From: Myxococcota bacterium
GTDB taxonomy: Bacteria; Myxococcota_A; Bradymonadia; UBA4248
NCBI GenBank assembly: GCA_045599245.1
Contig: JAZRVP010000077.1
Location: 17,691-81,690, forward strand
Direction of reading: 5' to 3'
Length of the DNA stretch: 64,000 nucleotides
Positions 1 to 64,000 of this stretch are shown piece after piece (positions within the stretch are counted from its first letter, which is position 1; each line of letters begins with the position of its first letter). The translations under genes were made by a program, and so were the position numbers. Under the pieces are notes generated by a model that did not search any database, had not been told where the DNA came from, and saw only the letters and a list, made by a program, of their open reading frames with translations.

Positions 1-193
1 TCGAAAATTTCATTCAGAACTCCGAAAAAACAAAGCTGAAGCGCAGGAAAAAGCGGTTCAGTCTTAATTGTTGCTGCGGCATATAGCACGATTGCATAAA
101 CCAAAAAATGTTTGAATAGAAAACAAGAGAATTCGTTGATCGAGAGTTGCGCAATGTATAAGATTGTGCCGTTTTGTTTGAGAAGGAGTCGCT

Positions 194-889
194 ATGAATG
201 AGAAGACGATGAACGAACAAGAAGAATCAAAAGCCATCAATCCCCTGATGATTCAGTCGTATTTTGACGGTGAATTGGACTCTGAAGAGCTCGAAGCATT
301 GTCAAAAGAGGAGATCGAGAAGACGCCGACGTATGAAGCATTGTCGGAGTTAAGACGTGTCGTGCGAGTGGACTCTGATTTGGCGATGAGTGAAATCGAT
401 GGATGTGCACTGCTTGATGCCATTAACAAAGAGATCGATTTGATCGACAAGGGCAAGACGCCATCTCAGCCAATGAGTGTATTTTCTCAGCCGAAACGTC
501 GAACATCGAAACAGTTTTTCCAGCGATGGGCACCGGCGATGATTGGTGCAGCATGTTTGTTGTTGAGCATACCCGGTCTTGTGCATTGGATTGTATCAGG
601 AAATCAGTCAACGCAGACGACGCAGCCGCAAACCGTTGTTGTGATCGACAGCAATGGTTCCGCACATTCGCAAAATCTGGTCACCTACCAGCAGCCGGAA
701 GGCAGCTCTATTCAGCAGGCTGGTGTTGGTAATAACAACAGCAACCAGCTGACTGTTGAAGAGATGGATTTTGCAATTCGTCATCTAATGAAACGTATTG
801 AAACGCTTGAAGAAGCGAATACGAGGAGCAGTGACATTGAGAGTCACAAGCTTTTTAATATTCCCGAGACGGATGACAATCAGCTGTAA
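194..889 (+). CDS. membrane-anchored anti-sigma-factor-like protein
   Basis: ATG with an AGGAG site 8 nt upstream. The N-terminal 'SYFDGELDSEELEAL' resembles the cytoplasmic N-domain of anti-sigma factors. One predicted TM segment (WAPAMIGAACLLLSIPGLVHWIV). Q/N-rich C-terminal tail. No HxxxCxxC zinc motif. Confidence 0.45.
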   Translation: MNEKTMNEQEESKAINPLMIQSYFDGELDSEELEALSKEEIEKTPTYEALSELRRVVRVDSDLAMSEIDGCALLDAINKEIDLIDKGKTPSQPMSVFSQPKRRTSKQFFQRWAPAMIGAACLLLSIPGLVHWIVSGNQSTQTTQPQTVVVIDSNGSAHSQNLVTYQQPEGSSIQQAGVGNNNSNQLTVEEMDFAIRHLMKRIETLEEANTRSSDIESHKLFNIPETDDNQL

Positions 890-917
890 TTCTCATTTCT
901 GATAGAGGTTAGTCGAT

Positions 918-1247
918 ATGGCCAATGATGGTGCCGGTGTTTATAGAAGCACATTTACGGATGGAAAACCTCAGTTTGAAATCTCGTATGCAGAGGGCAA
1001 ATTGAACGGCATAATGCGTCGTTGGGCTCAAAATGGACAGCTCATTCTTGAATGCTCTTATGCCGATGATGTGAAAGAAGGTCGGTGCAAGCGGTGGCAT
1101 GAAAACGGGATTTTGAGCGAAGATTCGTTTTATATTGACGACAAGCTAGAAGGTGAGTTTGTTCAATATGACAAGAAAGGCGTCGTGATTCTTCGAGCCA
1201 AATTCCGCGATGGACAGATGGTCAAAGATTCAGCCAGAATCCAATAA
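918..1247 (+). CDS. MORN-repeat protein (YwqK-family antitoxin-like)
   Basis: 109 aa with repeated 'G-x-x-x-x-Y-x-N-G-Q-L/ENGIL/KKGVV' MORN-variant motifs. Tight spacing (28 nt) after the anti-sigma-like gene. Followed by a terminator. Confidence 0.6.
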   Translation: MANDGAGVYRSTFTDGKPQFEISYAEGKLNGIMRRWAQNGQLILECSYADDVKEGRCKRWHENGILSEDSFYIDDKLEGEFVQYDKKGVVILRAKFRDGQMVKDSARIQ

Positions 1248-1251
1248 AATG

Positions 1252-1288
1252 AACAAAGCCGGCAGATGCCGGCTTTGTTCATTTTGGC
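1252..1288. terminator. bidirectional rho-independent terminator
   Basis: aaagccggcagatgccggcttt hairpin flanked by an A-run and a T-run, between convergent genes. Confidence 0.7.
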
Positions 1289-1307
1289 TGAAACACGTTT
1301 GATTTGA

Positions 1308-3983
1308 TTAGCCGAAGCTGTCGCATTCCTCAACGGGTCTGCATTGAAAATCATCGGGATCGCCATCAGAGGACGGGCAGAATGCATAGTCGAGCAGTGG
1401 GCATTGGCAATACCAGTTATCCATTTCGTCAGAATACCTGCATTCGCCTTTTCCATTTTTGGTTGTAGAGCGAGTACAATCCATCCAGCGGTTGACATCT
1501 GGTGAGAAATAACAAGATTTATCGGCTGCAGACCTTGGGATACAGACGTCGTTGTAGCAAATGCCATCGATAAGCTGGTGGTCAGAACATGTTTCACCTG
1601 GATTTCCGAAACAGGGAACGACGTCGTAGTATTCGATGACATTATCGGGGGAAAGAAGTGCCGTATAGCCATCGCGAAGAACGCATTGGGCCGAATAGTC
1701 GGGCGCACCTTTGGACATGCACTGCTGGATGCATGAATCCTTTGCAATACATCTGTCCATACATTGTTGTTTAATGACTTCAGGAGCGACAGGGTTATCA
1801 GGCTCGCCCGGTGTGTCAGGCTCGCCCGGTGTGTCGGGAACAACCGGTGTGTCAGGCTCGACCGGTGTGTCGGTGGCTGTTGCCGGTTCTGGTTCACAAT
1901 CCTTAGTGCAGTAATCGGTGTCGCACTGAGCCATGCATTTGTTCAGAAGGCATGATTTATATTTAGAAAAATAAACGGCTTCGCCTTCGATATCGCGACT
2001 GATTAAATCCCAGAAAAGCATGTCGGCTTCGGAAAGAATTTCATCGGGGATAGTGTCGTTGTCTTCGTCGATGATGTCTTGTGCTTCAGAGGGCCGATTG
2101 TTTTCAATGCATTGCGGGGAGGTCGGCGTAGCTATGGTTTCGCATGTGTAGTATAGTTCATTGCAATACGATTCTGTATCGTTGCATTGTTCGGTCGTGT
2201 TAGGGATGCAATACGATTCAAGGCCAGTGTTGAGGATGTGATAACTCGTTTTTGAACTGTTTTTACAAGCAGTTACTCGGCAGAATTGATTTTCGCATGT
2301 TCCGTTAAGCCAATGAGGATCGCGTTCTTTGCAGTTTGTGAAATCTCCGCCGCATGAGGCCGGATGGTTGGTTGCCTGACACAAACCGAGGGCATGATTG
2401 AGGGAGAAAGGCCCGGTTTGCTGAGGGCATGATGTTTTGACGCACTGTCCTTCGGGATTACACTGAAAAATGGGGCTAATATATTGAATTCCATCAGGAT
2501 TATTAATGAGTTCTGGCGGAATTTCTTCCGTAAGCTGAGTGCAGTTGATGACTTCACCGCCAATGGTATCCGCGCAGGCCGTGTCGGAATTTGGAACACA
2601 GGTTTTATTATCCAAATGAAATCCTGGTCTGCATTGTGAGATTATGCATTGATTATTTTTGCAAAGAGCGGAAACACCGTGGAATTTGTCGTAGCAGTTG
2701 ATGCATGAAGGACCGCATGCGGAAGGTGAATAATCGATACAGGAGCCATCACTGGCTGGACACTGAGATGATTCGGAACAAAGATTGTCGATGCATTCGC
2801 CATTTTGACAGATTTGAGGCGGGGTGCATCGATTAGGAATTTCTGAAGCGGTGGTTTCGTCAATTTGATTTGGGCCGCAATGGTCAGGGTCATTGGATGA
2901 AGTGTCCGGCAGGCAGAAGAGTGTTCCTGAACTGACTTCCGTGAAACCTTCACTGCATTTGTAGGCACATTGTCCATTGTTGCAGCTCATGAGGACACCC
3001 TGTCTTTGGGGAAGAATACACGAATGACCGCATTGACCGCAGTTGAGAAGGTCAGAAGAAAGATCGGTGCAGATTGGGGAATCATCTTTGAGGCAGGTGG
3101 CGAAGGTGTTGAGAGAGGGATCGATCTTGGTCAAACTGTTCTGGCAGTGTGAAATACAATGACCGTTATAGCATGAGCTGTTTTCTTCACAGATTTCACC
3201 GGCATAATTTTCATCATTGGGATCATTGCTGTTGCAGGCGCCGGATGCACCGCAGAAATTTGGGTCTGAGAGAGGAAAAATGCAGGAACCGTTGCAATTG
3301 ATCATATCTTCAGCGCAGAGACATTCGCCATCGTCGCAGATTTCATGTTTCCTGCATTTATCCCCCTGGTAGTTTTTTCCCGGATTTTTATCGGAACATG
3401 ATCCGGCTGCGCCGCAATGTGTGAGAGATGTTTCGGGATTGATACATTTTCCCTCACATTCAATCCAGTCTTCCGGGCAAGGTTGACTGCATCCAAAGAT
3501 GAAGTATTCGGAATCGTCAGGATTTGTTTGGAATGTACACAGAGGGAAAGATTTGGGACAAAGTCCGTTGCTTTGGGCGGTTTCTGAAATGCGATCAAGG
3601 GGCTGTTCTGTCAATTTGTTATTGGCATCGGGATCGGCATCTCCGATAAACTGAATTTCAGGCGGGAAAGGAAGATTGCCTGTAAAGAGATCGGGCATAG
3701 AACGGTAAATTTGACAAAACTGCAGGTCGGAACGCCATTGAGCGGAAAGATTTTCAGCATCATTCACTTCATGGATATCGTCATCGAGTTTGCAGTCAAA
3801 TGACTCGAGTTTGATGATGTACTGATCCTCGTTTTCAGTATCTGGAATACGTTTACCAGGGGGACATGGGATGGTACCGTTGTCGGTTACAAAATTGTCG
3901 TCAAAAAACGAATCCTGTGAACATGCATTTGCCAAAGAAGTGAAGCTGATAATGAGAGCATAGATAACTAATGAACGTTTCAT
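1308..3983 (-). CDS. secreted cysteine-rich multi-repeat protein (EGF-like Cys modules, DTPGEP linker)
   Basis: Start re-assigned to MKRSLVIYALIISFTSLANA|C, an SPI-type signal peptide. The track start at 4061 adds an unlikely 26 aa. More than 90 Cys in repeated CxxGxC / CxNGxC modules. A (D-T-P-G/V-E-P)n linker. No catalytic motif recognised. Confidence 0.8.
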   Translation of the reverse strand: MKRSLVIYALIISFTSLANACSQDSFFDDNFVTDNGTIPCPPGKRIPDTENEDQYIIKLESFDCKLDDDIHEVNDAENLSAQWRSDLQFCQIYRSMPDLFTGNLPFPPEIQFIGDADPDANNKLTEQPLDRISETAQSNGLCPKSFPLCTFQTNPDDSEYFIFGCSQPCPEDWIECEGKCINPETSLTHCGAAGSCSDKNPGKNYQGDKCRKHEICDDGECLCAEDMINCNGSCIFPLSDPNFCGASGACNSNDPNDENYAGEICEENSSCYNGHCISHCQNSLTKIDPSLNTFATCLKDDSPICTDLSSDLLNCGQCGHSCILPQRQGVLMSCNNGQCAYKCSEGFTEVSSGTLFCLPDTSSNDPDHCGPNQIDETTASEIPNRCTPPQICQNGECIDNLCSESSQCPASDGSCIDYSPSACGPSCINCYDKFHGVSALCKNNQCIISQCRPGFHLDNKTCVPNSDTACADTIGGEVINCTQLTEEIPPELINNPDGIQYISPIFQCNPEGQCVKTSCPQQTGPFSLNHALGLCQATNHPASCGGDFTNCKERDPHWLNGTCENQFCRVTACKNSSKTSYHILNTGLESYCIPNTTEQCNDTESYCNELYYTCETIATPTSPQCIENNRPSEAQDIIDEDNDTIPDEILSEADMLFWDLISRDIEGEAVYFSKYKSCLLNKCMAQCDTDYCTKDCEPEPATATDTPVEPDTPVVPDTPGEPDTPGEPDNPVAPEVIKQQCMDRCIAKDSCIQQCMSKGAPDYSAQCVLRDGYTALLSPDNVIEYYDVVPCFGNPGETCSDHQLIDGICYNDVCIPRSAADKSCYFSPDVNRWMDCTRSTTKNGKGECRYSDEMDNWYCQCPLLDYAFCPSSDGDPDDFQCRPVEECDSFG
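1795..1880. repeat. in-frame tandem repeat (about 15-18 nt unit, encodes DTPGEP/DTPVVP) inside CDS 1308-3983
   Basis: ggctcgcccggtgtgtca-type units repeated about 5 times on the plus strand. Confidence 0.7.
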
Positions 3984-4261
3984 TTCAAAGTCAGATTGAG
4001 ATGCGTTAAATATGTGCAATTGTATGCACCAGACGAAATATAATATACCACACACACACATATTACGACAATAAGCCGAAGCACTATCTGTTTGATCTGC
4101 TTTGAGAATTGAAGTGTCGAATAACGTGAACAGGTAAAACTATCAAGGAATAGTGAAAATTGGGGGATATTCTGAATAAAAAGGATTTTAAGACAGTGAA
4201 TGATGAAAGCTGTGAGGGACGGCGGGTGATGCTGAGATCCGAGGGGACCCTGCGAGATTAA

Positions 4262-4352
4262 TGATCAGGCAGCCCCAAATGCTTATACTACCTAAAATAT
4301 TGAGGATTCTTAAGGGCTCAGCCCTTAGCGGGGTCCGGGGCAGAGACCCGGA
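4262..4352. repeat. conserved intergenic element, copy A (motif 2 with a partial motif 1)
   Basis: ggcagccccaaatgcttatactacctaaaatattgaggattcttaagggctcagcccttagcggggtccggggcagagaccc. This is near-identical to 51737-51860. It contains the perfect palindrome cttaagggctcagcccttaag. It lies about 280 nt upstream of the start of the Cys-rich gene. Confidence 0.6.
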
Positions 4353-4985
4353 AAAAACAAGAAATAACTTTGTTCAGACATTCCTTAACAAAAATCGACA
4401 TGCGATCTGTAACAAATGAATCTCGATGGCATCATATATAGTGCAGGGCAATCGGGCACTGCATTGCAGGAGGAATGTTGTCGATCAGAGTACAGGTGAT
4501 TGCAGGTGACCGAGTTCCCAGCTGTTTGGAGTTATGTTTTCATTCTCTCAAATGAATCCATGAAACAACAAATGAGCGTGGATGTAGGAACCGCCCCCAT
4601 AACGTAACGAAACCAACTTGAATGTCTTGACGAAGCACATTGAGTATGGCCCGTTTACGGCACCAGGCGCATTGAGAGTACGCGTTTCCGGTCAGGTGAC
4701 ATTTTCATGAATGAGAAAGCCGCCGCCGGAGGGGTGTATTTTGTGCGCGAAGCGCGCCGGAAAACGGGCTGGCGGCGGTGGCGGGAATGGAGGGCCCTGA
4801 TGTTCACAACGAAGTGTAACCTATTGATTTTGTTTGATAAAATTGATTTTATATGGTCGGTTCAATGAACTGGCCTGGCGGTGGATCCAGACATCGATAG
4901 ATTTGGATCGCCGGCAGTCAATTTCTTCAACCTGCTATCCTCAACAGATGCAGAAGGTGTAGCGGATTTGGTCTATGAAAACAGT

Positions 4986-5861
4986 TTATTGATATTTTCT
5001 GATTCGTAGATCGATTTTTGTATTTAAAAATGCCTTATTGACTTCAAACATGGAGGTTTCACTGTAGTGATATGGGAACAGGACTTTGGGATTGACCATA
5101 GTGGCTGCATGAAGGAGCTGAACCGGGGCCATTGTGTAAGGGAGATTGCATGACATAAAGGCGATATCGATATTTTTGAAATTGGCCATTTCGGGGATGT
5201 CTTCCGTGTCACCTGAAATATAGATTCTTAAACCATCGATGGTCAGGATAAAGCCATTGTCACGGCCTTTTGGATGGAAATTTTCGTGACCTATTGTTGA
5301 ATTATAGGCAGGAACAGCTTCAATTTGAATGTCATTACGGAGCGTTTTGGTGTCGCCGTTGTGCATGATTTCGCCTTTTTTGAGTTTGGCGGCACAATTT
5401 TCATTTGTAATGATTGTTGTATCGGGCTTTTCGAGATAGTTGATTGCGGTTTCGTCGAGGTGATCGAAATGTTCATGCGTAATCAGGATGTAATCGGCTT
5501 TTGGATATTTTGAATAGTCGGTTTCCTTGTCGTTTAGTTTGGAAACCGGATCGACCTGGAATTCGATGCCGTCGTATTCGAACCAGATGCTACCGTGAAT
5601 GATGGCATGAAAGGTGATTTCTTTTCCGGATTTGGTGAGAAAGTGATCGGTTTCATTGCCAAATTGATCGATTGTCATTTCGAGAGTCTGAGCCATTTGA
5701 ACATCTCCATTGGTTGCAGGTTCCTGCTTTTGCTGTTCCTGGTTGGAAAGAGTTGGTGGAATGGGAGTTTCGTGTTGTGACTGCGGTTCAGGTGTGACAG
5801 GCCGTGAGCAGCCGACGAAAATCAGGAGAAGCAAAGAAAAAGAGATAGGGTTTAGTTTCAT
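4986..5861 (-). CDS. MBL-fold metallo-hydrolase, probable lipoprotein
   Basis: Signal peptide with LIFVGC lipobox-like end. HEHFDHLD (HxHxDH) metallo-beta-lactamase motif. 291 aa. Confidence 0.8.
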   Translation of the reverse strand: MKLNPISFSLLLLIFVGCSRPVTPEPQSQHETPIPPTLSNQEQQKQEPATNGDVQMAQTLEMTIDQFGNETDHFLTKSGKEITFHAIIHGSIWFEYDGIEFQVDPVSKLNDKETDYSKYPKADYILITHEHFDHLDETAINYLEKPDTTIITNENCAAKLKKGEIMHNGDTKTLRNDIQIEAVPAYNSTIGHENFHPKGRDNGFILTIDGLRIYISGDTEDIPEMANFKNIDIAFMSCNLPYTMAPVQLLHAATMVNPKVLFPYHYSETSMFEVNKAFLNTKIDLRIRKYQ

Positions 5862-5984
5862 GTTTTTTCAATAGAAGAGAGAGGGGGATGGAGCATAAAG
5901 ACGGGATTAAGCATCGGCCTGAAATTTTACAATTATTCATGATGGTTGGCAATTGTCTAAGGGGGGCCGGGCGTGTATGCGCGC

Positions 5985-6085
5985 AGGTCCGCGAAGCGGC
6001 CGAGCACATAGCGGCCGGCAGGAGGCCGTATGCGTGAGCATAGGCCGGCAGCGAAGGCGTATTGCCGAAGGCAATAGCTGAAGCC
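5985..6085. repeat. REP-like hairpin array (GCGTATTGCC-gaa-GGCAATAGC family)
   Basis: ggccgtatgcgtgagcataggccgg and ggcgtattgccgaaggcaatagc units in the divergent intergenic region. Confidence 0.6.
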
Positions 6086-6302
6086 ATCCCAATAAATATT
6101 GATTCATTGGAACGATACAAACTTGATGATTTTGTTTGAGGCATTGTCAAAGCGCATGTTTCATTGGCTGATAAAGATTGGGACTATGAAAAAATAACCA
6201 ATAAACAGCGTGCATGGATTGTGAGGGGAGTGTAAAGATGGGCATTTGCTGCGCAAACCAGTTGAGGTTGCGGCATTTTAAATGGAATTTAGCAGGTGAA
6301 GG

Positions 6303-7502
6303 ATGACAAGAACGTATTTTGAGCATAGTCGAACGCCGTCTCTTGAGGATCTCGAGGCGAATGCATGTCATGAGGCGTGGGAAAAATATTGCGAGTGCGG
6401 GGGGGAGAGGTTTGATCTGAGCGGGAGCAATCCGACGCGAGTGAATTTTCCGATGATAGAACCGGATACAAGAGCGTTGGATAGTGCGGTGTCGGCGCGA
6501 TATGAGGCGTCAGCGCAGGGGCTGTTGATGGCGCGTCAGGCTGTGTCGGATTACTACGGCGGCCGGGTTCCGGTGGACCGGATACAGCTTTTTGCGTCGA
6601 CGAGCGAGGCGGTTGGGGCATTGGTCAAATTATTCTGCCAGCCTGGGGATGAGGTTGTGACGTGCATTCCGACGTATCCGCTTTTAGACTGTCTTTGTTC
6701 TCTGGAGTGTGTGAGGCTGGTTGAAGTGCCGCTCCAGGATTGTGCGGGGCAGTGGGCGGTTGATTTCTGGGCACTTGAACGGGTGTGCTGTGAACGGACG
6801 CGAATGCTGATTGTTGTGAGTCCGAACAATCCGACGGGGCATTGCATTCCTCGGGATGAAATGCGTCAAATCGTTGAATTTTGTGCGGCGCGTTCGATAG
6901 TGGTTGTCGTTGACGAGGTATTTGCAAGCTATCGTCTGGATGACAATCCGGAATTGACAAGTGAGCCTGCTGCTGCGGATTATGACAAGGGACTGATGAT
7001 AAGCCTGAGTGGATTGTCGAAAGTGTGCGGACAGCCGCAGCACAAGCTTGGATGGGGCGTGTTTGGGGGAGATTCAGCCCTGGTTGAGGAAGCCATGCAG
7101 CGGATCAGTTTTATTACGGATTCGACGTTGAGTGTTTCGGGATGGATTCAGCGGATGGCTCCGTCTTTTATTGCATCGAGAGCGGTGTTTCACGATGCGT
7201 GTTGTGCGCGCCTGCGAGAGAATCTTTCGTATTTGGAGCGGTATGCAAAGCGTGATGACGTCCAGTGGACGGTGGATCGAGTCGAGGGCGGATGGAGCGT
7301 GTGCGTGCGATTGCCCGGATGGGCGGACGATGAAGAGGCCGCTGTGATGTTGGCTCAAGGTGGCGTCAGGGTTTTTCCCGGGTTATTTTTTGGATATCGA
7401 GCGAATCAGCCGACACTTGTGTTGAGTCTCATCACGGAGCCGGAGATTTTTGCGCGCGGTGTCGAAGAAATGGGGAAGTTATTAAAGGCTTTTTTGAGTT
7501 AA
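6303..7502 (+). CDS. PLP-dependent aminotransferase, class I/II fold
   Basis: 399 aa. 'VVSPNNPTG', 'VVVDEVFASY' and 'SLSGLSKVCGQPQHKLGWG' (the PLP-Lys region) are typical of fold-type I aminotransferases. GAAGGA RBS. Confidence 0.8.
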   Translation: MTRTYFEHSRTPSLEDLEANACHEAWEKYCECGGERFDLSGSNPTRVNFPMIEPDTRALDSAVSARYEASAQGLLMARQAVSDYYGGRVPVDRIQLFASTSEAVGALVKLFCQPGDEVVTCIPTYPLLDCLCSLECVRLVEVPLQDCAGQWAVDFWALERVCCERTRMLIVVSPNNPTGHCIPRDEMRQIVEFCAARSIVVVVDEVFASYRLDDNPELTSEPAAADYDKGLMISLSGLSKVCGQPQHKLGWGVFGGDSALVEEAMQRISFITDSTLSVSGWIQRMAPSFIASRAVFHDACCARLRENLSYLERYAKRDDVQWTVDRVEGGWSVCVRLPGWADDEEAAVMLAQGGVRVFPGLFFGYRANQPTLVLSLITEPEIFARGVEEMGKLLKAFLS

Positions 7503-7884
7503 AGAGGAATGCGACCTCGGAACGGCCTTGAATACGGGTGAATACGGCGGTTGTGACTCCGAATGCAAGCGTATGCCGTACTGCGGTGATGGCATCGTGA
7601 CGGATCCCGAAGTCTGTGATGATGGCGTCAATGACGGCAGCTATGGCGGATGTGCGAAGAGCTGCATGAGTCTCGGCGGATACTGCGGCGACGAAAAAGT
7701 CCAGAAAGAGGCTGGAGAGGAGTGCGATTATGGCACCGGAAACAACGACGAAACGTATGGCGGATGCACGACATCCTGCAAATTCGGACCGTTCTGTGGT
7801 GACGGCATCGTCAACGGCAGTGAAGAATGCGATTACAAGAGTTCTGAAGCGTGTTCCCAAACCTGCCGAACCCTCGTCAATTAA
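7498..7884 (+). pseudogene. orphan fragment of a DUF4215 (Myxococcus-type Cys-rich repeat) protein, probable gene remnant
   Basis: The frame opens at a stop codon inside the aminotransferase stop region and begins mid-repeat (..EECDLG..). TTG is the only candidate start. No signal peptide. Three CGDGIV..(E)CDDG../YGGC..SC repeats. Confidence 0.45.
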
Positions 7885-7989
7885 TCCCAATTCAGGGTCT
7901 GTGCATCCCTCTCGGATGCACTCGCTGGCATATCGGCACAGGTCGATATGCCTTTTTTTTGCAATCGTTCGTCTTTAAACTGTTTGTGG

Positions 7990-8052
7990 GATGACTCTGC
8001 TAAAAAATATTGAGGATTCCAAAGTGTTTCAGGTCTTTGGTGGGGGGGGGCA
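7990..8052. repeat. conserved intergenic element, partial copy (aaaatattgaggattc plus hairpin)
   Basis: ctaaaaaatattgaggattccaaagtgtttcaggtctttggtgggggggg. It shares the AAAATATTGAGGATTC core with 4262-4352 and 51737-51860 but carries a different hairpin (ccaaag..ctttgg). It lies between convergent genes. Confidence 0.45.
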
Positions 8053-8084
8053 AAGCTTCAGCTGAGTAGTAATGTGGCATGGCT

Positions 8085-8185
8085 ATTGGCCGCCCGCCAA
8101 TACGCAATGCAGGGCGCTCCTATTGCGCTGGCGCGCAATACGGCGCTTTTTGCAGGCTATCGGCAATGCCGATACGCCTGCAATT
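8085..8185. repeat. REP-like hairpin array (3 units)
   Basis: ggctattggccgcccgccaatacgc, ctattgcgctggcgcgcaatacgg and ggctatcggcaatgccgatacgcc. Confidence 0.65.
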
Positions 8186-8188
8186 TTT

Positions 8189-9031
8189 TTACATGCCGGC
8201 GGCTTCCTCCAGCATGCTCATGATGGATTCGACGTCGAACGTGCCCTGTACTTTGCGGCCATTGAGAAAAAATGTGGGCGTCGATTCGACCTGGTTTGTC
8301 AGGCCTTCTTTTTTAGAGAAAACAACGGCGTTTCTTATGCCTGCATCCTGCATGAGAGCTGCAAATTTTTCAGTATCGAGCTGAAGGTCCTTGGCAATTG
8401 AGGCACTCAATTCCGGCGTGAAACTGTCAAAATTCTCATACAGTTTGAGCAGGAATGGCCAGGCATTATCGAGTTTTGCTGCGGCTTCTATTGCAAGGGC
8501 CGCCTGCGTGGAATTTTCATGCTGCTTGATGGGGAAAAGCCGGAGATTAATCGCAACTTTTTCTTTAAGCGGAGAGGTTTCAAGTGCCTGAATGAGCGCC
8601 GGCACATGCCTTGAGCAGTATGGACATCGTCCACAAAGATAGACTGAAAGAACGACTTTTGCGTCTTTGTTTCCCCAGAGATGATCTTTCTGAATGGCAA
8701 TTTTGGCAGGCGGTGTCACGGCAGTCATCGTCATTGCTCTCTGATCGAGGATATGACGGATTTCAGTAGAGGATTTTCCGGCCTTGGCAAGACGGCATGT
8801 TTCATCGGCAAGACGAACCGCGAGCTTGCATTCCGGAGCCTGGGAGAGACATTTTGCGATGGTGTCGTCACAGCAGTCATAGAGATAGGCTGCATTCATA
8901 ACATCTTTGGAAACGGCAGCTGATTTTTCATCAAGTGAGTTGCACAGCGGCGTTTGAGCCAGGGCCAGAGATGGCATAAGCGAAAGAAACAGGATAGGAA
9001 TGAGTTTCAGTTTCAACATATTCATCCTCAA
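8189..9031 (-). CDS. DsbA-family thiol:disulfide oxidoreductase (thioredoxin fold) with N-terminal Cys-rich domain, secreted
   Basis: Signal peptide ending SLALA|Q. CGRCPYC active-site region within a thioredoxin-like C-terminal half. The start overlaps the upstream gene's stop by 4 nt, indicating translational coupling. Confidence 0.7.
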   Translation of the reverse strand: MRMNMLKLKLIPILFLSLMPSLALAQTPLCNSLDEKSAAVSKDVMNAAYLYDCCDDTIAKCLSQAPECKLAVRLADETCRLAKAGKSSTEIRHILDQRAMTMTAVTPPAKIAIQKDHLWGNKDAKVVLSVYLCGRCPYCSRHVPALIQALETSPLKEKVAINLRLFPIKQHENSTQAALAIEAAAKLDNAWPFLLKLYENFDSFTPELSASIAKDLQLDTEKFAALMQDAGIRNAVVFSKKEGLTNQVESTPTFFLNGRKVQGTFDVESIMSMLEEAAGM

Positions 9032-11514
9032 TTTTGCAGACAGGAAGACGATCGCTGCATGTCTTCATCTTGTTTGATAATGTCCCGAATGCGTTCCGTA
9101 TTCTCTTCGGTGTCAAAATTCCATGGAATAGAGAAGGCGTTATCTTTAACCGATTTGGGCCCATAAAAAGAAAGTGCCCCAGTCCATTTAACGGAAATCA
9201 TGCCTCGATAATCCACAAAATCGTAATCATCGGCGGTTGACCATCGGCGGCTTGCTTTAAACTGAGCACCTACGCGGACGCCAGCCCACGAGGGAGACCA
9301 GACCTGGAAGGTGCCGCGAGCGGCATAATCCCTTCTGGCTGCGTCCTGTTCAAAATAGCCTTTTGAATCGGCATAGTCATCCAGGGAGAATGAACCATTG
9401 AGCCGGAATAAAATATCGTGTGACGGAATGCGATAGTCGAGTGCCAGACTCAGATTAATGCCGTTGAGATCGTACATATCGCCGGTAGAGAACCAATGAC
9501 GGTAGGTTGCACCCCAGGTCAGGGCAAAACCGAGCCCGAGGGGATGTCTGGCACCGGCTCCAATATCAAACTCATCGCGAGTGCGAACCATTTGTCGAAA
9601 TGTTCTATGTCCATATCCCGTGAAAATATAGAGCCATTTCAGAATTTCAAAATCGAGTTCGATGCGATGACTCAGATAAAACTGAACCGGACCTTTGTTA
9701 TATTTGTCACCGCCGTCAAGAATGAGGGATTCAGGACGATACCAAGCACTGAACTTTAGCGAATCGGAATCGATTTGAGCACCGAGCCGCATGGATAAAT
9801 CGATATAGCTGGCTGTTTTGGTATCTTCAGAGGTGAGATATTCTCCTGTAAACTGGCCTTCGAGAACGGGTCGTGCAAAAGCATCTTTCCATGGATCGAG
9901 TGTAAATCGAATGTCTCCGTCAATAAACGGGCTGTCCAGGTCTTTGCCATTGAGGCTGGGATCGCTCGGAGAGCCACTCATGGCATTGGAGGCATAACCG
10001 CCGTCGAGCTGAATTTTCCAGCTTAAATTGGGGGCTGATTGGATGCCGAGCGTAGTCTGCATGGATTCAAGCGCCTTGAGATCGCTCTTCGTCATGGCCT
10101 CCTGATGAGCGGCATTATCAATGGCACTTTGTGCTTCTTTTTTTTTATTGTTTGTCATGCTTGCCATGGCATCAAGCAACTGCATCCTGGCTTGTAGTGC
10201 CGATGATTCACATGTTTTTTGTGAAGCAATGGTTTGTTTTGCTTCGTCAGGCATTGCCATTTGGATTTGAATCCATGCCATCCATGCTGTCGTTTCGCAA
10301 TCGTCGGGATATTGTGCATTGAGTTGGGCGAGTGTTCTTAAAGCCCAGGGATAGTTTTCCATTCTGGCGTAAGCAATGCCGAGTGCTCTGGTCAAATCCT
10401 GGTTTGGGGCATTGCAGGCTTTTGCCGCTTTGAGCAAATCAATGGCATCCCTTTGTGAGTCAGGATAATCCCAGAGTGAGCTGGCTGTAGAAATGGCTTC
10501 CTGCGGTTCAAGGCAGGGTTCATTGGTCGAATTTGAAGAAAAATCATGAGAAAAATCACTTGCCGTATCGGAACTTGCATCGAGCCAGGCGAGCAAAATT
10601 TCATCATTTCCTTGATTTAAGAGGAGATGAGCTTGTGGTTTTTCATCGTTGTTGTCAGCTTCATCGACTTCAACTTCAACAATAGAACCATTGGCACAGC
10701 ATCTAAAGCCAAGCGCGGCTGGTGTCCATGTCATCGGAACGTATGAACACTTGTGATTGTTTTCCGAGTCACTGCAGTTGTATGCGCCGCCGCGAACCGT
10801 CATGCCGGAACCACCGGCTGTATGCTCCCAGACATTGCCGCTCATATCGAAGACGTTCCAGCCGTTGTGGCAATCAGAAAATGAGCCTGTTGGCATGAGA
10901 TGAAAGCCGGGGTAGGGATAGGTGTCCAGGCCGTTGCAGATGACTGGATTGTATTTGTCGCCATAACCATAGACTGTATTGTTTACGCCGTGACAGGCAT
11001 ATTCCCATTCGGCAGGGGAACAGAGGCGTTTTCCTGCAGCTGCACAGGCTTTTTCCGCCTTTTCATTGTTGTCACCGATTAACCATGGCATGACGCCTTT
11101 TTGAGAAACGGCGCGAGTTTCCTGATAACCGGCAGTTGTCTCGTCGGCATCCGGTCTGGAGGCTTCATACATATCGATACAGTAGGCGTCCGAAATTGGA
11201 CTCATGTCATCCGGACATACAAACTTTTCGACGAAAACGGGGTCATGGTCTTTAGTCGGATCATCGACGGGGTCTTTGGTCGGATCATCGACGGGATCGT
11301 CAGGAATAAGTTTTTTAATTGTGCAAACGTGATCGATACAAGCGAAGCTTGTTCCGCAATCGGTGTCGAAGTGACATTTGTAATCGCATTCACCGTAAGC
11401 ATTGCATATTAAGGGAGCGGCGCAATCATCGTCGCGATAACAGCGTTGTTCCGGTGCACAGGCGTAGAGCAAAAGGGAAGATGCAATAAGCGTAAAAATG
11501 AACTGATTTTTCAT
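9028..11514 (-). CDS. secreted FGE-sulfatase-domain (SUMF1/DUF323-like) protein fused to TPR-like and C-terminal beta-barrel-like regions
   Basis: Start re-assigned to MKNQFIF..LLLYA|CA, a signal peptide. N-terminal Cys-rich module. 'GSFSDCHNGWNVFDMSGNVWEHT..RGGAY' matches the conserved FGE-sulfatase core. Helical repeat region. The C-terminal approximately 300 aa show alternating amphipathic beta-strand character and end in ..IPWNF. Confidence 0.7.
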   Translation of the reverse strand: MKNQFIFTLIASSLLLYACAPEQRCYRDDDCAAPLICNAYGECDYKCHFDTDCGTSFACIDHVCTIKKLIPDDPVDDPTKDPVDDPTKDHDPVFVEKFVCPDDMSPISDAYCIDMYEASRPDADETTAGYQETRAVSQKGVMPWLIGDNNEKAEKACAAAGKRLCSPAEWEYACHGVNNTVYGYGDKYNPVICNGLDTYPYPGFHLMPTGSFSDCHNGWNVFDMSGNVWEHTAGGSGMTVRGGAYNCSDSENNHKCSYVPMTWTPAALGFRCCANGSIVEVEVDEADNNDEKPQAHLLLNQGNDEILLAWLDASSDTASDFSHDFSSNSTNEPCLEPQEAISTASSLWDYPDSQRDAIDLLKAAKACNAPNQDLTRALGIAYARMENYPWALRTLAQLNAQYPDDCETTAWMAWIQIQMAMPDEAKQTIASQKTCESSALQARMQLLDAMASMTNNKKKEAQSAIDNAAHQEAMTKSDLKALESMQTTLGIQSAPNLSWKIQLDGGYASNAMSGSPSDPSLNGKDLDSPFIDGDIRFTLDPWKDAFARPVLEGQFTGEYLTSEDTKTASYIDLSMRLGAQIDSDSLKFSAWYRPESLILDGGDKYNKGPVQFYLSHRIELDFEILKWLYIFTGYGHRTFRQMVRTRDEFDIGAGARHPLGLGFALTWGATYRHWFSTGDMYDLNGINLSLALDYRIPSHDILFRLNGSFSLDDYADSKGYFEQDAARRDYAARGTFQVWSPSWAGVRVGAQFKASRRWSTADDYDFVDYRGMISVKWTGALSFYGPKSVKDNAFSIPWNFDTEENTERIRDIIKQDEDMQRSSSCLQN

Positions 11515-11524
11515 AATAAACCTG

Positions 11525-12559
11525 TCAGTTTTCGATGGCATCGATCATTGTATTGATGAGTTTTTTGTAGTCGTCACTGCGGACTTTAAGCCCCCCGCCA
11601 CCGCCGTTTTTTGATGCGGAGTAGATGCCCAAATACTCGTTAATGTCACTGTCTGTGATGGAATATCCGCGTTTTTTGAGTATATTTTTGAGTCCGTTCA
11701 AGTCAGTTTCACCGGGGAAAAGGACGGAAAGCAGGGCGTGAGTCACCGTCCAGTGGTGTCTGACAACGAGCATATAAGCGAGCATTGCGCCGGTTCTGTC
11801 GCCGCCATGATCGCAATGGATATAGGTAGAAGCTGGCGAGAATTTGAGTGCTGATTTATAAAATCGCGAGGGTTTGGGGAATTTTCCGCCAAAAGGAATG
11901 ACGATATGCTCGATGCCGAGTTCCTCCATACGTTTATTTGCGGCAAGCATTTCGTCTGTTTTTCGTGTTGCAGTGATGATGAGACGAATTCTTTTGGCAT
12001 ACAGGGCGTCGATATTCTGGACGTGAGGCACACTGCCAATCCAGTAACCTTCTTTGACTTGTCTTGCGTTTTTGGGCAGTCCGCCCGGAAAAATTCTGGG
12101 AGGAATGATGCCGTGAGCTGAAGCAATGACAGCGCCATGAATAGAAGCGTCACGAACCGATGAAAGAGATAATGCGCTATCCTGAACAGTGACGGATGGT
12201 GCATTGGGTGTTGAGTTATTGTCAGAGACGGTTTCGGTTTGAGACGAAACATCTGTCATTTCGATGGTATCATTTTGAGCCGTTTCATCGTCAGAAACGG
12301 GCTTGATTTCAGTCTCATCAGCTTGTGATGTTTTGTCAAAAAGTGAGCTGAGTGAGGCAATCGCAGATTTGTCTTCTTCGTTTAGTTCCGGGGTGGGAAC
12401 TGTATCCGATGAATGATTGACAGAAACACCGAGAGTTGATGAAGCGGTATCCTGAACGACGGTTTGTGCATCGGGGGATGAAATATGTGCCGTCATGCAG
12501 GCTGAACAAAACCATGGAACAGCCAGAAGAGGCGATAAAGACTTAAACAACAGCTTCAT
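11525..12559 (-). CDS. secreted Y_phosphatase3-type protein tyrosine/dual-specificity phosphatase with Ser/Thr-rich linker
   Basis: Start re-assigned to MKLLFKSLSPLLAVPWFCSAC, a signal peptide. CX5R P-loop 'IHCDHGGDRTG'. About 150-aa S/T/D-rich low-complexity linker. 10-nt gap to the downstream FGE gene. Confidence 0.7.
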   Translation of the reverse strand: MKLLFKSLSPLLAVPWFCSACMTAHISSPDAQTVVQDTASSTLGVSVNHSSDTVPTPELNEEDKSAIASLSSLFDKTSQADETEIKPVSDDETAQNDTIEMTDVSSQTETVSDNNSTPNAPSVTVQDSALSLSSVRDASIHGAVIASAHGIIPPRIFPGGLPKNARQVKEGYWIGSVPHVQNIDALYAKRIRLIITATRKTDEMLAANKRMEELGIEHIVIPFGGKFPKPSRFYKSALKFSPASTYIHCDHGGDRTGAMLAYMLVVRHHWTVTHALLSVLFPGETDLNGLKNILKKRGYSITDSDINEYLGIYSASKNGGGGGLKVRSDDYKKLINTMIDAIEN

Positions 12560-12763
12560 TATGCGAACAACAGTTTCATGATTCGAGCCCGGCAGATGTG
12601 CCACACAAAAAAGACGGAAGCGTCTTATAAATAAGCCGTGTAAAAGATACAAATAATTTAATGAAAAGCGAGGAACTGGATACCTGTAAAAATTGCCTAA
12701 AGCTGCCAATGTGGGAGAGTTTTTGGCGTTCCATGGAGGAACACGAGTTCAATGGAGAAATGA

Positions 12764-14215
12764 ATGACAGCGCCAGAAAAACGAGAGTGTCCGGATATGC
12801 TGGAAAATCCCAAAAGATTTCATCTTTTGGGGTGTTGCGGAACGGGAATGGGGGCGTTAGGCGTCCTTTTATGCGAACGTGGATATGAAGTCAGCGGTTC
12901 GGATACAGGATTCTATCCGCCGATGAGTGACATCCTGATGCGCAGTGGAATTCGTACGATGGAAGGCTGGAAACCTGAGCATTTGGACGGCCTCGAACCT
13001 GCGGATACGATCGTCGTGGTTGGGAATGTTTGTCGTCGAACGAATGAAGAGTGTCTGGCAGCCATGGAACGTGGTTTTGTGACGTTGTCACAGCCGGAAA
13101 CGCTGTATCATTTCTTTTTAAAACAAAGCCGCGAACGCATCGTGATTTCGGGGACGCATGGCAAGACGACGACGAGTTCTTTGACAGCATCGATCCTGGC
13201 CGAAGCCGGACAAGACCCTTCCGTATTTATCGGTGGTGAAGTCCTTGCTTATGGCTGCGGGGCCCATGTCGGCAAACAGAACGGGGCATTTATTGTGGAA
13301 GGCGATGAATACGATACCGCCTGGTTCGATAAAGTGCCGAAATTTTGGCATTATGCGCCCACGGTATTGTGTATTAACAACATCGAATTTGATCATGCCG
13401 ATATTTATGCAAATCTGGAAGAAATTATTGGCGTCTTTGAAAAATTGGTCAGAGAAATGTCTCCGGATAGTCTCGTTTGTTACAACGTTGACAACGAAAA
13501 TGTGTGCCGTGTAATTCGAAGTGCAAGATGCCGGTGTGTTGGGTTCGGTCTGGCTGGAAAGGGTGATTATCAGGCAAAAAATGTCGAGATGAAAAACGGT
13601 GGCTCGGTATTAGACGTGTATCGAGGAGACGAGCTGATCGTTCATCTGGACTCACCCATGACTGGATATCACAATGCCTATAATTTGACGGCAGCAAGTG
13701 TGATTGCACATGAAATAGGCATTCATGCCGATGCTATTCATGAGGGATTGAAACAATATGGCGGTGTGAAAAAACGTCAGGAACTGATTGGTGTGGTTAA
13801 AGGCGTCACGATTTATGACGATTTTGCGCATCATCCGACGGCTGTAAGAGAGACCGTCCGCGCGATTCGTGCTCGACATCCGGAGAATAGAATTTGGGGT
13901 ATTTTTGAAATGAAAAGCAACACGTCACGACGTGCGGTTTTTCAGAATGAATACCCGGAGGCACTGTCTGAGTGTGACGAAGTGATTTTGAGCGCGCCGT
14001 GGAAGAAAGACGATTTGCCGCCCGAGCAATTGATTAACATCCCAAAAGTTGTCGAAGATTTGCTTGCACGAGGGGTTCATGCACAAATGATTGCCGAGGT
14101 TGATGATATTGTTCAATATTTGAGCGAACATTGTCTGGAAGGTGATATAGTATTGGGAATGAGTGGAAGTGCATTTGGTGGAATGCATAAGAAATTGCTC
14201 AAAAGTCTTTCCTAA
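12764..14215 (+). CDS. Mur ligase family: UDP-N-acetylmuramate--L-alanine ligase MurC or murein tripeptide ligase Mpl
   Basis: N-terminal 'HLLGCCGTGMGALGVLLCERGYEVSGSD' and 'ISGTHGKTTTSSLTASIL' (P-loop). 483 aa. I cannot separate MurC from Mpl by eye. Confidence 0.8.
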   Translation: MTAPEKRECPDMLENPKRFHLLGCCGTGMGALGVLLCERGYEVSGSDTGFYPPMSDILMRSGIRTMEGWKPEHLDGLEPADTIVVVGNVCRRTNEECLAAMERGFVTLSQPETLYHFFLKQSRERIVISGTHGKTTTSSLTASILAEAGQDPSVFIGGEVLAYGCGAHVGKQNGAFIVEGDEYDTAWFDKVPKFWHYAPTVLCINNIEFDHADIYANLEEIIGVFEKLVREMSPDSLVCYNVDNENVCRVIRSARCRCVGFGLAGKGDYQAKNVEMKNGGSVLDVYRGDELIVHLDSPMTGYHNAYNLTAASVIAHEIGIHADAIHEGLKQYGGVKKRQELIGVVKGVTIYDDFAHHPTAVRETVRAIRARHPENRIWGIFEMKSNTSRRAVFQNEYPEALSECDEVILSAPWKKDDLPPEQLINIPKVVEDLLARGVHAQMIAEVDDIVQYLSEHCLEGDIVLGMSGSAFGGMHKKLLKSLS

Positions 14216-14277
14216 GGCAAAATAGAGGAAAGGGAAGATACTGTCCCAGCCAGAAGACCCTTTCTCAAAGGATTGAG

Positions 14278-15909
14278 ATGCAAGAACAGGATGCAACACA
14301 GTTTGAGATATTGAACCGAGTGGATGTCGGCGGCATGGCCGAGATCTTTCGTGCACGAAATCTCAGCAATGGCCAGATCATGGCGATTAAACGGATACTT
14401 CCATCGCTGGCCGGCCAACCGAATTTTGTCAATATGTTTATCGATGAAGCCGCTGTCTGCATGGCTCTTCATCACCCAAACATCGTCCGTGTTGAACAGA
14501 TTGGACTCATGGATGATGCCTTGTTTCTTTCGATGGAATTCGTTGATGGCACGAACCTTCGCGAAGTATTGAGCTACGCAAACCAGAATAACTACCATAT
14601 TCCAATCCATGAAGCCCTGCGCATCGCGATTCATGTTCTGGATGGGTTGGATTATGCACATCATCTGTGCAATGAAGCCGGTGAAGCTCTCAACTTAATC
14701 CATCGTGATGTGAGCCCTCCCAACATTCTTTTGGGCTACAATAATGACGTTAAAATCACGGACTTTGGTCTGGTCAAATCCAAAGCACAGGTCTCAAAAA
14801 CGGTTCCTGGGTTGATAAAAGGCAAATTCAGCTACCTTTCCCCGGAAGCTGCTTATGGCGAGAGCCTCGACTTGCGCAGTGATATCTACGCAATTGGCAT
14901 TATTTTGTGGGAAATGCTGACTTCGCGGCCTCTGTTCTCTGATCCGGTTGAGATGAAAATTCTCGATCTCGTCAGAAAATCAATCATTCCATCAATGGCT
15001 CAATTCAATCCTGACATGACGCCGGAACTTGAAGCCATCGTCTTAAAGGGATTGGCTCGACATCGCTCCGATCGATATTCGACTGCAAAAGAGTTTGCCG
15101 ATGCTTTGCGTAAATATCTCGAAGGTATGGGCAATCCAAAAACAGAATTGGGAAAAATTGTAGCCATGGTCAAGCCGCCAAGGGTAGATGACTCCGGCGA
15201 TATGGCAGTCGTTCCCGAAGGTGCTAGTGCTTCTGATGAAACGGTTCAGCCTCATACACGAAGTGAGTTGATTCCTATTGAACAATTACGTAAAGCTGCT
15301 GGAGAAGTGCCCGTGAAAGATGTTGATTCTCTGAACGATTCCTTGCTTGATGATAATTTGCTTAAGGGGGCAGAAGCGGATGATGATGATGGCGGTTTGC
15401 CTCTCGGTTCTGAATTCTTGAATTTAGGTGATGATGACGATTCCTGGGATGATCCCGGTGACGTCAGTGTTCTTGAAGAACCAAAGGGCTCTCTCAAAAT
15501 TCCGTTTGTTATCGATAAAGATAGTGACAAACCCGCTGACGACAAAAAGTCAGATAGTGACAAACACGCTGACGACAAAAAGTCAGATAGCGACAAACCC
15601 GCTGACGGCAAAAAGTCAGATAGCGACAAACCCGCCGACGACAAAAAGTCAGATAGTGACAAACCCGCCGACGACAAAAAGTCTGATGCTGAAAAATCCA
15701 AGGGCATTTCTTTGAGCAAGTCGCCGATGAGCCACGGTATGGATTTTGTCGATTTGTCAAAACCTGTGAAGTCAAGTGGTCATCCATCCAGCTCTTATCC
15801 GCAGGAAAACACGGGTTTCAGACTGACAGGTCTTCAGATTGTTGGCATTATTATCATACTCGCTGTCATTGCATTTTTTGTCTGTCGATTTGCATTAGGT
15901 ATCATTTAA
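14278..15909 (+). CDS. Hanks-type Ser/Thr protein kinase, C-terminally tail-anchored
   Basis: VAIK Lys, HRDVSPPNILL catalytic loop, DFG, SPE. Acidic linker. 6 tandem DKPADDKKSDS repeats. A single TM segment in the last 25 aa (LQIVGIIIILAVIAFFVCRF). Confidence 0.85.
   Translation: MQEQDATQFEILNRVDVGGMAEIFRARNLSNGQIMAIKRILPSLAGQPNFVNMFIDEAAVCMALHHPNIVRVEQIGLMDDALFLSMEFVDGTNLREVLSYANQNNYHIPIHEALRIAIHVLDGLDYAHHLCNEAGEALNLIHRDVSPPNILLGYNNDVKITDFGLVKSKAQVSKTVPGLIKGKFSYLSPEAAYGESLDLRSDIYAIGIILWEMLTSRPLFSDPVEMKILDLVRKSIIPSMAQFNPDMTPELEAIVLKGLARHRSDRYSTAKEFADALRKYLEGMGNPKTELGKIVAMVKPPRVDDSGDMAVVPEGASASDETVQPHTRSELIPIEQLRKAAGEVPVKDVDSLNDSLLDDNLLKGAEADDDDGGLPLGSEFLNLGDDDDSWDDPGDVSVLEEPKGSLKIPFVIDKDSDKPADDKKSDSDKHADDKKSDSDKPADGKKSDSDKPADDKKSDSDKPADDKKSDAEKSKGISLSKSPMSHGMDFVDLSKPVKSSGHPSSSYPQENTGFRLTGLQIVGIIIILAVIAFFVCRFALGII
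15523..15700. repeat. 33-nt in-frame tandem repeat (about 5.5 copies) in kinase gene
   Basis: gacaaacccgctgacgacaaaaagtcagatagt units. Confidence 0.8.
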
Positions 15910-15943
15910 TTGTGTTTGAATGCGCTCTCGGCGCTGTAAACCA

Positions 15944-15975
15944 GCCGGCTTTTTAGCCGGCTCTTTTTTTGTGGT
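15944..15975 (+). terminator. rho-independent terminator
   Basis: agccggctttttagccggct followed by ctttttttgtg. Confidence 0.65.
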
Positions 15976-15981
15976 GAGAAT

Positions 15982-16525
15982 TATGAAGATGTCACTTTTA
16001 CATCCCACACAACGGTGTCTGGAAATCATGCAGGTTCATTGCCGTGCTGTTTATCAAAAAGCCTTACAACTTGCTCAAGAGAGCCGATATGCTGATGCAA
16101 TCGACTATGTGTTTCTCGAAGAGGCTGTCATGCTTCACGATTACGGCATTATCGGGGTTGATGCACCTGATATTGGTTGCCAGGGCAGCGAGCCATATAT
16201 TGCACATGGCGTGATCGGTGCTGAATATCTTCGATCGCTTGATCGCAAACGGTATGGGCGGCATGCACGCGTCTGTGAACGTCATATTGGCAGTGGACTG
16301 ACCGCAAAGGAAATCTTGAGTTCGAATTTGCCGCTTCCTGCCAAAGATTTTCTTCCTGAAACATTGGAAGAGAAACTGATTACGTATGCTGATAACTTTT
16401 TCAGCAAGAATCCGGCGCATTTGACCGAAGAAAAGTCGTTTGAACGCGTGATGAAGGGAATGGAACGGTTTGGCGAAGAACCGGTGCGGCGGCTGCTTGA
16501 ACTCCATGACATGTGGAACAATTGA
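15982..16525 (+). CDS. HD-domain metal-dependent phosphohydrolase
   Basis: 'AVMLHDYGII' HD motif with downstream His/Asp residues. About 180 aa. Start re-assigned to MKMSLLH, downstream of the terminator. Confidence 0.6.
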
Positions 16526-16540
16526 AAGAGGAGAACATCA

Positions 16541-17710
16541 TTGAAATACGAGCTTCTAAAAGAAGAAGAACAGGCTGTCAGAGCGATAAAAAATGAACTT
16601 CATCGTCATCCGGAAACATCATGGGAAGAGGTTGAGACGACAGCATTAATTCGTCGTGAGATTGCGAAAATTCCCGGAATGGAAATCGTTGAAACCGGTA
16701 TGAACACCGGTGTTATTGCGCTTCTTCGCGGTGGACAAAAGGGGCGTTGTGTGTCTCTTCGAGCGGACATCGATGGGTTAAACGTTATTGAAAAATATGA
16801 AAGTGATGTCATGAGTGAAGTGCCGGGCAAAGGGCACCTTTGCGGTCACGATTTCCATACAGCCGGCCTTTTGGGGGCTGCTAAAATATTGTCGCGAAAT
16901 CGCGATGAGTTGAAGGGAACTGTACTTTTCATCTTCCAGCCGGCCGAAGAAACAACCAATGGCGCAAGAGAAATCATTAAAACCGGTGTGTTTGAGCGAT
17001 TTGAGGTTGGTGCAATCTTTGGGCTTCACAATCGACCGGAGGAAGAAACAGGACATGTCGTCGTTAAACTCGAGCCTTTGATGGCCGCCAAAATCAATTT
17101 TAAAATTGTCATTCATGGCTTCGGCGGCCATGGCTCGATGCCGCACAAGTGCATTGATCCCATCGTTTGTGCTGCTGGAATCGTTCAGAATGTGTTGACG
17201 ATTCCGGCGAGAAATGTCGATCCGATGAAATCGCTCGTGCTTTCGATATGTTCGATTCACGGCGGTACGCCGGCGAATCTCATCGTCGATCAAGTCGAGA
17301 TGACGGGTAGTATGCGGTATCATGATCCGGAAGTTGGACAAAGGGCTCTGGAACGACTTAAACAGGTCGTGACTTCGACTGCGGATGTGTTCGAATGCCG
17401 ATCAGAGTTTGAGATTGTGGAACAGGTGCCTGCCGTTATCAATAGCCCGGAACTACTTGAAACTGCTCAAAAAGCTGTAGAACTTGCTGTCGGTAAAGAG
17501 GCCGCCATCACTTCTGAAAGTGGTCTCGCAACGGAAGATTTTGCCGATTATATGCAGATTGTTCCTGGATTTTTCTTCTGGTTGGGGGCAAGAAAACCCG
17601 GTGATACCTGTTTTGCATGGCACAACGAGAAATTTCATACAGATAATGATGCATTAAAGTTCGGCAGCCAGTTGCTTGCGGCATGTGCAAATGAATGGTT
17701 AATGAAATAA
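16541..17710 (+). CDS. M20D family amidohydrolase (N-acyl-amino acid/hippurate hydrolase-like)
   Basis: TTG start with AAAGAGGAG RBS. 'GHLCGHDFHTAGLLGAAKIL' and 'LFIFQPAEE' metal-binding signatures of peptidase M20D. Confidence 0.8.
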   Translation: MKYELLKEEEQAVRAIKNELHRHPETSWEEVETTALIRREIAKIPGMEIVETGMNTGVIALLRGGQKGRCVSLRADIDGLNVIEKYESDVMSEVPGKGHLCGHDFHTAGLLGAAKILSRNRDELKGTVLFIFQPAEETTNGAREIIKTGVFERFEVGAIFGLHNRPEEETGHVVVKLEPLMAAKINFKIVIHGFGGHGSMPHKCIDPIVCAAGIVQNVLTIPARNVDPMKSLVLSICSIHGGTPANLIVDQVEMTGSMRYHDPEVGQRALERLKQVVTSTADVFECRSEFEIVEQVPAVINSPELLETAQKAVELAVGKEAAITSESGLATEDFADYMQIVPGFFFWLGARKPGDTCFAWHNEKFHTDNDALKFGSQLLAACANEWLMK

Positions 17711-17721
17711 AACGCCGCGTA

Positions 17722-17832
17722 TCCCAAAGGGATAGCGGCGTTACGCGAGCCGTATTGCGCGAAGTGCAATAGGCGCGAAGCTCCGTGCGAACCGCACGGA
17801 GCTTACATGGCGTATTGGCCAAAGGCCAATAG
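17722..17832. repeat. REP-like hairpin array (4 units)
   Basis: aacgccgcgtatcccaaagggatagcggcgtt, ccgtattgcgcgaagtgcaatagg, gctccgtgcgaaccgcacggagc and cgtattggccaaaggccaatagcc. Confidence 0.65.
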
Positions 17833-17869
17833 CCATGCCCCCAAACATTTCCTGTGATGATGCTGATGC

Positions 17870-17905
17870 AAAAAAAGCCCCGCAAATTGCGGGGCATTCA
17901 TCAGA
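17870..17905 (-). terminator. rho-independent terminator for gene 17914-21894
   Basis: gccccgcaaattgcggggc hairpin with a T7 run on the minus strand. Confidence 0.7.
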
Positions 17906-17913
17906 TAGTTGAA

Positions 17914-20900
17914 TTATTTCTCGATGACTTTAAGCCAGTAGAGCTGCTTGTTGGCCGTTGAACCAGCATTATAGTAGTAGAGCTTAACATTCACGTCTGA
18001 TTTATCTTTCGGGAGGGCAATATCCACCGTTTTGCTCCCTGAGGCGGGAACGGTATAAGTGGTGGTGGTGCCGTTTACGTTCGCATCAAGCTTCGTATAG
18101 GAATTTGGATTTGCTCCCTGATTGATACGAAGCAATGCATCTTTGCCGGCGTCTTTTTTGACGCTGATTTCGCTGTAACGATCGGTACCGGGGGTCGTAA
18201 CATTATTCTCGGCATCGGTAAACGAAGCATAACTCGAATTCCAGAAGCCCATAGCTGTCGTAGATGATGGATTGCGTTTAAAGGTTCCTGAACCTGATTG
18301 CGGACGGAATGAGAGATTGGCCGAGTTGAAATCCCAGCCTGCGATGACGGTATCCGTGGAGCCGCTGCGTGACATGATCTGAATGTCGTCTAACGAAAGG
18401 GAGCCGCTGAATTGCGGGTCTGTTGAGTTTTCTCCGTAAACGCGCATAATCAACTCAGAAGAGAGCAGGTTGTTGGCACTCAATGGAATTTCAACATTGT
18501 AATCTACGCCTGGATTAACGTCGCTGATATCAACAACTTTAATCTCTTTGCCATCAAGTAGGAAGCGCAGGGTTTTGGCTGAATCGACATTGCCTCGTCT
18601 AACTTTTAATTTGAAATAGATGTTGCTGTAGTCAATGGTCGAGAACAGGAATCTGATTTGCTTGTTGGCACTTTCCAGATGGGTTTGGCCATAACCTCGG
18701 CCTAAATTGAGCCTGTTGTTGCTTAACGTGACGTTAAATCCCTTGGCATTGAGTGTGTTGACATACGGATTGCCGGATTTGTTTTTCTGCGTGTTGGCAT
18801 CATACCAGATGTCGCTAAATGTCAAATCCATATATTTCTTTTTGCATGCACCGGCTGATGAATTGCAGATTTCGTCTTCATTGCATTCTTTGATGAACGT
18901 GTAAACACCGCTCTTGCACTGCTGAACCTGGCGTTCGCCATCTCCGGTGCAGCGGTAACCACTGCCGCTGCAGGTCACTTTTTTGCCCATCAGGCTAATC
19001 TTTCTAAAGCTGATGGTGCCGTTGCCCTGGCTTGCTTTGTAAGGGTTGATGCGCATTTCAACGATATTTTTGTCGTCAAGTTTGTCGCCGAGATCGATGA
19101 TATTGGGAACCCATGACCCCTGGGTATCAAGAGTCAGTGTTGTTGAATAGGCAACTTCCGGCAGGTTATTGACGTAGAAATCGATCTGAACTTTGGTAGG
19201 ACCATTGTCATTTCGATTGGTTTCGAGATAGAGCTTGACGCCTTTATAGCCCGATGCTGTGGTATCAAATCGAATATAAGTGTCGGGATTAACTTCGGTC
19301 ATGTTGCGCGTCGTGACCTGGACGAGACCTTCGTTCTTTGTGCTCGTCAATCCTGAGAAATAGACCGGCATGGCAACGGTCGTCAATTTGCCGAGGCCGT
19401 AGGATGCATTGGAACTCACAACGGGGACTGTGTTTTTCCACTGTGTCAGCGTGCGTTTTGAGCCGAGATAAGTGGCCTGCAGGTTGATGTTGCCAAATCG
19501 GCCACAATAAGTTCCCGTGTTGCCGTAGAGCAGGATATCGATTTTGTCGCCGTCCTTTGCACTCGCAAGGGATTGCTCAATTGTATACGATTGGGCATTG
19601 GGCATATCGAAGACATTGCCGAGATTTTTTCCGTTGAGGCGAATCTGAGCTTTATTGCAGCTGTTGTTTGTTTGATAGGGGTTGAAGGTAAAGATCAGGG
19701 TAGGATTCGTAGCGGTCGGATAGGGGTTGCGATAGGTAAACTCAAAACCGTTGTTTTCGTTCAGTGTGGTTGATTTCGCAGTGGGATAGATTTCCGTGAT
19801 ATTGCCGGTCGTTCTGTAAACGTTAATGCCTTTTTTGGGGGAAATCGACTCGGTTTCATTATTAGAATGCCAGGAGGCATTGTCCATGTACCAGGAGACA
19901 AAGACGTCGAGACAGGCACCGCTTTCGGCATGACAATAGGTCTTGGCCGGACACGTTTGAACGGGTGTCCATTTGTGCGTTGTCGCATCGCATTGTTCGA
20001 GTGTTGCGCTGTTGGCACCGTTGCAGCGATATGTGTCAGTGGCTGGTTTACAGGTGTTTTCGTTTTCGCGGCATTCTGCGACTGTGATGTCGTTGATATC
20101 TTTGGTTTGGCTGCAGACAAATCCAGCCTGACATTTCAGATTACGGTCCCATTCGCCGTTGGTGCATGTGCGGTATTCGTTTTCTGTTCCGGGGATGCAT
20201 TCAGACTGACCTGTTTCACATTCACGGCAACGCGTGCCATCCAGACATTTGAGGCCGCCGGGGCAAGTTACGCCTTCATTCCACGCACCTGTTACGCATG
20301 TTTTCAGGACGCCGTCTTCACATTTTTTCTGTTCGTTCGTGCACATACCGCAGCTTTTGCCATCTTCACGGCAGCTGTAGCCTGATGGGCAATATTCGCC
20401 TTCATCCCATTCCGTGTTGACGCAGGAATACTGCTTGTCGATGTCACATTTCTTTGCACCTTCATTGCAGGTCAGGCACATCGTGCCTTCAGCATTACAG
20501 GATGCGTTGTCGGGACAAGCCGTGGGTTCGGTCCACATACCGTCTTCGCAGACGGATTCCATGCCGTCTTCGCATTTGTGCGTACCGGATGCGCATTCAT
20601 TACAAGACATGGCGTCTTTACAGACGATGCTTTCGCCGCAGAATTCAGGTTCCGACCAGAAGTGGTCAACACATCGGTAAATCGCGCCGTCTTCGCATTT
20701 GATTTCTTCGGTGTCGTCACCAGTGTTATCGCCGTCGCCGTCACCCGTGTCATCGCCGTCGCCGGTGCCATCACCATCACCTGTGCCGTCGCCGTCGTCT
20801 GCTCCAGAGTTATTATTGTCGCCGTCGCCGGTATTTTCACCGTCACCGGTATTTTCACCGTTGCCGGTATTGTCGCCGTCGCCGGTATTGTCGCCGTCGC

Positions 20901-21894
20901 CGGTATTGTCGCCGTCGCCGGTATTGTCGCCGTCGCCGGTATTGTCGCCGGTATCGGTTTTAATGAGTGATTCGCCGCACTGTGCACAGCCTCTGCCCTC
21001 GATGCACCCGAGGACGCAGACTTCGCCGTCTTCTTCCCATTCGTTACCTACGCATTTCTGCATGTAGCTTTCTTCGACGGTTGTTTCATCGCCGGTTTCG
21101 GGATCAGTTTTGGTAACGGTTCGGGTGCTGCATTTGATGGTGCCTTCGATACAGGCAATGCATCCCTTGGTGTCGTCACAGTTGTTATCACATGCCGTGC
21201 CTTCGTCCCATTCGCCGCTCACGCAGGTGTGAAAGACGTTGTCTTCGTCACATTTTGTGGCGTTTTCAGTGCAGACGCAGCCTTTGGCGTCGTCGCACGC
21301 TTCTTCACATGTGATGCTGTCACTCCATTTGCCGTCCGAACATGCATAATATTTATAGCCATCTGTGTCGTCATCAAGAGTTACGGCTTCGCATTTGCCG
21401 CCGTCTTTGCACTCAAGGCAGCCCTTGGCATCGTCACAAATTCCGGCTTCGCATTTCGTGCCTTCATCCCATTTGCCGTCGTCGGTGCAAGTCTTGAAAA
21501 TGACGCTGTCGTCAGCCTGTTTGTCACATTTTTTCTGACCAGCTTCGCAGTCTTTCTTGGGGGTGTCCTCTGCTTTTTCTTTGCAGCTGCTCGAGTCGAT
21601 TATGCAGGAAGTACTGCATTTGAGGGCATCGCCGTCCATGTTGAGATCCGAACAGGTCTTTTTATCCGAAAAGGCTGCGGCGCCATCGACCATGTCGCAT
21701 TCTTCGCCGGCATCCAGAACGCCGTTTCCGCACAACGCAACGCATTCACCATTCACACACTGTTCAAGTGTCGAGTTGCATTCGGGATTACAAACATCTG
21801 TGTCTTCCGCCTTTTTGCCTGAATCATCGCCGCATGCGGCAAATGTTGCGGATGACAAAATACACGCCACAGCTAACCAATACTTGGCTTTCAT
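17914..21894 (-). CDS. giant Cys-rich lipoprotein (1326 aa): N-terminal Cys modules, NTGDGD repeat, C-terminal beta-rich region ending in WDF-domain
   Basis: Start re-assigned to MKAKYWLAVACILSSATFAA|CGDD (AAAGGA RBS). Repeated 'C(D/E)DGxW(D/S)EGTxC' modules. (NTGDGD)n. About 750-aa C-terminal region with no motif I recognise. Confidence 0.8.
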   Translation of the reverse strand: MKAKYWLAVACILSSATFAACGDDSGKKAEDTDVCNPECNSTLEQCVNGECVALCGNGVLDAGEECDMVDGAAAFSDKKTCSDLNMDGDALKCSTSCIIDSSSCKEKAEDTPKKDCEAGQKKCDKQADDSVIFKTCTDDGKWDEGTKCEAGICDDAKGCLECKDGGKCEAVTLDDDTDGYKYYACSDGKWSDSITCEEACDDAKGCVCTENATKCDEDNVFHTCVSGEWDEGTACDNNCDDTKGCIACIEGTIKCSTRTVTKTDPETGDETTVEESYMQKCVGNEWEEDGEVCVLGCIEGRGCAQCGESLIKTDTGDNTGDGDNTGDGDNTGDGDNTGDGDNTGNGENTGDGENTGDGDNNNSGADDGDGTGDGDGTGDGDDTGDGDGDNTGDDTEEIKCEDGAIYRCVDHFWSEPEFCGESIVCKDAMSCNECASGTHKCEDGMESVCEDGMWTEPTACPDNASCNAEGTMCLTCNEGAKKCDIDKQYSCVNTEWDEGEYCPSGYSCREDGKSCGMCTNEQKKCEDGVLKTCVTGAWNEGVTCPGGLKCLDGTRCRECETGQSECIPGTENEYRTCTNGEWDRNLKCQAGFVCSQTKDINDITVAECRENENTCKPATDTYRCNGANSATLEQCDATTHKWTPVQTCPAKTYCHAESGACLDVFVSWYMDNASWHSNNETESISPKKGINVYRTTGNITEIYPTAKSTTLNENNGFEFTYRNPYPTATNPTLIFTFNPYQTNNSCNKAQIRLNGKNLGNVFDMPNAQSYTIEQSLASAKDGDKIDILLYGNTGTYCGRFGNINLQATYLGSKRTLTQWKNTVPVVSSNASYGLGKLTTVAMPVYFSGLTSTKNEGLVQVTTRNMTEVNPDTYIRFDTTASGYKGVKLYLETNRNDNGPTKVQIDFYVNNLPEVAYSTTLTLDTQGSWVPNIIDLGDKLDDKNIVEMRINPYKASQGNGTISFRKISLMGKKVTCSGSGYRCTGDGERQVQQCKSGVYTFIKECNEDEICNSSAGACKKKYMDLTFSDIWYDANTQKNKSGNPYVNTLNAKGFNVTLSNNRLNLGRGYGQTHLESANKQIRFLFSTIDYSNIYFKLKVRRGNVDSAKTLRFLLDGKEIKVVDISDVNPGVDYNVEIPLSANNLLSSELIMRVYGENSTDPQFSGSLSLDDIQIMSRSGSTDTVIAGWDFNSANLSFRPQSGSGTFKRNPSSTTAMGFWNSSYASFTDAENNVTTPGTDRYSEISVKKDAGKDALLRINQGANPNSYTKLDANVNGTTTTYTVPASGSKTVDIALPKDKSDVNVKLYYYNAGSTANKQLYWLKVIEK
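20700..20960. repeat. 18-nt in-frame tandem repeat (about 14 copies, encodes NTGDGD) in CDS 17914-21894
   Basis: ggtattgtcgccgtcgcc units. They generate the spurious antisense ORFs listed at 20472-21067. Confidence 0.85.
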
Positions 21895-22059
21895 TCCTTT
21901 CACTCCTTTTCTTTTTGAACGGAAAAACGCTCGCGACTGTCGCGTCACGGTTGTTTAAAAATTTGAAAATATCTAAACGTTTTTGATTTTAAGAGATTTG
22001 GAGCAATTCTTCAATCATAATTGTTAAAATGAGTTTATATGATTTCAAATGAAACTAAT

Positions 22060-22150
22060 GTTGGCGTGTCTATTGCCTACGGCAATACGCCACTGCCTTC
22101 GGCCTATGCGTCTATCGCCGCATACGGCCTTCGAAGTCGTTTTTTTACTC
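22060..22150. repeat. REP-like hairpin array
   Basis: gtctattgcctacggcaatacgcc and ctatgcgtctatcgccgcatacgg. Confidence 0.55.
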
Positions 22151-22267
22151 GCCAATGCAATTATATGATTGTACATATCTTTTTGTAATAATTTGATACA
22201 ATGATTAAAAATTTAATAATCTTATATACAAATTTAATAAGAAAGATCTGAATAAAACGATAGTTTG

Positions 22268-22400
22268 AGGCAGAATGAGAGCCGGGGGGACCCCGGCGAG
22301 GAACAATTGATAGGCATCCTCTAAAATAACAATTGCTCAGACTTCCTTAATGAGGAGAGCCGGGGCCAGCAAGGTTCCCTGGTCGTTTGATGGTTGAAAT
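22268..22400. repeat. conserved intergenic element, degenerate copy (motif 1 plus a motif-2-like part)
   Basis: ccccggcgaggaacaattgataggcatcctctaaaata... shares the CCCCGGCGAGGAACAA..ATAGGCA.CTC.AAAA core with 51722-51760. It lies between a divergent giant-lipoprotein gene and a lipoprotein gene. Confidence 0.45.
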
Positions 22401-22484
22401 CATACGATGATTTGCCTATATGCCCTGTGTCTTGTTGCTGGCATTCTGAAGCATTTTCTACCGGTAAACATGGAGAGAAACATA

Positions 22485-23627
22485 ATGAAGAAAATTGCTT
22501 TTTGGACTTTAGCTGCTCTGATGACTGTAGCTTTTGCGGGGTGTGATGATGATAATGACAGTGGCGGCAAGAAAGCTGTCAACGGTTCGGTTTGCTCCAT
22601 AAATGATGATTGCATCAGTGATTATTGCGATGCAGCAACTCACGTGTGTGCAGTCAAACCCGTTGTTGAAAGCAAAAAGGCGAATGGCGTTTCCTGTACG
22701 AGTGCGGCCGAATGCGAAAGTGACTATTGCGATGCCGTCAGCCATGTTTGTGCGGTCAACCCCGTCGTTGAAAGCAAAAAGGCAAATGGAGTTTCCTGCA
22801 CGAGTGCCGCCGAATGCGAAAGCGATTACTGTGATGCAGCAACTCACGTTTGTGCAGTCAAACCTGTAGTAGAAAGCAAAAAGGCAAATGGCGTTTCCTG
22901 TACGAGTGCGGCCGAATGCGAAAGTGACTATTGCGATGCCGTCAGCCATGTTTGTGCGGTCAAACCCGTAGAAGAAAGCAAAAAGGCGGATGGCGTTTCC
23001 TGTACGAGTGCGGCCGAATGCGAAAGTGACTATTGCGATGCCGCAACTCAAAAGTGTGCGTCTCAACCGGTTTCTGATTTAGATGCGGATTTGGTTTCTA
23101 AAGTTGAAGAGTTTTGCGGCACCGGTACGACGGAAGAAGAAAAAACAGATTGTATTCATGATTGGAAAGAATATTTAATCAAAGCAAAAGAAAAAACGGC
23201 TGATTGTTATGATAAAATCGATGCAATATTCCAATGTTATTATCAGCACAAAGAGATGAATGATACTGAATTAAATGTTGCTTGTAAGACTGAATCTAAA
23301 GCTTCAGCACTTTGCATTAGAACGAATTATTATGATGTGTATTATATGAATCAAAATCAAGATTATTGCGAGTTTGATGCGATACTAGATAAGGACGAAA
23401 AGAATTATAGTTCAGTTTCTGAATGTATGGCGGCAGGTGAGGCTGAACTCAAGAGGAATAAAGAAACTCTTTCGAAATGTTATGATTTATGGAAAGAAAG
23501 CAATATCTGCTGGGATGATTGTTTGGATGAAACAGCCCTTACGGATGAAGTACGCGATTGCAATGACTGCAACAGTTTGATGGAAGTGCATAGCGCGTGT
23601 TTGGAAACAAACTATCCGGCAGAATAA
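22485..23627 (+). CDS. lipoprotein with 4-5 tandem 38-aa Cys repeats and C-terminal Cys-rich domain
   Basis: MKKIAFWTLAALMTVAFAG|CDDDNDSGGKK. Repeats 'NGVSCTSAAECESDYCDA(V/A)(S/T)HVCAVKPVVESKKA'. Confidence 0.75.
   Translation: MKKIAFWTLAALMTVAFAGCDDDNDSGGKKAVNGSVCSINDDCISDYCDAATHVCAVKPVVESKKANGVSCTSAAECESDYCDAVSHVCAVNPVVESKKANGVSCTSAAECESDYCDAATHVCAVKPVVESKKANGVSCTSAAECESDYCDAVSHVCAVKPVEESKKADGVSCTSAAECESDYCDAATQKCASQPVSDLDADLVSKVEEFCGTGTTEEEKTDCIHDWKEYLIKAKEKTADCYDKIDAIFQCYYQHKEMNDTELNVACKTESKASALCIRTNYYDVYYMNQNQDYCEFDAILDKDEKNYSSVSECMAAGEAELKRNKETLSKCYDLWKESNICWDDCLDETALTDEVRDCNDCNSLMEVHSACLETNYPAE
22590..23060. repeat. 114-nt in-frame tandem repeat (about 4 copies) in CDS 22485-23627
   Basis: Near-identical DNA copies. 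They generate the antisense ORF listed at 22509-23066. Confidence 0.85.
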
Positions 23628-23689
23628 TTACGAAATGAGTATGTAACGTTGCGAATAGCTGTCTTTCAAAGGAAGAAACCGTGTGGCTG

Positions 23690-23722
23690 AGTGTTTTCGC
23701 CATCCTGTGAATGGCGAAAACA
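23690..23722. terminator. bidirectional terminator-like hairpin between convergent genes
   Basis: gttttcgccatcctgtgaatggcgaaaac. Confidence 0.5.
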
Positions 23723-23750
23723 ACAGAGGACTGCGAGTAATAGACGGGAA

Positions 23751-26273
23751 TTATTCACTTTTAAGCCAGGCCAGTGTGACGCCGTCTCCGCCTTCGTAAT
23801 ACTGTCCGGGGCGCGTCGTTTGAACGAGCGGAGAACGGGATAAATACTGGCGAACACAGTTTTTGAGGACGCCTGTTCCGTGGCCGTGAATGATGTAACA
23901 CATGGCCTGTTCCCTCACTTTCATGCTTTGCAGGAAAAATTCCGTTCTTTCAATGGCATCCTCGCTTGTGAGGCCCCTCAGATCGAGTGTGTTGTCGGTG
24001 ATTTGCGCCATGATTGGGAGTTGAGTCGTTTCATCGACGAGCGTACAGTTTTCGTGTTTGACCTCGATAATTTTTGCGTTTTTGATTCGTTTTTGTCGCG
24101 CCGTCGGTTCGGGCTGTGTTTCGACAAGCGGATGACCGAGATCAGAAATGAGGGCGTGAACCTGGAGAATGCCGAGCTGAAGTGTGACATGGTTTCCGGA
24201 ACGCGCCAGAACCGTTGCATTTCGGTGATATTGACGAATTTGAACCAATTTTCCGATGGAGATTTCGCGTTCGTTGAGGGCATCGAATGGGGGCGCGGTC
24301 AGTTCGGTGACAGCCGACTGTTCTTTTCGGGATTCAGCCTCGAGATCGGACATTTCACGATCGATAGCTTCCTGGGTTTCGGTCTCGTGACGGAATTCCG
24401 GCGTAAAAGTTTTACGTCGTAGTTTGTTGACGCGAGCTTTAATGCGTTTGATGTTTTCCTGAACACTTTCGATATCATGGCCGAGTGCTTTTGCGACCTG
24501 GGCTCGCATTTTTTCACGCAGTTCTTCGACCTGAGCTTTTTCTTCATTGAGATCAGCCTGGGTTTGGGCAACCATGAGACGGGCATCTTCAAGTCGGACT
24601 CGCTGCTGTTCGAGGGAGGCAATGGCATTTTCGAGGTTGCTTGTGGCCTTGGAATCGTATTGAGCGCGGGCATCGTCCAGAACGTTTGCCGGGAGACCGT
24701 GTTGAGCGGCGATTTCAAAGGCGGCACTGGTTCCGGGATGGCCGATTTGGAGATGATAGGTTGGGCGCATGAGTTCGAGATCGAAGCTGACGCTGCCGGA
24801 AGCGATCCATTCATGATCGAGAGCGAAGGCTTTGACATTTTCGAAATGCGTCGTGATGAAAGACGTTGCACCGATTTGATAGAGGTGCCGTGTGAGCGCG
24901 ATGACAAGCGGAGATGCGTGCTCTGGATCGGTTCCGGAAAAGGGCTCATCGAGGAGGAACAGCGAATGATCGCCTGCGTCGTGCAGCCCTTTTGAGAGGC
25001 TTTGAACGTGTGCTGAGAAGGTCGAGATGTTCTGTGCAATGGACTGATCGTCGCCGATATCGGCGAAGACGTGTGAAAAGACGGGGAAGCACGATGAAGC
25101 ACCGGCGGAAATGGGCATTCCGGCGCGAATCATGAGTGCAAAGAGACCAACGGTTTTGAGATTGACGGTTTTTCCGCCGGCATTTGCACCGCTGATGACG
25201 AATGTATGAGCCGGATCGTGAAGCATGATGTCGTTTGGTACGACGAGGTTGGCGGCGTCTTCGAAGTGTCGAATGGCGAGCAGTGGATGTCTTGCCTGAT
25301 AGAGCTCGATTTCGCGATCGCTCAGGTCGGGGATGTGGCAGTTCGTATCGATGGCGAATTTGGCGATGGCGTCTTCGCAATCGAGGTAGAGACAGCGTCT
25401 CGTGTTTGCCAGGAAGGCTTCGCGGTGAGTGCCGACCATAGACGAGAGCATTTGCAGGATGCGCTGTTCTTCGGTTTCGATGCCGAAATCGGAGATTCTG
25501 AGAGCGTTGTTGAGTTCGACGAGTTCAGCGGGTTCGACGAAAACGGTCTGACCGGAAGCACTCGTGGCGTGAACGATGCCATCGACGCGGCTCTTTGACG
25601 AAGCCTTGACGGGCAGGACGTATCGGCCTTCTCTCTGGGTGTAATAATTATCCTGAATGAGCTCCTGGATGTCGGGAGAAGAGAGTTTTGCTTCGATACG
25701 TGTGCGCAGACTCTCGGCGAGTCGGCGGGAGCGCTCGCGAAGACGGGCGAGTTCCGGAGAGGCATTGTCGACGAGATTGCCGTCGGGATCGAAAGAGGCT
25801 TTGAGGCGGCGTTCGAGATCTCTCTGGCATTCGATGTCCTGAACGTAATCCCACAGTAGTGGCAGATCGAGTTTTCGGACGGAAAAATATTGATAGACGG
25901 CGTGAAATGTGCCGAGCGTCGAGGCAATTTTGAGAAGTTCTTCACCGCTCAGGACGGAGCCCCGTTCCGCCCTCATGAGCATATCGTCGAGGTCAGATAC
26001 CTGGATGGAGACGACGGGATCGCATTCGTCATAGCGTTCAATGAGCTGCGCGATCTCCGCATGTCTTCTGGCGATGAGCAGTTCATCGGTCATCAGGGGC
26101 ATGTTCATGATGAGATCGTGAGACATTGCGCTGTGGGTACGCAGTGCGATGGCACTGAGCAGGTCCGGCCAGTCGAGATTTTCGTAGCGCGGGAGATCGG
26201 TCTGTTGATGAACGAAAGTCTGAAGAAGAGCTTCAGGGTTTACATTTTGGATGTCTAAATTTGAATATCGCAT
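23751..26273 (-). CDS. mutS2: endonuclease MutS2 (MutS domain V ATPase plus C-terminal Smr domain)
   Basis: Walker A 'GANAGGKTVNLKTVG'. 'FLLDEPFSGTDP'. C-terminal Smr 'LDLRGLTSEDAIERTEFFLQ..YIIHGHGTGVLK'. Confidence 0.9.
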   Translation of the reverse strand: MRYSNLDIQNVNPEALLQTFVHQQTDLPRYENLDWPDLLSAIALRTHSAMSHDLIMNMPLMTDELLIARRHAEIAQLIERYDECDPVVSIQVSDLDDMLMRAERGSVLSGEELLKIASTLGTFHAVYQYFSVRKLDLPLLWDYVQDIECQRDLERRLKASFDPDGNLVDNASPELARLRERSRRLAESLRTRIEAKLSSPDIQELIQDNYYTQREGRYVLPVKASSKSRVDGIVHATSASGQTVFVEPAELVELNNALRISDFGIETEEQRILQMLSSMVGTHREAFLANTRRCLYLDCEDAIAKFAIDTNCHIPDLSDREIELYQARHPLLAIRHFEDAANLVVPNDIMLHDPAHTFVISGANAGGKTVNLKTVGLFALMIRAGMPISAGASSCFPVFSHVFADIGDDQSIAQNISTFSAHVQSLSKGLHDAGDHSLFLLDEPFSGTDPEHASPLVIALTRHLYQIGATSFITTHFENVKAFALDHEWIASGSVSFDLELMRPTYHLQIGHPGTSAAFEIAAQHGLPANVLDDARAQYDSKATSNLENAIASLEQQRVRLEDARLMVAQTQADLNEEKAQVEELREKMRAQVAKALGHDIESVQENIKRIKARVNKLRRKTFTPEFRHETETQEAIDREMSDLEAESRKEQSAVTELTAPPFDALNEREISIGKLVQIRQYHRNATVLARSGNHVTLQLGILQVHALISDLGHPLVETQPEPTARQKRIKNAKIIEVKHENCTLVDETTQLPIMAQITDNTLDLRGLTSEDAIERTEFFLQSMKVREQAMCYIIHGHGTGVLKNCVRQYLSRSPLVQTTRPGQYYEGGDGVTLAWLKSE

Positions 26274-26302
26274 ATATGAAGAGTACGAAAGCGCAGGAAA
26301 AA

Positions 26303-27865
26303 TTAAGGATTGATGAAGGAGAGTGCGGCATTGAGGCCGTCCAGTGCGCAGCTGGTGATGCCGCCGGCGTAACCGGCGCCTTCGCCGATGGGATAGAGAC
26401 GTTTGACGTTGACGGCTTCGAAGTTGTCGTTTCTGAGAATACGAACGGGAGAGCTGGTTCTGGATTCGACGCCGATAAAGTTGGCGTCTTTAGTGACGAA
26501 ACCGTGCATCTGTTGATCGAAGATAGGAAGTGCGACTTTGAGTGCCTGACACAATTTTTTAGGCAGGACGGCGTTAAGATTAGCGGGCTGAGTGCCGGGA
26601 GAATAGGTCGTTTTTGGTGAAACGGAGGGTGTTTTTCCGGCGATGAAGTCGAGCATGGGCTGAACGGGGGCGAAAGCCGGAGGGCAGTTGATTGCGGCTT
26701 TTGTTTCGAGGGTTCGAATCCACTGCAGGCCGCCGAGAGGGCCTTTGGGGAACAAGTCGGTATCGACCTGAACGACGAGTGCTGCATTGGCGTAGTGACC
26801 GTTTCGATGGCTGCCGCTCATGCCGTTGACGACGCGGGTATTTTGTGTCGTCTGCGAGGGAACCACGGTGCCGCCGGGGCACATGCAGAAGGAGAAGACG
26901 CTTGGTAGCGTGTCGTGATTGAAACGCACGGCATATTCTGCGGGCGGCAGGAGAGGATTTCGGGCAAATTTTCCGTACTGAATCTCGTTGATGAGAGCCT
27001 GCGGGTGTTCGACGCGCACGCCGACGGCAAGCGGCTTTGGTTCCATGGCAACGCCGCGTTTGTTGAGCGCATTGAAGACGTCGTCGGCACTGTGTCCGAC
27101 CGAGAGAAAGACGGCATCAAAGGGCATCGTATCGCCGTTGACAATGATTCCTTTGCAGACCCCGTCACGGATATCGAAGTCTTCGACGCGCGTTTCAAAG
27201 TGGTAAATGATGCCTTTTGATTCGAGCCATTTTCGCATTTGAGCGAGCAGCGGGGCGAGTTTGTCCGTTCCGATATGGGGGTGTGCTTCGTAGCGAATCG
27301 AAGCCTCTGCGCCGAACTGAACGAACCTGTCGAGGATGAGTGGAATGTACTGTGACTTCGTTCGAGTCATGAGTTTCCCGTCAGAATATGTTCCCGCGCC
27401 GCCCTCGCCGAAGCAGATATTGCTTTCGGTGTTGAGAACTGCGTTGTGCATGAGGCCGGCGATGTCTTTTGAACGGAGGTTGACGGGTTTTCCTCGTTCA
27501 AAGATTTCGACTTTGAAGCCGGCTTCAGCGAAAGTCATGGCAGCAAAGAGACCGGAAGGGCCGGCGCCGACGATGGCGACATGGGGCGGCGTTTCCCGTT
27601 TTGTAAAATAGGGAAGTTTGATGGCGGGCCCGGGGCGCAAACAGCCTTTGTTTTCGAGCTGCCGGATGAGCGACGGATCAGAGGCTATCTCGAGATCGAG
27701 AATGGCCTGAAATTTTGGCTGTTTTTTGCGAACATCAAGGCTTTTCTTGAAGAAATTCCAGTCGAGGACGGCGGATTTGGGAATGCCGAGTTGTCTCGAT
27801 GCGGAGCCGAGGAAATCTTTGGCTTCTTCGAGGGAGAAAAAGAGCTGAGGCGTATGTAAATGCAT
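26303..27865 (-). CDS. FAD-dependent oxidoreductase (COG2509-like)
   Basis: Rossmann motif 'VAIVGAGPSGLFAAMTFAEAGFKVEIFERG'. About 520 aa. 30 nt upstream of mutS2 on the same strand, suggesting an operon. Confidence 0.7.
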   Translation of the reverse strand: MHLHTPQLFFSLEEAKDFLGSASRQLGIPKSAVLDWNFFKKSLDVRKKQPKFQAILDLEIASDPSLIRQLENKGCLRPGPAIKLPYFTKRETPPHVAIVGAGPSGLFAAMTFAEAGFKVEIFERGKPVNLRSKDIAGLMHNAVLNTESNICFGEGGAGTYSDGKLMTRTKSQYIPLILDRFVQFGAEASIRYEAHPHIGTDKLAPLLAQMRKWLESKGIIYHFETRVEDFDIRDGVCKGIIVNGDTMPFDAVFLSVGHSADDVFNALNKRGVAMEPKPLAVGVRVEHPQALINEIQYGKFARNPLLPPAEYAVRFNHDTLPSVFSFCMCPGGTVVPSQTTQNTRVVNGMSGSHRNGHYANAALVVQVDTDLFPKGPLGGLQWIRTLETKAAINCPPAFAPVQPMLDFIAGKTPSVSPKTTYSPGTQPANLNAVLPKKLCQALKVALPIFDQQMHGFVTKDANFIGVESRTSSPVRILRNDNFEAVNVKRLYPIGEGAGYAGGITSCALDGLNAALSFINP

Positions 27866-27984
27866 AGGACAATATCAGTAAAAAAGAGGGAATTGCCGGA
27901 AAAATCGGCGGGCAAAAAAACGGCGGGTTTGTAGCACAAATGGCGGGGATTAGCCAGAAGAGAGACGCACGACGGATGGTGTGT

Positions 27985-28035
27985 TGGGGGGCGGCTATTG
28001 TCATACGCCGCCGGCCGCTCGCTATTCGGCCGGTG
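27985..28035. repeat. REP-like hairpins
   Basis: ggctattgtcatacgccgcc and ctattcggccggtgggccgaatac. Confidence 0.5.
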
Positions 28036-28189
28036 GGCCGAATACACGAGCGGGAAGTTTATGGTGGATGCAGATTCGTGCCTGAAAAGGAACCGGAAAT
28101 GATGTCGTGATCGCGTTTGAAATTCTCACGATTTCTGCATAAAACCATGACTTTCGGAATGGAAATTGAACCGTGTGAAAGAAAAAAGC

Positions 28190-28292
28190 ACCCACTCGCG
28201 TATTGCGGCAAGCAATAGCGAGTGGGGAGGCGGCGTATTGAGCGCAAGCGAGAAGCCGCCTGACGCGGGCGTATGGCAAAGCCATAGCCGGC
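28190..28292. repeat. REP-like hairpin array (3-4 units)
   Basis: gcgtattgcggcaagcaatagc, ggcgtattgagcgcaagcg.. and ggcgtatggcaaagccatagcc. Confidence 0.65.
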
Positions 28293-28478
28293 GCACCAAA
28301 TAAGGATTCAAGTGTTTTAGATGATTGATGAAACAAACTGAAATATATCATAAAATGATATAAATGAACAAATATAGCGATACAATATATATATCAATAA
28401 AAGTTTGGTTGGATTGATACTGCACTTTTAAATTAAAATGTTTGGTTTTGTGTTTTGTCCAAAGCAAAAGGAGAAGAT

Positions 28479-31400
28479 ATGAAAAACGTGAAATTGCGTG
28501 TTTTGGCTGGATTATTTGCGGCGCTTGGGTGTGCGGGTTTGACATCATGCGGTGATGATGCGGCTGGCGGCAATAAAAAGGGCTGTGAAGTCAACGGTTG
28601 TGATGACGGTTTCGTGTGTGAAGCGGGAACGTGTCAACCGGTAAAGGATTTGTGTGGCGGCAAGACGTGCAATTCGGATGAAACGTGCGTTGATGGCGAG
28701 TGCAAAAAAGCCGGAGACGATCCGAATGTTTGCGGCGACAGGACGTGCAATGCAGATGAAACGTGCGTGGACGGTGAGTGCAAAAAAGCCGGGGATGACC
28801 CGAACGTTTGCGGTAACAAGACGTGCAATTCGGATGAAACGTGTGTTGATGGTGAGTGCAAAAAAGCCGGAGACGAACCGAACGTTTGCGGCGACAGGAC
28901 GTGCAATGCGGATGAAGTGTGCATTGAGGGTGAATGCAAAGCCAAATGCGGCGATGACGTGTGTTTGAGTGAAGAGACATGTGTCGAGGGGGCCTGTGTC
29001 GTCGTTTGCGGTGACGATATTTGTGAAGCCGGAGACAGCTGTGTTGAGGGCGAGTGCAGGAAAGCCGGGGATGAGCCAATCGTTTGCGGCGACAAGACGT
29101 GCAATTTGGATGAAGCATGTGTCGAGGGAGAGTGTCGTGCGGTATGCGGCGGCACGACGTGCAGTGCGGATGCGAGCTGTGTGAACGGTATGTGTGTCGA
29201 TAATGCGTGTCTTGAAGAGGATGGAACGGTCAAGACATGTCAGGAAGGCTGGGAATGCGTCAAGGGATTGTGTGAAGAGACGGCGTGTCTTGTGATGGAA
29301 GAGGCCTGTCCGGAAGGGCAGTCGTGCAAGGGCGGCGCCTGCATGGATAATGAATGTCTTGAAATGATCTGTGAAGCCGGCGAGGTCTGTTCAAAAGGCG
29401 AGTGTGTTTATGAGGCATGTGTTGAAGTCGAGGAATGCACACGAGGTCGCGTGTGTGTGAAAGACGGAACGTGCCAGTTTGTGCCGCCTCCAGCGATTGA
29501 AGTTGAGCTTCCGGAGAGTCTGGAAACGGATGAGCGCGGCAATGCGGTTGACATGTATGTCACGTTAAATCACGAGCCGGAGTCTGAAGTGACCCTGGAG
29601 TGTGTGATTACGAGTGAGAGTTCGCATGAGGAAGCCGTGGTCGATTGTTCCGGAATAGTTTTTACGTCGGAGAACTGGCAGGATGCGCAAACGATTACGG
29701 TGACGGGAGTTGCGGACAACGTGATTGATGACGATCAGGCGTATAAGCTTTCGATCAAAACGGTATCAGAAGAAGAAGCGTTTAATGGTTTAAGTGTTGC
29801 GGATATCGATTTGATCAATCTGAACACGGATAAAGCGGAATTGCTGATCGATGCGGGCAATTCGTTGATGACGGATGAGAAAGGAATGACGGCGAAATTT
29901 GAAGTTGTTCTGAGTTCAAAGCCGGAGGCAGCGGTTGTGATCAGAGTTGTGTCAGAAGATTTGACCGAGGGCAAGGTCGTGACGGAACAGGTCACGATTG
30001 AGCCGGATGATTGGAAAACGCCGCATTATGTGACCATTCAAGGCGTAGATGACAAAGATATCGATGGCACCGTTTCGTATGATTTGACCTTGAGTGTTTC
30101 ATCGGATGATGAAAACTACAACAAACTTGAGCCGTATCATGTGACGGCGTTTAATATTGATGATGATACGGCGGGCATATCGACACTTGCCACGGAAATA
30201 AAGACGGATGAAGACAAAGAGACGACGACGGTTCCGGTTCGTCTCAATACACATCCGACGAGCGATGTGACGGTGACGGTGACGGTGAGCGATGCGACGG
30301 AAGCCATCGTCGATAAGACGAGTTTGACGTTTACGCCGGACAATTACAGCGATCCACAAAACATTGTTGTGTCAGGCGTTGCAGATCATACGATTGATGG
30401 CGATCAGAAATACACGGTGACTCTTTCGATTACGTCGGAGGATGAGAACTACAACAAGCTGGAAGACATTGTATTGAAAGGTGTGAACGGCGATACGGAT
30501 GCAGCCGGCATTGTGGTTTCGCAGGCGTCATCTGCCATTGTGAGTGAATCAGGCACGACGGTGGATATGGAAGTGACGTTGAATTCAATTCCGTCGTCGG
30601 ACGTGAAAGTGAAGGTTGAGGCCAAAGATACGACAGAGGTTTCGGTGAGTCCGGTGACTTTGACGTTTACGTCGGAGAACTGGAATGTTCCGCAGAAAGT
30701 GACTGTCAAAGGGGTGGATGACAACGAAATCGACGGCGATGTGAAATCGCAGATTGTGTTAACCGGTGACTCAGGAGATGGACATTATGCGGGCGTATCG
30801 CGCAGTGTTGAGTTTACGACACTGGACGATGACAAGGCCGGACTTGTCGTCGTATCGACGCCGGTATCGATGTCTGAAAATGGTGGTACGGGAAGTTTTA
30901 CGGTTCAGTTGTCGGCAAAGCCGGCGTCGGAAGTGACGATTTCATTTTCCTCGAGTGATCCGACGGAGCTGTTGTCAGAAATCTCATCGTTGACGATTAA
31001 GCCGGAAGATTGGAACAAGCCGCAGACGGTGAAGATTCAAGCGAAAGATGACAGCCAGGCCGATGGGACACAAAAAGCGCATATCATTCTGAAGAGCAGT
31101 TCGTCGGATGAGCATTTTGTCGAATTAACGGGCGTGACGGTTGATTACATGATCACGGATGATGAGAAGGTGAGCGTGACGTTGTCTCTGAAGGCGACAG
31201 AATTGAAACCGGGAGCGCAGACGACGGAATTGAGTGTTTCACTGAGTACGGAGCCGGTTGATGAAGTGACGGTGAATGTTGTTACGACGAATGGCGTGAC
31301 GGCGAAGCTGGGTAAGACATCATTTACGTTCAAGCCGGAAAACTGGAAGACGGCGCAGGTGACGACGGTGACGAACAGTGATCCGATGAGTGCGGCAAAA

Positions 31401-32324
31401 GTCATTACGACGGAGACGTTGAGTGCGACGGCGACGAGCAAGGGATTGTACAATGGCGTTAAGAGCAATGACGCGAAAGTGAAAATTTATGCCTTTGTGA
31501 GCCAGGATTTCAAATACAAGGGAGATGTTGAAGGCGTGGTATTGCTTCCCGGCAGCTACAAACTGGAAGTGTGGGGAGCGCAGGGCCGTTGCGGAGGCTG
31601 GACGTGTGTAACGAACGGCGTGAACTATGCGGGTAAAGGCGGATATTCATACGGCACGGTTTCGTTGAGTGCGAAATCGAATCTGTATGTATGTGTTGGC
31701 GGCAATACGTATCATGAAGCGACGGATATGGGTGGCTACAACGGTGGTGGTTTTGGTCATGGCCGGAAGAGCAATCTGTCGAATGGCGGTGGAGCGACGC
31801 ACATTGCGAAGACGATGAACAGGGGCGTATTGAAGAACTATTCATCGAATCAGGACGAAGTGTTGATCGTAGCCGGCGGTGGGGGCGGTGTTGAATGGGA
31901 TGGCCTCGGCGGTGTTGGCGGCGGCGAAAAAGGCGGAGACGGCGTTCAGACGTCTCATGGCGGCAATCTTGGCGCCATCGGTACGGGTGGAACGCAGACA
32001 GCCGGCGGTGTGAGCAACAAGTACAATGATCCGTACGTGTTGGTGAATGGCAGCTTTGGTGCCGGTGGTTATGGATATAACACGAGTTCCAGCAGTATTC
32101 AGACGTATGGAGAACCGGGTGATTTTGGAGCCGGCGGCGGTGGCGGCTGGTATGGCGGCGGCGGCAATTCGTATGCAGGAATTGGCGGCGGCGGATCCGG
32201 TCATCTTGGAGCCGGTGTGACAGGAAGCATGATGGCAGGCAACAGTTTGTTTACAGCCCCAGGCGGAGGAACAGAAACCGGGCATGTGGGTGAAGGCTAT
32301 GCCCGAATTACAGTTGTAGAATAA
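28479..32324 (+). CDS. giant surface lipoprotein (1281 aa): about 15 x 26-aa Cys repeats, about 9 Calx-beta/Ig-like ~105-aa domains, C-terminal glycine-rich (ALK-GRD-like) domain
   Basis: MKNVKLRVLAGLFAALGCAGLTS|CGDDAAGG. Repeats 'CG(D/N)(R/K)TCNxDETCVDGECKKAGDDPNV'. Repeated '..LTF(T)xENWxxPQxVTVxGVDDxxxDGD..' domains. Gly-rich tail 'GGGGGVEWDGLGGVGGG..GAGGGGGWYGGGGNSYAGIGGGGSG'. Confidence 0.8.
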   Translation: MKNVKLRVLAGLFAALGCAGLTSCGDDAAGGNKKGCEVNGCDDGFVCEAGTCQPVKDLCGGKTCNSDETCVDGECKKAGDDPNVCGDRTCNADETCVDGECKKAGDDPNVCGNKTCNSDETCVDGECKKAGDEPNVCGDRTCNADEVCIEGECKAKCGDDVCLSEETCVEGACVVVCGDDICEAGDSCVEGECRKAGDEPIVCGDKTCNLDEACVEGECRAVCGGTTCSADASCVNGMCVDNACLEEDGTVKTCQEGWECVKGLCEETACLVMEEACPEGQSCKGGACMDNECLEMICEAGEVCSKGECVYEACVEVEECTRGRVCVKDGTCQFVPPPAIEVELPESLETDERGNAVDMYVTLNHEPESEVTLECVITSESSHEEAVVDCSGIVFTSENWQDAQTITVTGVADNVIDDDQAYKLSIKTVSEEEAFNGLSVADIDLINLNTDKAELLIDAGNSLMTDEKGMTAKFEVVLSSKPEAAVVIRVVSEDLTEGKVVTEQVTIEPDDWKTPHYVTIQGVDDKDIDGTVSYDLTLSVSSDDENYNKLEPYHVTAFNIDDDTAGISTLATEIKTDEDKETTTVPVRLNTHPTSDVTVTVTVSDATEAIVDKTSLTFTPDNYSDPQNIVVSGVADHTIDGDQKYTVTLSITSEDENYNKLEDIVLKGVNGDTDAAGIVVSQASSAIVSESGTTVDMEVTLNSIPSSDVKVKVEAKDTTEVSVSPVTLTFTSENWNVPQKVTVKGVDDNEIDGDVKSQIVLTGDSGDGHYAGVSRSVEFTTLDDDKAGLVVVSTPVSMSENGGTGSFTVQLSAKPASEVTISFSSSDPTELLSEISSLTIKPEDWNKPQTVKIQAKDDSQADGTQKAHIILKSSSSDEHFVELTGVTVDYMITDDEKVSVTLSLKATELKPGAQTTELSVSLSTEPVDEVTVNVVTTNGVTAKLGKTSFTFKPENWKTAQVTTVTNSDPMSAAKVITTETLSATATSKGLYNGVKSNDAKVKIYAFVSQDFKYKGDVEGVVLLPGSYKLEVWGAQGRCGGWTCVTNGVNYAGKGGYSYGTVSLSAKSNLYVCVGGNTYHEATDMGGYNGGGFGHGRKSNLSNGGGATHIAKTMNRGVLKNYSSNQDEVLIVAGGGGGVEWDGLGGVGGGEKGGDGVQTSHGGNLGAIGTGGTQTAGGVSNKYNDPYVLVNGSFGAGGYGYNTSSSSIQTYGEPGDFGAGGGGGWYGGGGNSYAGIGGGGSGHLGAGVTGSMMAGNSLFTAPGGGTETGHVGEGYARITVVE
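28650..29200. repeat. 78-nt in-frame tandem repeat (about 7 copies) in CDS 28479-32324
   Basis: Near-identical copies. They generate the antisense ORFs listed at 28591-29233. Confidence 0.85.
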
Positions 32325-32327
32325 GTG

Positions 32328-32362
32328 TTAAGGCCGCAGTCAAACTGCGGCCTTTGTTGATT
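32328..32362 (+). terminator. rho-independent terminator
   Basis: aggccgcagtcaaactgcggcct followed by ttgttg. Confidence 0.6.
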
Positions 32363-32440
32363 TTGTCGAAAGGCGTGAGGGACAGTATTGAAACGGAGTC
32401 TTGCTGTAATTCATTTTTAAGGAAGAGGCAGAGACCAAAA

Positions 32441-32472
32441 AAGCCCCCGAAAAATCGGGGGCTTTTATGTCA
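32441..32472. terminator. bidirectional rho-independent terminator
   Basis: aaaaaagcccccgaaaaatcgggggcttttat. Confidence 0.75.
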
Positions 32473-32485
32473 TGCAACGCAAAGA

Positions 32486-33760
32486 TTATTTTTTGTTGCT
32501 GATCGTGAGCTGCGGGAACGGAATTTCGATACCGGCCTTGTCGAGTTCGCGTTTGGCCTGAACGGTAACGCGTTCTTTGACACCCCAGTAATCGGTACCT
32601 TTGCACCAGCAGCGGAGCTGATAGGAAACGGAAGAAGCACCGAGTTCGATGAGAACGACGGAAGGAGCGGGATCGGAGAGGACGCCGGCGACTTTGCAAG
32701 CGGCTTCGAGAGCTGCGCGAGTTGCATCAAGATCGGCTTCATAAGCGACACCGACATTGACATCAGCACGGCGGAGACCTTCGGACGTGATGGCGACACC
32801 GTTTTTATCGACTTCAATTTTAGCCTGCATGGTAACTCTTTCTTTAACGGCCCAATAATCGGCGCCATTGCACCAAACGCGGAGCTGATAGTTGGCATTT
32901 CCGCCCATGGTGAGACTGCAGAGATAGACGGTTGGGGCGTGATCAGGGTCATCAAGGATAGCGCCTTCGACGCGGCAAGCTCTTTCAAGAGCTGCTCGAA
33001 CGGAAGCGAGGTCGGATGAATAGGGAACGGGGAAATCGACATCGGCTCGACGCAGAGGCTGAGTGGAGCAGTTGTCGATTGTGGAACCGGACAGTGCACT
33101 GTTGGGAATCGTAATGGTACGATTGTCGAGCGTGATGATGGTTGTTACGAAGAGGCTGATTTCTTTAACGAAACCAGACTGACCGGCGCCGGTAATGAAG
33201 TCACCGAGTTTGAATGGATGGAAGACGATGAGCATAACGCCGGCGGCGAGATTGGAAAGCGTTCCCTGGAACGCGAGGCCGATGGCGAGGCCTGCTGCGG
33301 CAAGGATTGCGGCGAAGGAGGTTGTTTCGATACCGAAGATGCTCAAGCTTGCGAGGACGATAATGACGAGGATGGTGTAGTAAGCGGCACTACCGATAAA
33401 TTTTGGAAGAGGAGAACTTCCATCATCTCTCATACCTTTAGAGACAGCTTTAATCGTGAACTTTTTGATAAGTTTTGCGACGATGAAGCCGACAATGAGG
33501 AGAACGAGAGCGCCGGCGATGCTCAATGTGATGTTGAGCACTTTTGTGACCATTTCGTCACCGCCGCCGATTTTCTCAGCGATTTTCTGAAGCCAACCGG
33601 CCGCCTGAGTTGTTTTTTCGATGGCGGTGTCAGCCTGTTTGGTGAGTTCATTGGCAGCATCACCAACTTCGGGAGCGGCCTGAGCCAGAGAGGAGATTAA
33701 GTGATGGATCAAGTTGTGCATTATCCAGGACCTCATACAAAAGAGACATCGGATCCCCAT
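32486..33760 (-). CDS. small-conductance mechanosensitive channel (MscS family) with duplicated C-terminal domain
   Basis: TM3 and beta-domain signature 'AIGLAFQGTLSNLAAGVMLIVFHPFKLGDFI..VKEISLFVTTIITLDNRTITIPNS'. Two C-terminal repeats '..VEGAILDDPDHAPTVYL..' and '..VAGVLSDPAPSVVLIEL..'. The start may be at 33718 (MHNLIHHL). Confidence 0.85.
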   Translation of the reverse strand: MGIRCLFCMRSWIMHNLIHHLISSLAQAAPEVGDAANELTKQADTAIEKTTQAAGWLQKIAEKIGGGDEMVTKVLNITLSIAGALVLLIVGFIVAKLIKKFTIKAVSKGMRDDGSSPLPKFIGSAAYYTILVIIVLASLSIFGIETTSFAAILAAAGLAIGLAFQGTLSNLAAGVMLIVFHPFKLGDFITGAGQSGFVKEISLFVTTIITLDNRTITIPNSALSGSTIDNCSTQPLRRADVDFPVPYSSDLASVRAALERACRVEGAILDDPDHAPTVYLCSLTMGGNANYQLRVWCNGADYWAVKERVTMQAKIEVDKNGVAITSEGLRRADVNVGVAYEADLDATRAALEAACKVAGVLSDPAPSVVLIELGASSVSYQLRCWCKGTDYWGVKERVTVQAKRELDKAGIEIPFPQLTISNKK

Positions 33761-33903
33761 GATCCGACAATAAAAGATACTTATACCTTAAAAGTGAGAT
33801 TGAGACAGTATGAAATTTTTGTCATGATTTGAGGATAAGCAGAGAGGTTGCGAAAAGTGAAACATAATGATAAAAAAAAATGAGGCTGTGTCTTTAGTTA
33901 AAA

Positions 33904-34791
33904 GTGAAAAGTATCATGACATTGAATGATTATTTAAAAAAACTCAGAAAGGTTGAGTTTCGGATGAAAACGCGTAGTCATGAAGCGCTTTCGGGGTCAT
34001 ATCATTCGGCGTTTAAAGGTCGGGGCATGCTGTTTAGTGAATGCCGGACGTATGAAGAAGGCGATGATGTGCGGTATATAGACTGGAATGCGAGTGCTCG
34101 CCAGAACGGAGTATTTGTTAAACAGTATGAAGAAGAGAGGGAATTGAATGTTTGTGTGATTGTTGATTTGTCGCGACCGATGCGATTTGGATCGATCGGT
34201 ATGACAAAAGCGGAAAAAGCAATAGAGGCGATGTCAATTATTGCGTATTCTGCTTTAGAGAATAATGACAAGGTGAGTTTATTTTTGTTCAATGAGGTTG
34301 GAGAGCGATATATACGGCCGACGAAAGGCAAAGGAAATATTGTCAGGCTTATTCTCGAGGCATTGAAATTTTCGCCGCAGCCGGGGGTACATCATTTAGG
34401 CGGAGTAATGACGCATGCGATAACGCTGATGAAGCGAAGGTCGTTAGTATTTTTAATCAGTGATTATATTGGTGAAGAGTATGGGCGTATTTTACGCCAT
34501 CTGGCCCATCGCCACGAAGTGATTCCAATTATTGTGTCGGATGTGATGGAATACGAGATGCCGGACATGGGGCTTGCACTGCTGGAGGATGCGTTTACGG
34601 GAGAGTTTATCCCGGCGGATACGCATAGTGAGCATTTTACGAAGCAATATCGAAGTGTGTATGAAGAACGCCTCAAGAAAACGAAATCGGTGTTTGAGCA
34701 TCTTGGATTATCGTATGTGAATGTGAAGACAACGGAAGATATTGTCATGTCGATATGGCAGGTGTTTGAACGGAGAGCGCGGCATGTGTGA
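33904..34791 (+). CDS. DUF58 (VWA-like) protein of MoxR/Bat-type operon
   Basis: 'GDDVRYIDWNASARQNGVFVKQYEEERELNVCVIVDLS' matches the DUF58 signature. The stop overlaps the next start (ATGTGTGA). Confidence 0.8.
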   Translation: MKSIMTLNDYLKKLRKVEFRMKTRSHEALSGSYHSAFKGRGMLFSECRTYEEGDDVRYIDWNASARQNGVFVKQYEEERELNVCVIVDLSRPMRFGSIGMTKAEKAIEAMSIIAYSALENNDKVSLFLFNEVGERYIRPTKGKGNIVRLILEALKFSPQPGVHHLGGVMTHAITLMKRRSLVFLISDYIGEEYGRILRHLAHRHEVIPIIVSDVMEYEMPDMGLALLEDAFTGEFIPADTHSEHFTKQYRSVYEERLKKTKSVFEHLGLSYVNVKTTEDIVMSIWQVFERRARHV

Positions 34792-35917
34792 AAAAAGTCC
34801 GTGTCGAACATATATATTGATGGTTTTAATATTATTCATGATGGTATATTCAGTTGAAGTGTATGCAATGGAAGGTGATATGGGGTGTCATTTTTCGATG
34901 AGTTCGGATGTGCCTGATCAGAAAGATGATTTGATATTGAGTCCGATTACGTATCGATATCGAGTGACGTATGATGAGAGCTGTCATATTAATGTGATAA
35001 AGACCGAGAAAGCACCGATGGAATGTGGACCGGTGCACCAGGAGATGAAACCTGCGGAGTTGATGAGTCAGCTTTCGACGCAAATAGAAGTGATATGTCA
35101 GAGTCTAAGACCCGGGGTGTTTTTTTTGCCGCCGATCAGTGTTGAATTAAGTGATTCAAAGGGGGAAACGGCTATTTTTCATCCGGCAATACATCCTATT
35201 CATTTATATACGACGCATGACAGCCAGAAGTATGAAATCCTGTCATCACTTGAGTTTCGTCTTTGGAAAAGTAATATATATATATATATATTACTTTTGA
35301 CGGCGATGATAATGGTGGCAGGAATTGTAGCGATTGTGATTGTGAGACGCCATGCAATCAAACATGAAACAAAAGTAGAGAATGAAATAAAACTTAGTCC
35401 ATTTGAAGCATTTCAAATGGCATTAACACGACTGGTTGATGAAAATCCGCAGAATTTGGAGGAGAACAAATGTTTTCATGACGCGTTATCGGAAGCATTG
35501 CGGAAATATTTGTCGAGTCAGATTGAGTTTGATGCGATGAATTGTACAACGCATCAATTGTGTGAGAAGCTGGAAAAAGAGTTGTTGCCGCCGTCACTTG
35601 TCGAGGAGGCAGAGAGGATTTTGCTGGCCTCGGATCATGTTAAATTTGCGCCGGAGGGGCTTGGTGTGGCAGAGAATGTTTTGCTGGTACGAGATACGCG
35701 ATTGTTAGGAACGGCGATTGAAGCGTATTTTGTTGAAAAAGCGAGGGAAACTGAGCAATTGGCGGAGCTCAAGAAAGGGAAAAGGGGGCAGGAAAGGAAA
35801 GAATTAGAGATGGAGCAGACGGAAGAAGGCGATATTAGAAGCGGAGATGAGCATGAAGTTCAAGAGGGGAAGAAGCTGCCAGAGGCTGAAAGCCGTAACG
35901 AAGAGAAGGCGGCATAG
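34784..35917 (+). CDS. membrane protein of Bat operon (hypothetical, 2 predicted TM segments)
   Basis: Translationally coupled to DUF58. TM segments YILMVLILFMMVY and ILLLTAMIMVAGIVAIVIV. Acidic C-terminus. Confidence 0.55.
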   Translation: MCEKSPCRTYILMVLILFMMVYSVEVYAMEGDMGCHFSMSSDVPDQKDDLILSPITYRYRVTYDESCHINVIKTEKAPMECGPVHQEMKPAELMSQLSTQIEVICQSLRPGVFFLPPISVELSDSKGETAIFHPAIHPIHLYTTHDSQKYEILSSLEFRLWKSNIYIYILLLTAMIMVAGIVAIVIVRRHAIKHETKVENEIKLSPFEAFQMALTRLVDENPQNLEENKCFHDALSEALRKYLSSQIEFDAMNCTTHQLCEKLEKELLPPSLVEEAERILLASDHVKFAPEGLGVAENVLLVRDTRLLGTAIEAYFVEKARETEQLAELKKGKRGQERKELEMEQTEEGDIRSGDEHEVQEGKKLPEAESRNEEKAA

Positions 35918-35938
35918 ACACGAGAGGCAGTCAGAGGG

Positions 35939-37096
35939 ATGGATTTTCTAACCACGATATATAGAGATATCAATATAGAATCGTTTGAATATCCAAGCTG
36001 TTTTTTGTTTTTGATATTGCTTCCGTTATTTGTATTTTTAGTAATAAAGGTCCCTGAACTGACGTTTCGTCGTGTTGTATTGCCGTTTGTTGTTGAGCCT
36101 GAAATCACGTTAGATAAGAAAAAGTGGAAAACGCGATACAGAATTCAGAAAAGTTATATTAATCGATCGTCAAGATTTTTTTCTCTGGTATTTTGCAGTT
36201 TATTGTTTGCATTAAGTTATATCAGTCTGACCATAGCGATATGTCATCCATACGGCGGCACGACGGTAGAGACACGGACGGAGGGGATTGATATATATTT
36301 TACGTTGGATATGTCTGCATCAATGAAAGCGTATGATTATACGGTTGGTGAAATGCAGTCGAGGACGCGTTTGAATTTGTACACGCCGAATCGTTTTGAT
36401 ACGGCCAAAACGACGATGATCAATTTTATCAAATCGCGTCAGGAACGATGTCAGGATGAAACAGTGTCGATAGCGCGGTGCGATCGAATAGGCGTCACGA
36501 TGTTTGGACAGAAAGCGTTTATCGATGTTCCATTGACAACGAATTATGACATATTAAGAGAGCATTTGGCACTTCGCCAAATCGATGATATTGATGCCAC
36601 GCAGTCGGCGATAGGTGACGGGATAATGAGTGCTGTTGCGAGTCTTCGGCATTCAACAGCGAAGTCGCGCAACATTATTCTGGTATCGGATGGCGATAGA
36701 AAAGGAGGCCGGGTCAGTATAAATCAGGCGATAGAAGCTGCGAAGCGTTATCACGTGAGAATATTTCCGGTGATGATAGGTGCGAAAGATACGGCAGTCC
36801 TTGCTCAAGCTAATTTCGATGGTTACATGACGTTTCATGAAGCAACATTTCCGGTGAATTATGAGGTATTATCAGACATAGCGAGTCAAACAGGAGGCAA
36901 ATCCTACCGGGTATCCAGTGATATTGATTTTCAGCAGCAGCTAGGGGAGATACTTGAGCGACTTGAGCCGGATGTATCGAGTGATATTACGCATGAAAAT
37001 CAGGTCGATTTGTCCTTGTTATTTGTTTTAATATCATTTTTATTGGCTTTGTTTACGTATGTCATTTATACGTTGCTGGCCAGAGTTTATCCATGA
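35939..37096 (+). CDS. BatA-like von Willebrand factor A domain membrane protein
   Basis: N-terminal TM segments. VWA MIDAS motif 'DIYFTLDMSASM'. C-terminal TM. Confidence 0.75.
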   Translation: MDFLTTIYRDINIESFEYPSCFLFLILLPLFVFLVIKVPELTFRRVVLPFVVEPEITLDKKKWKTRYRIQKSYINRSSRFFSLVFCSLLFALSYISLTIAICHPYGGTTVETRTEGIDIYFTLDMSASMKAYDYTVGEMQSRTRLNLYTPNRFDTAKTTMINFIKSRQERCQDETVSIARCDRIGVTMFGQKAFIDVPLTTNYDILREHLALRQIDDIDATQSAIGDGIMSAVASLRHSTAKSRNIILVSDGDRKGGRVSINQAIEAAKRYHVRIFPVMIGAKDTAVLAQANFDGYMTFHEATFPVNYEVLSDIASQTGGKSYRVSSDIDFQQQLGEILERLEPDVSSDITHENQVDLSLLFVLISFLLALFTYVIYTLLARVYP

Positions 37097-37106
37097 AGTA
37101 GTAAGT

Positions 37107-38462
37107 ATGATGATATTTATCCAGCAGTGGAATCATCCACAATTTATCTATCTGCTCATACCCCTTATGATTTGCATGCTTCTGGGTGTTTATCGTTTGA
37201 CCTGGAAGGAGCTTCGAGCGTATGAAGTCAGCAGAAAGCTGGATCCAAAAAAAGAAAAAGATGAAAAAGACATTTTTAGGAAACTTCATTTCCGAATATT
37301 TGGTTATTCAGCAGGCGCTTTTGCTGTATCAACGATAATATTGATTATTCTTCCGCTTGAGAGGCCTTTTTTTTCATTTATGTCAGGATTTGTCATTAAT
37401 GTCATATTAATGCTCAGTCTTCGACAGCAGTTTCGATATTTAGTCAACAAGTTTGGAATGATAGATCCTCAAGCGAGGAGTAATGTAAAAGGGTTTTCAT
37501 ATCAGCTGGATACTGTGCATAGAGGATTGCGATCAGGACTTCTTTTGGCAACATTTGCGCTTTTGATATTAGCTATGATGGGGCCGGAGGGGAATGAAAA
37601 GACGACGCGTTTGAAACGTACCCCGCTTCGGGTTACCATTGTTCTCGATCTTTCGCGTTCGATGGAGGCGGATGATATCGTTCCGTCACGTTTGACGGCT
37701 GCCAGAGATGAGCTCCGATCCCTTCTTTCTCAGTGCAGCGGTGACGAAGTCGGGCTCGTGTTATTTACGGATTCTGTGGTGATACAGGCTCCTCAAACTT
37801 TGGATGTTCAAGCGGTAAAAACATTTGTTGAACAGGCTGATACGAAAAAGATGCCGACGCATGGAACTGATTTAAATAAGGCTCTTGTTGCGGCATTGAC
37901 AACATTCAATCAAGGAGATGATGAGTATTATCAGGATAGTGGAAATCCGACCCGTCGTGTACTTCTCGTTACCGATGGTGAAACACATACAGGGGATTTG
38001 CACAGTACCCTTGGTATCTATAAAAAACGCCGAATCCATGTCGATGTCCTTGCCATTGGCAGTGAAGACGGTGCAGTGCTGACGGATTCCCAAGGACATG
38101 TCCTGGAGCATGAGGGCGAGAAAGTTATTACTCGCTTGAATGGTGATGTTCTGAATGAAATTGTGAATATGACCGATGGAACTTATGCAAAGATTACGAT
38201 ACCTGAACTCGCAAGTCAGAGTATTGTATCGAGTTGGGATGCGGCTCGAATAGCAACCAAACCCGTTGGTTTTGTTTCATCACTGTATCGAATTCAGCTG
38301 TATCACATTTTTTTATATCCGGCATTTGGTGTTCTTTCTCTCTATTTAATCTATCCATTATTGTTATTATTATTGAAAAAGAGGCGTGAGCGCAAATCGA
38401 GACATCAACGGACAGGCAAATCAAAGGAGATGCTTTCTGTTCATTCCGGAGAGGGAAAATGA
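37107..38462 (+). CDS. BatB-like von Willebrand factor A domain membrane protein
   Basis: Start re-assigned to MMIFIQQW, just after the batA stop. MIDAS motif 'VTIVLDLSRSMEADD'. N-terminal and C-terminal TM segments. Confidence 0.75.
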   Translation: MMIFIQQWNHPQFIYLLIPLMICMLLGVYRLTWKELRAYEVSRKLDPKKEKDEKDIFRKLHFRIFGYSAGAFAVSTIILIILPLERPFFSFMSGFVINVILMLSLRQQFRYLVNKFGMIDPQARSNVKGFSYQLDTVHRGLRSGLLLATFALLILAMMGPEGNEKTTRLKRTPLRVTIVLDLSRSMEADDIVPSRLTAARDELRSLLSQCSGDEVGLVLFTDSVVIQAPQTLDVQAVKTFVEQADTKKMPTHGTDLNKALVAALTTFNQGDDEYYQDSGNPTRRVLLVTDGETHTGDLHSTLGIYKKRRIHVDVLAIGSEDGAVLTDSQGHVLEHEGEKVITRLNGDVLNEIVNMTDGTYAKITIPELASQSIVSSWDAARIATKPVGFVSSLYRIQLYHIFLYPAFGVLSLYLIYPLLLLLLKKRRERKSRHQRTGKSKEMLSVHSGEGK

Positions 38463-40654
38463 AAGGAAGAAAAGGAATGAGAGAAAACTGCCCAAAAATG
38501 CATCTCTTCATGCTTCAGATCATGGGAATGATTGTGTTGGGGTGTGGAGATGGAATGTTTCAGGCACCGGATGACAGCCTTCGTATGCTGCAGGCGGATG
38601 TGTCCGGTGAAAAATATGAGCATGCAGCAGAAGTGATTGAAAATGCGAGATTTTATGCAGTCAAAAAGGATCATCCCAATCTCGATTATAATGCGGCTAT
38701 TATTGATATTTTGTCCGGAAACTGCGGTAATGGCAGGGAAAAAATAACGAAAATCATCGACGCAATCGAAATTGAACAGAAGCAGGCGGATACCGGTCGA
38801 GAGAGCGGTGAAATCTCGGAAAACAAGCGAGTGTTTTTAGCACAGCTTCATCACGCTTATGCCGTAAGTCTGCTATGTCCAACCAATTTAAAATACAGCC
38901 CATCTGACAGAGATCTCGAAGCGAGTTTAAGGCATTTATATTTGGCATCAAGTCTAGGTATTGATGAACGCCAAACAATTGACCATGTGTTAAGGCAGTG
39001 GATACCAACCTGCGGGTCTTTTATTCCGGAATGGCAGAAAAAAGCGGTAAATTCGGAACATGCCTTATATATGAAAAGCAGTCACAATACTGAACTGACG
39101 GTGTGTCCCGAGGGAGTGTGGCTTGTTTTTGAAGCGCGAGTTCACGAACAGTTGTTTGTAAATTTTGAACTCATGCCGCTTGAACGCACGGTTTGGCCGG
39201 ATGAATCGAGTCTGCTGCCTTTTTCGCAGTTTTCAATTGAAATTTTGGAAGCACCCAAGGCGGGAGAAGGCTTTGGCAAACCGGTTCAAAGTTATCAGCA
39301 GCCAATACCGGAAACGGTACCGAAGGATGATGATTATCAGAAAATTCGGGTAAAACTTGATGCGTTTGACGTGAAGAAAACCGGCATACATTATCTTCAT
39401 TTATATACGAAAAACTATGGAGAAGTTCGCTTTGATGGTGATTTCAGCCGCAGCACAGATTGTCGATACATTGATGATCGAGTGACGTATTCAGCGGAAC
39501 TTGAGCTTCAGAAATTTAATCTGGGTGTTCATGAACGCATTACGGATTTGGTGTTATGTCCAGAAAGACCCGATGTTTTTACATTCAAACTGGATGCAGG
39601 CCAAAGTGCCATGGTTTCATTTCGATTAAAAGAAGAGGTTTCGGATGAGCATGGTTTTGAAATAAGATTGAGAACTGAGAACGGGGAGAGCATACCGGAA
39701 CATGCGCTTTTGCAGGAGAAAGCGACACAATCAGAGCGCGGTTATGTTCGATTTAAACATCGTCATGATATAGAAAAATCGTTAGGAATCGTGAATCATT
39801 TGCTAGATCATGTGATATTTCAAAATACGAATGAAACAGAAATGACTTATGAGGTGGAATTGCAATCGCATGGGGAGACAATCAATTACGAAATTTCACT
39901 GGCCGTATCCCATCCGTGCAGCGAAAAAGAGAAGATTCGTCAAATCAATATGAATCTGGAGAATATTGCGACGAAAGGAACGGTTGGTGTGCTTCCGGAA
40001 TGGATGTGCTCCGGTGATATTATTGAGTATCATCCTGTGTTATCCAGGGAGACAGAAGTGCTCAATGCAAGTGTTTCTTCGTGGGTTCTTGGTGGTGAAC
40101 CGCTTCGTCAATCGGATGTATATTTAGAGGCCTATCTAAAGAATGAAGATGATGCTCAATCATATATTGTAGAAAAGGGTAGAGACAGGGAAGCCGACTG
40201 GACGCCGGATGAGTTTATCAGTTCGCATCAGTTGTTTAAACCCATTACGCGCAACAGTATCATTCAGGTTCGGAATGAGAGAACGGGATTTTCGCTGATC
40301 AATGCGGAGCTGACGGATTCGGATCAGGACAAGGACGATTCTCAGAAAAATCAGGAAGACCAGAAATCATCAAAAGAGAATAAAAAAGACAAGACCGACG
40401 GTAATGATACGCAAAACAACTCGCCAGACAAGCCATCAGAAAGCCCCTCGACGCCCAACGGACCGGGAACGGATGGCGCAGGTGACGAATCGACACCGGA
40501 TGAAAATGCGGAAGGGACAAATGCTTCTGCATACGATTCCCAGAGTACAGAAAAAGATTTAATCGATGCGCTTCTTGATGACATTGAGATGGGACAATTT
40601 TATGTGCCTCTTTCTGGTCAGGCTGCGGAAGAAGAACAAGGCAAAGACTGGTAA
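38459..40654 (+). CDS. large lipoprotein of Bat operon (occupies the BatC position; acidic/Ser-rich C-terminal tail)
   Basis: ATGA overlap with batB. Signal peptide MIVLGCG. 731 aa. Low-complexity tail 'DSDQDKDDSQKNQEDQKSSKENKKDK..'. No clear TPR motif seen. Confidence 0.55.
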   Translation: MKGRKGMRENCPKMHLFMLQIMGMIVLGCGDGMFQAPDDSLRMLQADVSGEKYEHAAEVIENARFYAVKKDHPNLDYNAAIIDILSGNCGNGREKITKIIDAIEIEQKQADTGRESGEISENKRVFLAQLHHAYAVSLLCPTNLKYSPSDRDLEASLRHLYLASSLGIDERQTIDHVLRQWIPTCGSFIPEWQKKAVNSEHALYMKSSHNTELTVCPEGVWLVFEARVHEQLFVNFELMPLERTVWPDESSLLPFSQFSIEILEAPKAGEGFGKPVQSYQQPIPETVPKDDDYQKIRVKLDAFDVKKTGIHYLHLYTKNYGEVRFDGDFSRSTDCRYIDDRVTYSAELELQKFNLGVHERITDLVLCPERPDVFTFKLDAGQSAMVSFRLKEEVSDEHGFEIRLRTENGESIPEHALLQEKATQSERGYVRFKHRHDIEKSLGIVNHLLDHVIFQNTNETEMTYEVELQSHGETINYEISLAVSHPCSEKEKIRQINMNLENIATKGTVGVLPEWMCSGDIIEYHPVLSRETEVLNASVSSWVLGGEPLRQSDVYLEAYLKNEDDAQSYIVEKGRDREADWTPDEFISSHQLFKPITRNSIIQVRNERTGFSLINAELTDSDQDKDDSQKNQEDQKSSKENKKDKTDGNDTQNNSPDKPSESPSTPNGPGTDGAGDESTPDENAEGTNASAYDSQSTEKDLIDALLDDIEMGQFYVPLSGQAAEEEQGKDW

Positions 40655-42051
40655 TGCATCAACATAATAAAATAAAAAGATATATCGTATGTTTGAGCAC
40701 GGTATTGTTTTGTGTGCTTACGATGATAGTGTTTCCGGTATATGGTGAACCAGTGAAGCAAATCACAGCTTCAAGAGTGAAGGATGCTCATGTGGCACAG
40801 CCGCCGGATGATATGTTTATCGATGTTCAGATTCCTTCCCATCAGATATATCGCGGCGAAGTCATGCGCATCGAATATGATGTCTATGTGGCAACGAAGC
40901 GAGGTCAGGTGTTTTATGATGCGGATGAGCCGGATTTTATGCATTGGTATAGCATTGAAGGACCTGCACCTCAGGGAAGTTTTGCATCATTTGAGGGCAA
41001 ATCGTACACAAAGGAGCCGTTTGCCGTCTATTATGTTTCGTCTAGTATTTCCGGCAAAATTGCGCTTCCTGCCATCAACGTTCAAATCCCGTATTTAAGC
41101 GGCAAACCGTGGATTACGCATGTACCGAGGGTCATTGAAGTCATAGAGCTTCCTGCTGGGGCTCCGGATGGATTTTATTGGGGTAATGTCGGGCAGTATG
41201 AAATCACATCAGATATTTCGACGCAGCATGCGGCCGTTGGCGATGTCATTACATTGAGGATTGAAATCCGTGGAAATTCACCGGTTGCCGGTATCAATCC
41301 AGTTCCGTATGACTTGAAACAGGAGTCAGACGCATTCAAGATGTATCCCATGATACAGGAGGATATGGATGAAACCGGGCTAAAGACAGGGCTGTCGTCG
41401 CGTCGAACGTTTCGAATAAAGTTTTTGGCACTAAAATCTGGCAAATGGGTTCTGCCGCCAGTTGAATTTGTGTCATTTGATCCTCAGATTCATCAGTATC
41501 GGCATCAGGAAACGGAATCGTTTGAAATCGAAATTGAAGAAGGGGAATTGCCGGAACTGGAACCGCCGCGAGCGACGACCAATTTTCTTGAAACAAAACA
41601 GATCAAGCCTATTCATCTTGTAAAAGCGTCCAATGCTCCTATGCCCGGTTACTACTGGATGGCGCTTCCGCCTGCGGTTCTTTTGATGTGTATCGGCTAT
41701 GCGGCTGTTCGACGGCGGCGAATAAGGCAGAAAAAAGCTCAGTCATTTGAACGGGAATGCGATCAGCTGGTATCTGACATTGAAAGTGCAGCGGATGCAG
41801 CGTCTCAGCTCAAATTGCTGCGCTCGCTTTTGGAAATGCGCTGCGGCATTCAGTTGACGCAGAATGAGGCTGAAAATCGATGTCTTTTGACGTCACTTTT
41901 CAACAAAACGGAAAGCGATGAAATATTATCGACGATGAGTGCTATTCGTCTCATGACTTACAGCACACGGGAAGCGTTGGATAAAGAAGCCATTCATCGA
42001 TGCGTAGAAATCATTTTAAGAAAAAAGAAATCCATGGAGACAGAATCATGA
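40654..42051 (+). CDS. BatD-like protein (signal peptide, C-terminal TM anchor)
   Basis: TAATG overlap with the upstream gene. N-terminal signal. TM 'YYWMALPPAVLLMCIGYAAV' followed by RRRR near the C-terminus. Size and position match BatD. Confidence 0.55.
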   Translation: MHQHNKIKRYIVCLSTVLFCVLTMIVFPVYGEPVKQITASRVKDAHVAQPPDDMFIDVQIPSHQIYRGEVMRIEYDVYVATKRGQVFYDADEPDFMHWYSIEGPAPQGSFASFEGKSYTKEPFAVYYVSSSISGKIALPAINVQIPYLSGKPWITHVPRVIEVIELPAGAPDGFYWGNVGQYEITSDISTQHAAVGDVITLRIEIRGNSPVAGINPVPYDLKQESDAFKMYPMIQEDMDETGLKTGLSSRRTFRIKFLALKSGKWVLPPVEFVSFDPQIHQYRHQETESFEIEIEEGELPELEPPRATTNFLETKQIKPIHLVKASNAPMPGYYWMALPPAVLLMCIGYAAVRRRRIRQKKAQSFERECDQLVSDIESAADAASQLKLLRSLLEMRCGIQLTQNEAENRCLLTSLFNKTESDEILSTMSAIRLMTYSTREALDKEAIHRCVEIILRKKKSMETES

Positions 42052-42938
42052 CACGAATCATTCCTATCGTCGTGATATTTGTCCATTTTATTGTCTGTTT
42101 GTCGATAAGTTTCGGCGAAGAGGCGGCAGACTCCATAAAAATTGAGCCAGAGGATGAAACACAGGTATCTCTTGAGGCACTTGAAGATTTAGCCAGCAGT
42201 CTTGTTTCATCAGGAAATCCGTCAGGAGCGCTTGATGTCTATCGCCGATATGAGATTCAAATGGTCGAGGAAGGTTGGTCGGAACAGCAGCCTGATTTGT
42301 TGCTCAACGAGGCGGTAGCGGCCTATCGTGCGGGGCAGTTTGGTCTTTCGATGGCGTTAATACGGCAGCATTATATATTGAGTCGGGATTCGACGGTACG
42401 GGAAGCCATTGAAGAGATACAGATGCTGATCGAGTATCGGGTCTATCAAAAGTCTCCGAATACGGCGTTTGTTCGAGGGCAGTCAGACGATTATATGCGC
42501 TGGGAGAGTGTCCATTATTATTCTGCGCAGGAGAATCGAGTGATATTGCTTGTGATATGGTCTTCGATATTTATTGTATTAGGGCTAGTTTTATTTGTTG
42601 TGCGCATTAGTCGCCGTCGAAGTATATTGTTATTATTGTTAATGATTGAAATTGTATTGTTATTTTCGTATGGGGGCATATCGCTTCGCCACAGTATGAC
42701 AGAGGGCATGAGATTTGGGGTTCTGACCGATGTGAGTTCACTTCGGACGACGCCGGGCATGATGGGAACTAAATATAAAGATGATGCATTTGTTCCGGGA
42801 ATGGTTGTCGGGATAGTGACATCGGTTCCGGGATGGGTTCAGGTGCGCAGGGTGGATGGTGTGACGGCATGGCTGTCAAATGCAGAAGTGTATGTTTTAC
42901 GCGGAAAAGGAGAGTCTGGAAGTCATCGGCTTGAGTAA
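42048..42938 (+). CDS. BatE-like membrane protein with C-terminal SH3b-like domain
   Basis: ATGA overlap. N-terminal TM. TPR-like helix. Two TM segments. C-terminal 'GMVVGIVTSVPGWVQVRRVDGVTAWLSNAEVYVL' resembles SH3b. Confidence 0.55.
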   Translation: MTRIIPIVVIFVHFIVCLSISFGEEAADSIKIEPEDETQVSLEALEDLASSLVSSGNPSGALDVYRRYEIQMVEEGWSEQQPDLLLNEAVAAYRAGQFGLSMALIRQHYILSRDSTVREAIEEIQMLIEYRVYQKSPNTAFVRGQSDDYMRWESVHYYSAQENRVILLVIWSSIFIVLGLVLFVVRISRRRSILLLLLMIEIVLLFSYGGISLRHSMTEGMRFGVLTDVSSLRTTPGMMGTKYKDDAFVPGMVVGIVTSVPGWVQVRRVDGVTAWLSNAEVYVLRGKGESGSHRLE

Positions 42939-42954
42939 CGTATTGTCACCGAAA

Positions 42955-43090
42955 CAGGCATTCTTCGGTGCAGGCCGAGCGTATTGGCGCAGCCGATAGC
43001 GGGGCCCGGGGGAGCGTATTGGCGCAGCCGATAGCGAGCAGACGGCGCGCGTATTGCCGGAGGCGATAGCGGCCGCACGATAAGGCGTGA
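42955..43090. repeat. REP-like hairpin array (4 units)
   Basis: gagcgtattggcgcagccgatagcgg appears twice. Also gcgtattgccggaggcgatagcgg. Confidence 0.7.
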
Positions 43091-43193
43091 TGCGGTTGAC
43101 AATTGGAACGATAAGAGATTAGAATAAATGGCCTTTTATTTGCCTGAAAAGGGCGAATTTCTTTTGACAGCGCGCTGAAATAGCGCGTGAATA

Positions 43194-44624
43194 GTGGAAT
43201 GGACAGCAAAAATGAATCGAGTATTGTACGTAGGAAGTGGATTCTGTTCGGCGAAAGGATTGGCACGGGAACTGCCGGAGCAGCTTCTCAACCGCCATGT
43301 AAATGTGGACGTGGTTGTGCCGCATGTGAAAGGGATTGATGAAGGAGCTGGCCGACTTGCAGAGAGACTGATTGACTGCGTATGCAAAGTGGAAGGAAGC
43401 GAGCACCATGTCAAAGTTCTCGAGGGTCGAAGCGAAGCGCATGTTCGGACGTTTTATCTTGATGAATGTGCGCTTGAGAACGGCCTGAACCTTGACAGTG
43501 AAGAGGGGATTCGTGCGTGTGCCGTGTTTGCGCATGCCGTGTGCTGCTGGATAGCGAATGGGCCGGTTCGATATGACGTGATTCACTGCGACGGCCTCGC
43601 GACGGCTCTTATCCCAATGATGATGCGCCGCGTGTATATGAACAGCGAAAACGTTAAGAATGCCAAGAGCGTTTGTTTTGTTGCGGGCACGGAAGACAAA
43701 GGCAGCATTGATATGTCGTGGCTTTCCCGCATGGGTCTTCCCGGCGACCTTGCATCAAGCGAAGGAATGGAATTTTATGGCCGCCTGAGCCTTTTGAAAG
43801 GTGCTTATCTGTATGCCGATGCGTTGGCTTTCCCGAATGACCTCGTTCGCGAGGGGATTGAGAAAAATCGCGGCAAAGATATCGGAATGGAAGGCGTGCT
43901 TTTCAGCCGTCTGGACCGCATTCATACGATTGGCCTCGGCTGCGGATGCAAAAAATCGGGTCCCGACAAGGATACAGCCATTGAAAGCACGTACAGTGTC
44001 GCCGATATGAGCGGCAAAAAGAACTGCAAAGCGGCTCTTGCTCAGAAACTTCACATCAAAAAAGATCGTCCGATGGTTGCCTTTATCGGTCGTCTTGACA
44101 GCGAATCCGGCATTGATCTCGTCAACGACATCCTCGATGACCTGATGGATCGCAAGGTGAGCCTCGTTATAGCCGGTCAGGGCAATGACGCCTATCAGGC
44201 TGCAATTGAAGGCTGGAAAGACGAGTTCAAAGGGGGTGTTGCCTGGATGAACGAAGAGATGAAATGCGAAGACGTTCGCCGTCTTTTGAGTGCCGCCGAT
44301 ATCCTTTTGATGCCTGCCAAGCATGAGTCGACCTGCCGTCTGCATCAGGCTGCCATGAAATACGGCTGTGTCGTCGTCGCCAGAGCTCAGGGTTGTGCAG
44401 CCCATGACATTCACGGCGTTCGCAATCTTGACAAAATCGGAGCCGAGGACAACGGATTTACGTTCGTTCACTATGACAGCGATGAGTTCTTTGAATCGGC
44501 CATGGATGCACTCGATGTTTATGCCTCCGCATCCTGGAACGAAGTCCGCGATAATGCCATGAAGACAAGTTTCTGCATGTGCAAAACAGCCGAAGACTGC
44601 ATCCGCATTTACGAATCACTTTAA
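43194..44624 (+). CDS. divergent glycogen/starch synthase-like glycosyltransferase (GT5 family)
   Basis: Overall GlgA-like layout. N-terminal '..VGSGFCSAKGLAREL' sits where KTGGL normally is, with the motif degenerate. C-terminal 'ADILLMPAKHESTCRLHQAAMKYGCVVVA' is like the GlgA 'LMPSRFEPCGL..YG..PIV' region. Confidence 0.6.
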   Translation: MEWTAKMNRVLYVGSGFCSAKGLARELPEQLLNRHVNVDVVVPHVKGIDEGAGRLAERLIDCVCKVEGSEHHVKVLEGRSEAHVRTFYLDECALENGLNLDSEEGIRACAVFAHAVCCWIANGPVRYDVIHCDGLATALIPMMMRRVYMNSENVKNAKSVCFVAGTEDKGSIDMSWLSRMGLPGDLASSEGMEFYGRLSLLKGAYLYADALAFPNDLVREGIEKNRGKDIGMEGVLFSRLDRIHTIGLGCGCKKSGPDKDTAIESTYSVADMSGKKNCKAALAQKLHIKKDRPMVAFIGRLDSESGIDLVNDILDDLMDRKVSLVIAGQGNDAYQAAIEGWKDEFKGGVAWMNEEMKCEDVRRLLSAADILLMPAKHESTCRLHQAAMKYGCVVVARAQGCAAHDIHGVRNLDKIGAEDNGFTFVHYDSDEFFESAMDALDVYASASWNEVRDNAMKTSFCMCKTAEDCIRIYESL

Positions 44625-44639
44625 GCCAGACCTCATGAA

Positions 44640-44690
44640 ACTGTCGTCTGAATTGGATTCATTCAGACGGCATCATTTTTGAGTGTTTCA
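44640..44690 (+). terminator. terminator-like hairpin
   Basis: gtcgtctgaattggattcattcagacggc followed by atcattttt. Confidence 0.5.
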
Positions 44691-44736
44691 AGTCTTTTTC
44701 TGCGTCTCTCATCACTTTTTTCACGGAGATTTACAC

Positions 44737-45885
44737 ATGACGCCGCAAATGGAATCCATCATTGAAAGTATCGTCACATATAAACAGGCTCTACTTAACA
44801 AGCTTCAGGAGCTTGAGGGCGAGCCGACTGAAATACTTGATGAAGAGACATTTTGTACTGTTTTGGCCGGTGTTCCGTCATTCCGCCGCCTTCCCGGCGT
44901 GCCCGAACACATGGGATTTGACCCGATTTATCATTGCAATGGCGAAGAAAATGCCGCCGAACTTCGCAGCTACCTCGACAATGTCTTTGGCATTCGAGAC
45001 GAAGAAACGTTGAAAGTTCAGCGCACGGAATTCTTCCATATTTTCAATGAATATTACGATTTCGCCTGTGAATGGGACGGACATCCGAATTTCTCCCTGG
45101 ACGATCTCGATGAAGACAGCCGTCAGGCCTATATCACGAGCCGTGATTTTGCAATGAACCTTCGCGATATCGTAGGACAGCATGGTTTCCTTGCATGGGA
45201 TATCGGTGAACGCATTATGCTCATTCGTGCATCCTGTGCCTGCGGTATTATCAGCGATGAAGCCTGCCGAAGACTGATGGTCGAAGAGGGAAAACTCGCC
45301 AATGATATGTTCGGCAATTTCCTGGATTATGCCATCAGCGCCTTGTGCGGTGCCGTTTATTTCATGTTCGTTTCCATGGGACGAACCGAAGAAGACGGTC
45401 TGTCCGGGTTCCTTGATATCAATATGAAAATCGTGTCGCGCCTTTTCGAAGACGACATCTGGTCTCTCCTGGCCTGGTGCGAGAAAAATTACAAGCAGCT
45501 TGCCATTCATGATGACCAGATTCAGGATATTCTCGACGATGAATACCGCAATAAAACAGGCGTTGCAGCCGACCGCATTCTGTGCGAAGGTTACCGGATT
45601 TCCGTGATGTTCCGCGAAGCACCGATGAATGAAAACGATTCGGGCTGGAGATTTTTTGCGGGCGACGAAGATCAGGCATATCTCCAGGACGGCAATAATT
45701 TTGGAGCCCTCGACCTCAATCTCATCGTCAATTATACGCCGGAAGCCGCCAGTTTCCTTGATATGCCGGTTGGAACGTTTGTCGTTCGCAATGCCGAAGG
45801 CAAACTCGAAGTCATGGATATTCCGGGAGAACCGGAAAGTGGTGACGGCTGGGATGATCCTGATAATCCCAAGGCCATGGGTTAA
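44737..45885 (+). CDS. DUF1266-like domain protein
   Basis: 'HGFLAWDIGERIMLIRASCACGIISDEACRRLM' resembles the conserved AWD..R....G.IS.EE core of DUF1266. Start re-assigned to MTPQMESI. Confidence 0.45.
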   Translation: MTPQMESIIESIVTYKQALLNKLQELEGEPTEILDEETFCTVLAGVPSFRRLPGVPEHMGFDPIYHCNGEENAAELRSYLDNVFGIRDEETLKVQRTEFFHIFNEYYDFACEWDGHPNFSLDDLDEDSRQAYITSRDFAMNLRDIVGQHGFLAWDIGERIMLIRASCACGIISDEACRRLMVEEGKLANDMFGNFLDYAISALCGAVYFMFVSMGRTEEDGLSGFLDINMKIVSRLFEDDIWSLLAWCEKNYKQLAIHDDQIQDILDDEYRNKTGVAADRILCEGYRISVMFREAPMNENDSGWRFFAGDEDQAYLQDGNNFGALDLNLIVNYTPEAASFLDMPVGTFVVRNAEGKLEVMDIPGEPESGDGWDDPDNPKAMG

Positions 45886-46035
45886 GGATTTATACGCCCG
45901 CCTATTTCATACGGCGTGCCGGCCCGGCTATCGATGATACGCCGGGCCTTTTTTCTATTTTTGCACCAGAAAGCCTCATTCGTTGTGCTGAGTTTGGCGT
46001 TCTGTTTATACAAAACAAAGAGTTAATGAGGTAAT

Positions 46036-46734
46036 ATGAAGTTTATACTTGCATCACAAAACGCGCATAAAGCCGAAGAATTTGCTTCGGCCATTCAATC
46101 TATCACGGTCATTCCTGCAGAACATGGCGTCGATGTCGATGAGAATGCCGATTCATTTATAGGAAACGCCCGTCTGAAAGCGCGTGCATTTGCCGAAGTG
46201 TTTAAAGACAATGCTCTTGCCGACGATTCAGGTCTCTGTGTCGATGCATTGAACGGAGCTCCCGGAATTTACAGCCAGAGATTTGCTGTAATGGGAGAGG
46301 ATGTCGATAACGATGTCGATCGAACGGCAGCCAACAATCGCAAGCTTTTACGCCATCTTTCTGGGCTTGAAAGGGAACAGCGCGGTGCGCATTTTACATG
46401 TGCCCTGTGTCTGGTCGTTGTCAAACCGGAAGATATTGAGCGAATGAAGACGATTGCATTATCGCATGCCGAGGCTCAAATATCGTTTTTTGATGAAAAA
46501 GAGCAGAGTGTTGATATGTATTCACCGTCGATTGTTCGTGCAGAACTCGTCCTGGAAGGGCAAGCCTTTGGCTATATATTAGAAGAAAAAAGGGGAGAAA
46601 ATGGATTTGGATATGATCCGTTATTTTTCTGTCCTGAAACCAACTGTACGTTTGCGGAACTGACTCGTCTGCAGAAATTGACTGTTTCACATCGAGGGAA
46701 AGCGATAGCGAATCTGAGAAGTATTATTGAATAG
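46036..46734 (+). CDS. rdgB: non-canonical purine NTP pyrophosphatase (RdgB/HAM1, dITP/XTP pyrophosphatase)
   Basis: 'MKFILASQNAHKAEEF', 'GFGYDPLFFCPE' and 'SHRGKA' are signatures of the Ham1/RdgB family. It carries an unusual approximately 40-aa insertion (residues about 95-135). Confidence 0.85.
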   Translation: MKFILASQNAHKAEEFASAIQSITVIPAEHGVDVDENADSFIGNARLKARAFAEVFKDNALADDSGLCVDALNGAPGIYSQRFAVMGEDVDNDVDRTAANNRKLLRHLSGLEREQRGAHFTCALCLVVVKPEDIERMKTIALSHAEAQISFFDEKEQSVDMYSPSIVRAELVLEGQAFGYILEEKRGENGFGYDPLFFCPETNCTFAELTRLQKLTVSHRGKAIANLRSIIE

Positions 46735-46756
46735 GAAAAAATAGTAAAATATAAGA

Positions 46757-46792
46757 GTAAAAAAGCCGACTCGAAGGTCGGCTTTTTTGGTG
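46757..46792. terminator. bidirectional rho-independent terminator
   Basis: aaaaaagccgactcgaaggtcggcttttttgg. Confidence 0.75.
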
Positions 46793-46806
46793 TGAATATA
46801 TAATAT

Positions 46807-49800
46807 TTATTTGCTCATCATTTGTTTGCATATACTGTTTGCAGACATATATGCCTCAAGAGACTGACCATCGAAAACGATTTCCGGTTTGTCGTCAGCA
46901 TCGGTATAGGCAATCCATGCGCCTTTGACGCGATCTGAAGAGGAGGCTGAAAGACGAGTTTTTCCAAGACTTCCAATGCCTTCCCATTTGCCGTTTTTAA
47001 TGACTTTTGCTTTATAGCTGAATTTTGTTTTTTCGGGTTTATTGCCACGTGAGAGTTCGCCACTGCCTTGAAGAACGAAGCTGACGGCATGGGAAGTGTC
47101 GGTAATGCCGAGGTTTCCAGCGAATTTTCCGACTTCAGCAAAAGCTGTATTACAAAGTGAAGTCAGAACGGGAACGGGGACTGAGGTACTTCCGACAGAA
47201 ATCGGGCTCCCGAAAACGGTGTTACAATCGAAGAGTTTTGTGAACTCATAAGCGCCGTTATTATCGACAAATTTATCAGAAAGAACGGTTTGGAAAGCTT
47301 CGATGAGGAATTTGCCGTATCTGAAATTGACGAGGTCATCGGTTACAACAAATTTGTTTTCTACGACTTTGGCTTCTTTCCACGAGCTTTCACTGACGGG
47401 TGAAATGGGACGTTTTTCACCTTTTTTAATGATATCAAAGTTAGAATATTTAATTTTTCCATCATAAACGCCGTCCATTTCAGTCAAATTCATGCTGCCG
47501 ATAAGTTTGACGAACTGAATGGAATCGAAGGCATCGCAGACGGTTTTTTGAACATTTTCAGGGGAAAGATATTTATCGACGAGAGGTTGAACGATTGTTT
47601 TCACAACGGCTCGAGTAGCTTGTGAATTACGTTCAATCGCGGATTCATAAAAAATATTGGCACATGGACAGTTGCAACTTGTATAAAATACCTTTTGCCC
47701 AATGTTTTCAACACTTCCCATTGCATTTTTATTATATTCACTACATGAATCGACTTTTTCCAATTTTTGATCTTTTCCTGGGTATGTACAAACGGAATGA
47801 TCATATTCATAGAAAGCTTTTAAACATATATTTGCTCTTTCGGATTTATAATCAGTAGCACCAACATCATCAAAAACGATATAATTGACGATATGATCGG
47901 TGATAAGGTTTGCGGGATCTTTATTAACGAATTTATTATAATTTTCGATGAATTTTTCGAGACTGTTGCCAAGTTCTGTACCTTCTTTGAGGTATGGAGC
48001 GAGGTCGAGGACGGTTTCGGTCGTGTAATTGGTATTTTGTTGAATTTCATCGGGGATGGGGCCGAGTTTGATGGTGGCATTGAGATCGCGAACGGGTTTG
48101 CAGACATCTTTTGTGGAGCCATCATCCAAGGTGACTGTGTATTTATCGGCTTTTTTGCATTTGAGAGGGGAGTATGCGGGGCCAAAGCTGAAAGGGCCTT
48201 CACAACCGATGGCAACCGGTTTGTCGCCCTGATTTGCGACGGCATAAATGATATATTTTTGAGGAGTCGAAGACCGATCAGAAGCCTTATAGCTGTCACC
48301 GGCATCTGTTCCTTCGAGGCTGCAGAAGTTAGGTGCACCGCCCAGGCTGCTTGACGATGGGAGGGCTTCGCAATCTGATTCGCGAGTATCTTTGTCATTG
48401 ATGACGAAATTGCTTCCGCAGGAATGATAATCAGCCGAAAGGGCATAATAGCTGACGCTGTCAAAAGAAGTTCCAGAGACTCCGGAACTGTCGGCAGTCA
48501 CGTTGATATTGTTGATATTGGTGGGTTCGGACTTATCGGACATTGTACCTGTGACGGTGACATAAATGCTTTTTGCATCCATATTTTCGCCATTTTTGAG
48601 GTTTGGATACATGGCATTGACCTGATAAGTGGTTGCTTTGGAACCGGCATTAAATTTAATGGTGGCTACGCCTTTGTCATCGGTGTGAGATTTTGAAGCT
48701 GACAGAGAGGCATCGGCTCCGGCCGGAGAATTGAGTGTCCAGAGGATATTGTCGTGAACGGGTTCCATGGTGGAACCGTTTTTCCAGATGAGTTTGACTT
48801 TGAGATCGATAGATTCTCCAACTTTAGTCGTTTTATAGCTGTCGCCGTCGACGATGAGTTCGAGGCACTGGGCTTCGCCTTCTTTATTTTTCTGAGGAAT
48901 ACAGCATTCGGGTTTGTTGCCTTCGTTATAGCATTTGGCAATATCCTCTTCTTTGGTGCAAGTTATGAGGGAGCCGCAGCTGCTTACTTTTTCGGGATAA
49001 ATCGGATTTGGTGTCCAGGGGTCTTTTGGCTGTTCCGGTTCTGATGGCGGGAGACTGGGAATGGAGCCCGTGTCATTTGTTGTCGTGATCGTGAAGACAA
49101 ATGGAATGAGATTGTCTTTGTCATCTTTGGCATTGGGGTGGAAGACACTGACGTAGTAGAGGGAATCGACACCGGTGCCGGTATAGAAATTGTTGGTGGC
49201 AATACCGTCATTGTTGGTAATGGGAGAATTATTTGTAATCGTAGCATTGTCATTGACGGATTTGCTGCGGGTAACTTTCCACCACGTTTTTGTATTTTTA
49301 ATTGGTTTAGGGGGATTGGAGTCTTTTTCGGAGACAAGAACCTGAAGTGCGAGTGTTTTGACGACTGGGGATGAGATGGACTGAACGCCACCCTCGGGCA
49401 GAGAGATTGTGACGGGACCGATATCAGGAATGTAGGGGTCCATTTCCGATGGCGGAGTTTTGGCGTCCTCAACATTTACTTCACTGTGATCACCGCCCTG
49501 GTAGGTTGGAAGATTCAGGGAGTTGTTGACGAGAATAGGAATGAGGACTGGCTTTGCCTTTTTGGCGCTTGTTTCGAGGAAATATAGGGCATCATAAGCA
49601 TTTCCGGTCCAGAATGGAATTGTAAATACTTTTGAATCGTCGGCCAGATCCGTCAAGTGTTCGACTTTGTCTTTATTTTTAGCGGAATCAATGAGCATCC
49701 CGTTATTGGATTTATAGGAACCTTTTTTGAGATCGACATTAATTGTTCCACTTTTTTCAGTATCTTTTTTAATATCTATAAGTTTTACATAAACGGATTG

Positions 49801-51513
49801 AGTTTCATCCAAAGAGGCGTGAATGATAGAGGAACAAGGTCCAAAAGTGCCGTCCTTTTTGGTGCTGCAAATCATTTTTTGAGTCGCGTCATCACATAAT
49901 TTTACATATTTTGTATAGAGGCAAGGATTGGGGGCAACCTCAACTTTTCCGTCATAGTTGGTATCATAACCCTGGAAGAAGGTTTCGCCCTTGCCATCTT
50001 GAGCAAAAACGAGACGAACGGGATCATCCAGTTTATCGCCGTTGACATCGGTCATGATATTTGTACCGTCGCAAGTCTGGAGAGACCAGGTTCGGTCTGT
50101 ATTTTGAACGAGTTTGCAGTTAAAGGACTTGTCTTTGGGGCAGCCGTCATTGCCGGTGCATTTGTCCATATCACCGCATTTTTTCTCGATTTCGACTTTG
50201 ACAGGGTCGAGTTCTTCATCATCGATTTGAGTTTTACCGTCTTCAACAGGATAAAAAATACCTTTGAGAAGATCGGCTGCGGCGCAGCCGGAAAGCACTT
50301 TTGAACCCGCTTCGTCTTTAGCCTTGGATGTATCAACTTCAAGGCCTTCTTCCGTCAATTTGGCTTCATCTCCGGGGTCGCCTGTTTTACCCATGGCATA
50401 GGTTGTGATGGTATAAGTTACGTTTTCGCTGGCCAATGGGTGATAGAAATTGAGGAAATATTTGGCACCATAAGATGAAGCGGTGGAAACATTGACCCAA
50501 AACTCACCATTTTGGTCTGTTTCACCGCAATTTTTATTGATACCTTTTTGTTTTTTTGAATCTTCAAATTGTTTGCCATTTTTGAATTTACCTTTTGAAG
50601 AGGCATCTTCACTGACAAAAGAAGGATTTTTTGCAGTAGTTTCAACGAAAGTCCAGCAGATGGGTTCCTTTTCAACACTGCAGTCAGCTCCGGTGGGATC
50701 ATCCTTGCAGGTGCCGGTTAATTTTACGCGAAGTTTTTGTTCGGATTCTGCATAAAGTTTTTGTTCGAGATTATCGAGATTGACGAGTATGGCTGATGTC
50801 AGATTTGAAGTTTTGTCCGTACTTGTATCTGTTTCATCATTGACTGTGTCTGTTGTTCCCTCAGTGAGGTCGTCACTGATTTGAGGAATTTCATGGACAT
50901 AAACATCGACGCTGTTTTTTGAATTTTTGACGCAATCTTCATTGTTTTGACAATCGGCCTGCCATACGGTGACGCGATACATGGGTTTTGTTGCGTGATA
51001 AGAAGTCCCGGTGGAGAGGCGGAAGGTGATTTGATTGTTGACGGGTTTGACAATGATTTGGGTATCGGTCGATGTATCGTCCTTTTTTAAACGATAATCC
51101 GAATCGACTGAGAGTGAGCCGTTGGCGCCGGCAGCTTTTTCCAGTGTGATGACAAACTGCTGAACTGCACCTTTGGTATCTCCTGCGACAAAATCAACAT
51201 TAAATTCATTGATCTGATTGATATGGGTTTTAAAGGTGCCGCTGGGTGATAGGGTAATGCTTTCGAAACTCTCGTATTGTCCTGTACTTCCTGTAAACTG
51301 CTTACCGGGCTCTTTAGATGAAGATGTATTTAGCCCGCTGCCGGAAGTTCCGAGAATGGCTGCTTCATTTTCTGTTCCAGTGGCATATTTGGTTCCGCCG
51401 ACATCGACGGGTTCGCCACTGGCGCGACGCGAAGACCATGTTTCCGTATTTGCGCATCCAAAGAGACTGAGAGCACAAATATATAGTGCCATTCTCGTGT
51501 ATGAAGCTTTCAT
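46807..51513 (-). CDS. giant lipoprotein paralog 1 (1568 aa), unknown function
   Basis: Start re-assigned to MKASYTRMALYICALSLFG|CANTE with a perfect GGAGGT RBS. Paralogous over most of its length to 52000-57873 (e.g. RRASGE..GANGSL..TGTSY..PMY.V.VW.AD). Many conserved Cys pairs. Confidence 0.8.
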   Translation of the reverse strand: MKASYTRMALYICALSLFGCANTETWSSRRASGEPVDVGGTKYATGTENEAAILGTSGSGLNTSSSKEPGKQFTGSTGQYESFESITLSPSGTFKTHINQINEFNVDFVAGDTKGAVQQFVITLEKAAGANGSLSVDSDYRLKKDDTSTDTQIIVKPVNNQITFRLSTGTSYHATKPMYRVTVWQADCQNNEDCVKNSKNSVDVYVHEIPQISDDLTEGTTDTVNDETDTSTDKTSNLTSAILVNLDNLEQKLYAESEQKLRVKLTGTCKDDPTGADCSVEKEPICWTFVETTAKNPSFVSEDASSKGKFKNGKQFEDSKKQKGINKNCGETDQNGEFWVNVSTASSYGAKYFLNFYHPLASENVTYTITTYAMGKTGDPGDEAKLTEEGLEVDTSKAKDEAGSKVLSGCAAADLLKGIFYPVEDGKTQIDDEELDPVKVEIEKKCGDMDKCTGNDGCPKDKSFNCKLVQNTDRTWSLQTCDGTNIMTDVNGDKLDDPVRLVFAQDGKGETFFQGYDTNYDGKVEVAPNPCLYTKYVKLCDDATQKMICSTKKDGTFGPCSSIIHASLDETQSVYVKLIDIKKDTEKSGTINVDLKKGSYKSNNGMLIDSAKNKDKVEHLTDLADDSKVFTIPFWTGNAYDALYFLETSAKKAKPVLIPILVNNSLNLPTYQGGDHSEVNVEDAKTPPSEMDPYIPDIGPVTISLPEGGVQSISSPVVKTLALQVLVSEKDSNPPKPIKNTKTWWKVTRSKSVNDNATITNNSPITNNDGIATNNFYTGTGVDSLYYVSVFHPNAKDDKDNLIPFVFTITTTNDTGSIPSLPPSEPEQPKDPWTPNPIYPEKVSSCGSLITCTKEEDIAKCYNEGNKPECCIPQKNKEGEAQCLELIVDGDSYKTTKVGESIDLKVKLIWKNGSTMEPVHDNILWTLNSPAGADASLSASKSHTDDKGVATIKFNAGSKATTYQVNAMYPNLKNGENMDAKSIYVTVTGTMSDKSEPTNINNINVTADSSGVSGTSFDSVSYYALSADYHSCGSNFVINDKDTRESDCEALPSSSSLGGAPNFCSLEGTDAGDSYKASDRSSTPQKYIIYAVANQGDKPVAIGCEGPFSFGPAYSPLKCKKADKYTVTLDDGSTKDVCKPVRDLNATIKLGPIPDEIQQNTNYTTETVLDLAPYLKEGTELGNSLEKFIENYNKFVNKDPANLITDHIVNYIVFDDVGATDYKSERANICLKAFYEYDHSVCTYPGKDQKLEKVDSCSEYNKNAMGSVENIGQKVFYTSCNCPCANIFYESAIERNSQATRAVVKTIVQPLVDKYLSPENVQKTVCDAFDSIQFVKLIGSMNLTEMDGVYDGKIKYSNFDIIKKGEKRPISPVSESSWKEAKVVENKFVVTDDLVNFRYGKFLIEAFQTVLSDKFVDNNGAYEFTKLFDCNTVFGSPISVGSTSVPVPVLTSLCNTAFAEVGKFAGNLGITDTSHAVSFVLQGSGELSRGNKPEKTKFSYKAKVIKNGKWEGIGSLGKTRLSASSSDRVKGAWIAYTDADDKPEIVFDGQSLEAYMSANSICKQMMSK

Positions 51514-51714
51514 TTTTACCTCCAAACGATTTACGTTGATGTTTCGCATTTATTCCAAAAAAATAATGGCCTTTGTTTATACAAAATTGCACGTTCCTTT
51601 TGAAGAATAATTCTAAAAATAATAAATGATGATGTTACATCTCAGCCAGGGAACCTCTGAACAAAACGATAATTTAAGGAAGTAATTGTCGAGAGCCAGT
51701 CGAGACGTTGTGTA

Positions 51715-51870
51715 CAACACCTCGGCCCCGGCGAGGAACAAGGAATAGGCAGCTCAAAAGGCTTATACTAACTTAAAATATTGCGGATTCTTAAGGGCTC
51801 AGCCCTTAAGCAGGGTCTGGGGCAGAGCCCCAGCGGGGTTCGGGGCAGAGTCCCGATGAATAGTAACATA
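51715..51870. repeat. conserved intergenic element, copy B (motif 1, motif 2 and a duplicated GGGGCAGAG hairpin)
   Basis: cctcggccccggcgaggaacaaggaataggcagctcaaaaggcttatactaacttaaaatattgcggattcttaagggctcagcccttaagcagggtctggggcagagccccagcggggttcggggcagagtccc. It lies about 200-350 nt upstream of the paralog-1 start. Confidence 0.6.
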
Positions 51871-51954
51871 ATGAGGTTACTACTGGTGGGGTCTGGGTCA
51901 AAGCGCCAGAAAAAAAAACAATTAATCAGATGTTCCCTGATTGTTCGTCTGAAA

Positions 51955-51992
51955 AAAAGGCCGGTCATTATGACCGGCCTGAATTGACGTTA
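51955..51992 (-). terminator. rho-independent terminator for gene 52000-57873
   Basis: ggccggtcattatgaccggcc hairpin with a T7 run on the minus strand. Confidence 0.7.
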
Positions 51993-51999
51993 AAAATGA

Positions 52000-54900
52000 T
52001 TATTTTTCGAAGCCATAAACTCTGATGTCATCGAAGCGAAGCATCTTGTAGGCATCGGCATTGTCACTGCTTCCTTTAGCCGCTGTCGGCCAGAATTTGA
52101 ATTTGGTAAATGCCCGTCCGGTTGTTTTGAATTCAACGGATTTGGTTACCCATTCGCCTTCGGGAGCAATCAGTGAAGACTCCTCTTTGACGTCGATTGA
52201 TTTCGGGCCGTCATCAATTGTTCGATAATTGATGACACGACCGTCGCCATAGACTTTGGCTTCCACCTTGGTGATTTCATAATTTCGATTGCTCGTAGAA
52301 TTGCTAATCATGAACAGGCAGTTCGTTTCTGAGCCACTGACCACCTTTGTTCCCACTGCGTTGAGAGCACTGTCGGAACCGGCCACGAGTTTAACCGGAT
52401 ACTTGGGACAATCATAAATCAAAGCAAAGTCACTCTGTTTTATGCCGGCTTTGGCTATGATGTTGGAACTGAGGTCAGAATTCAGTCCTTCGTCATCTGC
52501 CGTTGTTCCATTCCAGTATGAACCGAAATCCCATTCTGCAAGAATGACTGAAACAGGTTCCGGCTTGGATTCATCCTTTCCGGAACTGTCGACACATGAA
52601 GTGAGTTCGCTGTTCATGACACAGGCAGGGAGATCGCATTTGCCGTCACAGGCTTGTTTAACCTGCTCTTTGATGCATTCGCTCCGTTCTTTGCTGCCGC
52701 AGATCGTATTAAGTGCCGCTATGAAATGCTCGTCTTCGATCGAAGACGGAACTGAGTCGTCATCGGAAATAAGTCCATTTTTGTCGCAGACAAAAATGGT
52801 CGGGTTGTCTTTACATGCCGGAATGTTGCACGCCGTTTCAAGACACTTACTGTTGGTGATTCCTTCGCCGTTGTTGATGATTTCTTCTTTGTTGGCTTGA
52901 CAGTCGGACGGATTACCCTGTTTGCGGCAGGCTTCATTGGCGGCTTTGATAATCTGTGATGCGCTGGAACCTGAATATAGACTGTTGACGGCGCCTTTTC
53001 CATTGACTTTGGTGCAGACAACGATCGAAGTCTTGTCCAGACATTCAGGCTTTTCACAGGCTGTTCCTGAGGTTCCCTTGGCAATGTTGCTGTATGCCCC
53101 CAGGAGACATGCTTTATTTGACTTGTATTCTGAGAGGCTGCTCTTGAGATTTTGCATACAGATGCTGTTTTCAGCCTTGTATTCGTCAAGAGATTTCGTC
53201 CCGAATTTCATCTCCGGCTCTTCTGCACCATCGGTATATCCGATCCAGACACCATTGATCTTGCCATTATCTGACTTGCCATCGGCCTTTGTCGCGCCAA
53301 GATTGCCTGTTCCTTCCCATTTGCCGCCCTGAATGACAGAGGCTTGACAGGCAATCTTGGTTTTGTCCGGAAGACATGTATTTCCTTTGGCAAATTCGCC
53401 TGTTCCCTGAAGTTTAGCACTCAAAGGAATCGTACCCTTGTCTGAAAGATCGGCAGTATAATCACCGAGTTTTCCAAGGGCCGTACGACAAATTCCCTTC
53501 AAAAGATCGGAGCTGACGCTCGTTATACCAAGATTGATATCGCTGTCGAATATCTTGTCGCAATCAATGCCTTTGGTCAGGTCAACCTTTCCGGTCTTCA
53601 AATCCAGGGCGCCAATGAATTTGCCAAGAATCTGATACAGGAATTTGCCATAAGTGAAGTTGATGGTGAAATCGGAAATCGAAAGCTGTGTGCCATTCGT
53701 GACCTTGGCTTCTTTCCATTTGCCTTCGATAACGGTTCCTTCGAGATCGATTGCTGTGTCTCCAACATAAGGAATCATGGCTCCTGAATATCGGGCACTT
53801 CCTACGTATTTTCCGTCTTTTTCTTCCAAAGACATTTTTCCGACCAGTGTTACAAACTGAAGGCCGTCAAAGACTTCACATAATTTGCTCTGAAGAGCGT
53901 CCGGACTCAAATATTTGTTGATGAGACTTTTGAGTAGCTTTTGCGCCAGCGGTGCCAGCTTTTTGCCTATCGAATTGACAGCAGTCCAGTAATAAAGATC
54001 GGCACACATGCAGTTGCAGTTGGTATAAAATGCCTTATCGTTTTCTTTGACACTGCTGTCACTCCAGTCACTGCACGAACTGATGTGCGTCAGTTTGCCG
54101 CTATTGTTTTTATACCGACATTTTTCCGGATTTTTGTCATAAAAGAACGTGATACAATCATCTGCATCGGGGGTTCCAGTATCTTTGCCTGTATAAACTA
54201 TCGATTTGGTCAAGGTATCGATAATCTTATCGCCTGGGTTGGTACCGACAAATTTGGCATAAGTATCCGTCAGCTTTTGCAATGCCTGACCGATTTCCGA
54301 GTCATTGCCCATCAAAGGTCCGAGATTGACCATCGTTTTGGTATTGTACAGGGGCTGAATGACCGTCGGTATTTCGCTCAAAGACACGGTTGAAACCAGT
54401 TCACGAACGGGTTTGCAGGTCTTTTTCTCCGTTCCATCCTTGTCAATTTTAAACGTTGCGTTGTCGTCGTCACATTCCTTGGGAACTGTTGATGAACTGA
54501 AGCTGATGTATGGCTCGCAGCCGTATGCAACTGGCGAGTTGCCTTTGTTGGCAATAGCAAAAATCGTATATTTGTCTGCAGTTGGGGCGGTTGCTGTCGC
54601 CTTGTAAGAATCTTCTTTTTTGCTCCCCGTCAGGTTGCAGAAGTTTTTGCCGCCCGTGGTCGTTTTATATTCGCCACAGGCTTCCTGGCGCGCGTCTTTT
54701 TCTGCCAAAAAGAACTTTTCTGAGCAGTCATAGAGATCAGCCGGAAGGGCATAATAGCTCACGGAATCAAACTCAATCTTAGGGATGTTTGATGTGTTGG
54801 CCTTGAGCGTAATATTGTTCACATCAGAGCTTTCTGTTTTGTCATCCAGTGTGCCTTTGACGTTCACCATGATGCTCTTGGGAACCATGTGTCCATCTTT

Positions 54901-57873
54901 ATGAATATTGGGATACATGGCATTGATTCTGTAAGTTGTTGCCTTCGAACCGGTCTTGAAAAGTACGTTGGCATATCCATTTTTGTCAGACCCTGAACTT
55001 GAGCTAAGCAGGGCGCCATCGGCGTCTTTATTTCCATCGAGTGTCCAGTAAATCGTGTCTCGGATCGGGGTCACTTCGGAACCGTTTCTCCACACGAGAC
55101 GGACTTTGACTGAAATTGTGTATCCGACACCCGTCTGGATGACATCTTCGCCCTCGAAAATGAGTTCCAGACAGCCCTGTTTTTTGTCGGCGTTCATCTG
55201 CATCGATGGACAGCAGGCGGGTACCTCGCCGCCCTCCTGGCTGCATTTGGCTTTGTCTGATGCATTGCAACTGCATTCGCGTTCATCGCAGCCGACACCT
55301 TGCGGATATTTGGGGTTGGTCGCTTTGCCATCGACCTGCTTGAGATTGCCTTCGCAGTTGCCCTCGCAAACTGTTCCGTCTTCCTGGATGGTATCGCCCT
55401 CGGGACGACTTGGATCAGCCGGCAGATCACTCTCAAGCGCCCCCGTGTCATTCGTCGTTGTGATCTGGAAAACAAAGGGTTTTGGCTTGTTTTCTTCATC
55501 CAGATAATTGGGATGGAACACGCTGACAAAGTAAACGGAATCGTAGCCTGTGCCTGTATAAAATGCATCACTCGCCACACCTTTGCTATTCGTCATGGCT
55601 GTTGACGCGGTTAGGGTCGCATTGTTGTTCACGGATTTGCCGCGCGTGACTTTCCACCAGGTTTTGGTATCGGGTACGAGCGTCTTGCTCTTGTTATCTT
55701 TACGTACAAGAACCTGAAGATTCAGTGTTTTGACTACGGGCGAGGTGATTGTTGCCGAACCTGAGGCTACGGACAAGGTCACTTTGCCGATATCGGGAAT
55801 ATAGGGCTCTATGTCGGCTGGCGGCGTGTATATCGACGGATCATCCGGATCGGCCTTGTCGCCTTTGGCTGTCGGGATCGATATCGAATTGATAATGCGC
55901 AGTGGAATGAGAACAGGCTTCGTTTCATCTGCTGTCGTTTCGAGATAATACAGGGCATCGTATCCAGTCCCAGCCCAGGCTTCGATATTATATATTTTTT
56001 TGCTCGCTGATATCTTGACGCTTTCTACCAGCTTGCCATTTTCGTCCTTGAGCATGGCATTATTGGTCGCCAGGGCTCCTCGCTGAATCTCAACCTGGAT
56101 CTCGCCATCTGCGTTTTCCTTGCCGTTGTTATCCAGCTTTTTCACATAAATCGTGACATCTTCATCCAGCTTTGCACTGACCGTCGAGCACGTTCGGAAT
56201 GTTTTTTTATTGTCCGTGCTGCAGACAAATGAATATTTCGCTTTTTTACATATATCTTTATATTTTGAATACAAACAGGGGTCTGGGGCAACTTCGACTT
56301 TTCCGTCATAATTGATGTCATAACCCTGGAAATAGGTATTGCCTTCACTATCTTCGCCCATGACGAGACGGATCGGATCGTTCGTTTTGTCATCGTTGAT
56401 ATCCGTCATCAGCTGTTTGCCTTCGCAGGACTGAACGGACCATGTCTTGTCACTGTTCTGAACCATCTTGCAGCGGAACGAATCGGCACTGCAGCTGTCT
56501 TTGCCGCTGCATTTGTCCATATCGCCGCACTGATCTTCGATGGAAATCTTTACCTTGTCGTCATCTGAATAGAAAATACCCTTGAGAACTTTGGCGGCAG
56601 CACAGCCCGAGAGTTCATTTCGACCGTCAGCGTTCGGTTTGGCTTCGCTCAGATCTGTCTTCAGGGCGTCGTCCGAGAGCAAGGCTTCATCGCCCGGATC
56701 TCCCAGAGTATCGGGCATCACAAACGTCCGGATGTCATACGTCAGAGGCGCCGCAACCTTGTGGAAAAAGTTGAGATAATATTTGGAATTATAGGTGCTG
56801 CTCGTGGATACTTCCGCCCAGAAAATTCCGTTAGAATCGGTCTTTCCGCAGCCCGTATTTTTTCCTCTTTTATTCTTCTTATCCGCGAACTGCTTGTTAT
56901 CCGTGTATTTTTTGTCGCTGTCTTGCGAGACGAAACCTTTGTTTTTTTCGCTCGTTTCGACAAATGTCCAGCATACGGTCTCATTGCCAACGCAGCTGTC
57001 ATCCGCTTCGTCTTCTGTGCTTTCGCCGTCTTCTGTGCTCGGTTCCTCGTCTTTTTTGCCCGGAGCTGTATCCGCACATTTGCCTGAGAGTTCGACGCGA
57101 AGTCTTTTCTCGTCATCGACAAAGAGCTGCTGGTCGAGTTCGTCCAAATTGGTGAATACTGCCGTCGAGAGTTTGGAATCCTTCAGTCCGTCGGGAACGG
57201 TCAGGTCATTGTCGACATCCAGCGTGCCTTCTTCATAACCGTCGCTCATTTGAGGCGGCTTTCGGACGATAATTTTCGCCTCCAGCGGCTGGGCATCTTC
57301 TTCGGCATCGGCATGCCACACATTCACGTAATACATCGGCGTCTTGCTGTTGTACGAGGTACCTGTCTGGACGCGGAATGTGAACGAGTAATCGGTTCTC
57401 GGTGTTATGACGGCGCGTGTTTCCGTCGGCGGGAACTTGTCGGCATCATACAGAGACTCGCTGTCAACGATAAGCGAACCGTTTGCGCCGGCTGCGCGTT
57501 CCAAAACTATGACAAACTGCGGTTTGTTGGCATGACGATCGGCTTCCGGTGATATTTCAACCGTAAATTCAATGATTTGATTGATAAATGTTTTCGCATT
57601 ATCCGGTTCTATGGACAGTTTCAGGTCATCATACTGCCCCTTCTCGCCAAGCATATCTTTGCTCGGTTTGGTTTTGGGGTTGTTGGCAAGTCCTTTGTTT
57701 TCCTTGCCAAAGACATTGTCTTCGTTATCCGTCGAAGTAGCATAATTGCCGCCCGCAATTTCTATCGAATCGCCGCTTGCACGTCTTTCAACGATTTCTT
57801 CCGTATTGGCACATCCTGCCACGCTTAAAATGCAGAGGTAAAGGGATGCTCGCGACAATGTCATTTTTTTCAT
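52000..57873 (-). CDS. giant lipoprotein paralog 2 (1957 aa) with C-terminal extension ending in WDF-domain
   Basis: MKKMTLSRASLYLCILSVAG|CANTEE with an AGGAGG RBS. Paralog of 46807-51513. It has an extra approximately 400 aa: Cys-rich modules plus a terminal approximately 190-aa domain starting 'VILAEWDFGS'. Confidence 0.8.
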   Translation of the reverse strand: MKKMTLSRASLYLCILSVAGCANTEEIVERRASGDSIEIAGGNYATSTDNEDNVFGKENKGLANNPKTKPSKDMLGEKGQYDDLKLSIEPDNAKTFINQIIEFTVEISPEADRHANKPQFVIVLERAAGANGSLIVDSESLYDADKFPPTETRAVITPRTDYSFTFRVQTGTSYNSKTPMYYVNVWHADAEEDAQPLEAKIIVRKPPQMSDGYEEGTLDVDNDLTVPDGLKDSKLSTAVFTNLDELDQQLFVDDEKRLRVELSGKCADTAPGKKDEEPSTEDGESTEDEADDSCVGNETVCWTFVETSEKNKGFVSQDSDKKYTDNKQFADKKNKRGKNTGCGKTDSNGIFWAEVSTSSTYNSKYYLNFFHKVAAPLTYDIRTFVMPDTLGDPGDEALLSDDALKTDLSEAKPNADGRNELSGCAAAKVLKGIFYSDDDKVKISIEDQCGDMDKCSGKDSCSADSFRCKMVQNSDKTWSVQSCEGKQLMTDINDDKTNDPIRLVMGEDSEGNTYFQGYDINYDGKVEVAPDPCLYSKYKDICKKAKYSFVCSTDNKKTFRTCSTVSAKLDEDVTIYVKKLDNNGKENADGEIQVEIQRGALATNNAMLKDENGKLVESVKISASKKIYNIEAWAGTGYDALYYLETTADETKPVLIPLRIINSISIPTAKGDKADPDDPSIYTPPADIEPYIPDIGKVTLSVASGSATITSPVVKTLNLQVLVRKDNKSKTLVPDTKTWWKVTRGKSVNNNATLTASTAMTNSKGVASDAFYTGTGYDSVYFVSVFHPNYLDEENKPKPFVFQITTTNDTGALESDLPADPSRPEGDTIQEDGTVCEGNCEGNLKQVDGKATNPKYPQGVGCDERECSCNASDKAKCSQEGGEVPACCPSMQMNADKKQGCLELIFEGEDVIQTGVGYTISVKVRLVWRNGSEVTPIRDTIYWTLDGNKDADGALLSSSSGSDKNGYANVLFKTGSKATTYRINAMYPNIHKDGHMVPKSIMVNVKGTLDDKTESSDVNNITLKANTSNIPKIEFDSVSYYALPADLYDCSEKFFLAEKDARQEACGEYKTTTGGKNFCNLTGSKKEDSYKATATAPTADKYTIFAIANKGNSPVAYGCEPYISFSSSTVPKECDDDNATFKIDKDGTEKKTCKPVRELVSTVSLSEIPTVIQPLYNTKTMVNLGPLMGNDSEIGQALQKLTDTYAKFVGTNPGDKIIDTLTKSIVYTGKDTGTPDADDCITFFYDKNPEKCRYKNNSGKLTHISSCSDWSDSSVKENDKAFYTNCNCMCADLYYWTAVNSIGKKLAPLAQKLLKSLINKYLSPDALQSKLCEVFDGLQFVTLVGKMSLEEKDGKYVGSARYSGAMIPYVGDTAIDLEGTVIEGKWKEAKVTNGTQLSISDFTINFTYGKFLYQILGKFIGALDLKTGKVDLTKGIDCDKIFDSDINLGITSVSSDLLKGICRTALGKLGDYTADLSDKGTIPLSAKLQGTGEFAKGNTCLPDKTKIACQASVIQGGKWEGTGNLGATKADGKSDNGKINGVWIGYTDGAEEPEMKFGTKSLDEYKAENSICMQNLKSSLSEYKSNKACLLGAYSNIAKGTSGTACEKPECLDKTSIVVCTKVNGKGAVNSLYSGSSASQIIKAANEACRKQGNPSDCQANKEEIINNGEGITNSKCLETACNIPACKDNPTIFVCDKNGLISDDDSVPSSIEDEHFIAALNTICGSKERSECIKEQVKQACDGKCDLPACVMNSELTSCVDSSGKDESKPEPVSVILAEWDFGSYWNGTTADDEGLNSDLSSNIIAKAGIKQSDFALIYDCPKYPVKLVAGSDSALNAVGTKVVSGSETNCLFMISNSTSNRNYEITKVEAKVYGDGRVINYRTIDDGPKSIDVKEESSLIAPEGEWVTKSVEFKTTGRAFTKFKFWPTAAKGSSDNADAYKMLRFDDIRVYGFEK

Positions 57874-58269
57874 TTGGTCCTCCTGATGCCGTAAAAATCA
57901 CACAAAAAACCATTTTTCATTTTATCATTTTTAACGCATTTATACAAGAAAAGAGCATGCCTGAATTTGTTTTGTTCCGTCATTCTTTAACCATGTTTTC
58001 CGATTATCTTTGATTGTAATATTTCAATCGCGTTTGATTAAATATGGTTTGTATATCATTTTTTCCTTAATTCAATAATTCAAATCAATACTGAATGTCA
58101 TTTCATTTGAAGTTTATTTGGATATTAATACTCATGATTTAACCGTAACCTTTGTTGTGATGATCGCTCATTGCCGCATAAAATAACGGTATTGGTAATG
58201 TAAAAATAATCGTGATGTGTCGTTTGTAATGTTCAAAAAAAATGCTGTTTATATATTTGAATTTGGGCG

Positions 58270-58420
58270 CATCTATGCCCGTCGGGCATACGCTGCGCTT
58301 ACGCTCGGCTATCGGAAGACCGATACGCCTCGCGGACTTTTATTTTTATTCACGCCCAGTGCAAAAGGGCAGGGCAGTGGGGGGAGCGGCGTATGGCGAA
58401 GCCATAGACGCGCGGGGGGA
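58270..58420. repeat. REP-like hairpin array
   Basis: gggcatacgctgcgcttacgctcggctatcggaagaccgatacgcc and ggcgtatggcgaagccatagacgcg. Confidence 0.6.
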
Positions 58421-58446
58421 CACTTCCCCCCGCTAAAATTCACACA

Positions 58447-61400
58447 TCAGTTCACATCGGTACGACACGTCGGCGAACAGCCGTCACCATCCAGATTGTT
58501 GCCGTCATCGCACTGTTCATCATGCGTGACCACGCCGTCTCCGCAGTGCGGTCCTCGCTTGCAGGCCGTCGTGCATCCGTCGTACAGGTCGTCGTTGTTC
58601 TTGCTGCCATTATCGCATTCCTCGCCGGCTGATATGACGCCGTCACCGCAGGATGTATGACAGTCCGATTTGCCCGTGTTCAAAAATCCGTCCAGCGTGA
58701 GCTGATACGTCGAACCCGGCCAGCAGCGTTCAGCCTGGAAGAAATGAAGCTCATAAATGCCGTTTTCGTAGATGTCATAGCGCGGATCGCACTTGGTGTC
58801 GAGCGTTTCCCCGTCAAGGACACAAAGAGAGTTGCTGAGCGTGTTCTGATCGGAATTGCCTGACTGCATGCCGCCAAGATCGACAAACAGCGTCTTGTTG
58901 ATAAATGCCCAAACGTCGTCATTTCCGCTGAATTTAAGCGTTTCACCGCCTTTGTACTGGAAATAGGTATGAAGCGCCGAGGTGAAATTGCCTTCGCTTT
59001 CTGCTCTGGGCGATGCGGTGCCTGAATGATAGCCCTGGCCGGCGATGGGCCCCCAGTTGTCAGCAAAAAAGGTGTATCGATCGTGATCATTCGGATCCTG
59101 CGTCATTCTCAGCTTCGTGTTGATCTGGATATTGACGCCGGGGGCATAGCGATACCAGTAATGGAATGTTCCGGCACAGCTGACATGCGAGGTAATAGCG
59201 ACGCCTGTGTTTCGGATGGTGCAGTTTTTGGAAGCCCAGTTCGGTACGAGAACCATCTTGCCATCGGCATCCAGGTGGTTTTCAACCATGCCGCCGCACC
59301 CGGATCCGCCAAATGTGCATCCAAAATCAGGGAAGCCTTTGCGCGTTGAACCTGAAATTGAACTTGAAAACGTCGAACGGCTTGCGCAAGAGGCATCGAC
59401 CGCCAGAATATTGTTATATATGGAGCGAGTCATAAAGCCGCCCGTTCCTTCATTGGAGGCATTCCATGAGGCGGGTTCTCCGGCAGTCGTCGTCTGTGAC
59501 GGATTTCTGAAATCATAGTACGAAATGTCCAGATCGATGGTCGGTGCACTTGCCATGTCTCTGAAGTCCGTGCAGACATAGCCCTGTTCGATTTCGCATC
59601 GTTTGGAGCAGCCGTCACCGCCGATGAGATTGCCGTCGTCACAGGCTTCGGCCGGAACAAAACCGAATTCGCAATTGTAATGGTCTTTTAAATCTTTTTC
59701 TGTCGTATAGGGGGCATTTTTGTCTTTGTCCGCCTCTGTTTTGCAGATCGTTTTACCGGCACTGTCACGTCGTGGAATCATCCAAAGCGTAATGCCGTCG
59801 CCGCATTTCGGGCTGTAGGTTACGATGCCGTCTTCATCGATGAATTCTGTGAACATGAGTTCGCGTTTGCAGCTCGGTGAGCAGCCGTCATTCGGGCTCT
59901 TGTTGCCGTCATCGCATTCCTCGCCCACATCCCTGTAGCCGTCGCGGCAGCGACCTTTCTGGCATTGGTAGACGCCGGCGATGATGCCGCAGTGATAGCC
60001 TGTTTCGATACGGCACTGGTTGCATCCTGAACCCACGATGTTTCTCGAATTGCCCGATGCATCCACACCAAGATCGCACTCTTCCCAGATGTTGAAATCC
60101 GTTTCACGGTCAATGATGCCGTTGCCACACAAACCAACGGAGGGAACGCAGGCTCCGCCGGGATTCGTGGGACATTTGAAATTGGCTTCGACCTGACACT
60201 GCGCCGAACAGCCGTCGCCAGGTGACCGGTTGCCGTCATCACAGGTTTCTCCATTCTGAACGATACTGTCACCGCATACACCTTTGGCTGGATCGCAAAC
60301 AGTCAGGCCGTTTTTAGCTGTCGTGCAGCGAAAACCGGTTTCGAGTTCGCACTGCGCCGAACAGCCATCTCCCGATACACTGTTGCCGTCATCGCACATC
60401 TCGCCGTAGGCCATGATGCCGTCACTGCAACTCTTCGCTGTGCAACGGTTTCCTGCAGTTGCACATTCATAACCCGGATCAATTTTGCCGTGGGTGCAGC
60501 CGTCATTGTCGATCGAATTGCCGTCATCGCATTCTTCGTAGCCATCTGGATCCACAATGCCATTTCCATAAGCGATGAGCATACAGGCCACATTCTGACT
60601 CTCACATTCTGTACAGGCATTGACCATAACCGTTGAAAAGATGCCGTTTTCGTCCGGCACTTCCTTCCCGACCATGTGCTGGCATTTGTAGCCTTCTTCA
60701 ATCTGGCATTCTGCAGTGCAGCCGTCGCCGGAGATTCTGTTGCCGTCATCACAATTTTCACCTCTGTCGAGATAGCCGTCTCCGCATGACAGCGGCATGC
60801 ACCACAATCCGTTCGTGCAGTCAAAACCTTCTTCGACTTCGGTGCAGTTCAGACATCCTTCGTTGTCGTTGGCAGAGCCGATGTCACATATTTCATGATC
60901 AGGATCGAGCTCATCGTCGCCGCAATGCGGTCCCAGCGTGCACGAGGTTGTGCAGCCATTATAAAGATAGTCGTCATTCTCATCCCCGTTGTCGCATTCC
61001 TCACCAAAAGCCTCATCGACATGTCCGTCACCGCAATAATGCGCAAAATGGCATGTGTCGTCACAACGCGGTTTTCCATTCGCATCAACGCCATATTTGG
61101 CCGGATTATCGGAATCGCATTGCTCGCCATTATCGAGTTTTCCGTCACCGCATTTCATCGACTGGCAGGTCATCTTCCTGTCTTCATCGATCGAACACCA
61201 AATCTGACCTTCTTCGGAGACCCACATCTCCTTTCCGTCGGATGCACTCTTGCGTTCAAAATCGTCAAAACTCCATTTGCATTTTGATGTGCAGCCATCT
61301 TCATTATCATCATTGCCATCGTCGCACTTTTCCCCCTTATCGACGATGCCGTTGCCGCATACACTTTTATCGTTATCTTTTTTCTTGCCCTTGTCGCCTT

Positions 61401-61521
61401 GCTCATCATCGGATCCGCTCTTATGAACCTTGAGCTCTAGTTGCTGGGAATCATCGTTGCATCCCACATAGCAAAGCAAACTAGCGCAAATCCACAACAA
61501 TCCTAACTTTGACTTTCTCAT
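58447..61521 (-). CDS. DUF4215 (Myxococcus-type Cys-rich repeat) protein with C-terminal fibro-slime/PA14-like domain, probable lipoprotein
   Basis: Start re-assigned to MRKSKLGLLWICASLLCYVG|CNDD with an AGGAGG RBS. At least 14 repeats of 'CGDG(I/V)xxxGE(E)CDDGNxxxGDGCSxxC'. The C-terminal approximately 300 aa, 'YTFFADNWGPIAGQGY..GNDDVWAFINKTLFVDLGG..ELHFFQAERCWPGSTYQLTL', match the fibro-slime (PA14-like) consensus. Confidence 0.8.
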   Translation of the reverse strand: MRKSKLGLLWICASLLCYVGCNDDSQQLELKVHKSGSDDEQGDKGKKKDNDKSVCGNGIVDKGEKCDDGNDDNEDGCTSKCKWSFDDFERKSASDGKEMWVSEEGQIWCSIDEDRKMTCQSMKCGDGKLDNGEQCDSDNPAKYGVDANGKPRCDDTCHFAHYCGDGHVDEAFGEECDNGDENDDYLYNGCTTSCTLGPHCGDDELDPDHEICDIGSANDNEGCLNCTEVEEGFDCTNGLWCMPLSCGDGYLDRGENCDDGNRISGDGCTAECQIEEGYKCQHMVGKEVPDENGIFSTVMVNACTECESQNVACMLIAYGNGIVDPDGYEECDDGNSIDNDGCTHGKIDPGYECATAGNRCTAKSCSDGIMAYGEMCDDGNSVSGDGCSAQCELETGFRCTTAKNGLTVCDPAKGVCGDSIVQNGETCDDGNRSPGDGCSAQCQVEANFKCPTNPGGACVPSVGLCGNGIIDRETDFNIWEECDLGVDASGNSRNIVGSGCNQCRIETGYHCGIIAGVYQCQKGRCRDGYRDVGEECDDGNKSPNDGCSPSCKRELMFTEFIDEDGIVTYSPKCGDGITLWMIPRRDSAGKTICKTEADKDKNAPYTTEKDLKDHYNCEFGFVPAEACDDGNLIGGDGCSKRCEIEQGYVCTDFRDMASAPTIDLDISYYDFRNPSQTTTAGEPASWNASNEGTGGFMTRSIYNNILAVDASCASRSTFSSSISGSTRKGFPDFGCTFGGSGCGGMVENHLDADGKMVLVPNWASKNCTIRNTGVAITSHVSCAGTFHYWYRYAPGVNIQINTKLRMTQDPNDHDRYTFFADNWGPIAGQGYHSGTASPRAESEGNFTSALHTYFQYKGGETLKFSGNDDVWAFINKTLFVDLGGMQSGNSDQNTLSNSLCVLDGETLDTKCDPRYDIYENGIYELHFFQAERCWPGSTYQLTLDGFLNTGKSDCHTSCGDGVISAGEECDNGSKNNDDLYDGCTTACKRGPHCGDGVVTHDEQCDDGNNLDGDGCSPTCRTDVN

Positions 61522-61933
61522 CCAATCCTCCTGATGCCGCCTGTTCGACTTACACCGTTCAGGCGGCAAATCATTCTGCATTATGACTTCTGTCACATGC
61601 TTATCCTTCTTTGTGAGGCTATATAAAGCCATTACGTCAATGCTTCAATAGTTCAAGGATAAATATGCCAAATACTTGCGGAAAATGCGTGATGGCAGGA
61701 TATTTAATTTACCTAAATAACCTCCATCGGTTCTCCTCATTTTTAGCCAAAATATCGTTTTTATTCAGAGTATCCACCGAAATGGAACGTCTTATGAGGT
61801 GATGGAATACCCAAAAGCTTGCGTATCACGAAAGAAGCCACATGAATGAAGTCAACCATCCATGCGGCTGTGATTATAAGTTACTTATCTGAACGTGGGT
61901 TTAATCGGACCGTTACGGTTCGATGAAACAAAC

Positions 61934-64000
61934 TTATTTTGGAACGTAGATGGCAAATTTGTCGTTAAACTTGTACTGCTCCAAATAATTCAATTTGGGT
62001 TTGTCAAGCTGTGACAGGTTGAACACTCGATAATTGAAGCTGCCCCACCAGGTGCTGTTGACGGTTACAACCGATCCGGTACTTGTCGTCGTTTTAACCA
62101 TATCCGGTCTTGACGAACTTGAAATCTCTTTGGAAAGCGTAATCCATCCGTCAGGTCGATACTGATAACCGGGGGCAGCAACGATGAGTGTGCCGTTTGG
62201 AAGGTCAGATTTTGTAAAGATTTTTGTCGTCGCATAAGCAGATGTTTTTTCGTAGCTTCGGGTGATATATGTAGGAAATCTGTTGTTGTTAATTGTCCCT
62301 GTCCAGGAATAAGCCGTCGTCGGATTCCAGTAGCCGTCATTCAGGAGTTCAAGATCGAGCTTTTTATATTTAGAGGGATCATATCCTTTGTCTTTGAGAA
62401 CTTTATCCGTATTTACAGACTCCTTGGGAACAAAAATGGCCAATGCGGAGGACAGCGAATTCATCTCGCTGGCCGATAGTTCCGGACGTCCTTTTTTGGA
62501 GATATTAAATGCACGGTATTTAAAGTCTCCCCACCAACTGGTTGTAATGGGAACGATTTGTGTGGTCACCATGGCTGGACGGTCTGAACTTGAAACTGTT
62601 GTATTATACTCAGTCCAGGCTTCCGGACGATACTGATAACCGTCTTTGAGAACGATGACACTCCCAACGGGAAGTTCGTAACGGTTGAAAATTCGCGTTG
62701 CAGCGATTGAGTTCAGCAGCGACGTACTTGTGCCGCCTGTTTCGGCGCTTACGAGAATGGATGAACAGTTATTATCGATGTTTGTTATATTACAAATTGC
62801 CGCAGATGAACTTGAAGCATTGTAATAAGCATTTTTAATGACACCAAAAGGAAGCTCCTGATAATTATTCAGATTATATCCGGCATTGGTAAAGATTCTT
62901 TGAAGCTCGGTATTGGGCTTATACGTTGTTTCTGAAATGCCTTCAGTCGCCGGCGTGACGACAAATGGATTGCTGTAGGCATCGTTGACGGCTTTTTTTA
63001 TCGCTGCAATCATTCTATCCGTATAGAGCGGCTTATAGGCTGTTTCTAAATTTTTAGAGGCAACACCATTATGGTTGTACAGTGATGCCGTGGTGATGGA
63101 ACTGATATTTTCACCGGTAATCTGTTTGACCCACATCATGGCTAGTGCCAGTCTTCCCTGGCTCTTGGACAAATGATAACCGTCTCTGGTCAGATTGTCG
63201 CCAATAATGCTCGTCCTCAAATTCTGAATGGCCGTTCCGGCCGGAATGATTATGTTAATTTTGCTGTTGGTAAGGATCTGTTCTTTCGTCGTATTGACTG
63301 TGGTATTGTACATTTTAAGCTGATCTTTGCCATAATACACAAACTGTTTTCTGACGGATCCGGCTTGAAATGCCCATGGCATGTGCCAAATAATCTTTGC
63401 TTTGCTACTCTTTGCTTTTGCTTTGTCAATAATATAATTGATATCATTTTTACCTGTTCCGGAACTATCCAAAATATAGGAGCTAGCAATGCCGCCAAGA
63501 GGACTCGACTGCTGAACAGATATATAATCCCAACCATTATCCAGACCTTTTAATGTCTGGTTGCCGTAATATCCGGTTAAAACTTTATTATTAAATTTTC
63601 CCGTAAAATTGAATGCATCCGATGCTTTAAAGCTGTCAACAGTAATTAAACTGCCGCCATCCAGATTGGAATGAACCTGGAATGTATAATCATTTGTGTC
63701 TCCTTTAATAAAGGAAACATGCTCTGCAAGTGAACATCCACTGTAATATAGATTGGCAATGGTAATATCTTCATATCCAACAGCTGCCAGTACATCATAT
63801 AAATATGTCATGGCATCCTGAGAGAAGCTGTTTCCAATAGCTAATATGCTGATGGATTTTTTAGTGACAACGGGAATTTTAGTACATGGTGCACCAACGG
63901 TTGTACAAGTCCAACCGCTCTCGATTTGACATGAAGAAGAGCAACCGTCACCGTTTGCCGTGTTTCTGTCATCACAAGTTTCGCGTCCCGCCTTGATGCC
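61934..64000 (-). CDS. 5'-truncated (runs off window) secreted protein: DUF4215 Cys repeat, DUF4886-like SGNH-type domain(s) and 2 C-terminal beta-domains
   Basis: The frame is open from the window edge: ..CDDRNTANGDGCSSSCQIESGWTCT.. then 'KKSISILAIGNSFSQDAMTYLYDVLAAVGYEDITIANLYYSGCSLAEH' (DUF4886-like). Two C-terminal repeats ending 'WWG(D/S)F(K/N)YR(A/V)FN(I/L)S..(F/Y)VPK'. The track ATG at 63811 is internal. Confidence 0.7.
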   Translation of the reverse strand, partial: GIKAGRETCDDRNTANGDGCSSSCQIESGWTCTTVGAPCTKIPVVTKKSISILAIGNSFSQDAMTYLYDVLAAVGYEDITIANLYYSGCSLAEHVSFIKGDTNDYTFQVHSNLDGGSLITVDSFKASDAFNFTGKFNNKVLTGYYGNQTLKGLDNGWDYISVQQSSPLGGIASSYILDSSGTGKNDINYIIDKAKAKSSKAKIIWHMPWAFQAGSVRKQFVYYGKDQLKMYNTTVNTTKEQILTNSKINIIIPAGTAIQNLRTSIIGDNLTRDGYHLSKSQGRLALAMMWVKQITGENISSITTASLYNHNGVASKNLETAYKPLYTDRMIAAIKKAVNDAYSNPFVVTPATEGISETTYKPNTELQRIFTNAGYNLNNYQELPFGVIKNAYYNASSSSAAICNITNIDNNCSSILVSAETGGTSTSLLNSIAATRIFNRYELPVGSVIVLKDGYQYRPEAWTEYNTTVSSSDRPAMVTTQIVPITTSWWGDFKYRAFNISKKGRPELSASEMNSLSSALAIFVPKESVNTDKVLKDKGYDPSKYKKLDLELLNDGYWNPTTAYSWTGTINNNRFPTYITRSYEKTSAYATTKIFTKSDLPNGTLIVAAPGYQYRPDGWITLSKEISSSSRPDMVKTTTSTGSVVTVNSTWWGSFNYRVFNLSQLDKPKLNYLEQYKFNDKFAIYVPK

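Follow-up and report, generated by a model that had tools for sequence, protein, structure and literature searches.

Judged from alignments of its homologues, a pair of acidic residues at positions +3 and +4 after the predicted lipidated Cys is a position-specific motif under strong conservation, and this putative tag matches, position for position, the surface-lipoprotein signal of Bacteroides. What is new is such a pair as a position-specific conserved motif on a subset of huge, disulfide-rich lipoproteins. The window that we analysed (a stretch of 64,000 nucleotides) is ordinary chromosome of a gut-associated bacterium that is uncultured. Its relatives carry the label Bradymonadia/Myxococcota, the Bradymonadia being predatory, and very large lipoproteins abound in its core genome. 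A first-pass annotation had described the region as an island of giant exported Cys-rich proteins with acidic post-Cys signals and an embedded DsbA; its observation was partly confirmed and its interpretation partly supported.

Lipoproteins of the window

The eight genes singled out by that annotation are all present as open reading frames, with a total of 27,369 bp (43% of the window), and the last of them does extend past the window as had been proposed:

1308..3983, minus strand: 891-aa secreted protein with 9.5% Cys throughout; signal end LANAC-SQDSFFDD (3909-3923)
17914..21894, minus strand: 1326-aa lipoprotein with lipobox FAAC, tag C-GDD (21823-21834) and a short tether
22485..23627, plus strand: 380-aa lipoprotein with lipobox FAGC and tag C-DDD (22542-22553)
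28479..32324, plus strand: 1281-aa lipoprotein with lipobox LTSC and tag C-GDD (28548-28559)
46807..51513, minus strand: 1568-aa lipoprotein with lipobox LFGC and C-ANTE (51442-51456)
52000..57873, minus strand: 1957-aa lipoprotein with lipobox VAGC and C-ANTEE (57796-57813)
58447..61521, minus strand: 1024-aa lipoprotein with lipobox YVGC and tag C-NDD (61450-61461)
61934..64000, minus strand: 3' part, 688 codons, the gene continuing past the window end with its N-terminus out of view

A clear lipobox was found in six of the eight genes, and the four acidic signals read exactly as previously reported, each of the lipoboxes FAAC, FAGC, LTSC and YVGC being preceded by a predicted K/R n-region and hydrophobic core. 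The signal of 1308-3983 is ambiguous (LANAC can be read as a weak lipobox or as an AxA site for signal peptidase I), and this gene is without the acidic pair at +3/+4. When it is counted with the six clear cases and three other genes as the lipoprotein candidates of the window (n=10), DD stands at +3/+4 in four of the ten, with a binomial P of ~2e-6 (D at ~0.1). The further claim that all eight proteins are dominated by Cys modules holds only for the five that are truly Cys-rich (9.5%, 6.0%, 9.2%, 4.6% and 7.9% Cys), and in 17914-21894 and 28479-32324 the Cys are restricted to the N-terminal part. The other three differ, with 2.6% and 3.1% scattered Cys in 46807-51513 and 52000-57873, respectively, and 3 Cys in the 625 aa of visible body of 61934->64000. 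The overall composition of these proteins is acidic (D+E 14-19%).

Conservation of the acidic pair

Nearly all of the ~46 homologues of 28479-32324 carry C-[GSDN]-D-[DE]. In the 34 non-redundant N-termini from which position counts were taken, D/E occupies +3 in 88% and +4 in 100% of cases, whereas at +5 to +10 it accounts for only 0-6% against a background of 14.7%; composition is therefore no explanation for the acidic pair. The +2 residue is G, S or D, mostly Gly or Ser, with Gly as common as Ser; Asp, present there in 21% of the family, also takes this position in gene 22485-23627, and the exact form C-S-D-[D/E] occurs in 13 of the 34. When the family is clustered at 50% identity, the eight clusters have unrelated signal peptides, yet all of them keep the acidic +4 and all but one the +3/+4 pair (members shown). 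In the consensus of alignment A2 from the lipid Cys to the first module, the DD pair represents the only conserved non-Cys residues, and, unlike the pair, signal peptides and tethers are free to diverge.

Beyond this family, the tag recurs in the clade, on large lipoproteins of about eight families that are unrelated to one another. Orthologues of 17914-21894 (58-64% identity) retain C-GGDD or C-GGEE, and relatives of 58447-61521 carry GDD, SDD or EEE, as in orthologue P0211 (72% identity, C-GDD) and in L008 (35% identity, C-EEE). Unrelated families of the relatives are tagged as well: a Big_1 protein of 900 aa (GDD), two proteins of 669 aa, one of MopE/Choice-anchor type (GGDD) and one other (GDD), and a Cys-rich protein of 1037 aa (DED). 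Of the DUF4215 lipoproteins, 7 of the 22 closest, 2 of the 19 middle and 0 of the 20 most distant representatives have the motif, and this fading with distance marks it as clade-specific and no by-product of the repeat. Other giant or Cys-rich lipoproteins of the window and its relatives do not carry the tag (C-ANTE(E), C-SQD, C-TLE, C-SEAE). Note that the link between tag and protein size was not significant in a hand tally of ~25 families, a small and biased sample, since loci were picked around such genes.

Architecture of the proteins

The proteins have a common layout, in which a Sec signal with lipobox and the lipidated Cys are followed by a short tether rich in Ser/Gly (11-18 residues for the 28479-32324 family), a membrane-proximal stalk of small disulfide-rich modules, which fall into at least four unrelated types, and distal Cys-poor domains (Ig-like arrays, glycine-rich ALK-type, fibro-slime/PA14 and SGNH-like DUF4886). 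As an example, the stalk of 28479-32324 consists of ~330 aa of 20-26-aa four-Cys hairpin modules, after which the AF2 model of orthologue P0169 places about seven Cys-free beta-sandwich domains and a C-terminal ALK/LTK-type glycine-rich domain, the latter mostly coil with a pLDDT of ~90. The corresponding PF12810 match is full-length (profile positions 3-242 of 243, residues 1020-1279) and reaches 97.9 bits for a gathering score of 24.5 (1.2e-27).

In 58447-61521, nine myxo-type Cys-rich acidic repeats flank a fibro-slime/PA14-like domain, as supported by matches to TIGR02232 (323.7 bits for a cut-off of 20.8, 5.3e-99, 9 stretches), PF13948 (DUF4215; 175.4 bits for a cut-off of 27, 2.4e-52) and TIGR02148 (Fibro_Slime; 56.1 bits for a cut-off of 45, 3.9e-15, residues 845-941), with an overlapping PA14 match below cut-off. 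The earlier view of such repeats as more typical of eukaryotic matrix proteins is not supported, since the DUF4215/TIGR02232 relatives of this protein fill 20,726 clusters at 50% identity. Outside 58447-61521, no curated family matched the Cys modules of the window, and none of the other seven genes gave TIGR02232 or PF13948 above threshold.

The N-terminal 650 aa of 17914-21894 hold ~42-aa Cys/Trp modules and an acidic GDGDNT repeat, followed by 670 Cys-poor aa without known domain, and 22485-23627 is built from five 34-aa four-Cys repeats, derived from a 102-bp tandem DNA repeat, and a Cys-rich, helical-looking C-terminal half; neither protein has a Pfam or NCBIfam match. The sole profile match of 1308-3983 (MXAN_6577-like) is sub-threshold. 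The paralogues 46807-51513 and 52000-57873 (42% identity) display no recognisable domain by profile search, and orthologues of the latter occur in L001 (31% identity, adjoining the Bat operon) and in L012/L013 (C-ANSEE). The visible part of 61934->64000 contains, in order, one DUF4215-like Cys repeat, which matches the repeats of 58447-61521 (BLASTP), two DUF4886 (SGNH-like) domains and two repeated C-terminal modules. One additional reading frame is probably a gene remnant, being 55% identical to the C-terminus of 58447-61521 and for the most part matching its repeats (BLASTP):

7528..7884, plus strand: 118-aa ORF with 14 Cys and without signal peptide

Genomic context and the DsbA-like gene

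The MAG labels of the relatives, which are not a phylogeny, read uncultured Myxococcales, Bradymonadia bacterium or Proteobacteria bacterium, and Shine-Dalgarno motifs stand upstream of 14 of the 30 window genes against a 9% background. Judging by these labels and by this usage, the host of the tagged proteins is unlikely to belong to the Bacteroidota. Interspersed with the eight genes are housekeeping genes (aminotransferase, Mur ligase, Ser/Thr kinase, M20 peptidase, MutS2, MscS, BatA-D operon, glycogen synthase and Ham1). Neither tRNA nor mobility genes were found in the window, and GC per 2-kb bin ranges from 0.41 to 0.54. In addition, the gene order of the giant gene 52000-57873 and the Bat operon is kept in the relative L001 at 31% identity. 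The region is thus not what a genomic island would be, namely a contiguous accessory block flanked by mobility genes or a tRNA and missing from relatives, and the island claim had to be abandoned. Neither type II secretion genes nor SusC/D-type partners were seen in the window.

The DsbA-like gene and its neighbour are as follows:

8189..9031, minus strand: DsbA-like thiol-disulfide oxidoreductase, predicted periplasmic, with a signal-peptidase I type signal
9028..11514, minus strand: 828-aa lipoprotein, C-APEQRC (11446-11460)

By sequence and structural model, 8189-9031 is a DsbA-type periplasmic oxidoreductase, with signal peptide, fold, CxxC and cis-Pro loop all present. It matches PF13462 (7e-20) and PF01323, and in alignment A1 the active site CGRCPYC (C136-P-Y-C139) is invariant, as is T251 of the T-P (cis-Pro) loop, P252 being nearly so. 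The extra Cys domain claimed for it is also real (~100 aa, helical, N-terminal, six invariant Cys). In Foldseek, the AF2 model (pLDDT 93.3) retrieved the best DsbA-type structures, BdbD and S. aureus DsbA at E 5e-9 to 1e-7 and, more weakly, ScsC at E 1e-7 to 1e-6; these matches span the catalytic domain only, and no solved structure matched the N-domain. The protein also has sequence matches in PDB.

What did not stand is the place of this gene in an island, since its subfamily counts 323 full-length homologues and its partner accompanies it in four other loci. This conserved partner is the FGE-domain lipoprotein gene 9028-11514, not the giant genes: it lies upstream, overlaps the start of 8189-9031, and the pair is repeated in L002, L003, L004 and L007, where the other neighbours differ. 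The lipoprotein combines an N-terminal Cys module, an FGE-sulfatase-like domain and a weak TPR, and its C-terminal region gave sub-threshold outer-membrane beta-barrel (OMP_b-brl) matches in the window copy and three orthologues. It was compared with Slam, a translocon for surface lipoproteins that joins a periplasmic TPR domain to a DUF560 beta-barrel: the TPR matches are weak, those to OMP_b-brl sub-threshold, and DUF560 gave no match at E<=10.

Discussion

Our preferred explanation, to which we give roughly even chances, is that these proteins combine a lipid-anchored acidic tag, a tether, a disulfide stalk and distal binding domains, and that the tag would sort them to the surface, by analogy with the lipoprotein export signal (LES) of Bacteroidota. 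After Sec export and lipidation of the Cys, a DsbA-type oxidoreductase would form the disulfides in the periplasm, the proteins would be carried to the outer membrane, and the acidic +3/+4 pair would act as the sorting signal towards the cell surface or vesicles, where, as long-reach adhesins or binding proteins, they may attach to prey, plant fibre or host material. Both an LES-like flip and type II secretion could provide the export route; since 35-80 disulfide-forming Cys would fold in the periplasm, type II secretion would fit better than flipping. Against this explanation speak the labels and Shine-Dalgarno usage of the host, the different sorting rules of M. xanthus and the lack of the tag on other giant or Cys-rich lipoproteins.

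Type II secretion transports folded, disulfide-bonded proteins, and PulA depends on DsbA-type folding. The same surface end could be reached by a different route, if the acidic residues were a Lol-avoidance signal that holds the folded lipoprotein in the inner membrane until type II secretion, on the model of pullulanase (Asp at +2) and InvL. Asp at +2 is the E. coli retention signal with a role in pullulanase secretion (PMC3222651), and it does occur in a fifth or so of the 28479-32324 family and in 22485-23627; type II dependent surface lipoproteins are on record (PMC12802150), genes for type II secretion are present in cultured Bradymonabacteria (PMC7460792), and in L019 a five-gene array of the 28479-32324 family adjoins two prepilin-type (N_methyl) genes. 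However, it is +3 and +4 that are conserved and not +2, which is mostly Gly/Ser and would mean an outer-membrane destination under the E. coli rule, an acidic +3/+4 retention signal is not described in the cited sorting literature, and the window is without type II secretion gene; we hold this reading of the tag to be unlikely. Plain retention in the inner membrane, with proteins acting in the periplasm, appears very improbable to us: acidic residues beside the lipid Cys do retain lipoproteins in E. coli (PMC3222651) and DsbA substrates are periplasmic at least transiently, but Asp is rare at +2, and hairpin stalks with about seven Ig-like domains (1000-1300 aa) and adhesin-type heads would far exceed the periplasm width.

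The pair might also have nothing to do with sorting and reflect either a structural or ionic feature of the tether, such as repulsion of anionic lipids or Ca2+ binding, or concerted evolution of paralogue 5' ends. The proteins are indeed acidic overall, the family genes form tandem arrays of 4-5 with signal peptides alike within an array, and a permissive LES rule (at least two acidic residues in six) is met by ~22% of random tethers of the same composition according to our own arithmetic. We nevertheless find this quite unlikely, because D/E drops well below background right after the pair, because the pair is kept over eight clusters with unrelated signal peptides and in about eight unrelated families, and because it is missing in distant DUF4215 lipoproteins of similar composition. 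The earlier framing, an island acquired horizontally that would encode secreted Cys-rich proteins and a DsbA dedicated to them, now has hardly any probability left: the large share of the window taken by the eight genes and the uneven GC between bins speak for it, but housekeeping genes lie in between, tRNA and mobility genes were not found, L001 shows synteny of the giant gene with the Bat operon, and at four other loci with otherwise different neighbours the FGE-domain lipoprotein gene again accompanies the DsbA gene.

Comparison with known systems

Like DsbA, BdbD and ScsC, 8189-9031 has a thioredoxin fold with helical insertion, CPYC, a cis-Pro loop and a signal peptide, but it adds the helical six-Cys N-domain, which may mediate oligomerisation as in ScsC, and a third invariant Cys located three residues ahead of CxxC. 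With the TIGR02232/DUF4215 proteins and the fibro-slime proteins of Fibrobacter, which have been described as binding cellulose at the cell surface (PMC4668043), 58447-61521 shares membership of both groups over curated cut-offs, whereas its combination of lipid anchor and acidic tag is clade-specific. In M. xanthus, the studied member of what is by label the same phylum, +2 Lys directs lipoproteins to the inner membrane and +7 Ala to the matrix (FibA), and the route that takes lipoproteins past the outer membrane is not known (PMC3222651); in contrast, the tagged proteins have no +7 Ala or +2 Lys pattern, and reports on M. xanthus give no acidic +3/+4 rule. Klebsiella PulA and Acinetobacter InvL, surface lipoproteins that depend on type II secretion, are likewise large, lipidated and acidic after the Cys, with a surface end that is predicted here, but the PulA signal is Asp at +2 while the constraint here lies at +3/+4, and type II secretion genes are not in view.

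The resemblance to the Bacteroidota signal is closer than the first-pass annotation had claimed, since the pair falls on the two positions at which Asp is essential in the B. thetaiotaomicron SusG signal CS(D/E)2 (PMC6222051); other forms are SDDDD in B. fragilis, SDDFE in F. johnsoniae and K-(D/E)2 in C. canimorsus (PMC5080379). Even in Bacteroidota no receptor or flippase for the LES is known (PMC12578637), so there is no machinery to search for. Unlike Bacteroidota, the host is labelled Bradymonadia/Myxococcota and uses Shine-Dalgarno sites, Gly equals Ser in frequency at +2, the cargo proteins are rich in disulfides and SusC/D-type partners are not seen. In both systems, however, a small or polar residue stands between the lipobox Cys and two acidic residues at +3/+4, and the tag is carried by a subset of lipoproteins that are large and have binding or hydrolase-type domains.

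Conservation of an acidic pair behind the lipidated cysteine

Ten lipoprotein candidates were found in the window, four of which (4/10) carry an acidic pair at positions +3/+4 after the lipidated Cys (C-GDD, C-DDD, C-GDD and C-NDD), hereafter the tag, C-x-D-(D/E); the chance of DD at +3/+4 in 4/10 is P ~2e-6 when the frequency of D is ~0.1. The untagged candidates begin with C-ANTE, C-ANTEE, C-SQD (behind a weak lipobox), C-APEQ, C-SRPV and C-MTAH. Note that a permissive rule for the Bacteroidota lipoprotein export signal (LES), i.e., at least two acidic residues in six, retained 5/10 window lipoproteins against ~22% expected, which is unconvincing alone.

Homologues of the product of gene 28479 (genes are named by their start in the window) comprise ~46 full-length lipoproteins at 35-52% identity, whose N-termini are almost all C-[G/S/D/N]-D-[D/E]. 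Positions were counted over 34 non-redundant N-termini.

Residues after the lipidated Cys in the 28479 family
+2: G 13, S 13, D 7, N 1
+3: D/E 88%
+4: D/E 100%
+5 to +10: D/E 0-6%, against a protein background of 14.7%

In this family, the first Cys module lies 11-18 residues from the lipid Cys, and in a 37-sequence alignment DD is the sole non-Cys consensus between the two. Eight clusters at 50% identity, with quite different signal peptides, all have an acidic +4, and among the members shown the +3/+4 pair occurs in all but one cluster. The first-pass annotation had likened such N-termini to the LES, and this position-specific conservation lends the resemblance real support, as far as sequences can tell.

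Orthologues of 17914 carry GGDD or GGEE, those of 58447 carry GDD at 72% identity and EEE at 35%, and the tag is also found on unrelated lipoproteins of relatives (a 900-aa Big_1 protein, a 669-aa MopE/Choice-anchor protein, another 669-aa protein and a Cys-rich 1037-aa protein). Among the best 150 representatives of the DUF4215 comparison, counting lipoproteins only, the acidic pair was present in 7/22 (ranks 1-50), 2/19 (51-100) and 0/20 (101-150). Since the pair fades with rank, it belongs to the clade, and neither to the repeat family nor to acidic composition. In a hand tally of ~25 lipoprotein families, no significant relation with size appeared (with tag, 7 large and 1 small; without tag, 9 large and 8 small). 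In one relative, tandem arrays of four and five glycine-rich-domain lipoprotein paralogues, all tagged, were observed (L016 1796-18062 and L019 2065-19617), with two prepilin-type (N_methyl) genes immediately upstream of the L019 array.

Host lineage

The protein P0136, encoded on a 97.8-kb NCBI contig, is 100% identical to the 28479 product, and the relatives are labelled 'uncultured Myxococcales bacterium', 'Bradymonadia bacterium' (P0148) and 'Proteobacteria bacterium', the latter with sample names such as XIEF21-1_SAMN..., which we take to denote a set of MAGs from the ruminant gastrointestinal tract. Shine-Dalgarno motifs precede 14/30 genes, against a background of 9%; Bacteroidota characteristically lack them. 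Because of the relatives' labels and this one indirect test, the host is very probably not a member of Bacteroidota. Bradymonadia are a class of Myxococcota, and Bradymonadales are named in rumen and gut 16S papers.

Gene layout of the window

The eight ORFs for giant Cys-rich exported proteins are present as first annotated and total 27,369 bp (43% of the window). That description was largely right, except that it treated them as an island: they are non-contiguous, housekeeping genes lie in between, and the gene order is kept in relatives.

Genes interspersed with the eight ORFs
First group: MBL-fold lipoprotein, aminotransferase
Second group: Mur ligase, Ser/Thr kinase, HD protein, M20 peptidase
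Third group: MutS2, FAD oxidoreductase, MscS
33904-42938: BatA-D/VWA operon
Last group: glycogen synthase, Imm33/DUF1266 protein, Ham1

Neither tRNA nor mobility genes were found in the 64-kb window. In L001, a locus of an 'uncultured Myxococcales bacterium' MAG, the giant gene adjoins the Bat operon, at only 31% identity, and in the loci L012/L013 it adjoins the glycine-rich lipoprotein gene. A genome-contig scan yielded a single relative (L001) and a metagenome scan three, of which two, from high-GC organisms, were of no use for the comparison. The eight genes are core genes of a lineage and form no island.

The giant genes 46807 and 52000 are paralogues (42% identity), and their family (46807-51513 and 52000-57873 (-), L001 1647-7709, L012 2163-8285) consists of lipoproteins of 1568-2040 aa, in which no Pfam or NCBIfam domain was found. 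Their N-terminus C-A-N-[T/S]-E-E is conserved, with C-ENGD in L001. A conserved 399-aa gene precedes the giant gene in L001 and L012 and is missing from the window; the 400-aa Imm33 gene of the window was considered as its counterpart and showed no correspondence. Two other genes were observed:

44683-45885 (+): DUF1266 plus an Imm33 immunity-protein domain (7.7e-24); no toxin gene lies close by, and the gene resembles an orphan of the immunity-like type
11525-12559 (-): lipoprotein (C-MTAH) with a Ser/Thr/Asp-rich linker and a C-terminal domain with a weak dual-specificity phosphatase-like match (E ~2e-3, below cut-off)

Cysteine modules and repeats

Cys content and its distribution differ among the eight products, and the modules are of at least four unrelated types.

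Cys content of the eight products
1308: 9.5%, throughout the protein
17914: 6.0%, N-terminal 650 aa only; ~42-aa Cys/Trp modules
22485: 9.2%, throughout the protein; 34-aa four-Cys repeats
28479: 4.6%, N-terminal 330 aa only; 20-26-aa four-Cys hairpins
46807: 2.6%, scattered
52000: 3.1%, scattered
58447: 7.9%, throughout the protein; DUF4215/TIGR02232 repeats
61934 (runs off the window): a single Cys repeat where the visible N-terminus starts, then 3 Cys in the final 625 aa

Among the proteins with these modules, only 58447 matched curated families (TIGR02232, 5e-99; Fibro_Slime, 4e-15), and Pfam searches at E<=1 of the orphan regions of 17914, 46807, 52000, 22485 and 1308 gave nothing credible. 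The C-terminal end of 28479 is a full ALK/LTK-type glycine-rich domain (PF12810, 1.2e-27). Cys-dense repeats of this kind are no rarity in bacteria: 58447 relatives fill 20,726 clusters (E<=1e-3). Four in-frame tandem DNA repeats and one short ORF were also observed:

15519-15687: 33 bp x5.1, within the gene for the Ser/Thr kinase
20814-20950: 18 bp x7.6, the GDGDNT run of 17914
22617-23050: 102 bp x4.3, in 22485, coding whole Cys modules
28656-28940: 78 bp x3.7, in 28479, coding whole Cys modules
7528-7884 (+): 118-aa ORF with 14 Cys and no signal peptide, sharing 55% identity with the DUF4215 repeats at the C-terminus of 58447-61521, probably the remnant of a duplicated gene

Because the 102-bp and 78-bp repeats code whole Cys modules, they suggest recent module amplification in 22485 and 28479.

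The DsbA-like gene and its lipoprotein partner

The window also encodes a genuine DsbA-type protein, as first annotated (PF13462, invariant CGRCPYC, T-P loop, AF2 pLDDT 93.3), with Foldseek matches to BdbD, DsbA and ScsC. Besides the two Cys of CPYC, a third one, three residues ahead of this motif, is invariant. The N-terminal domain (residues 25-105), helical and confidently modelled, has six Cys that are invariant; its conservation extends over 52 aligned homologues, down to 39% identity. The Foldseek matches, about the length of the catalytic domain, do not cover it. This domain may serve in oligomerisation or in binding of substrates. The subfamily counts 323 homologues of full length, including one named as coming from Thermoanaerobaculales, and its constant neighbor is an upstream gene for an 828-aa FGE-domain lipoprotein, whose stop overlaps the DsbA-like start.

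8189-9031 (-): DsbA-like gene
9028-11514 (-): FGE-domain lipoprotein gene
Two-gene unit in relatives: L002 7481-10843, L003 7407-10831, L004 1723-5171, L007 6478-10828

The lipoprotein consists of an N-terminal Cys module, an FGE-sulfatase-like domain, a weak TPR and a C-terminal region with sub-threshold outer-membrane beta-barrel matches in 4/4 copies tested. Its putative TPR-plus-barrel layout recalls Slam translocons, but a search of 9028-11514 for DUF560/Slam gave no match. For the DsbA-like protein, a role as oxidase of the Cys-rich proteins is plausible; nothing links it to these in particular.

Protein architecture and sorting route

The AF2 model of the orthologue P0169, built on the 37-sequence alignment, reached a pLDDT of 82.5 and a pTM of 0.41, the latter being expected from a beads-on-a-string layout.

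Layout of the P0169 model
Residues 1-35: disordered signal and tether
~40-250: beta-hairpin Cys modules
250-930: ~seven beta-sandwich domains
After the beta-sandwich domains: glycine-rich domain

Foldseek of the 1165-aa model returned generic Ig-array matches only (TM ~0.1). In 17914 and the visible part of 61934 the order is the same, a proximal Cys stalk followed by Cys-poor domains, and the distal heads are predicted to be of the adhesin or binding type. The fibro-slime proteins of Fibrobacter have been described as binding cellulose at the cell surface (PMC4668043). Cultured Bradymonabacteria, which are contact-dependent predators, have pili and vesicle-like structures as well as genes for type II and III secretion (PMC7460792).

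In the reading that we prefer, at about even odds, these would be surface proteins of long reach, sorted to the cell surface by their tag. The main rival, which we find unlikely, is that the tag lets the proteins avoid Lol and that type II secretion then exports them, as with pullulanase. It would suit proteins whose folding and many disulfides have to be completed in the periplasm, but the constraint falls on +3/+4 instead of +2. Less likely again, the acidic pair could be a non-sorting feature of the tether, and plain inner-membrane retention seems quite improbable. Two further routes were rejected: the proteins have no Por_Secre_tail match, as the T9SS C-terminal domain route would need, and none ends in a transmembrane helix, as in MYXO-CTERM.

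Significance and comparison with the Bacteroidota signal

In the literature searched, all 55 papers with the term 'lipoprotein export signal' apply it to the Bacteroidota signal, with no link to Myxococcota or Bradymonadia, and within that literature this is a lineage without a previously described LES-like signal. Surface sorting by the tag would offer, independently of the LES question, a simple sequence rule for predicting a surface proteome, including adhesins and proteins that may bind prey or fibre, in an uncultured ruminant-gut group related to contact-dependent predators. Were the tag to serve Lol avoidance instead, the phylum would gain a new sorting rule. More tentatively, and with doubt prevailing, an LES-type tag may send lipoproteins to the cell surface outside Bacteroidota, in gut-associated Bradymonadia-like Myxococcota, via shared ancient machinery, convergence or gut transfer. 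Bacteroidota flip hundreds of lipoproteins to the surface by a known signal and a flippase that is not known (PMC12578637); if the proposal is true, outer-membrane components common to Bacteroidota and this clade, and lacking in Myxococcota without the tag, would help to track down the flippase. A remote second clade with a +3/+4 tag could reveal the LES rule as a more general physical or mechanistic principle, or could provide a contrast for finding the machinery.

The LES of B. thetaiotaomicron SusG is CS(D/E)2, with Asp at +3 and +4 essential and Glu tolerated (PMC6222051); elsewhere it reads SDDDD in B. fragilis, SDDFE in F. johnsoniae, and K-(D/E)2 or Q-A-(D/E)2, at a critical position, in C. 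canimorsus (PMC5080379). The tag described here has the same position and the same chemistry, and 13/34 N-termini of the 28479 family are literally C-S-D-[D/E], as in SusG.

Follow-up and report, generated by a model that had tools for sequence, protein, structure and literature searches.

The window, a stretch of 64,000 nucleotides from the genome of an uncultured Myxococcota bacterium (Bradymonadia), contains two similar composite intergenic sequences near the start codons of genes for giant Cys-rich lipoproteins. This raises the question whether they are a control element of these genes or copies of a repeat that spreads independently of them. The initial annotation had offered four readings, namely a small RNA gene, a leader, an enhancer-like site and a MITE-like element.

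Copies of the repeat in the window

The repeated element is real. An alignment of A with B covers 190 nt (4164-4349 vs 51649-51831) at 70.5% identity (E = 5e-23), and a 16-nt box, AAAATATTGNGGATTC, occurs three times in the window (4294, 8004, 51775) compared with 0.35 expected by chance. The similarity of the two copies begins further upstream than first described, near 4158 (A) and 51634 (B), and includes an additional downstream module (4364-4390 in A and 51924-51939 in B). The palindrome CTTAAGGGCTCAGCCCTTAAG, described initially as perfect in both, is exact in B (51790-51810) and has lost one base in A (4309-4329). The duplication of the following hairpin in B was borne out, with one occurrence of GGGGCAGAG-CCC in A (4337) and two in B, which start 23 nt from each other (51819, 51842). 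No reading frame is conserved between A and B, and an indel creates a stop codon in B. All assigned features are listed in the table.

Features of the repeat copies in the window
Feature	Position	Strand	Sequence or remark
Copy A, whole unit	4158-4390	+	CM match 80 bits at 4284-4362
A left arm	4162-4180	+	GGGGAtatTCTGAATAAA
A M1	4171-4280	+	P1 hairpin decayed
A linker between M1 and box		+	GCTTATACTACCT
A box	4294-4309	+	
A P2	4309-4329	+	
A P3	4334-4352	+	followed by A-run
A M3 (LE-like right arm)	4364-4390	+	TTTGTTCAGAcatTCCTT
Copy D, short derivative	7994-8073	+	CM match 62.5 bits, E = 4e-14
D box	8004-8019	+	
D P2	8019-8040	+	other stem, CCAAAG..CTTTGG
D P3-like	8047-8059	+	GGGGCAAAGCTTC, two G.U pairs
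D RE-like	8061-8073	+	GCTGAGTAGTAAT
Copy C	22238-22350	+	M1 fused directly to M3; nhmmer M1 E = 6e-16
C left arm		+	AAGAAAGaTCTGA
C P1	22281-22297	+	GCCGGGGggaCCCCGGC, then GGCGAGGAACAATTGATAGGCA
C right arm	22337-22348	+	TCAGACTTCCTT
Second P1-like stretch after C	22354-22385		GAGAGCCGGGGCC...
Copy B, composite	51634-51939	+	CM match 82.4 bits
B LE-like	51634-51647	+	GTTACATCTCAGCC
B left arm	51649-51660	+	GGGAACCTCTGA
B M1	51656-51760	+	long P1 at 51695-51732
B box	51775-51790	+	
B P2	51790-51810	+	
B P3a	51817-51833	+	
B P3b	51840-51856	+	23-nt tandem duplicate
B RE-like	51854-51867	+	CGATGAATAGTAAC, A-run next
Second, internally deleted copy inside B	51876-51909	+	read from sequence
B right arm	51926-51937	+	TCAGATGTTCCC
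Possible 5' M1 fragment, doubtful	61724-61777	-	CTCTGAATAAAAACGATATTTTGG..AATGAGGAGAACC; nhmmer E = 0.88

The arms of A form a duplex of -18.6 kcal/mol, compared with -7.4 for shuffled sequences (0/300 shuffles equal), and close the unit in the MFE fold; those of B reach -21.8 kcal/mol (0/300 equal). In the deleted copy inside B, the LE start GTTACTAC is fused directly to TGGTGGGGTCTGGGTCAAAGCGCCAG, a remnant of the 3' arm of P2 and a P3-like hairpin. This stretch was detected by the CM (51855-51920; 27 bits, E = 1.4e-4) and by nhmmer (51884-51913).

Copy C, proposed as a degenerate third copy at 22268-22400, retains only the upstream module M1 and the downstream module M3 and lacks the box, P2 and P3. 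Its second motif in common with B was confirmed, as GCGAGGAACAA...ATAGGCA is present at 51731-51751 and 22296-22316 with 0.05 occurrences expected. The arm duplex of C is weaker (-10.2 kcal/mol; 7/300 shuffles as good), and the copy lies within the probable 5' leader of the lipoprotein gene 22486-23627. The partial copy with a swapped hairpin near 7990 proved to be D, which lacks M1, has a weak left inverted repeat (-2.6 kcal/mol) and lies between convergent genes beside a REP-like cluster. The doubtful M1 fragment is situated about 95-150 nt upstream of the gene 58447-61632.

Unit architecture, termini and distribution

The general unit consists of a terminal motif, the G+C-rich hairpin P1, a linker of about 50 nt, the unpaired conserved box AAAATATTGYGGATTC, P2, CGGGGTC, P3 and a second terminal motif, which forms an inverted repeat with the first. 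P2 can carry a structured insert of 120-200 nt, and P3 (YYGGGGCAGAGCCCCRR) can be tandemly duplicated. Units are non-coding and 97-400 bp long, within the size range of MITEs, and truncated, tandem or nested copies are common.

Terminal inverted repeats lie at the limits of inter-copy similarity, as in a MITE, those of D being weak. The boundaries of many copies follow the consensus GTTACTRYTCAGCC ... GGCTGARYAGTAAC, with inverted termini of 11-14 bp that form duplexes of -20.3 kcal/mol in L009 (ACTGTTCAGCC / GGCTGAACAGT) and -20.6 kcal/mol in L002 (ACTACTCAGCC / GGCTGAGTAGT); the termini of B match it at 12/14 and 11/14 positions. Window-type termini differ (GGAAcc-TCTGA ... TCAGA-nn-TTCC), with 12-bp arms whose duplexes range from -10 to -22 kcal/mol vs -4.5 to -7.4 for shuffles. 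Their polarity is opposite to that of the UBA4248 type, which is easier to reconcile with a closing helix than with a site for a transposase. The flanks are ambiguous as to a target-site duplication: L002 is flanked by a perfect 8-bp direct repeat, GGTAACAT, and the flanks of B agree at 6/8 positions; L009, L005 and D show no flanking target-site duplication. L006 has a 20-nt direct repeat on its flanks, and the terminal motif is part of that repeat.

A scan with a strict 19-nt pattern assigned 11 of the 17 loci among the matches listed to Myxococcota, from four MAGs. The other six in that set are non-Myxococcota records, five of which resemble chance matches, the sixth being L013. The same architecture is present in at least four uncultured Myxococcota MAGs, with at least five copies in UBA4248 alone, and altogether at least 16 copies in five genomes have unrelated flanks, as expected of a MITE. 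L009 and L010, for example, are 90.5% identical over 211 nt and share no flanking similarity. All copies are intergenic, in every orientation and beside diverse genes; neighbours in related MAGs encode protein kinase, OmpA-family, CAP-domain, FHA, EF-P, DnaK and SH3/CHAP proteins, to which the element lies upstream, downstream or divergently. A further 85 kb from related genomes (loci L023-L028) yielded no copy, nor did syntenic or orthologous sites in relatives, the flanking regions of A and C have no synteny in the closest MAGs, and phage, plasmid and viral collections gave no match. A separate classical REP-like family, GCGTATTGCC..GGCAATAGC, shares the same spacers.

Hairpin pairing and competing explanations

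In P2 and P3, 91.8% of the cells are paired and double changes occur at 9/17 pairs, a result reached by 0/500 shuffles and not by slid controls, which were lower; the covariation asked about initially is therefore present. Compensatory changes are stepwise, and the excess of G.U wobbles over A.C mismatches (about 15 to 4) points to folding of the + strand. P1 also contains G.U pairs. In small alignments, covariation extends to P1 and to the insert domain, which is conserved between two MAG species that differ by a swap of C-G to G-C. On the + strand the fold z-scores range from -2.6 to -5.3, on the - strand from -0.9 to -1.3; the long variants fold far better than shuffles (z = -4.7 and -5.3), and the architecture stays constant while hairpin sequences differ. 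As the copies are related and few, this compensatory support for helices, of structured RNA or of single-stranded DNA, is suggestive.

All these features would suit multi-copy structured non-coding RNA genes transcribed from the + strand, in which the box AAAAUAUUGCGGAUUC would be a functional single-stranded seed or protein-binding site and P1/P2/P3 the scaffold of an RNA that a mobile element may carry or have given rise to, comparable to guide/bridge-type RNAs. At four copies (A, B, L002 and L009) no neighbouring gene allows co-transcription of the + strand, so that a functional RNA there would need its own promoter, a point we count for such genes. A consensus scan, which is a weak test, detected neither a + strand promoter before A or B nor a terminator after P3, the bounds that a stand-alone sRNA gene would have; a + strand sigma-70-like promoter precedes C only (22193-22220). 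No consistent promoter and no intrinsic terminator were found, although the organism uses canonical terminators (e.g. 51958-51980), and what follows P3 is an A-run or a terminal repeat, not a U-run. Truncation or decay affects many copies (P1 of A, C, D), Rfam 15 returned no match at the gathering threshold for the window and 12 loci (near A and B there was only noise, at E up to 10), and a search with up to two mismatches gave no further match to the box complement in the window. Moreover, template switching can restore perfect pairing in short palindromes without selection. We regard RNA genes of this kind as unlikely. The strand-specific wobble bias could likewise reflect an HUH/Y1-type single-stranded-DNA hairpin element, either a RAYT-dependent REP/BIME cluster or a PATE (miniature IS200/IS605 derivative), in which P1 and P3 would be the left and right subterminal hairpins on one strand. 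Both are indeed hairpins of the same type in direct orientation (GCCGGGG-loop-CCCCGGC), solo P3 hairpins exist (e.g. L005 5808), and classical REP-like palindromes abound in these genomes; but IS200/IS605 elements are marked neither by clear terminal inverted repeats, here 11-14 bp long, nor by flanking duplications, of which at least one of 8 bp is seen here, and a non-exhaustive scan of proteins revealed no Y1 transposase, RAYT or TnpB. We consider this origin very improbable.

The location of A, B and C, 130-350 nt from start codons of giant Cys-rich genes, had suggested a cis-regulatory element of surface or lipoprotein genes, acting as an upstream regulator platform or 5' leader. C, with a promoter before it, L003, L005, L006 and L017 do lie upstream of a gene on the same strand, and each copy has at least one neighbour bearing a signal peptide or lipobox. 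However, exported proteins are very frequent in general (about 45% as judged by eye, 54% according to a crude predictor), so at least one exported neighbour of two is expected in 70-80% of cases. Distance and orientation vary, D, L008, L010 and L014 lie downstream of genes, some neighbours are cytoplasmic (kinase, EF-P, DnaK, FHA protein), no orthologous locus in relatives retains the element, and two giant genes (28455-32324, 52000-57873) lack an upstream copy. The fixed place and orientation upstream of a coherent gene set that mark a riboswitch or 5' leader were not observed, and we give such a role hardly any credence. The repeat adjoins many kinds of genes and is not a dedicated control element of giant lipoprotein genes; the functional link to them drawn initially finds no support. 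A generic repeat was to be recognised, according to the initial annotation, by a lack of both positional bias and covariation: a positional rule is indeed absent, but the hairpins covary.

A probable mosaic repeat family and its possible spread

Among the four readings, the MITE-like or mosaic-repeat one fits best because of the unrelated loci, inverted-repeat boundaries, truncated and nested copies and diverse neighbours. With moderate confidence, we assign the repeat to a new lineage-specific, dispersed, non-coding family with a modular MITE/BIME/BOX-like mosaic structure. It is probably mobile, and its hairpin-rich copies occupy intergenic DNA of Myxococcota from gut and rumen.

BOX elements of Streptococcus pneumoniae have the structure boxA - boxB(n) - boxC. 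They resemble the Myxococcota repeat in being short, non-coding, intergenic and multi-copy, in an internal hairpin module whose number varies (cf. P3, duplicated in B, and the insert that P2 may carry), in end modules that pair with each other and in having been noticed first beside one functional gene class and later found dispersed; in contrast, the sequences are unrelated, the phylum differs, and only the Myxococcota repeat has a conserved unpaired 16-nt box and two alternative sets of terminal repeats. Correia elements are Neisseria MITEs with 26-bp inverted repeats and a TA duplication. With these and other bacterial MITEs the repeat shares a length of 100-400 bp, terminal inverted repeats, dispersed intergenic location, deletion derivatives, ends that can offer promoter-like hexamers and RNA hairpins when co-transcribed; its terminal repeats, however, measure 11-14 bp, a putative flanking duplication is 8 bp in one case, and its internal hairpins covary, which those of MITEs need not do. 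BIME/REP, ERIC (enterobacteria) and RIME (rhizobia) are likewise extragenic, lineage-specific mosaics of palindromic units and linker motifs in tandem or alternating orientation, whereas the Myxococcota units are longer and ordered (P1, box, P2, P3) and are distinct from the classical REP-like family in their spacers. Strongly structured, strand-specific non-coding segments at the end of a mobile unit, with optional helical expansions, are also known from the IS200/IS605 omega/reRNA, IscB HEARO and IS110 bridge RNA, but the Myxococcota units are bounded by inverted repeats, no associated TnpB, IscB, IS110 or TnpA gene was found with them, and they match neither HEARO nor other Rfam models.

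Opposite polarity, compensatory changes, folding of the long variants and the covarying insert exceed what a plain DDE-type MITE needs. It is conceivable, though quite improbable, that the 200-400-nt units represent mobile structured RNAs of a new class. Such an RNA would combine a closing helix with three conserved hairpins, a single-stranded box that does not vary and, optionally, a domain with a GNRA-like cap; it would direct or regulate its own spread like guide or bridge RNAs, or influence in trans how surface-protein genes of gut Myxococcota are expressed.

For the mosaic repeat, the copies at unrelated intergenic sites of several genomes share descent, with edges at inverted repeats and with truncated, nested and tandem forms, and the complementarity of their hairpins is kept with a wobble bias favouring the + strand. 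A point against this reading is that 222,621 bases (the window and 18 Myxococcota-related loci) contained neither an autonomous element nor a transposase with these termini. Units would spread in trans, by a transposase recognising the termini or by recombination between modules, and accumulate in long permissive spacers, which in the window would lie mostly upstream of fast-evolving giant surface-protein genes in non-syntenic regions. Effects on neighbouring genes would be incidental and arise through read-through transcripts, in which the stable hairpins could serve as RNA stabilisers, insulators or processing sites; the LE end could supply an outward -35-like hexamer, as beside B, where GTAACA belongs to a - strand promoter (51638-51610). 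Given the covariation of the hairpins, the modules may have a role at the level of RNA or single-stranded DNA.

Organisation of the repeat units

Alignment of copies A and B of the window showed 70.5% identity over 190 nt (E = 5e-23), with ~90% identity in a core of roughly 70 nt, confirming the repeated sequence proposed in the initial annotation. The palindrome described there as perfect is exact in B, but A has one deleted base. The duplicated hairpin of B was borne out (GGGGCAGAG-CCC twice, 23 nt apart, versus once in A), as was the second motif common to B and C (GCGAGGAACAA...ATAGGCA). The 16-nt box AAAATATTGNGGATTC was found at 4294, 8004 and 51775 of the window, with 0.35 occurrences expected. 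A candidate M1 fragment on the - strand (61724-61777) gave no significant match. Coding of a small peptide was rejected, as A and B do not preserve a common reading frame.

Modules, copies and repeat clusters of the window and of loci in other genomes
Feature	Position	Composition
Module M1		TCTGAAYAAAA..AATGAGAGCC, hairpin P1, GGCGAGGAACAA..ATAGGCA
Module M2		GCTTATACTA, box, hairpin P2, CGGGGTC, hairpin P3
Module M3		A-run, ..TCAGA-nn-TTCCYTAA
Copy A	4158-4390	M1, M2, M3
Copy B	51634-51939	M1, M2, M3; P3 duplicated; internally deleted second copy at 51876-51909
Copy C	22238-22350	M1 and M3 alone
Copy D	7994-8073	Box, P2 and P3 alone
UBA4248 copy, part 1		Left end (GTT)ACTRYTCAGCC, then about 80 nt
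UBA4248 copy, part 2		P1 (CGGAATGGGG-loop-CCCCATTTCG), linker, box
UBA4248 copy, part 3		P2 (CCAAAGGGC-loop-GCCCTTTGG), CGGGGTC
UBA4248 copy, part 4		P3 (YYGGGGCAGAGCCCCRR), right end GGCTGARYAGTAAC
Terminal motif pair		GTTACTRYTCAGCC / GGCTGARYAGTAAC
REP-like clusters, window	6057-6078, 8086-8180, 22064-22135, 27985-28050, 28198-28290, 42975-43081, 58270-58410	
REP-like clusters, other loci	L017 2280-2345; L005 5840-5870	
In-frame tandem repeat	20730-20975	18-nt unit, giant gene 17914-21894
In-frame tandem repeat	22608-23117	102-nt Cys-rich unit, lipoprotein gene 22486-23627
In-frame tandem repeat	15486-15699	33-nt unit, Ser/Thr kinase gene
In-frame tandem repeat	28661-29138	78-nt unit, gene 28455-32324

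Two types of unit, which differ in their terminal inverted repeats, occur among the copies of the window and of other genomes (L002-L017, loci from a pattern scan). Among paralogous copies of the UBA4248 type, similarity ends at the inverted ends; L009 and L010 share 211 nt at 90.5% identity, with unrelated flanks. L003 from JAZRWV01 carries window-type M1, M2 and M3, ordered as in A and B. Since the order P1-box-P2-P3 is kept in L003 and in the UBA4248 copies, and M3 is homologous to the UBA4248 left-end module (ATAACTTTGTTCAGACATTCCTTAACA versus ATAACTGTTCAGCCCATCCCTTGACC), we downgraded the reading of M2 as a box-P2-P3 segment inserted into an M1-M3 RNA. The preferred reading of copy C is accordingly a tandem pair of partial units. 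L010 and L007 display a left-end-like motif also 45-55 nt past P3, which together with the M3 homology shows that units form tandem or mosaic arrays.

An insert of 120-200 nt lies within the P2 or P3 region of L002, L008, L003 and L017. Its long helix (GCAAATCAAATG / CATTTGAT-ATTGC) and CGGGAAACG loop are kept in two MAG species, with one C-G to G-C change between them. In a diverged member on the - strand of L007 (4880-5250), the insert domain is kept along with the left-end motif, whereas the AAAATATTGCGGATTC box is absent and the hairpins differ (GCCGCC..GGCGGC and GGGGGTGTTC..GAACACCCCC).

Window-type units are closed by another inverted repeat, rGGAAcc-TCTGA ... TCAGA-nn-TTCCy, with terminal duplex energies of -18.6 (A), -21.8 (B), -15.3 (L003) and -10.2 kcal/mol (C), compared with -4.5 to -7.4 kcal/mol for shuffles. 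In B, window-type and UBA4248-type termini are interleaved. Flanking direct repeats of 8 bp (perfect at L002, 6/8 at B) and of 20 nt (L006, including the terminal motif) are ambiguous as duplications, and none were detected at L009, L005 and D. A second, unrelated repeat family, the short REP-like palindrome clusters GCGTAT-TGCC-loop-GGCA-ATAGC, is often found in spacers that also contain the composite element.

Conservation of the hairpins

An alignment of 11 copies showed 91.8% pairing in P2 and P3 and changes on both sides in 9 of 17 pairs; none of 500 shuffles reached these values and slid controls were much lower. P2 occurs in stepwise variants (CTTAAGGGC / GCCCTTAAG; CCAAAGGGC / GCCCTTTGG; CCAAAGTGC / GCACTTTGG; CCAAGGGCC / GGCCCTTGG; CCAAAGGGAA / TTCCCTTTGG). 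The 8 G.U versus 4 A.C cells in P2 and P3, and about 7 further G.U with zero A.C in P1, imply that it is the window's + strand that folds, either as RNA or in the form of single-stranded DNA. Folding was better than that of shuffles for the + strand (z = -2.6 to -5.3) but not for the - strand (z = -0.9 to -1.3). Template switching can also restore short palindromes, and the pairing and wobble counts rest on few, related copies; they are therefore suggestive only. The structural conservation of the repeat exceeds expectation.

Distribution and gene neighbourhood

With one genome scanned per species, a pattern of the box and the start of P2 matched at least 17 loci. Among the matches listed, 11 come from four uncultured gut/rumen Myxococcota MAGs (UBA4248, CAMKRB01, JAZRWV01 and RGIG2907), and five others look like chance matches. 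MutS2 encoded in the window shows 75-79% identity to proteins from the copy-bearing MAGs, which places the window in the same lineage. One further copy (L013, 930-1012) consists of box, P2 and P3 (66.7 bits, stems fully compensated) on a contig binned as Oscillospiraceae, which points to mis-binning of the contig or else to a wider range of hosts. BLAST searches of phage and plasmid records revealed no match to the repeat; scanned viral contigs gave one match, judged chance, and a metagenome scan with the M1 pattern just 5, all chance and within coding sequence. Rfam searches at gathering and permissive thresholds detected no useful match to the repeat, and a tRNA/tmRNA search found none; the Rfam matches at 51951-52020 are merely the terminator of gene 52000-57873. 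By sequence, the repeat matches no described family.

Every copy is intergenic. With the + strand of the element as reference, a divergent upstream gene is found at A, B, C, L002, L003, L005, L007, L009 and L017, a same-strand downstream gene at C, L003, L005, L006, L007, L014 and L017, and a gene ending beside the element at D, L008, L010 and L014. Neighbour products comprise, besides lipoproteins, kinase, OmpA-family, CAP-domain, FHA, EF-P, DnaK and SH3/CHAP proteins. At least one neighbour of every copy is exported, but as about 45-54% of the proteins in these loci look exported, this is weak evidence and an enrichment beside exported-protein genes is not compelling.

Synteny in the closest MAGs was examined at the MBL-fold (metallo-beta-lactamase) gene 4986-5861, MutS2 and the FGE-sulfatase/thioredoxin pair. 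At these loci the MAGs have the conserved genes but neither the element-bearing spacers nor the giant genes, with no copy in 85 kb, indicating that giant genes and repeats lie in variable regions.

A consensus scan predicted - strand promoters of giant genes at 4071-4042 and 51638-51610 and a + strand promoter before C only; a terminator scan after P3 found none. A 'promoter' within the UBA4248 copies (TTGACC-N18-TATCAA) was rejected as weak, its -10 hexamer being without the final T. The -35-like GTAACA of the promoter predicted for gene 46807-51513 is supplied by the outer end (51634-51639) of B's left terminal motif, which would make this a hybrid promoter such as IS/MITE ends can create. 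The promoter at 4071-4042 is the sole sigma-70-like one predicted for giant gene 1308-3983, and its 18-nt spacer contains a (CA)6 tract (4049-4060; (TG)6 on the - strand). Slipped-strand change of the spacer length could toggle this gene on/off. The adjacent giant lipoprotein genes 46807-51513 and 52000-57873 are tandem paralogues, with segments of 82-84% nucleotide identity and very similar lipobox N-termini.

Nature of the repeat

On balance, the evidence favours a repeat family of the MITE/BIME/BOX kind that is dispersed, modular and probably mobile. The closeness of copies to giant lipoprotein genes is probably explained by spacers that are long, permissive and fast-changing. A dedicated role in the cis-regulation of surface-protein genes has the least support: this option, one of those listed in the initial annotation, is countered by the diverse neighbours and varying arrangement of the copies. 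Two less favoured alternatives are sustained by the better-than-expected structural conservation: a transcribed structured RNA, possibly mobile, and a single-stranded-DNA hairpin element.

By kind, the repeat is a new addition to the class of bacterial interspersed repeats. A false lead is removed, in that the motif upstream of giant lipoprotein genes is no regulator specific to them. The family can be used for masking and as a lineage marker in little-known gut/rumen Myxococcota MAGs, and the giant surface-protein genes are flagged as sitting in variable, repeat-rich regions. Its unusually good structural conservation makes the repeat a reasonable candidate for rumen/pig-gut metatranscriptomes; if it were a discrete transcribed RNA, it would represent a new mobile RNA class.

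Follow-up and report, generated by a model that had tools for sequence, protein, structure and literature searches.

The stretch of DNA analysed here (the window, 64,000 nt) comes from an uncultured bacterium of Myxococcota type living in the animal gut. It contains about 25 copies of a ~34-nt DNA hairpin built around one fixed asymmetric core. The best reading of this CGTAT/ATAG hairpin family is an undescribed relative of the E. coli REP elements and thus a new REP-type family; that it belongs to REP-type repeated hairpin DNA, we regard as highly probable. Overall, the explanation that we favour, with somewhat better than even confidence, is that of lineage-specific REP-type DNA elements whose core would be read on a folded single strand, probably by a RAYT-like enzyme.

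Abundance of the family

The first-pass annotation had described short hairpins clustered at nine loci, and such hairpins were indeed present in all nine, including the three stem variants that it listed (TATGGC/GCCATA, TATCGGC/GCCGATA and TATCCC/GGGATA). A strict scan (GTAT, three or more inner pairs, a loop no longer than 5 nt, ATAG) detected 18 units of the form CGTAT-stem-loop-stem-ATAG in the window, as compared with a mean of 0.2 and a maximum of 1 in 100 first-order Markov simulations. Non-ORF DNA makes up 8.9% of the window, yet 17 of the 18 strict units are found there. The looser pattern GTAT-N-ATAG matched 30 times against 5.85 +/- 2.5 in dinucleotide shuffles, none of 100 shuffles reaching 30. 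About six further copies are weak or degenerate (6028-6043, 22104-22125, 27990-28012, 28228-28262, 45902-45912 and 45928-45940). Like REPs in the broad sense, the family consists of palindromes 20-50 nt long that can fold into a stem-loop, and it combines a high copy number with an overwhelmingly extragenic location.

Family-bearing loci together hold 258 units in 560 kb, 74% of them within non-ORF DNA (13% of the sequence). In a clade of MAGs from animal guts, which are labelled Myxococcota or "Proteobacteria bacterium", the density reaches about 0.3-0.5 units per kb; in loci chosen by their genes, the repeat not being used for the choice (L116, L118, L120, L122 and L124), it is 0.26 units per kb. 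Extrapolated, this last value implies ~1000 or more units per genome. The core is also shared by MAGs with an M20 peptidase orthologue just 64-70% identical to that of the window. A known Rfam family was rejected, as Rfam 15 gave no match at gathering thresholds and none with E <= 1 at any array, and literature searches found no description of the CGTAT/ATAG motif or family.

Arrays within the window

The units of the window are grouped as follows, z being the score of the DNA fold.

5977-6085, plus strand: array in a divergent intergenic region; units 6028-6043 and 6059-6077, with a possible degenerate or nested unit at 5975-6011.
8074-8184, minus strand: three back-to-back units, 8083-8103, 8120-8141 and 8157-8175, beginning immediately past the stop of a DsbA-like gene (8189-9031, minus strand); folds as three bulged hairpins, z = -6.2.
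17709-17842, plus strand: units 17719-17735, 17752-17772 and 17812-17832 plus a core-less hairpin at about 17778-17805, beginning immediately past the M20 peptidase stop codon; folds as four contiguous hairpins, z = -10.7.
22060-22136, minus strand: unit 22070-22088 and irregular unit 22104-22125, in a divergent region upstream of a 1344-aa ORF; z = -5.9.
27990-28055, minus strand: unit 28022-28045 with an inner stem of 6 bp, and minimal unit 27990-28012 with a 4-nt loop closed by TAT/ATA and an outer stem of 6 bp.
28188-28296, plus strand: units 28200-28218 and 28271-28287 with a degenerate one (28228-28262) between them, upstream of a 1289-aa ORF; z = -4.9.
42970-43080, plus strand: three units, at 42981, 43016 and 43051, with a period of 35 nt.
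45900-45954, minus strand: two minimal units, 45902-45912 and 45928-45940.
58262-58336, minus strand: units 58273-58291 and 58309-58326, between two giant minus-strand genes; z = -4.6.
58379-58431, plus strand: composite copy (see below) made of a G-run, GGAG, a bulged hairpin at 58391-58407 and then the hairpin GGGGGGACACTTCCCCCC, 16 nt from the stop of gene 58447-61632.

The arrays given a z value above fold as DNA into contiguous bulged hairpins (z from -4.6 to -10.7). Array 42970-43080 has stems that require T.G wobbles; its DNA fold is no better than shuffles, and RNA folding recovers the hairpins. The identical cores of its units 42981 and 43016 indicate a recent tandem copy. On the plus strand, unit 45928-45940 presents a G+C stem and then a T-run, and is thus terminator-like for gene 44683-45885. 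The window has about five arrays per strand, with no bias relative to GC skew.

Structure of the hairpin unit

The hairpin is longer than first described. At its foot is an outer stem of ~7 bp whose sequence varies; above this come a C-G pair, a bulged G and the invariant TAT/ATA, and then an inner stem of 3-5 bp, also variable, capped by a purine-rich triloop (most often GCA, 47 units; AAA, 28; GAA, 19). Only the mid-stem core is fixed, i.e. the C-G pair, the single bulged G on the 5' arm and then the pairs T-A, A-T and T-A; above and below it, pairing is needed and sequence is free. The first-pass annotation had proposed conserved flanks around stems that vary in a compensatory way. The compensatory variation stands, whereas CGTAT and ATAG turned out to be the internal core of a longer stem, the outer part of which covaries just as the inner part does. 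Among 443 units in the bulged-G register, the Watson-Crick fractions of the outer-stem positions are 0.91, 0.88, 0.69, 0.62, 0.64, 0.67 and 0.39, then 0.15, these pairs not being among the selection criteria of the scan. In 69 fixed-length units, 80% of the cells are paired, as compared with 62.6% after shuffling and 26-42% after sliding; the covariation score is 0.387 versus 0.115, and both sides change in 12 of 16 pairs.

The hairpin is also strongly asymmetric between strands. Besides the purine-rich loops, the bulge has the same register in >90% of the units and is invariant in orthologues, purine.purine mismatches outnumber pyrimidine.pyrimidine ones (181 versus 30), and T.G (13) is commoner than C.A or A.C (4). 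The inner sequences are highly diverse, with 174 distinct ones among 236 units. A natural variant of the core, GTGT..ACAG, occurs in locus L124.

Arrangement of the arrays

Neighbouring units have the same orientation in 96 of 102 pairs and are inverted in 6; they follow each other with no spacer and a period of 32-38 nt, in arrays of up to 7 units. As regards architecture, the earlier likening of the family to E. coli REP/BIME elements did not survive this count, since the units run head-to-tail and back to back instead of alternating, and the inverted REP pairs with a short spacer that characterize BIMEs and REPINs are confined to the 6 inverted cases at most. A CRISPR locus was rejected, there being no spacers and no cas genes. 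Arrays adjoin gene 3' ends 160 times and 5' ends 81 times, often abutting the stop codon, and units are also found in divergent promoter regions. At gene 3' ends, 100 arrays are antisense and 60 sense, a modest excess that is the only orientation bias found; in co-directional contexts, no bias relative to the flanking genes was observed (37 sense, 36 antisense).

Tandem duplication was rejected as the origin of the arrays, adjacent units being no more alike than random pairs, bar a minority of recent duplications.

A composite subfamily carrying GTAG

A conserved subfamily of 55-60 nt, hereafter composite, carries GTAG at the foot of the hairpin and forms a long palindrome with a mid-stem bulge and a variable upper stem. 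The foot tetranucleotide is GTAG in 23 of 35 copies, GGAG in 7 and GTCG in 2; the single composite of the window has GGAG where most copies have GTAG. Of 424 bulk units, 42 have a GTAG in the 16 nt upstream, at no fixed offset, and about 90% are without it. Composites are 82-91% identical between genomes, and near-identical copies occur at unlinked loci of one MAG. At locus L118, a 49-nt element is present as two 100% identical copies, inverted and 1.4 kb apart, a pair that speaks for non-tandem copying. In 7 cases out of 7, composites stand on both sides of a block of co-directional genes, the inverted pairs lying 1.4-6 kb apart.

The TnpA-REP protein of E. coli reads GTAG, the lower stem and the bulge, the upper stem being only structural (PMC8266576). 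The features of the composites match group-2 REPs and the recognition by TnpA-REP as that work describes them.

Evolution of orthologous arrays

The orthologous comparisons were drawn from the M20 peptidase neighbourhood; for loci found through the pattern, orthology with the window was rejected because their protein matches are at the paralogue level only. The first unit of array 17709-17842 is kept in a relative (L119) whose M20 protein is 92% identical. Between two lineages with ~83% nucleotide identity, orthologous arrays have invariant cores, three compensatory double substitutions and one whole-unit indel of 31 nt, and they are better conserved than the neighbouring intergenic DNA. Whole-unit indels and higher-order tandem duplications were seen, and at 65-70% protein identity array positions are not conserved between genomes. 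The arrays evolve by gaining or losing entire units and, now and then, by tandem or higher-order duplication, compensatory substitutions keeping the pairing. The in-place compensatory evolution and the better conservation of arrays than of their flanks point to a constraint at the level of the host more than to a purely selfish element, which weighs against the explanation that we favour.

Search for a RAYT and proposed mechanism

Mobilised REP systems are defined by their link to a RAYT (a Y1 HUH transposase, Pfam PF01797), whose gene typically has REPs on its flanks. As the first-pass annotation had stated, the window contains no RAYT gene: neither Pfam on its 33 ORFs nor tblastn revealed a Y1 transposase. 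The search was extended to 1.79 Mb of sampled DNA, ~1.2 Mb of it family-bearing, with tblastn and a regular expression for the HUH and Y-x-x-N-P motifs, and no Y1/RAYT was detected by either. With one RAYT per ~5 Mb genome, only ~0.2-1 match is expected in such a sample, so that this absence is weak evidence. The tblastn queries were approximate sequences of E. coli YafM and IS200 TnpA; their matches were at chance level, and the best of them (L077), inside a nucleoside-transporter-like ORF, was rejected as a RAYT. Among nine ORFs located between oppositely oriented units, Pfam assigned six to ordinary families (cyclophilin, TetR, NifU, Sdh and others) and gave no match for three; one PD-(D/E)XK 'transposase' family protein, in L099, is found among ORFs so placed. 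Paralogues that recur in repeat-bearing loci were considered as transposases and proved to be Ser/Thr kinases and DUF285 proteins.

We propose that the fixed asymmetric core, together with the foot GTAG in composites, could be the recognition site of a protein that reads a folded single strand. Recognition of the units in this form by a dedicated protein seems likely to us; that this protein is a RAYT has an even chance at best. The likeliest candidate would be a REP-associated tyrosine transposase of the HUH/Y1 type whose gene lies elsewhere in the genome. Such an enzyme would copy composites to new loci, which fits the identical copies at unlinked sites of one genome, and the plain hairpin arrays may be local derivatives of composites. 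Stable hairpins at transcript 3' ends probably affect the host, and a minority of them could double as terminator stems. Counting against a RAYT are the 96 of 102 pairs that run head-to-tail, whereas RAYTs are proposed to act on REPINs, in which the pair is inverted; the ~90% of units devoid of the GTAG tag; and the high diversity of the units, which have 174 distinct inner sequences in a set of 236 where REPINs form master-copy populations.

Alternative explanations

That the units are simply intrinsic terminators, or arose by chance from a G+C-rich intergenic composition, has a negligible probability. A T-run does follow a few terminal units (8157, 45928 and 58309), but within reach on either strand it accompanies only 47 of 228 units (21%), leaving about 80% without; the G+C-rich hairpin followed by a T-run is thus not the rule in this family, and the earlier statement that most hairpins lack T-runs was right. 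Units in divergent promoter regions, arrays of up to 7 units and a core common to several genomes speak against this explanation as well, and the 18 units against 0.2 expected already refute it. The covariation could also reflect mutation bias, since intrastrand template switching during replication is a known mechanism of quasi-palindrome correction that copies changes from one arm to the other with no need for function. It would explain the compensatory double changes of orthologous units and the arbitrary stem sequences, but it would also erase the bulged G, whose register is constant, and the purine.purine mismatches, and it leaves the fixed TAT/ATA core and the spread to thousands of sites unexplained. 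We consider it very unlikely.

The most serious competitor, although we hold it to be rather unlikely, is that the hairpins are structural elements maintained by the host without a dedicated transposase and retained because they are useful, either as 3'-end RNA hairpins blocking exonucleases or insulating neighbouring transcription units, or as DNA cruciforms that can extrude and whose bulged core is read by a nucleoid or topology protein that binds them, arrays changing by slippage or unequal exchange of whole units. Orthologous arrays that stay in place across ~17% nucleotide divergence, with compensatory substitutions and above the conservation of adjacent intergenic DNA, agree with this, as do the whole-unit indels and higher-order duplications, the preference for gene 3' ends and stop codons, the gene blocks bracketed by composites, and the units of an array differing like random pairs, which makes most of them old. 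CGTC-type REPs have moreover been reported without a dedicated transposase (PMC3733652). However, no clear orientation rule relative to transcription emerges from the counts given above, and a strong strand asymmetry without such a rule is hard to square with an RNA protein-binding site. The lack of positional conservation at 65-70% protein identity means that arrays keep arising at new loci, for which slippage alone is insufficient, and identical composites of 49-60 nt, unlinked or inverted, need a copying mechanism. A bolder and improbable variant would make the plain arrays no passengers of a transposase but a host boundary system, i.e. spacer-free stacks of extrudable hairpins, each with one bulged-G core recognised by a lineage-specific protein that reads structure; the GTAG composites would serve as insulators, topological or transcriptional, inverted pairs of them facing inward on either side of one transcription unit (7 of 7). 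If true, the family would define a new functional class among the intergenic elements of bacteria and would not be a new REP family.

Significance

Few non-coding features of bacterial genomes are as abundant as REP elements; their spread and their benefit to the host are still debated, and the data come almost wholly from cultured Proteobacteria. The present family brings REP-type elements to an uncultured clade of Myxococcota type from the animal gut and combines three unusual traits: a core inside the stem, spacer-free head-to-tail arrays and direct evidence of compensatory evolution at orthologous sites. Because conserved GTAG-tagged and diverse untagged forms share one common core, they offer a natural test of transposase recognition versus host selection on structure. 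In practice, the arrays break short-read assemblies of MAGs of this clade (contig L119 ends inside a unit) and can be miscalled as ORFs. The interest is mainly for specialists in bacterial repeats.

Comparison with known systems

In integron attC sites, one strand folds into an imperfect hairpin with extrahelical bases and is read in that form; short conserved motifs are separated by stems of variable sequence, and the sites of an array all point the same way. The present units resemble them in their imperfect hairpins with extrahelical bases, in their variable stems around a short conserved motif and in their common orientation along an array, and would likewise be read on one folded strand. 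An attC identity was rejected, as the 34-nt units are contiguous with no cassettes between them, no RYYYAAC/GTTRRRY motifs and no integrase (intI) nearby.

With E. coli REP/BIME and group-2 REPs, the family shares high-copy intergenic imperfect palindromes of ~35 nt, a conserved mid-stem irregularity, a sequence-free upper stem, a preference for gene 3' ends, which has been reported for REPs (PMC3733652), and, as far as the composites are concerned, a GTAG that immediately precedes the stem on its 5' side. It differs in that most units are without GTAG and carry the fixed C-G, bulged G and TAT/ATA motif inside the stem, in its spacer-free head-to-tail arrays where BIMEs alternate REP and iREP with spacers, and in that no RAYT (TnpA-REP) was seen in the 1.79 Mb sampled.

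The GTAG/CGTC-tagged REP superfamilies (Di Nocera et al. 2013, PMC3733652), such as SMAG of Stenotrophomonas and dRS3/NIME of Neisseria, are likewise small tagged palindromes with sub-families differing by complementary stem changes; they occur in several phyla, some families being clustered and some having no known transposase (PMC3733652). Their tag is terminal and unpaired on stems of 6-9 bp, whereas CGTAT is here partly paired inside a stem of ~15 bp. They form mainly head-to-head or tail-to-tail dimers, with negligible head-to-tail ones (PMC3733652), whereas head-to-tail arrays dominate here.

REPINs of Pseudomonas (Bertels and Rainey 2011, PMC3116915) are inverted doublets with a short spacer, whereas our inverted composites flank gene blocks at distances of 1.4-6 kb from each other, and most of the family is made up of direct arrays of very high sequence diversity. 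Both are short repeats persisting in a lineage, and the composites, like REPINs, form near-identical populations within a genome, inverted when close together.

A repeated hairpin family in the window

Inspection of the sequence found the hairpins described in the first-pass annotation at nine of the nine clusters that it listed, and the excess over base composition is borne out, GTAT-N-ATAG occurring 30 times in the window against 5.85 +/- 2.5 in dinucleotide-preserving shuffles. A strict scan of the window accepted only units with GTAT and ATAG enclosing three or more consecutive inner pairs and a loop no longer than 5 nt. It returned 18 units, against an average of 0.2 and a maximum of 1 over 100 Markov simulations, and 17 of the 18 lie outside long ORFs, in DNA that makes up 8.9% of the window. 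About six further weaker or degenerate copies occur within the same arrays. A chance origin of the family is excluded. Rfam gave no match at the window arrays, whether gathering thresholds or a cutoff of E <= 1 was applied, and no tRNAs were found in the window.

The unit is a bulged hairpin with an internal core

CGTAT and ATAGC had been taken for conserved sequence bordering a short hairpin, but they form a core within the stem, from which the helix continues outward. The G of GTAT is unpaired; the C before it pairs with the final G of ATAG. Beyond this pair, across 443 units drawn from the window and from related loci, outer positions 1-7 are Watson-Crick in fractions of 0.91, 0.88, 0.69, 0.62, 0.64, 0.67 and 0.39, before pairing falls to 0.15. 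These outer pairs were not selected by the scan, and G-C, C-G, T-A and A-T interchange freely among them. In an alignment of 69 units of identical length, the 16-pair single-bulge structure is paired in 80.0% of cells. Shuffling lowers this to 62.6%, and sliding the partner by 1-3 columns lowers it to 26-42%; covariation scores 0.387 versus 0.115, with both sides changing in 12 of the 16 pairs. On the basis of this outer-stem pairing and covariation, the unit is a hairpin of about 34 nt. From its foot upward it has about 7 bp of outer stem, one C-G pair, the bulged G, TAT/ATA without variation, 3-5 bp of inner stem and a loop of three bases.

On the GTAT strand, loops are mostly GCA (47), AAA (28) and GAA (19), outer-stem mismatches are purine.purine in 181 cases versus pyrimidine.pyrimidine in 30, and the first inner pair is T.G in 13 cases versus C.A/A.C in 4. 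The element is therefore strongly strand-asymmetric. One slot of the array at 17709-17842 is occupied by a perfect 11-bp hairpin devoid of the CGTAT/ATAG core (17778-17805, AAGCTCCGTGC-GAA-CCGCACGGAGCTT), which is a unit that has decayed or else a hairpin of unrelated origin that the array has captured.

Units are stacked head to tail in intergenic arrays

Neighbouring units share the same orientation in 96 of 102 pairs, and their start-to-start spacing of 32-38 nt equals one full hairpin length, so that the arrays are spacer-free hairpin stacks. Folding as single-stranded DNA gave contiguous bulged hairpins in five of six window arrays, with z between -4.6 and -10.7. Stems in the sixth, at 42970-43080, depend on T.G wobbles, and RNA parameters recovered its hairpins. 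Arrays adjoin gene 3' ends 160 times versus 81 times for 5' ends, with a modest excess of antisense (100) over sense (60) orientation at 3' ends, and units in co-directional gene contexts have no orientation bias (37 versus 36). T-runs are scarce, as had been noted, lying nearby on either strand in only 21% of units, which rules out plain terminators as an account of the family.

Arrays diversify while pairing is maintained

Among 236 units there are 174 distinct inner sequences, and neighbours are no more similar than random pairs (outer-arm identity 0.38 versus 0.36), except where tandem or higher-order duplication has been recent, in a minority of cases (window 42981/43016, and loci L102 and L074 from other genomes). 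Array sites are not shared between genomes at 65-70% protein identity; 3' of the M20 gene, the array is plus-oriented in the window, minus-oriented in RGIG2907 and absent from another relative. At about 83% nucleotide identity (L121-123 versus L124-126), arrays occupy the same two sites with invariant core columns and three compensatory double substitutions (inner G-C to C-G, outer C-G to T-A, outer C-G to A-T), and the repeat-free intergenic DNA beside the arrays has diverged far more. Pairing and core are thus maintained in place. One whole 31-nt unit, in the region L124 6222-6252 (alignment A2, columns 222-252), is present in just one of these two lineages and missing from its sister; its core is a compensated GTGT..ACAG, with TAT/ATA replaced by TGT/ACA.

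A GTAG-tagged composite subfamily

A longer form of 55-60 nt reads GAGGGG-GTAG-CGGC-G-TAT-[variable upper stem and loop]-ATA-GCCG-...-GGGGGAGACTTCCCCC. The tetranucleotide at the hairpin foot is GTAG in 23 of 35 composites, GGAG in 7 (window copy included) and GTCG in 2.

Composite copies in the window and in loci from other genomes
Window 58379-58431: member of the conserved 55-60 nt form, foot GGAG
L049, L072, L087, L142, L233, L245, L118: inward-facing composite pairs

Composites from different genomes share 82-91% identity and sit among unrelated genes; within one MAG, unlinked loci carry copies that are nearly identical. Pairs 1.4-6 kb apart are inverted, with GTAG ends inward around one co-directional gene block, in 7 of 7 cases. 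Both members have the variable upper stem in common in 3-4 of the pairs, and the two 49-nt copies of L118 are identical. Such pairs may be cassette or insulator boundaries, or an accident of recombination.

Distribution across genomes

Scanning a genome collection with GCGTATTGSSN{3,5}SSCAATAGC returned at least 115 matching stretches. Among the matches listed, most come from animal-gut MAGs, including ruminant "Proteobacteria bacterium" RGIG2907, 464, 7731 and 4413 and "Myxococcales/Myxococcota bacterium" UBA4248, W2P31.034 and several SGB bins; scattered single matches in other genomes are presumably due to chance. The 74 sequences with at least two units (73 loci and the window; 560 kb) hold 258 units, 74% of them inside the 13% that is non-ORF DNA, and scanning metagenomes yielded a further 67 contigs that bear the family. 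The window genes (Bat operon, MutS2, Ser/Thr kinases, DUF4215 repeats) fit a Myxococcota-like organism. Its M20 peptidase is matched at 100% identity by a database entry on an NCBI contig of 97.8 kb. The closest named relatives of this peptidase are in RGIG MAGs (70% identity), with which MurC-kinase-HD-M20 synteny is conserved. Loci chosen via the M20 gene, and not via the repeat, hold 0.26 units per kb, a density that points to a per-genome total of the order of a thousand.

At many of the loci retrieved by pattern, contigs assembled from short reads in related organisms end inside or beside a unit, hence arrays break assemblies. One such end (L119 2259-2275), from a relative with a 92%-identical M20 protein, stops within a unit at ...GCGTATCCCAAAGGGATAG.

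Other features of the window

A second repeat of about 60 nt, unrelated to the hairpin family, consists of AAAATATTGAGGATTC, a hairpin (CTTAAGGGCTCAGCCCTTAAG or CCAAAG..CTTTGG) and GGGGTCCGGGGCAGAGACCCGG; copies in the window and in other MAGs share 85-88% identity, and none matches Rfam. G+C-rich palindromes GGGTCTGGGGCAGAGCCCCAGACCC stand in 2-3 copies between two giant minus-strand ORFs, and their core GGGGCAGAGNCCC occurs nine times across the window and all locus DNA collected.

Additional features of the window and related loci
Window 4293-4351, 8003-8060 and 51774-51833, all +; L092 525-584: second repeat of about 60 nt
Window 51800-51910; L077 5575-5600 and 5690-5749: G+C-rich palindromes
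Window 46807-51549, 52000-57873, 17914-21948 and 1308-4061: very large ORFs of 1580, 1957, 1344 and 917 aa

The four very large ORFs have no significant Pfam domain and probably encode proteins that this uncultured lineage secretes or displays on its surface. Between the 917-aa ORF and a beta-lactamase-fold gene, about 900 nt (4062-4985) lack any ORF of at least 60 aa and contain one copy of the second repeat and several hairpin-like segments (e.g. 4722-4790). A short (TA)8 microsatellite (35275-35290) lies inside or beside the Bat-operon ORF 34742-35917.

Possible readers of the repeat and comparison with known systems

A fixed asymmetric bulged core within an otherwise free helix, shared by genomes diverged to 64-70% protein identity, implies that the folded single strand is probably recognised by a protein. 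Because GTAG-tagged composites exist, a RAYT-like enzyme would be the most likely reader and copier. No Y1 transposase was detected in the window by Pfam on 33 ORFs or by tblastn, in agreement with the first-pass annotation, nor in about 1.8 Mb of locus DNA by tblastn with an approximate YafM query and a HUH/Y-x-x-N-P motif scan. Since fewer than one RAYT is expected in the roughly 1.2 Mb of this DNA that bears the family (more than 10 genomes), its absence is weak evidence. The only nuclease/transposase-like gene found near repeats encodes a PD-(D/E)XK "transposase" family protein (L099 2917-4050; PF12784, E = 2e-10) between opposed units at 1940 (+) and 4260 (-), a position that is probably coincidental. 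Template-switch correction of quasi-palindromes could yield some of the compensatory changes, although it would erase the conserved bulge too.

The CGTAT/ATAG family is, with high confidence, REP-type repeated hairpin DNA, and to this extent the proposed likeness to E. coli REP/BIME elements stands. It differs from REPIN/BIME architectures by its head-to-tail spacer-free arrays, extreme diversity and in-place compensatory evolution, features that keep alive a reading of the arrays as host-maintained structural elements; in surveyed REP families, head-to-tail dimers are negligible (PMC3733652). Our literature search found no description of the CGTAT/ATAG motif or family. One subfamily, the composites, fits the GTAG superfamily, and the family as a whole, which comes from a clade not studied before, is REP-like yet set apart by the core inside its stem and by the architecture of its arrays.

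Follow-up and report, generated by a model that had tools for sequence, protein, structure and literature searches.

Relatives of the two proteins in other organisms

Fibro-slime proteins of Fibrobacter succinogenes have been reported as cellulose binders (PMC3079729). They share the TIGR02148 model and a proposed role in cell-surface attachment to polysaccharide with gene A, one of two neighbouring genes, A and B, near the end of the window (the whole 64,000-nt stretch of DNA analysed here); DUF4215 arrays are not described for them in that report, and their phylum differs from that of gene A's host. A further group is the PA14 lectins and adhesins including MpIBP, other RTX-adhesin PA14 domains, yeast Flo5/Epa/Cea1 and RsgI3, which are 10-16% identical to gene A and are built on RTX/Ig repeats or Ser/Thr-rich stalks where gene A has a DUF4215 scaffold. 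In PA14 lectins a DD motif holds the sugar-binding Ca2+ ion, and PA14 domains may also bind proteins or be inserts in enzymes.

Close counterparts of gene A are the fibro-slime/DUF4215 proteins of Myxococcota, which have the same layout end to end: a signal peptide and Cys, about 8-12 Cys repeats, a head (about 300 aa; consensus TYRDF...GHPDF...GDDDVWVFING...FQAER), and C-terminal repeats. Gene A is 30-72% identical to this family across more than 90% of its length and is short for it (1,024 aa against a typical 1,150-1,700). Its host is a gut lineage of about 47% GC, in contrast to high-GC soil myxobacteria, and nothing in the protein differs in kind.

Gene B resembles Bacteroidales DUF4886 proteins (BACUNI_01406, PDB 4i8i, and BACON-DUF4886 lipoproteins), which carry the same SGNH Ser and DxxH motifs. 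Many of them also have its two beta-sandwiches (33-41% identity over 93% of the query), whereas their N-terminal module consists of BACON domains or a Thr-rich linker rather than a DUF4215 array; in a rough neighbour-joining (NJ) tree the fused DUF4215-DUF4886 forms make up a clade apart from them. DUF4886 is placed in the SGNH clan; most of the families characterised there are carbohydrate esterases or acyltransferases, and a review of the clan enters DUF4886 without known function (PMC9487903). A secreted array of twelve DUF4215 repeats also occurs in the diatom adhesive-trail protein Ca5255 (bioRxiv 10.1101/2023.03.06.531300). Like genes A and B this is a secreted DUF4215 array, there within adhesive material; unlike them it comes from a eukaryote and has no reported PA14 or SGNH head.

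Gene A encodes a probable cysteine-rich lipoprotein with a PA14-fold head

The features of gene A are as follows.

58447-61521, minus strand: gene A, a predicted 1,024-aa lipoprotein with a DUF4215 array, a fibro-slime/PA14 domain and two DUF4215 repeats (open reading frame, Pfam and NCBIfam matches)
61459-61521, minus strand: predicted signal peptide with terminal lipobox Cys, MRKSKLGLLWICASLLCYVG↓C (read directly from the sequence)
59557-61359, minus strand: eleven DUF4215/TIGR02232 cysteine-rich acidic repeats, aa 55-655 (regular-expression cores, HMM stretches)
58657-59556, minus strand: fibro-slime domain with PA14 fold, aa 656-955
58450-58656, minus strand: two C-terminal DUF4215 repeats, aa 956-1024, ending ...CRTDVN (regular-expression cores)
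58447-58449, minus strand: stop codon

The product is 100% identical to database protein P0001, and the ATG start at 61521 is backed by an AGGAGG lying 6 nt ahead of it, together with the predicted lipoprotein signal peptide. Lipidation is predicted from a lipobox judged by eye (...LLCYVG↓C): the Tyr at -3 is atypical, and an N-terminal '..GC' is kept in the family consensus, members having mostly ..G/A-C. The protein is rich in Cys (81 of 1,024 residues) and dominated by DUF4215 repeats (Pfam DUF4215, E 2.4e-52, 175 bits, gathering score 27; TIGR02232, E 5.3e-99, 324 bits, cut-off 20.8). The pattern CG(D/N)G..x..E.CD(D)GN..GDGC..C recurs through it and is also the consensus of 70 homologues. 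The first-pass annotation was right to assign the repeats to DUF4215 and slightly generous in counting at least 14, as the regular expression finds 13 cores (ExCD/QxCD). The eleven in the main array lie at aa 64, 133, 174, 210, 255, 329, 374, 425, 480, 534 and 625, the last of them containing a long insertion, and the two in the C-terminal tail belong to a segment also present in the family consensus. No tandem repeat was found in gene A at the DNA level, and recent duplication of its repeats was rejected on this ground.

The fibro-slime domain scores above its cut-off (TIGR02148, E 3.9e-15, 56.1 bits, cut-off 45, aa 845-941). The Pfam PA14 model (PF07691) reaches 19.8 bits (E 7.5e-4), below its gathering score of 24, in a match that covers part of the profile (positions 31-93 of 147) and whose alignment (aa 831-889) spans the DD motif; several homologues carry a precomputed PF07691 match. 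Neither gene A nor a family profile matched any PDB sequence, even at E<=1, so a fold comparison was needed, and comparison of a model confirmed a PA14 beta-sandwich. The structural matches span only about 125-140 of the 315 modelled residues, with a Cys-containing insertion of about 125 residues after the first strand, and the nearest of them are binders of diverse sugars (for example pectin, glucose, GlcNAc and mannose). The fibro-slime/PA14-like domain predicted earlier is thus present, by TIGR02148 score and by structure.

The head also retains a candidate sugar site. Its conserved GNDDVWAFIN motif, with D868-D869 at nucleotides 58915-58920, falls together with N875 within the family-conserved GDDDVWxFxN; in an alignment of gene A with 70 homologues, G226, D229 and N235 do not vary at all, and D227 and D228 hardly do. 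By motif position, D868-D869 may correspond to the DcisD site of lectins. Because the PA14 fold keeps this conserved DD motif, gene A most likely encodes an adhesin or lectin that binds carbohydrate in a Ca2+-dependent manner.

Gene B joins a DUF4215 array to an SGNH hydrolase

Gene B enters the window from its far edge, and its visible part comprises the following.

61934-64000+, minus strand: gene B, 3′ part of 688 codons, 5′ end outside the window (translation open to the window edge)
63878-64000, minus strand: last DUF4215 repeat of the N-terminal array (TIGR02232, E 5.8e-12, residues 1-32)
63035-63853, minus strand: DUF4886 SGNH-hydrolase domain (Pfam PF16227, PDB 4i8i alignment)
63821-63835, minus strand: GNSFS, Ser motif
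63173-63184, minus strand: DGYH, DxxH motif
62426-62911, minus strand: first C-terminal beta-sandwich domain, CBM-like, no Pfam model
61937-62410, minus strand: second C-terminal beta-sandwich domain, paralogue of the first (model)
61934-61936, minus strand: stop codon

The reading frame is open to position 64000, in keeping with the truncation noted earlier, and one Cys repeat is visible (TIGR02232, 45 bits). The N-terminus beyond the edge is inferred from the orthologues P0142-P0147, lipoproteins of 900-1,050 aa with a signal peptide and Cys followed by 5-8 repeats. The DUF4886/SGNH assignment is confirmed: PF16227 matches at 6.4e-58 (196 bits, gathering score 26.7), PDB 4i8i at 1.1e-35 in one search and 4.9e-37 in an alignment that conserves GNSFSQDA and RDGYHL, and both catalytic motifs, the Ser of block I and the Asp-x-x-His of block V, are in place and almost unchanged across 69 homologues. 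Where several SGNH domains had been proposed, a single one is found. Behind it come two beta-sandwich domains with 32% mutual identity (E 3e-29), which return CBM-like matches. With its SGNH motifs intact and a pair of CBM-like beta-sandwiches behind them, gene B most likely encodes a carbohydrate O-acyl (acetyl) esterase that these domains would hold on its substrate.

A common and a rare architecture

A family search with gene A returned about 4,893 proteins at E<=1e-5, and each of seven sampled members carries both TIGR02232 and TIGR02148. GTDB species genomes hold at least 188 gene A-type loci, almost all in Myxococcota with some in Phycisphaerales, in agreement with the link between the Cys repeat and Myxococcota drawn in the first-pass annotation; many relatives are already named 'fibro-slime domain-containing protein' by JGI. 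A DUF4215 array, a fibro-slime domain and further DUF4215 repeats are therefore a standard architecture in Myxococcota. The implication that fibro-slime domains come mainly from Fibrobacter and Dictyostelium is true of the literature and not of sequence databases. The DUF4215-DUF4886 fusion was found in six other protein clusters, which are monophyletic in the rough NJ tree. Describing the domain combinations as unusual accordingly fails for gene A and holds for this fusion, which is rare, confined to one clade and taxonomically informative for it, though unsurprising. The clade is an uncultured gut lineage. The host, labelled 'Proteobacteria bacterium' at NCBI, is an uncultured animal-gut bacterium related to myxobacteria; the nearest named relatives are Myxococcota, and the closest relatives come from ruminant gut metagenome-assembled genomes (for example from goat omasum).

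Genes A and B are an ordinary result, revealing no new kind of system and opening no long-standing question. What they offer, of small practical value, is that two large Cys-rich lipoproteins are now correctly annotated; a clade-specific swap of the N-terminal module on an uncharacterised SGNH esterase family, with DUF4215 replacing BACON; and, from a fibro-slime domain with a PA14 lectin fold, the testable hypothesis of Ca2+-dependent glycan binding through D868/D869. That hypothesis covers a very large family with no characterised member outside Fibrobacter.

Two proposed separate display proteins and their possible ligands

The reading that we favour, and consider reasonably probable, is that A and B are transcribed separately and encode lipoproteins that share a lineage-typical DUF4215 stalk and differ in their glycan-directed heads. 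In both proteins a lipid-modified Cys would be followed by a disulfide-rich acidic DUF4215 array, most likely forming a rigid stalk, with the protein placed putatively on the cell surface or in the periplasm. The gene A head, a fibro-slime domain built from a PA14-fold beta-sandwich and a large Cys-containing insertion, would bind sugar through Ca2+ held by the DD motif; the gene B head would combine the DUF4886 SGNH hydrolase with two CBM-like beta-sandwiches. Domain content, fold, motif conservation, phyletic distribution and the absence of conserved linkage were obtained directly. We know of no demonstrated activity for DUF4215, DUF4886 or, outside Fibrobacter, fibro-slime members. A broader version, which we put forward tentatively, makes the DUF4215 array of this gut clade near the Myxococcota a general, interchangeable lipoprotein display stalk for various glycan-directed heads and the functional counterpart of BACON in Bacteroidota; the DUF4886 and CBM head would be shared with, and possibly derived from, gut Bacteroidales or Clostridia, and the fusion would be a single domain swap that went with a myxobacterium-like lineage adapting to the animal gut.

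Two alternatives to this reading concern the ligand of gene A. The protein could be specifically cellulose-binding and serve plant-fibre attachment in the rumen or gut, as the TIGR02148 domain shared with F. succinogenes, the cellulose binding linked with its fibro-slime proteins (PMC3079729) and the ruminant origin of the closest relatives would suggest. We judge this unlikely, however: Phycisphaerales and the Myxococcota of soil and water, none of them specialised on fibre, have the architecture in abundance, the sugars bound by the nearest structural matches are diverse, and no cellulase or other CAZyme gene was found beside gene A. We think it equally unlikely that gene A serves a Myxococcota-like predator in predation or cell contact, its PA14 head recognising the cell envelope of prey or host by binding peptidoglycan, LPS, capsule sugars or a protein. 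The Myxococcota-like affinity, the type IV pilus genes, Ser/Thr kinases and M23 peptidases at loci of relatives and the occurrence of PA14 domains in cell-binding adhesins all fit such a role, but there is no direct evidence that this clade is predatory, and within the window gene A is unlinked to lytic enzymes. This alternative overlaps the two-lipoprotein reading and differs from it only in the ligand.

A probable relic of a gene A paralogue

A further piece of the repeat lies at the other end of the window.

7498-7884, plus strand: orphan DUF4215 fragment, a partial repeat and three more, ending ...CRTLVN (DUF4215 and TIGR02232 matches)

The fragment is real, as first proposed, with significant matches to both DUF4215 (5e-9, 36.8 bits) and TIGR02232 (3.2e-7, 30 bits). 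It is 55% identical in amino acids and 76% in nucleotides to the C-terminus of gene A and most likely represents what is left of the 3′ end of a gene A paralogue. Its 128 intact codons, the retention of every Cys pair and a hairpin plus T-run after its stop codon would suit a functional small gene, an explanation to which we give little credence. An in-frame TGA (7495-7497) directly precedes the open frame, which overlaps the stop codon (7500-7502) of the upstream aminotransferase gene; the fragment has no signal peptide, although disulfide-rich repeats must be exported, and no convincing start codon, the first possible one, TTG at 7528, having no Shine-Dalgarno sequence at the proper distance. 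The product aligns with the tail at the C-terminus of gene A and of its family members, and the fragment is missing downstream of the aminotransferase gene in two relatives (L088 and L089).

Neighbourhood and base composition

Three further features bear on the relation between genes A and B.

61836-61869, minus strand: terminator-like hairpin of 14 pairs followed by a T-rich tail (consensus scan and sequence, pattern match only)
52000-57873, minus strand: giant gene for an apparent lipoprotein, downstream of gene A
46807-51549, minus strand: second giant gene for an apparent lipoprotein, downstream of gene A

The hairpin lies 65 nt past the gene B stop codon, ahead of a gap of about 300 nt upstream of gene A. 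No DUF4886 neighbour is present beside the 72% orthologue of gene A (L001), the 41% relative (L002/L003) or any of 80 fibro-slime loci (L005-L084), and orthologues of gene B adjoin an M23 peptidase/FG-GAP gene instead. As the two genes are not kept side by side and are separated by a terminator-like hairpin, A and B are most probably not a system, and an operon was rejected for lack of conserved linkage. A single co-operating surface system made up of B and A and perhaps also the two giant genes, in which the lectin captures glycan and the esterase de-acetylates it, could appeal to four apparent lipoprotein genes in a row on one strand and to the stalk repeat common to A and B, but is the least probable of the alternatives, given this lack of conserved adjacency, the other neighbours of gene B orthologues, intergenic gaps of 300-570 nt, the hairpin, and giant neighbours with no recognisable domain.

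In the NJ tree, rooted at its midpoint, the fused DUF4215-DUF4886 clade is sister to all others, a placement compatible with transfer in either direction. The SGNH part of gene B has the lowest GC content of the genes measured (39%, others 44-54%). Recent horizontal transfer of gene B was considered on this basis and rejected, as GC3 varies widely over the window and the tree gives no direction.

Genes A and B are built from known modules

Genes A and B lie on the minus strand within the final 5.5 kb of the window, and the cysteine-rich repeat modelled by both DUF4215 (Pfam) and TIGR02232 also occurs in a detached open reading frame:

61521 to 58447, minus strand: gene A, 1024 aa, ATG at 61521; DUF4215 repeat array, fibro-slime/PA14 domain and two further DUF4215 repeats
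64000 (window edge) down to the stop codon at 61934–61936, minus strand: gene B, 3′ part, 688 visible codons, open at the edge
7498–7884, plus strand: orphan fragment, DUF4215 (E = 5e-9) and TIGR02232 (E = 3.2e-7)

The first-pass annotation, made by eye, described all three accurately and every HMM test that it proposed was called significant; as a description of domains, the finding is correct, though ordinary.

Gene A matches DUF4215 (E = 2.4e-52) and TIGR02232, the 'cysteine-rich acidic repeat' (E = 5.3e-99), bearing out its assignment as a repeat protein. Counting by the ExCD/QxCD core gives 13 repeats, 11 on the N-terminal side of the fibro-slime domain and 2 on its C-terminal side, rather than the 'at least 14' claimed earlier, and Cys makes up 81 of the 1024 residues. 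No tandem repeat was detected in gene A at the DNA level, and the repeats are therefore old and diverged. We prefer the start at 61521 because AGGAGG stands 6 nt upstream of the ATG and the translation opens with a lipoprotein-type signal peptide, MRKSKLGLLWICASLLCYVG followed directly by Cys; a longer reading frame from 61632 is less likely.

The proposed fibro-slime domain matches TIGR02148 (E = 3.9e-15) with 56.1 bits, above the curated cut-off of 45, whereas the Pfam PA14 match, although called significant, scores 19.8 bits, below the threshold of 24. An AlphaFold model of gene A residues 641–955, based on an alignment with 70 homologues (mean pLDDT 91, pTM 0.89), predicts that the fibro-slime domain is a PA14-fold β-sandwich with an insert of about 125 residues, containing helices and Cys, after the first strand. 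Neither gene A nor its family profile detected a solved structure in the PDB by sequence. Among the 70 homologues aligned with gene A, the most conserved stretch is GDDDVWVFxNG..VDLGG, in which G226, D229 and N235 are invariant and D227 and D228 nearly so. The gene A version, GNDDVWAFIN with D868–D869, falls within the part of gene A covered by the Pfam PA14 alignment. In PA14 lectins, the Ca2+ ion that binds sugar is held by a DD pair in this position, the 'DcisD' motif. Judged by the position of the motif, D868–D869 may be an equivalent Ca2+ site.

Gene A adds one more member to a large family that is already annotated. It is identical to a protein in the public NCBI database (P0001, encoded on a contig of 97,805 bp). 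Of the candidates scored, 4,893 matched at E ≤ 1e-5; identity across the best 120 is 29–72%, with alignments that usually span over 90% of the length. Many bear the JGI name 'fibro-slime domain-containing protein' or the NCBI name 'DUF4215 domain-containing protein', the named matches coming from Polyangiaceae, Bradymonadia and 'Proteobacteria bacterium' metagenome-assembled genomes (MAGs). TIGR02232 and TIGR02148 both exceed their cut-offs in all seven family members sampled, and the consensus of 70 homologues has its parts in matching order, including an N-terminal '..GC' and the C-terminal repeats. A scan for fibro-slime relatives in one genome per GTDB species recovered at least 188; the best 80 are almost all from Myxococcota (Polyangiaceae, Kofleriaceae, Sorangium, Myxococcus, Byssovorax and Sandaracinaceae), with a few from Phycisphaerales, and the closest is in the goat-omasum MAG RGIG2907 (49% identity). 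The domain combination of gene A is thus an ordinary one in Myxococcota. The second-best genome match for the fibro-slime domain (39% identity) lies on a 10-kb contig, CAVGZQ010000106.1, of a MAG labelled Bacteroidaceae, a label that may reflect misbinning, not a genuine presence in Bacteroidota.

Gene B is a rare fusion

The reading frame of gene B is open at the window edge, so that the 688 visible codons are its 3′ part. As had been proposed, a single visible Cys repeat (TIGR02232, E = 5.8e-12 on the first 32 residues) precedes a DUF4886 SGNH domain (E = 6.4e-58). This domain aligns to PDB 4i8i at 4.9e-37, and the two share GNSFSQDA, with the block I Ser, and RDGYHL, the block V DxxH; both motifs are nearly invariant among 69 homologues. 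DUF4886 is without a characterised member; in the SGNH clan, of which it is part, the characterised families are active mainly on carbohydrate O-acyl groups (PMC9487903). Only the six best clusters of 1,469 gene B matches combine DUF4215 with DUF4886 (P0142–P0147, 38–69% identity), and all six are lipoproteins with 5–8 repeats; the other matches differ at the N-terminus, with BACON domains (Bacteroidales), a Thr-rich linker or something else. The seven sequences that carry the DUF4215 fusion group together as a single clade in a rough neighbour-joining tree of the shared module, midpoint-rooted and without support values. Gene B joins known modules in a rare, clade-specific fusion.

At the C-terminus of gene B (61937–62911, minus strand), a β-sandwich domain of about 160 aa is duplicated, with conserved motifs GYQYRPEGW and WWG.F.YRAFN. 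This duplicated domain of DUF4886 C-termini is found in hundreds of proteins from Bacteroidales and Clostridia and is without a Pfam model.

None of the evidence supports genes A and B as one co-operating system. The neighbours of a 72% identical orthologue of gene A (L001) and of a 41% relative (L002/L003) are unrelated, a DUF4886 module lies near the fibro-slime gene in 0 of 84 loci (L001–L084), and gene B orthologues instead adjoin an M23-peptidase/FG-GAP gene. In the window, about 300 nt separate gene B from gene A, and a 14-pair hairpin with a T-rich tail lies 3′ of gene B. No new kind of system is involved.

In two related genomes (L085, 715–3048; L086, 13385–15757) the neighbour of the gene B orthologue encodes a protein of ~780 aa with Peptidase_M23, FG-GAP and MopE-like domains, and such a gene may also lie just past the window edge at 64000.

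Proposed function

The architecture described here is almost certainly right, and the functional reading is moderately probable. Both products would be exported and lipid-anchored at Cys. A DsbA-like gene is present at 8189–9031, and the DUF4215 array may fold oxidatively into a stiff acidic stalk. The head of gene A would be a Ca2+-dependent PA14 lectin, making the protein a polysaccharide adhesin, with plant fibre, mucus or the envelope of another cell as candidate ligands; Fibrobacter fibro-slime proteins have been linked to the binding of cellulose (PMC3079729). Gene B would display an SGNH esterase, accompanied by two CBM-like domains, that removes acyl groups from a glycan.

The orphan fragment

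The orphan repeat fragment is present as first annotated. Its frame opens at 7498, right after an in-frame TGA (7495–7497), and overlaps the stop codon of an aminotransferase gene (7500–7502); it has neither a signal peptide nor a convincing start. It holds one partial repeat and three more and ends in CRTLVN (compare CRTDVN in gene A). The last two repeats are 55% (amino acid) and 76% (nucleotide) identical to the gene A C-terminus, and the fragment matches the C-terminal consensus of the gene A family in the 70-homologue alignment. It is absent from relatives with a 65% identical aminotransferase, where a convergent gene follows directly. Expression of the fragment is conceivable; its best reading is as a putative 3′ relic of a paralogue left by rearrangement.

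About 300 nt away, at 8189–9031 (minus strand), is a gene whose product belongs to the DsbA/Thioredoxin_4 family and has a signal peptide of its own; this protein could plausibly help to form disulfides in the many Cys-rich proteins that the genome exports.

Host lineage and neighbouring genes

Relatives of the window's MutS2 at 55–79% identity are all unnamed or 'Proteobacteria bacterium' MAGs, after which identity drops to 45% or less; named relatives, with identities near 35%, belong to Myxococcales, Deltaproteobacteria and Sorangium. Genes for type IV pili, Ser/Thr kinases and ankyrin proteins are present at loci of relatives, and MAG sets from the ruminant gut are the source of the closest relatives. 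Together these observations led us to conclude that the window probably derives from an uncultured, gut-associated lineage allied to Myxococcota.

Directly 3′ of gene A, on the same strand, are two giant reading frames, 52000–57873 (minus strand, 1957 aa), which starts with a lipoprotein-type signal peptide (…CILSVAGC), and 46807–51549 (minus strand, 1580 aa); neither has a significant Pfam or NCBIfam match. In a 400-aa protein at 44683–45885 (plus strand), DUF1266 is joined to an Imm33 immunity-protein domain (E = 7.7e-24), and no obvious toxin gene was identified beside it. The 1289-aa protein at 28455–32324 (plus strand) ends in a glycine-rich domain whose Pfam family takes its name from ALK and LTK, receptor kinases of animals (PF12810, E = 1.3e-27, residues 1028–1287). 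Between 33904 and 42051 (plus strand), DUF58, VWA, VWA and BatD-like genes follow one another in an arrangement like that of the Bacteroides aerotolerance (Bat) operon.
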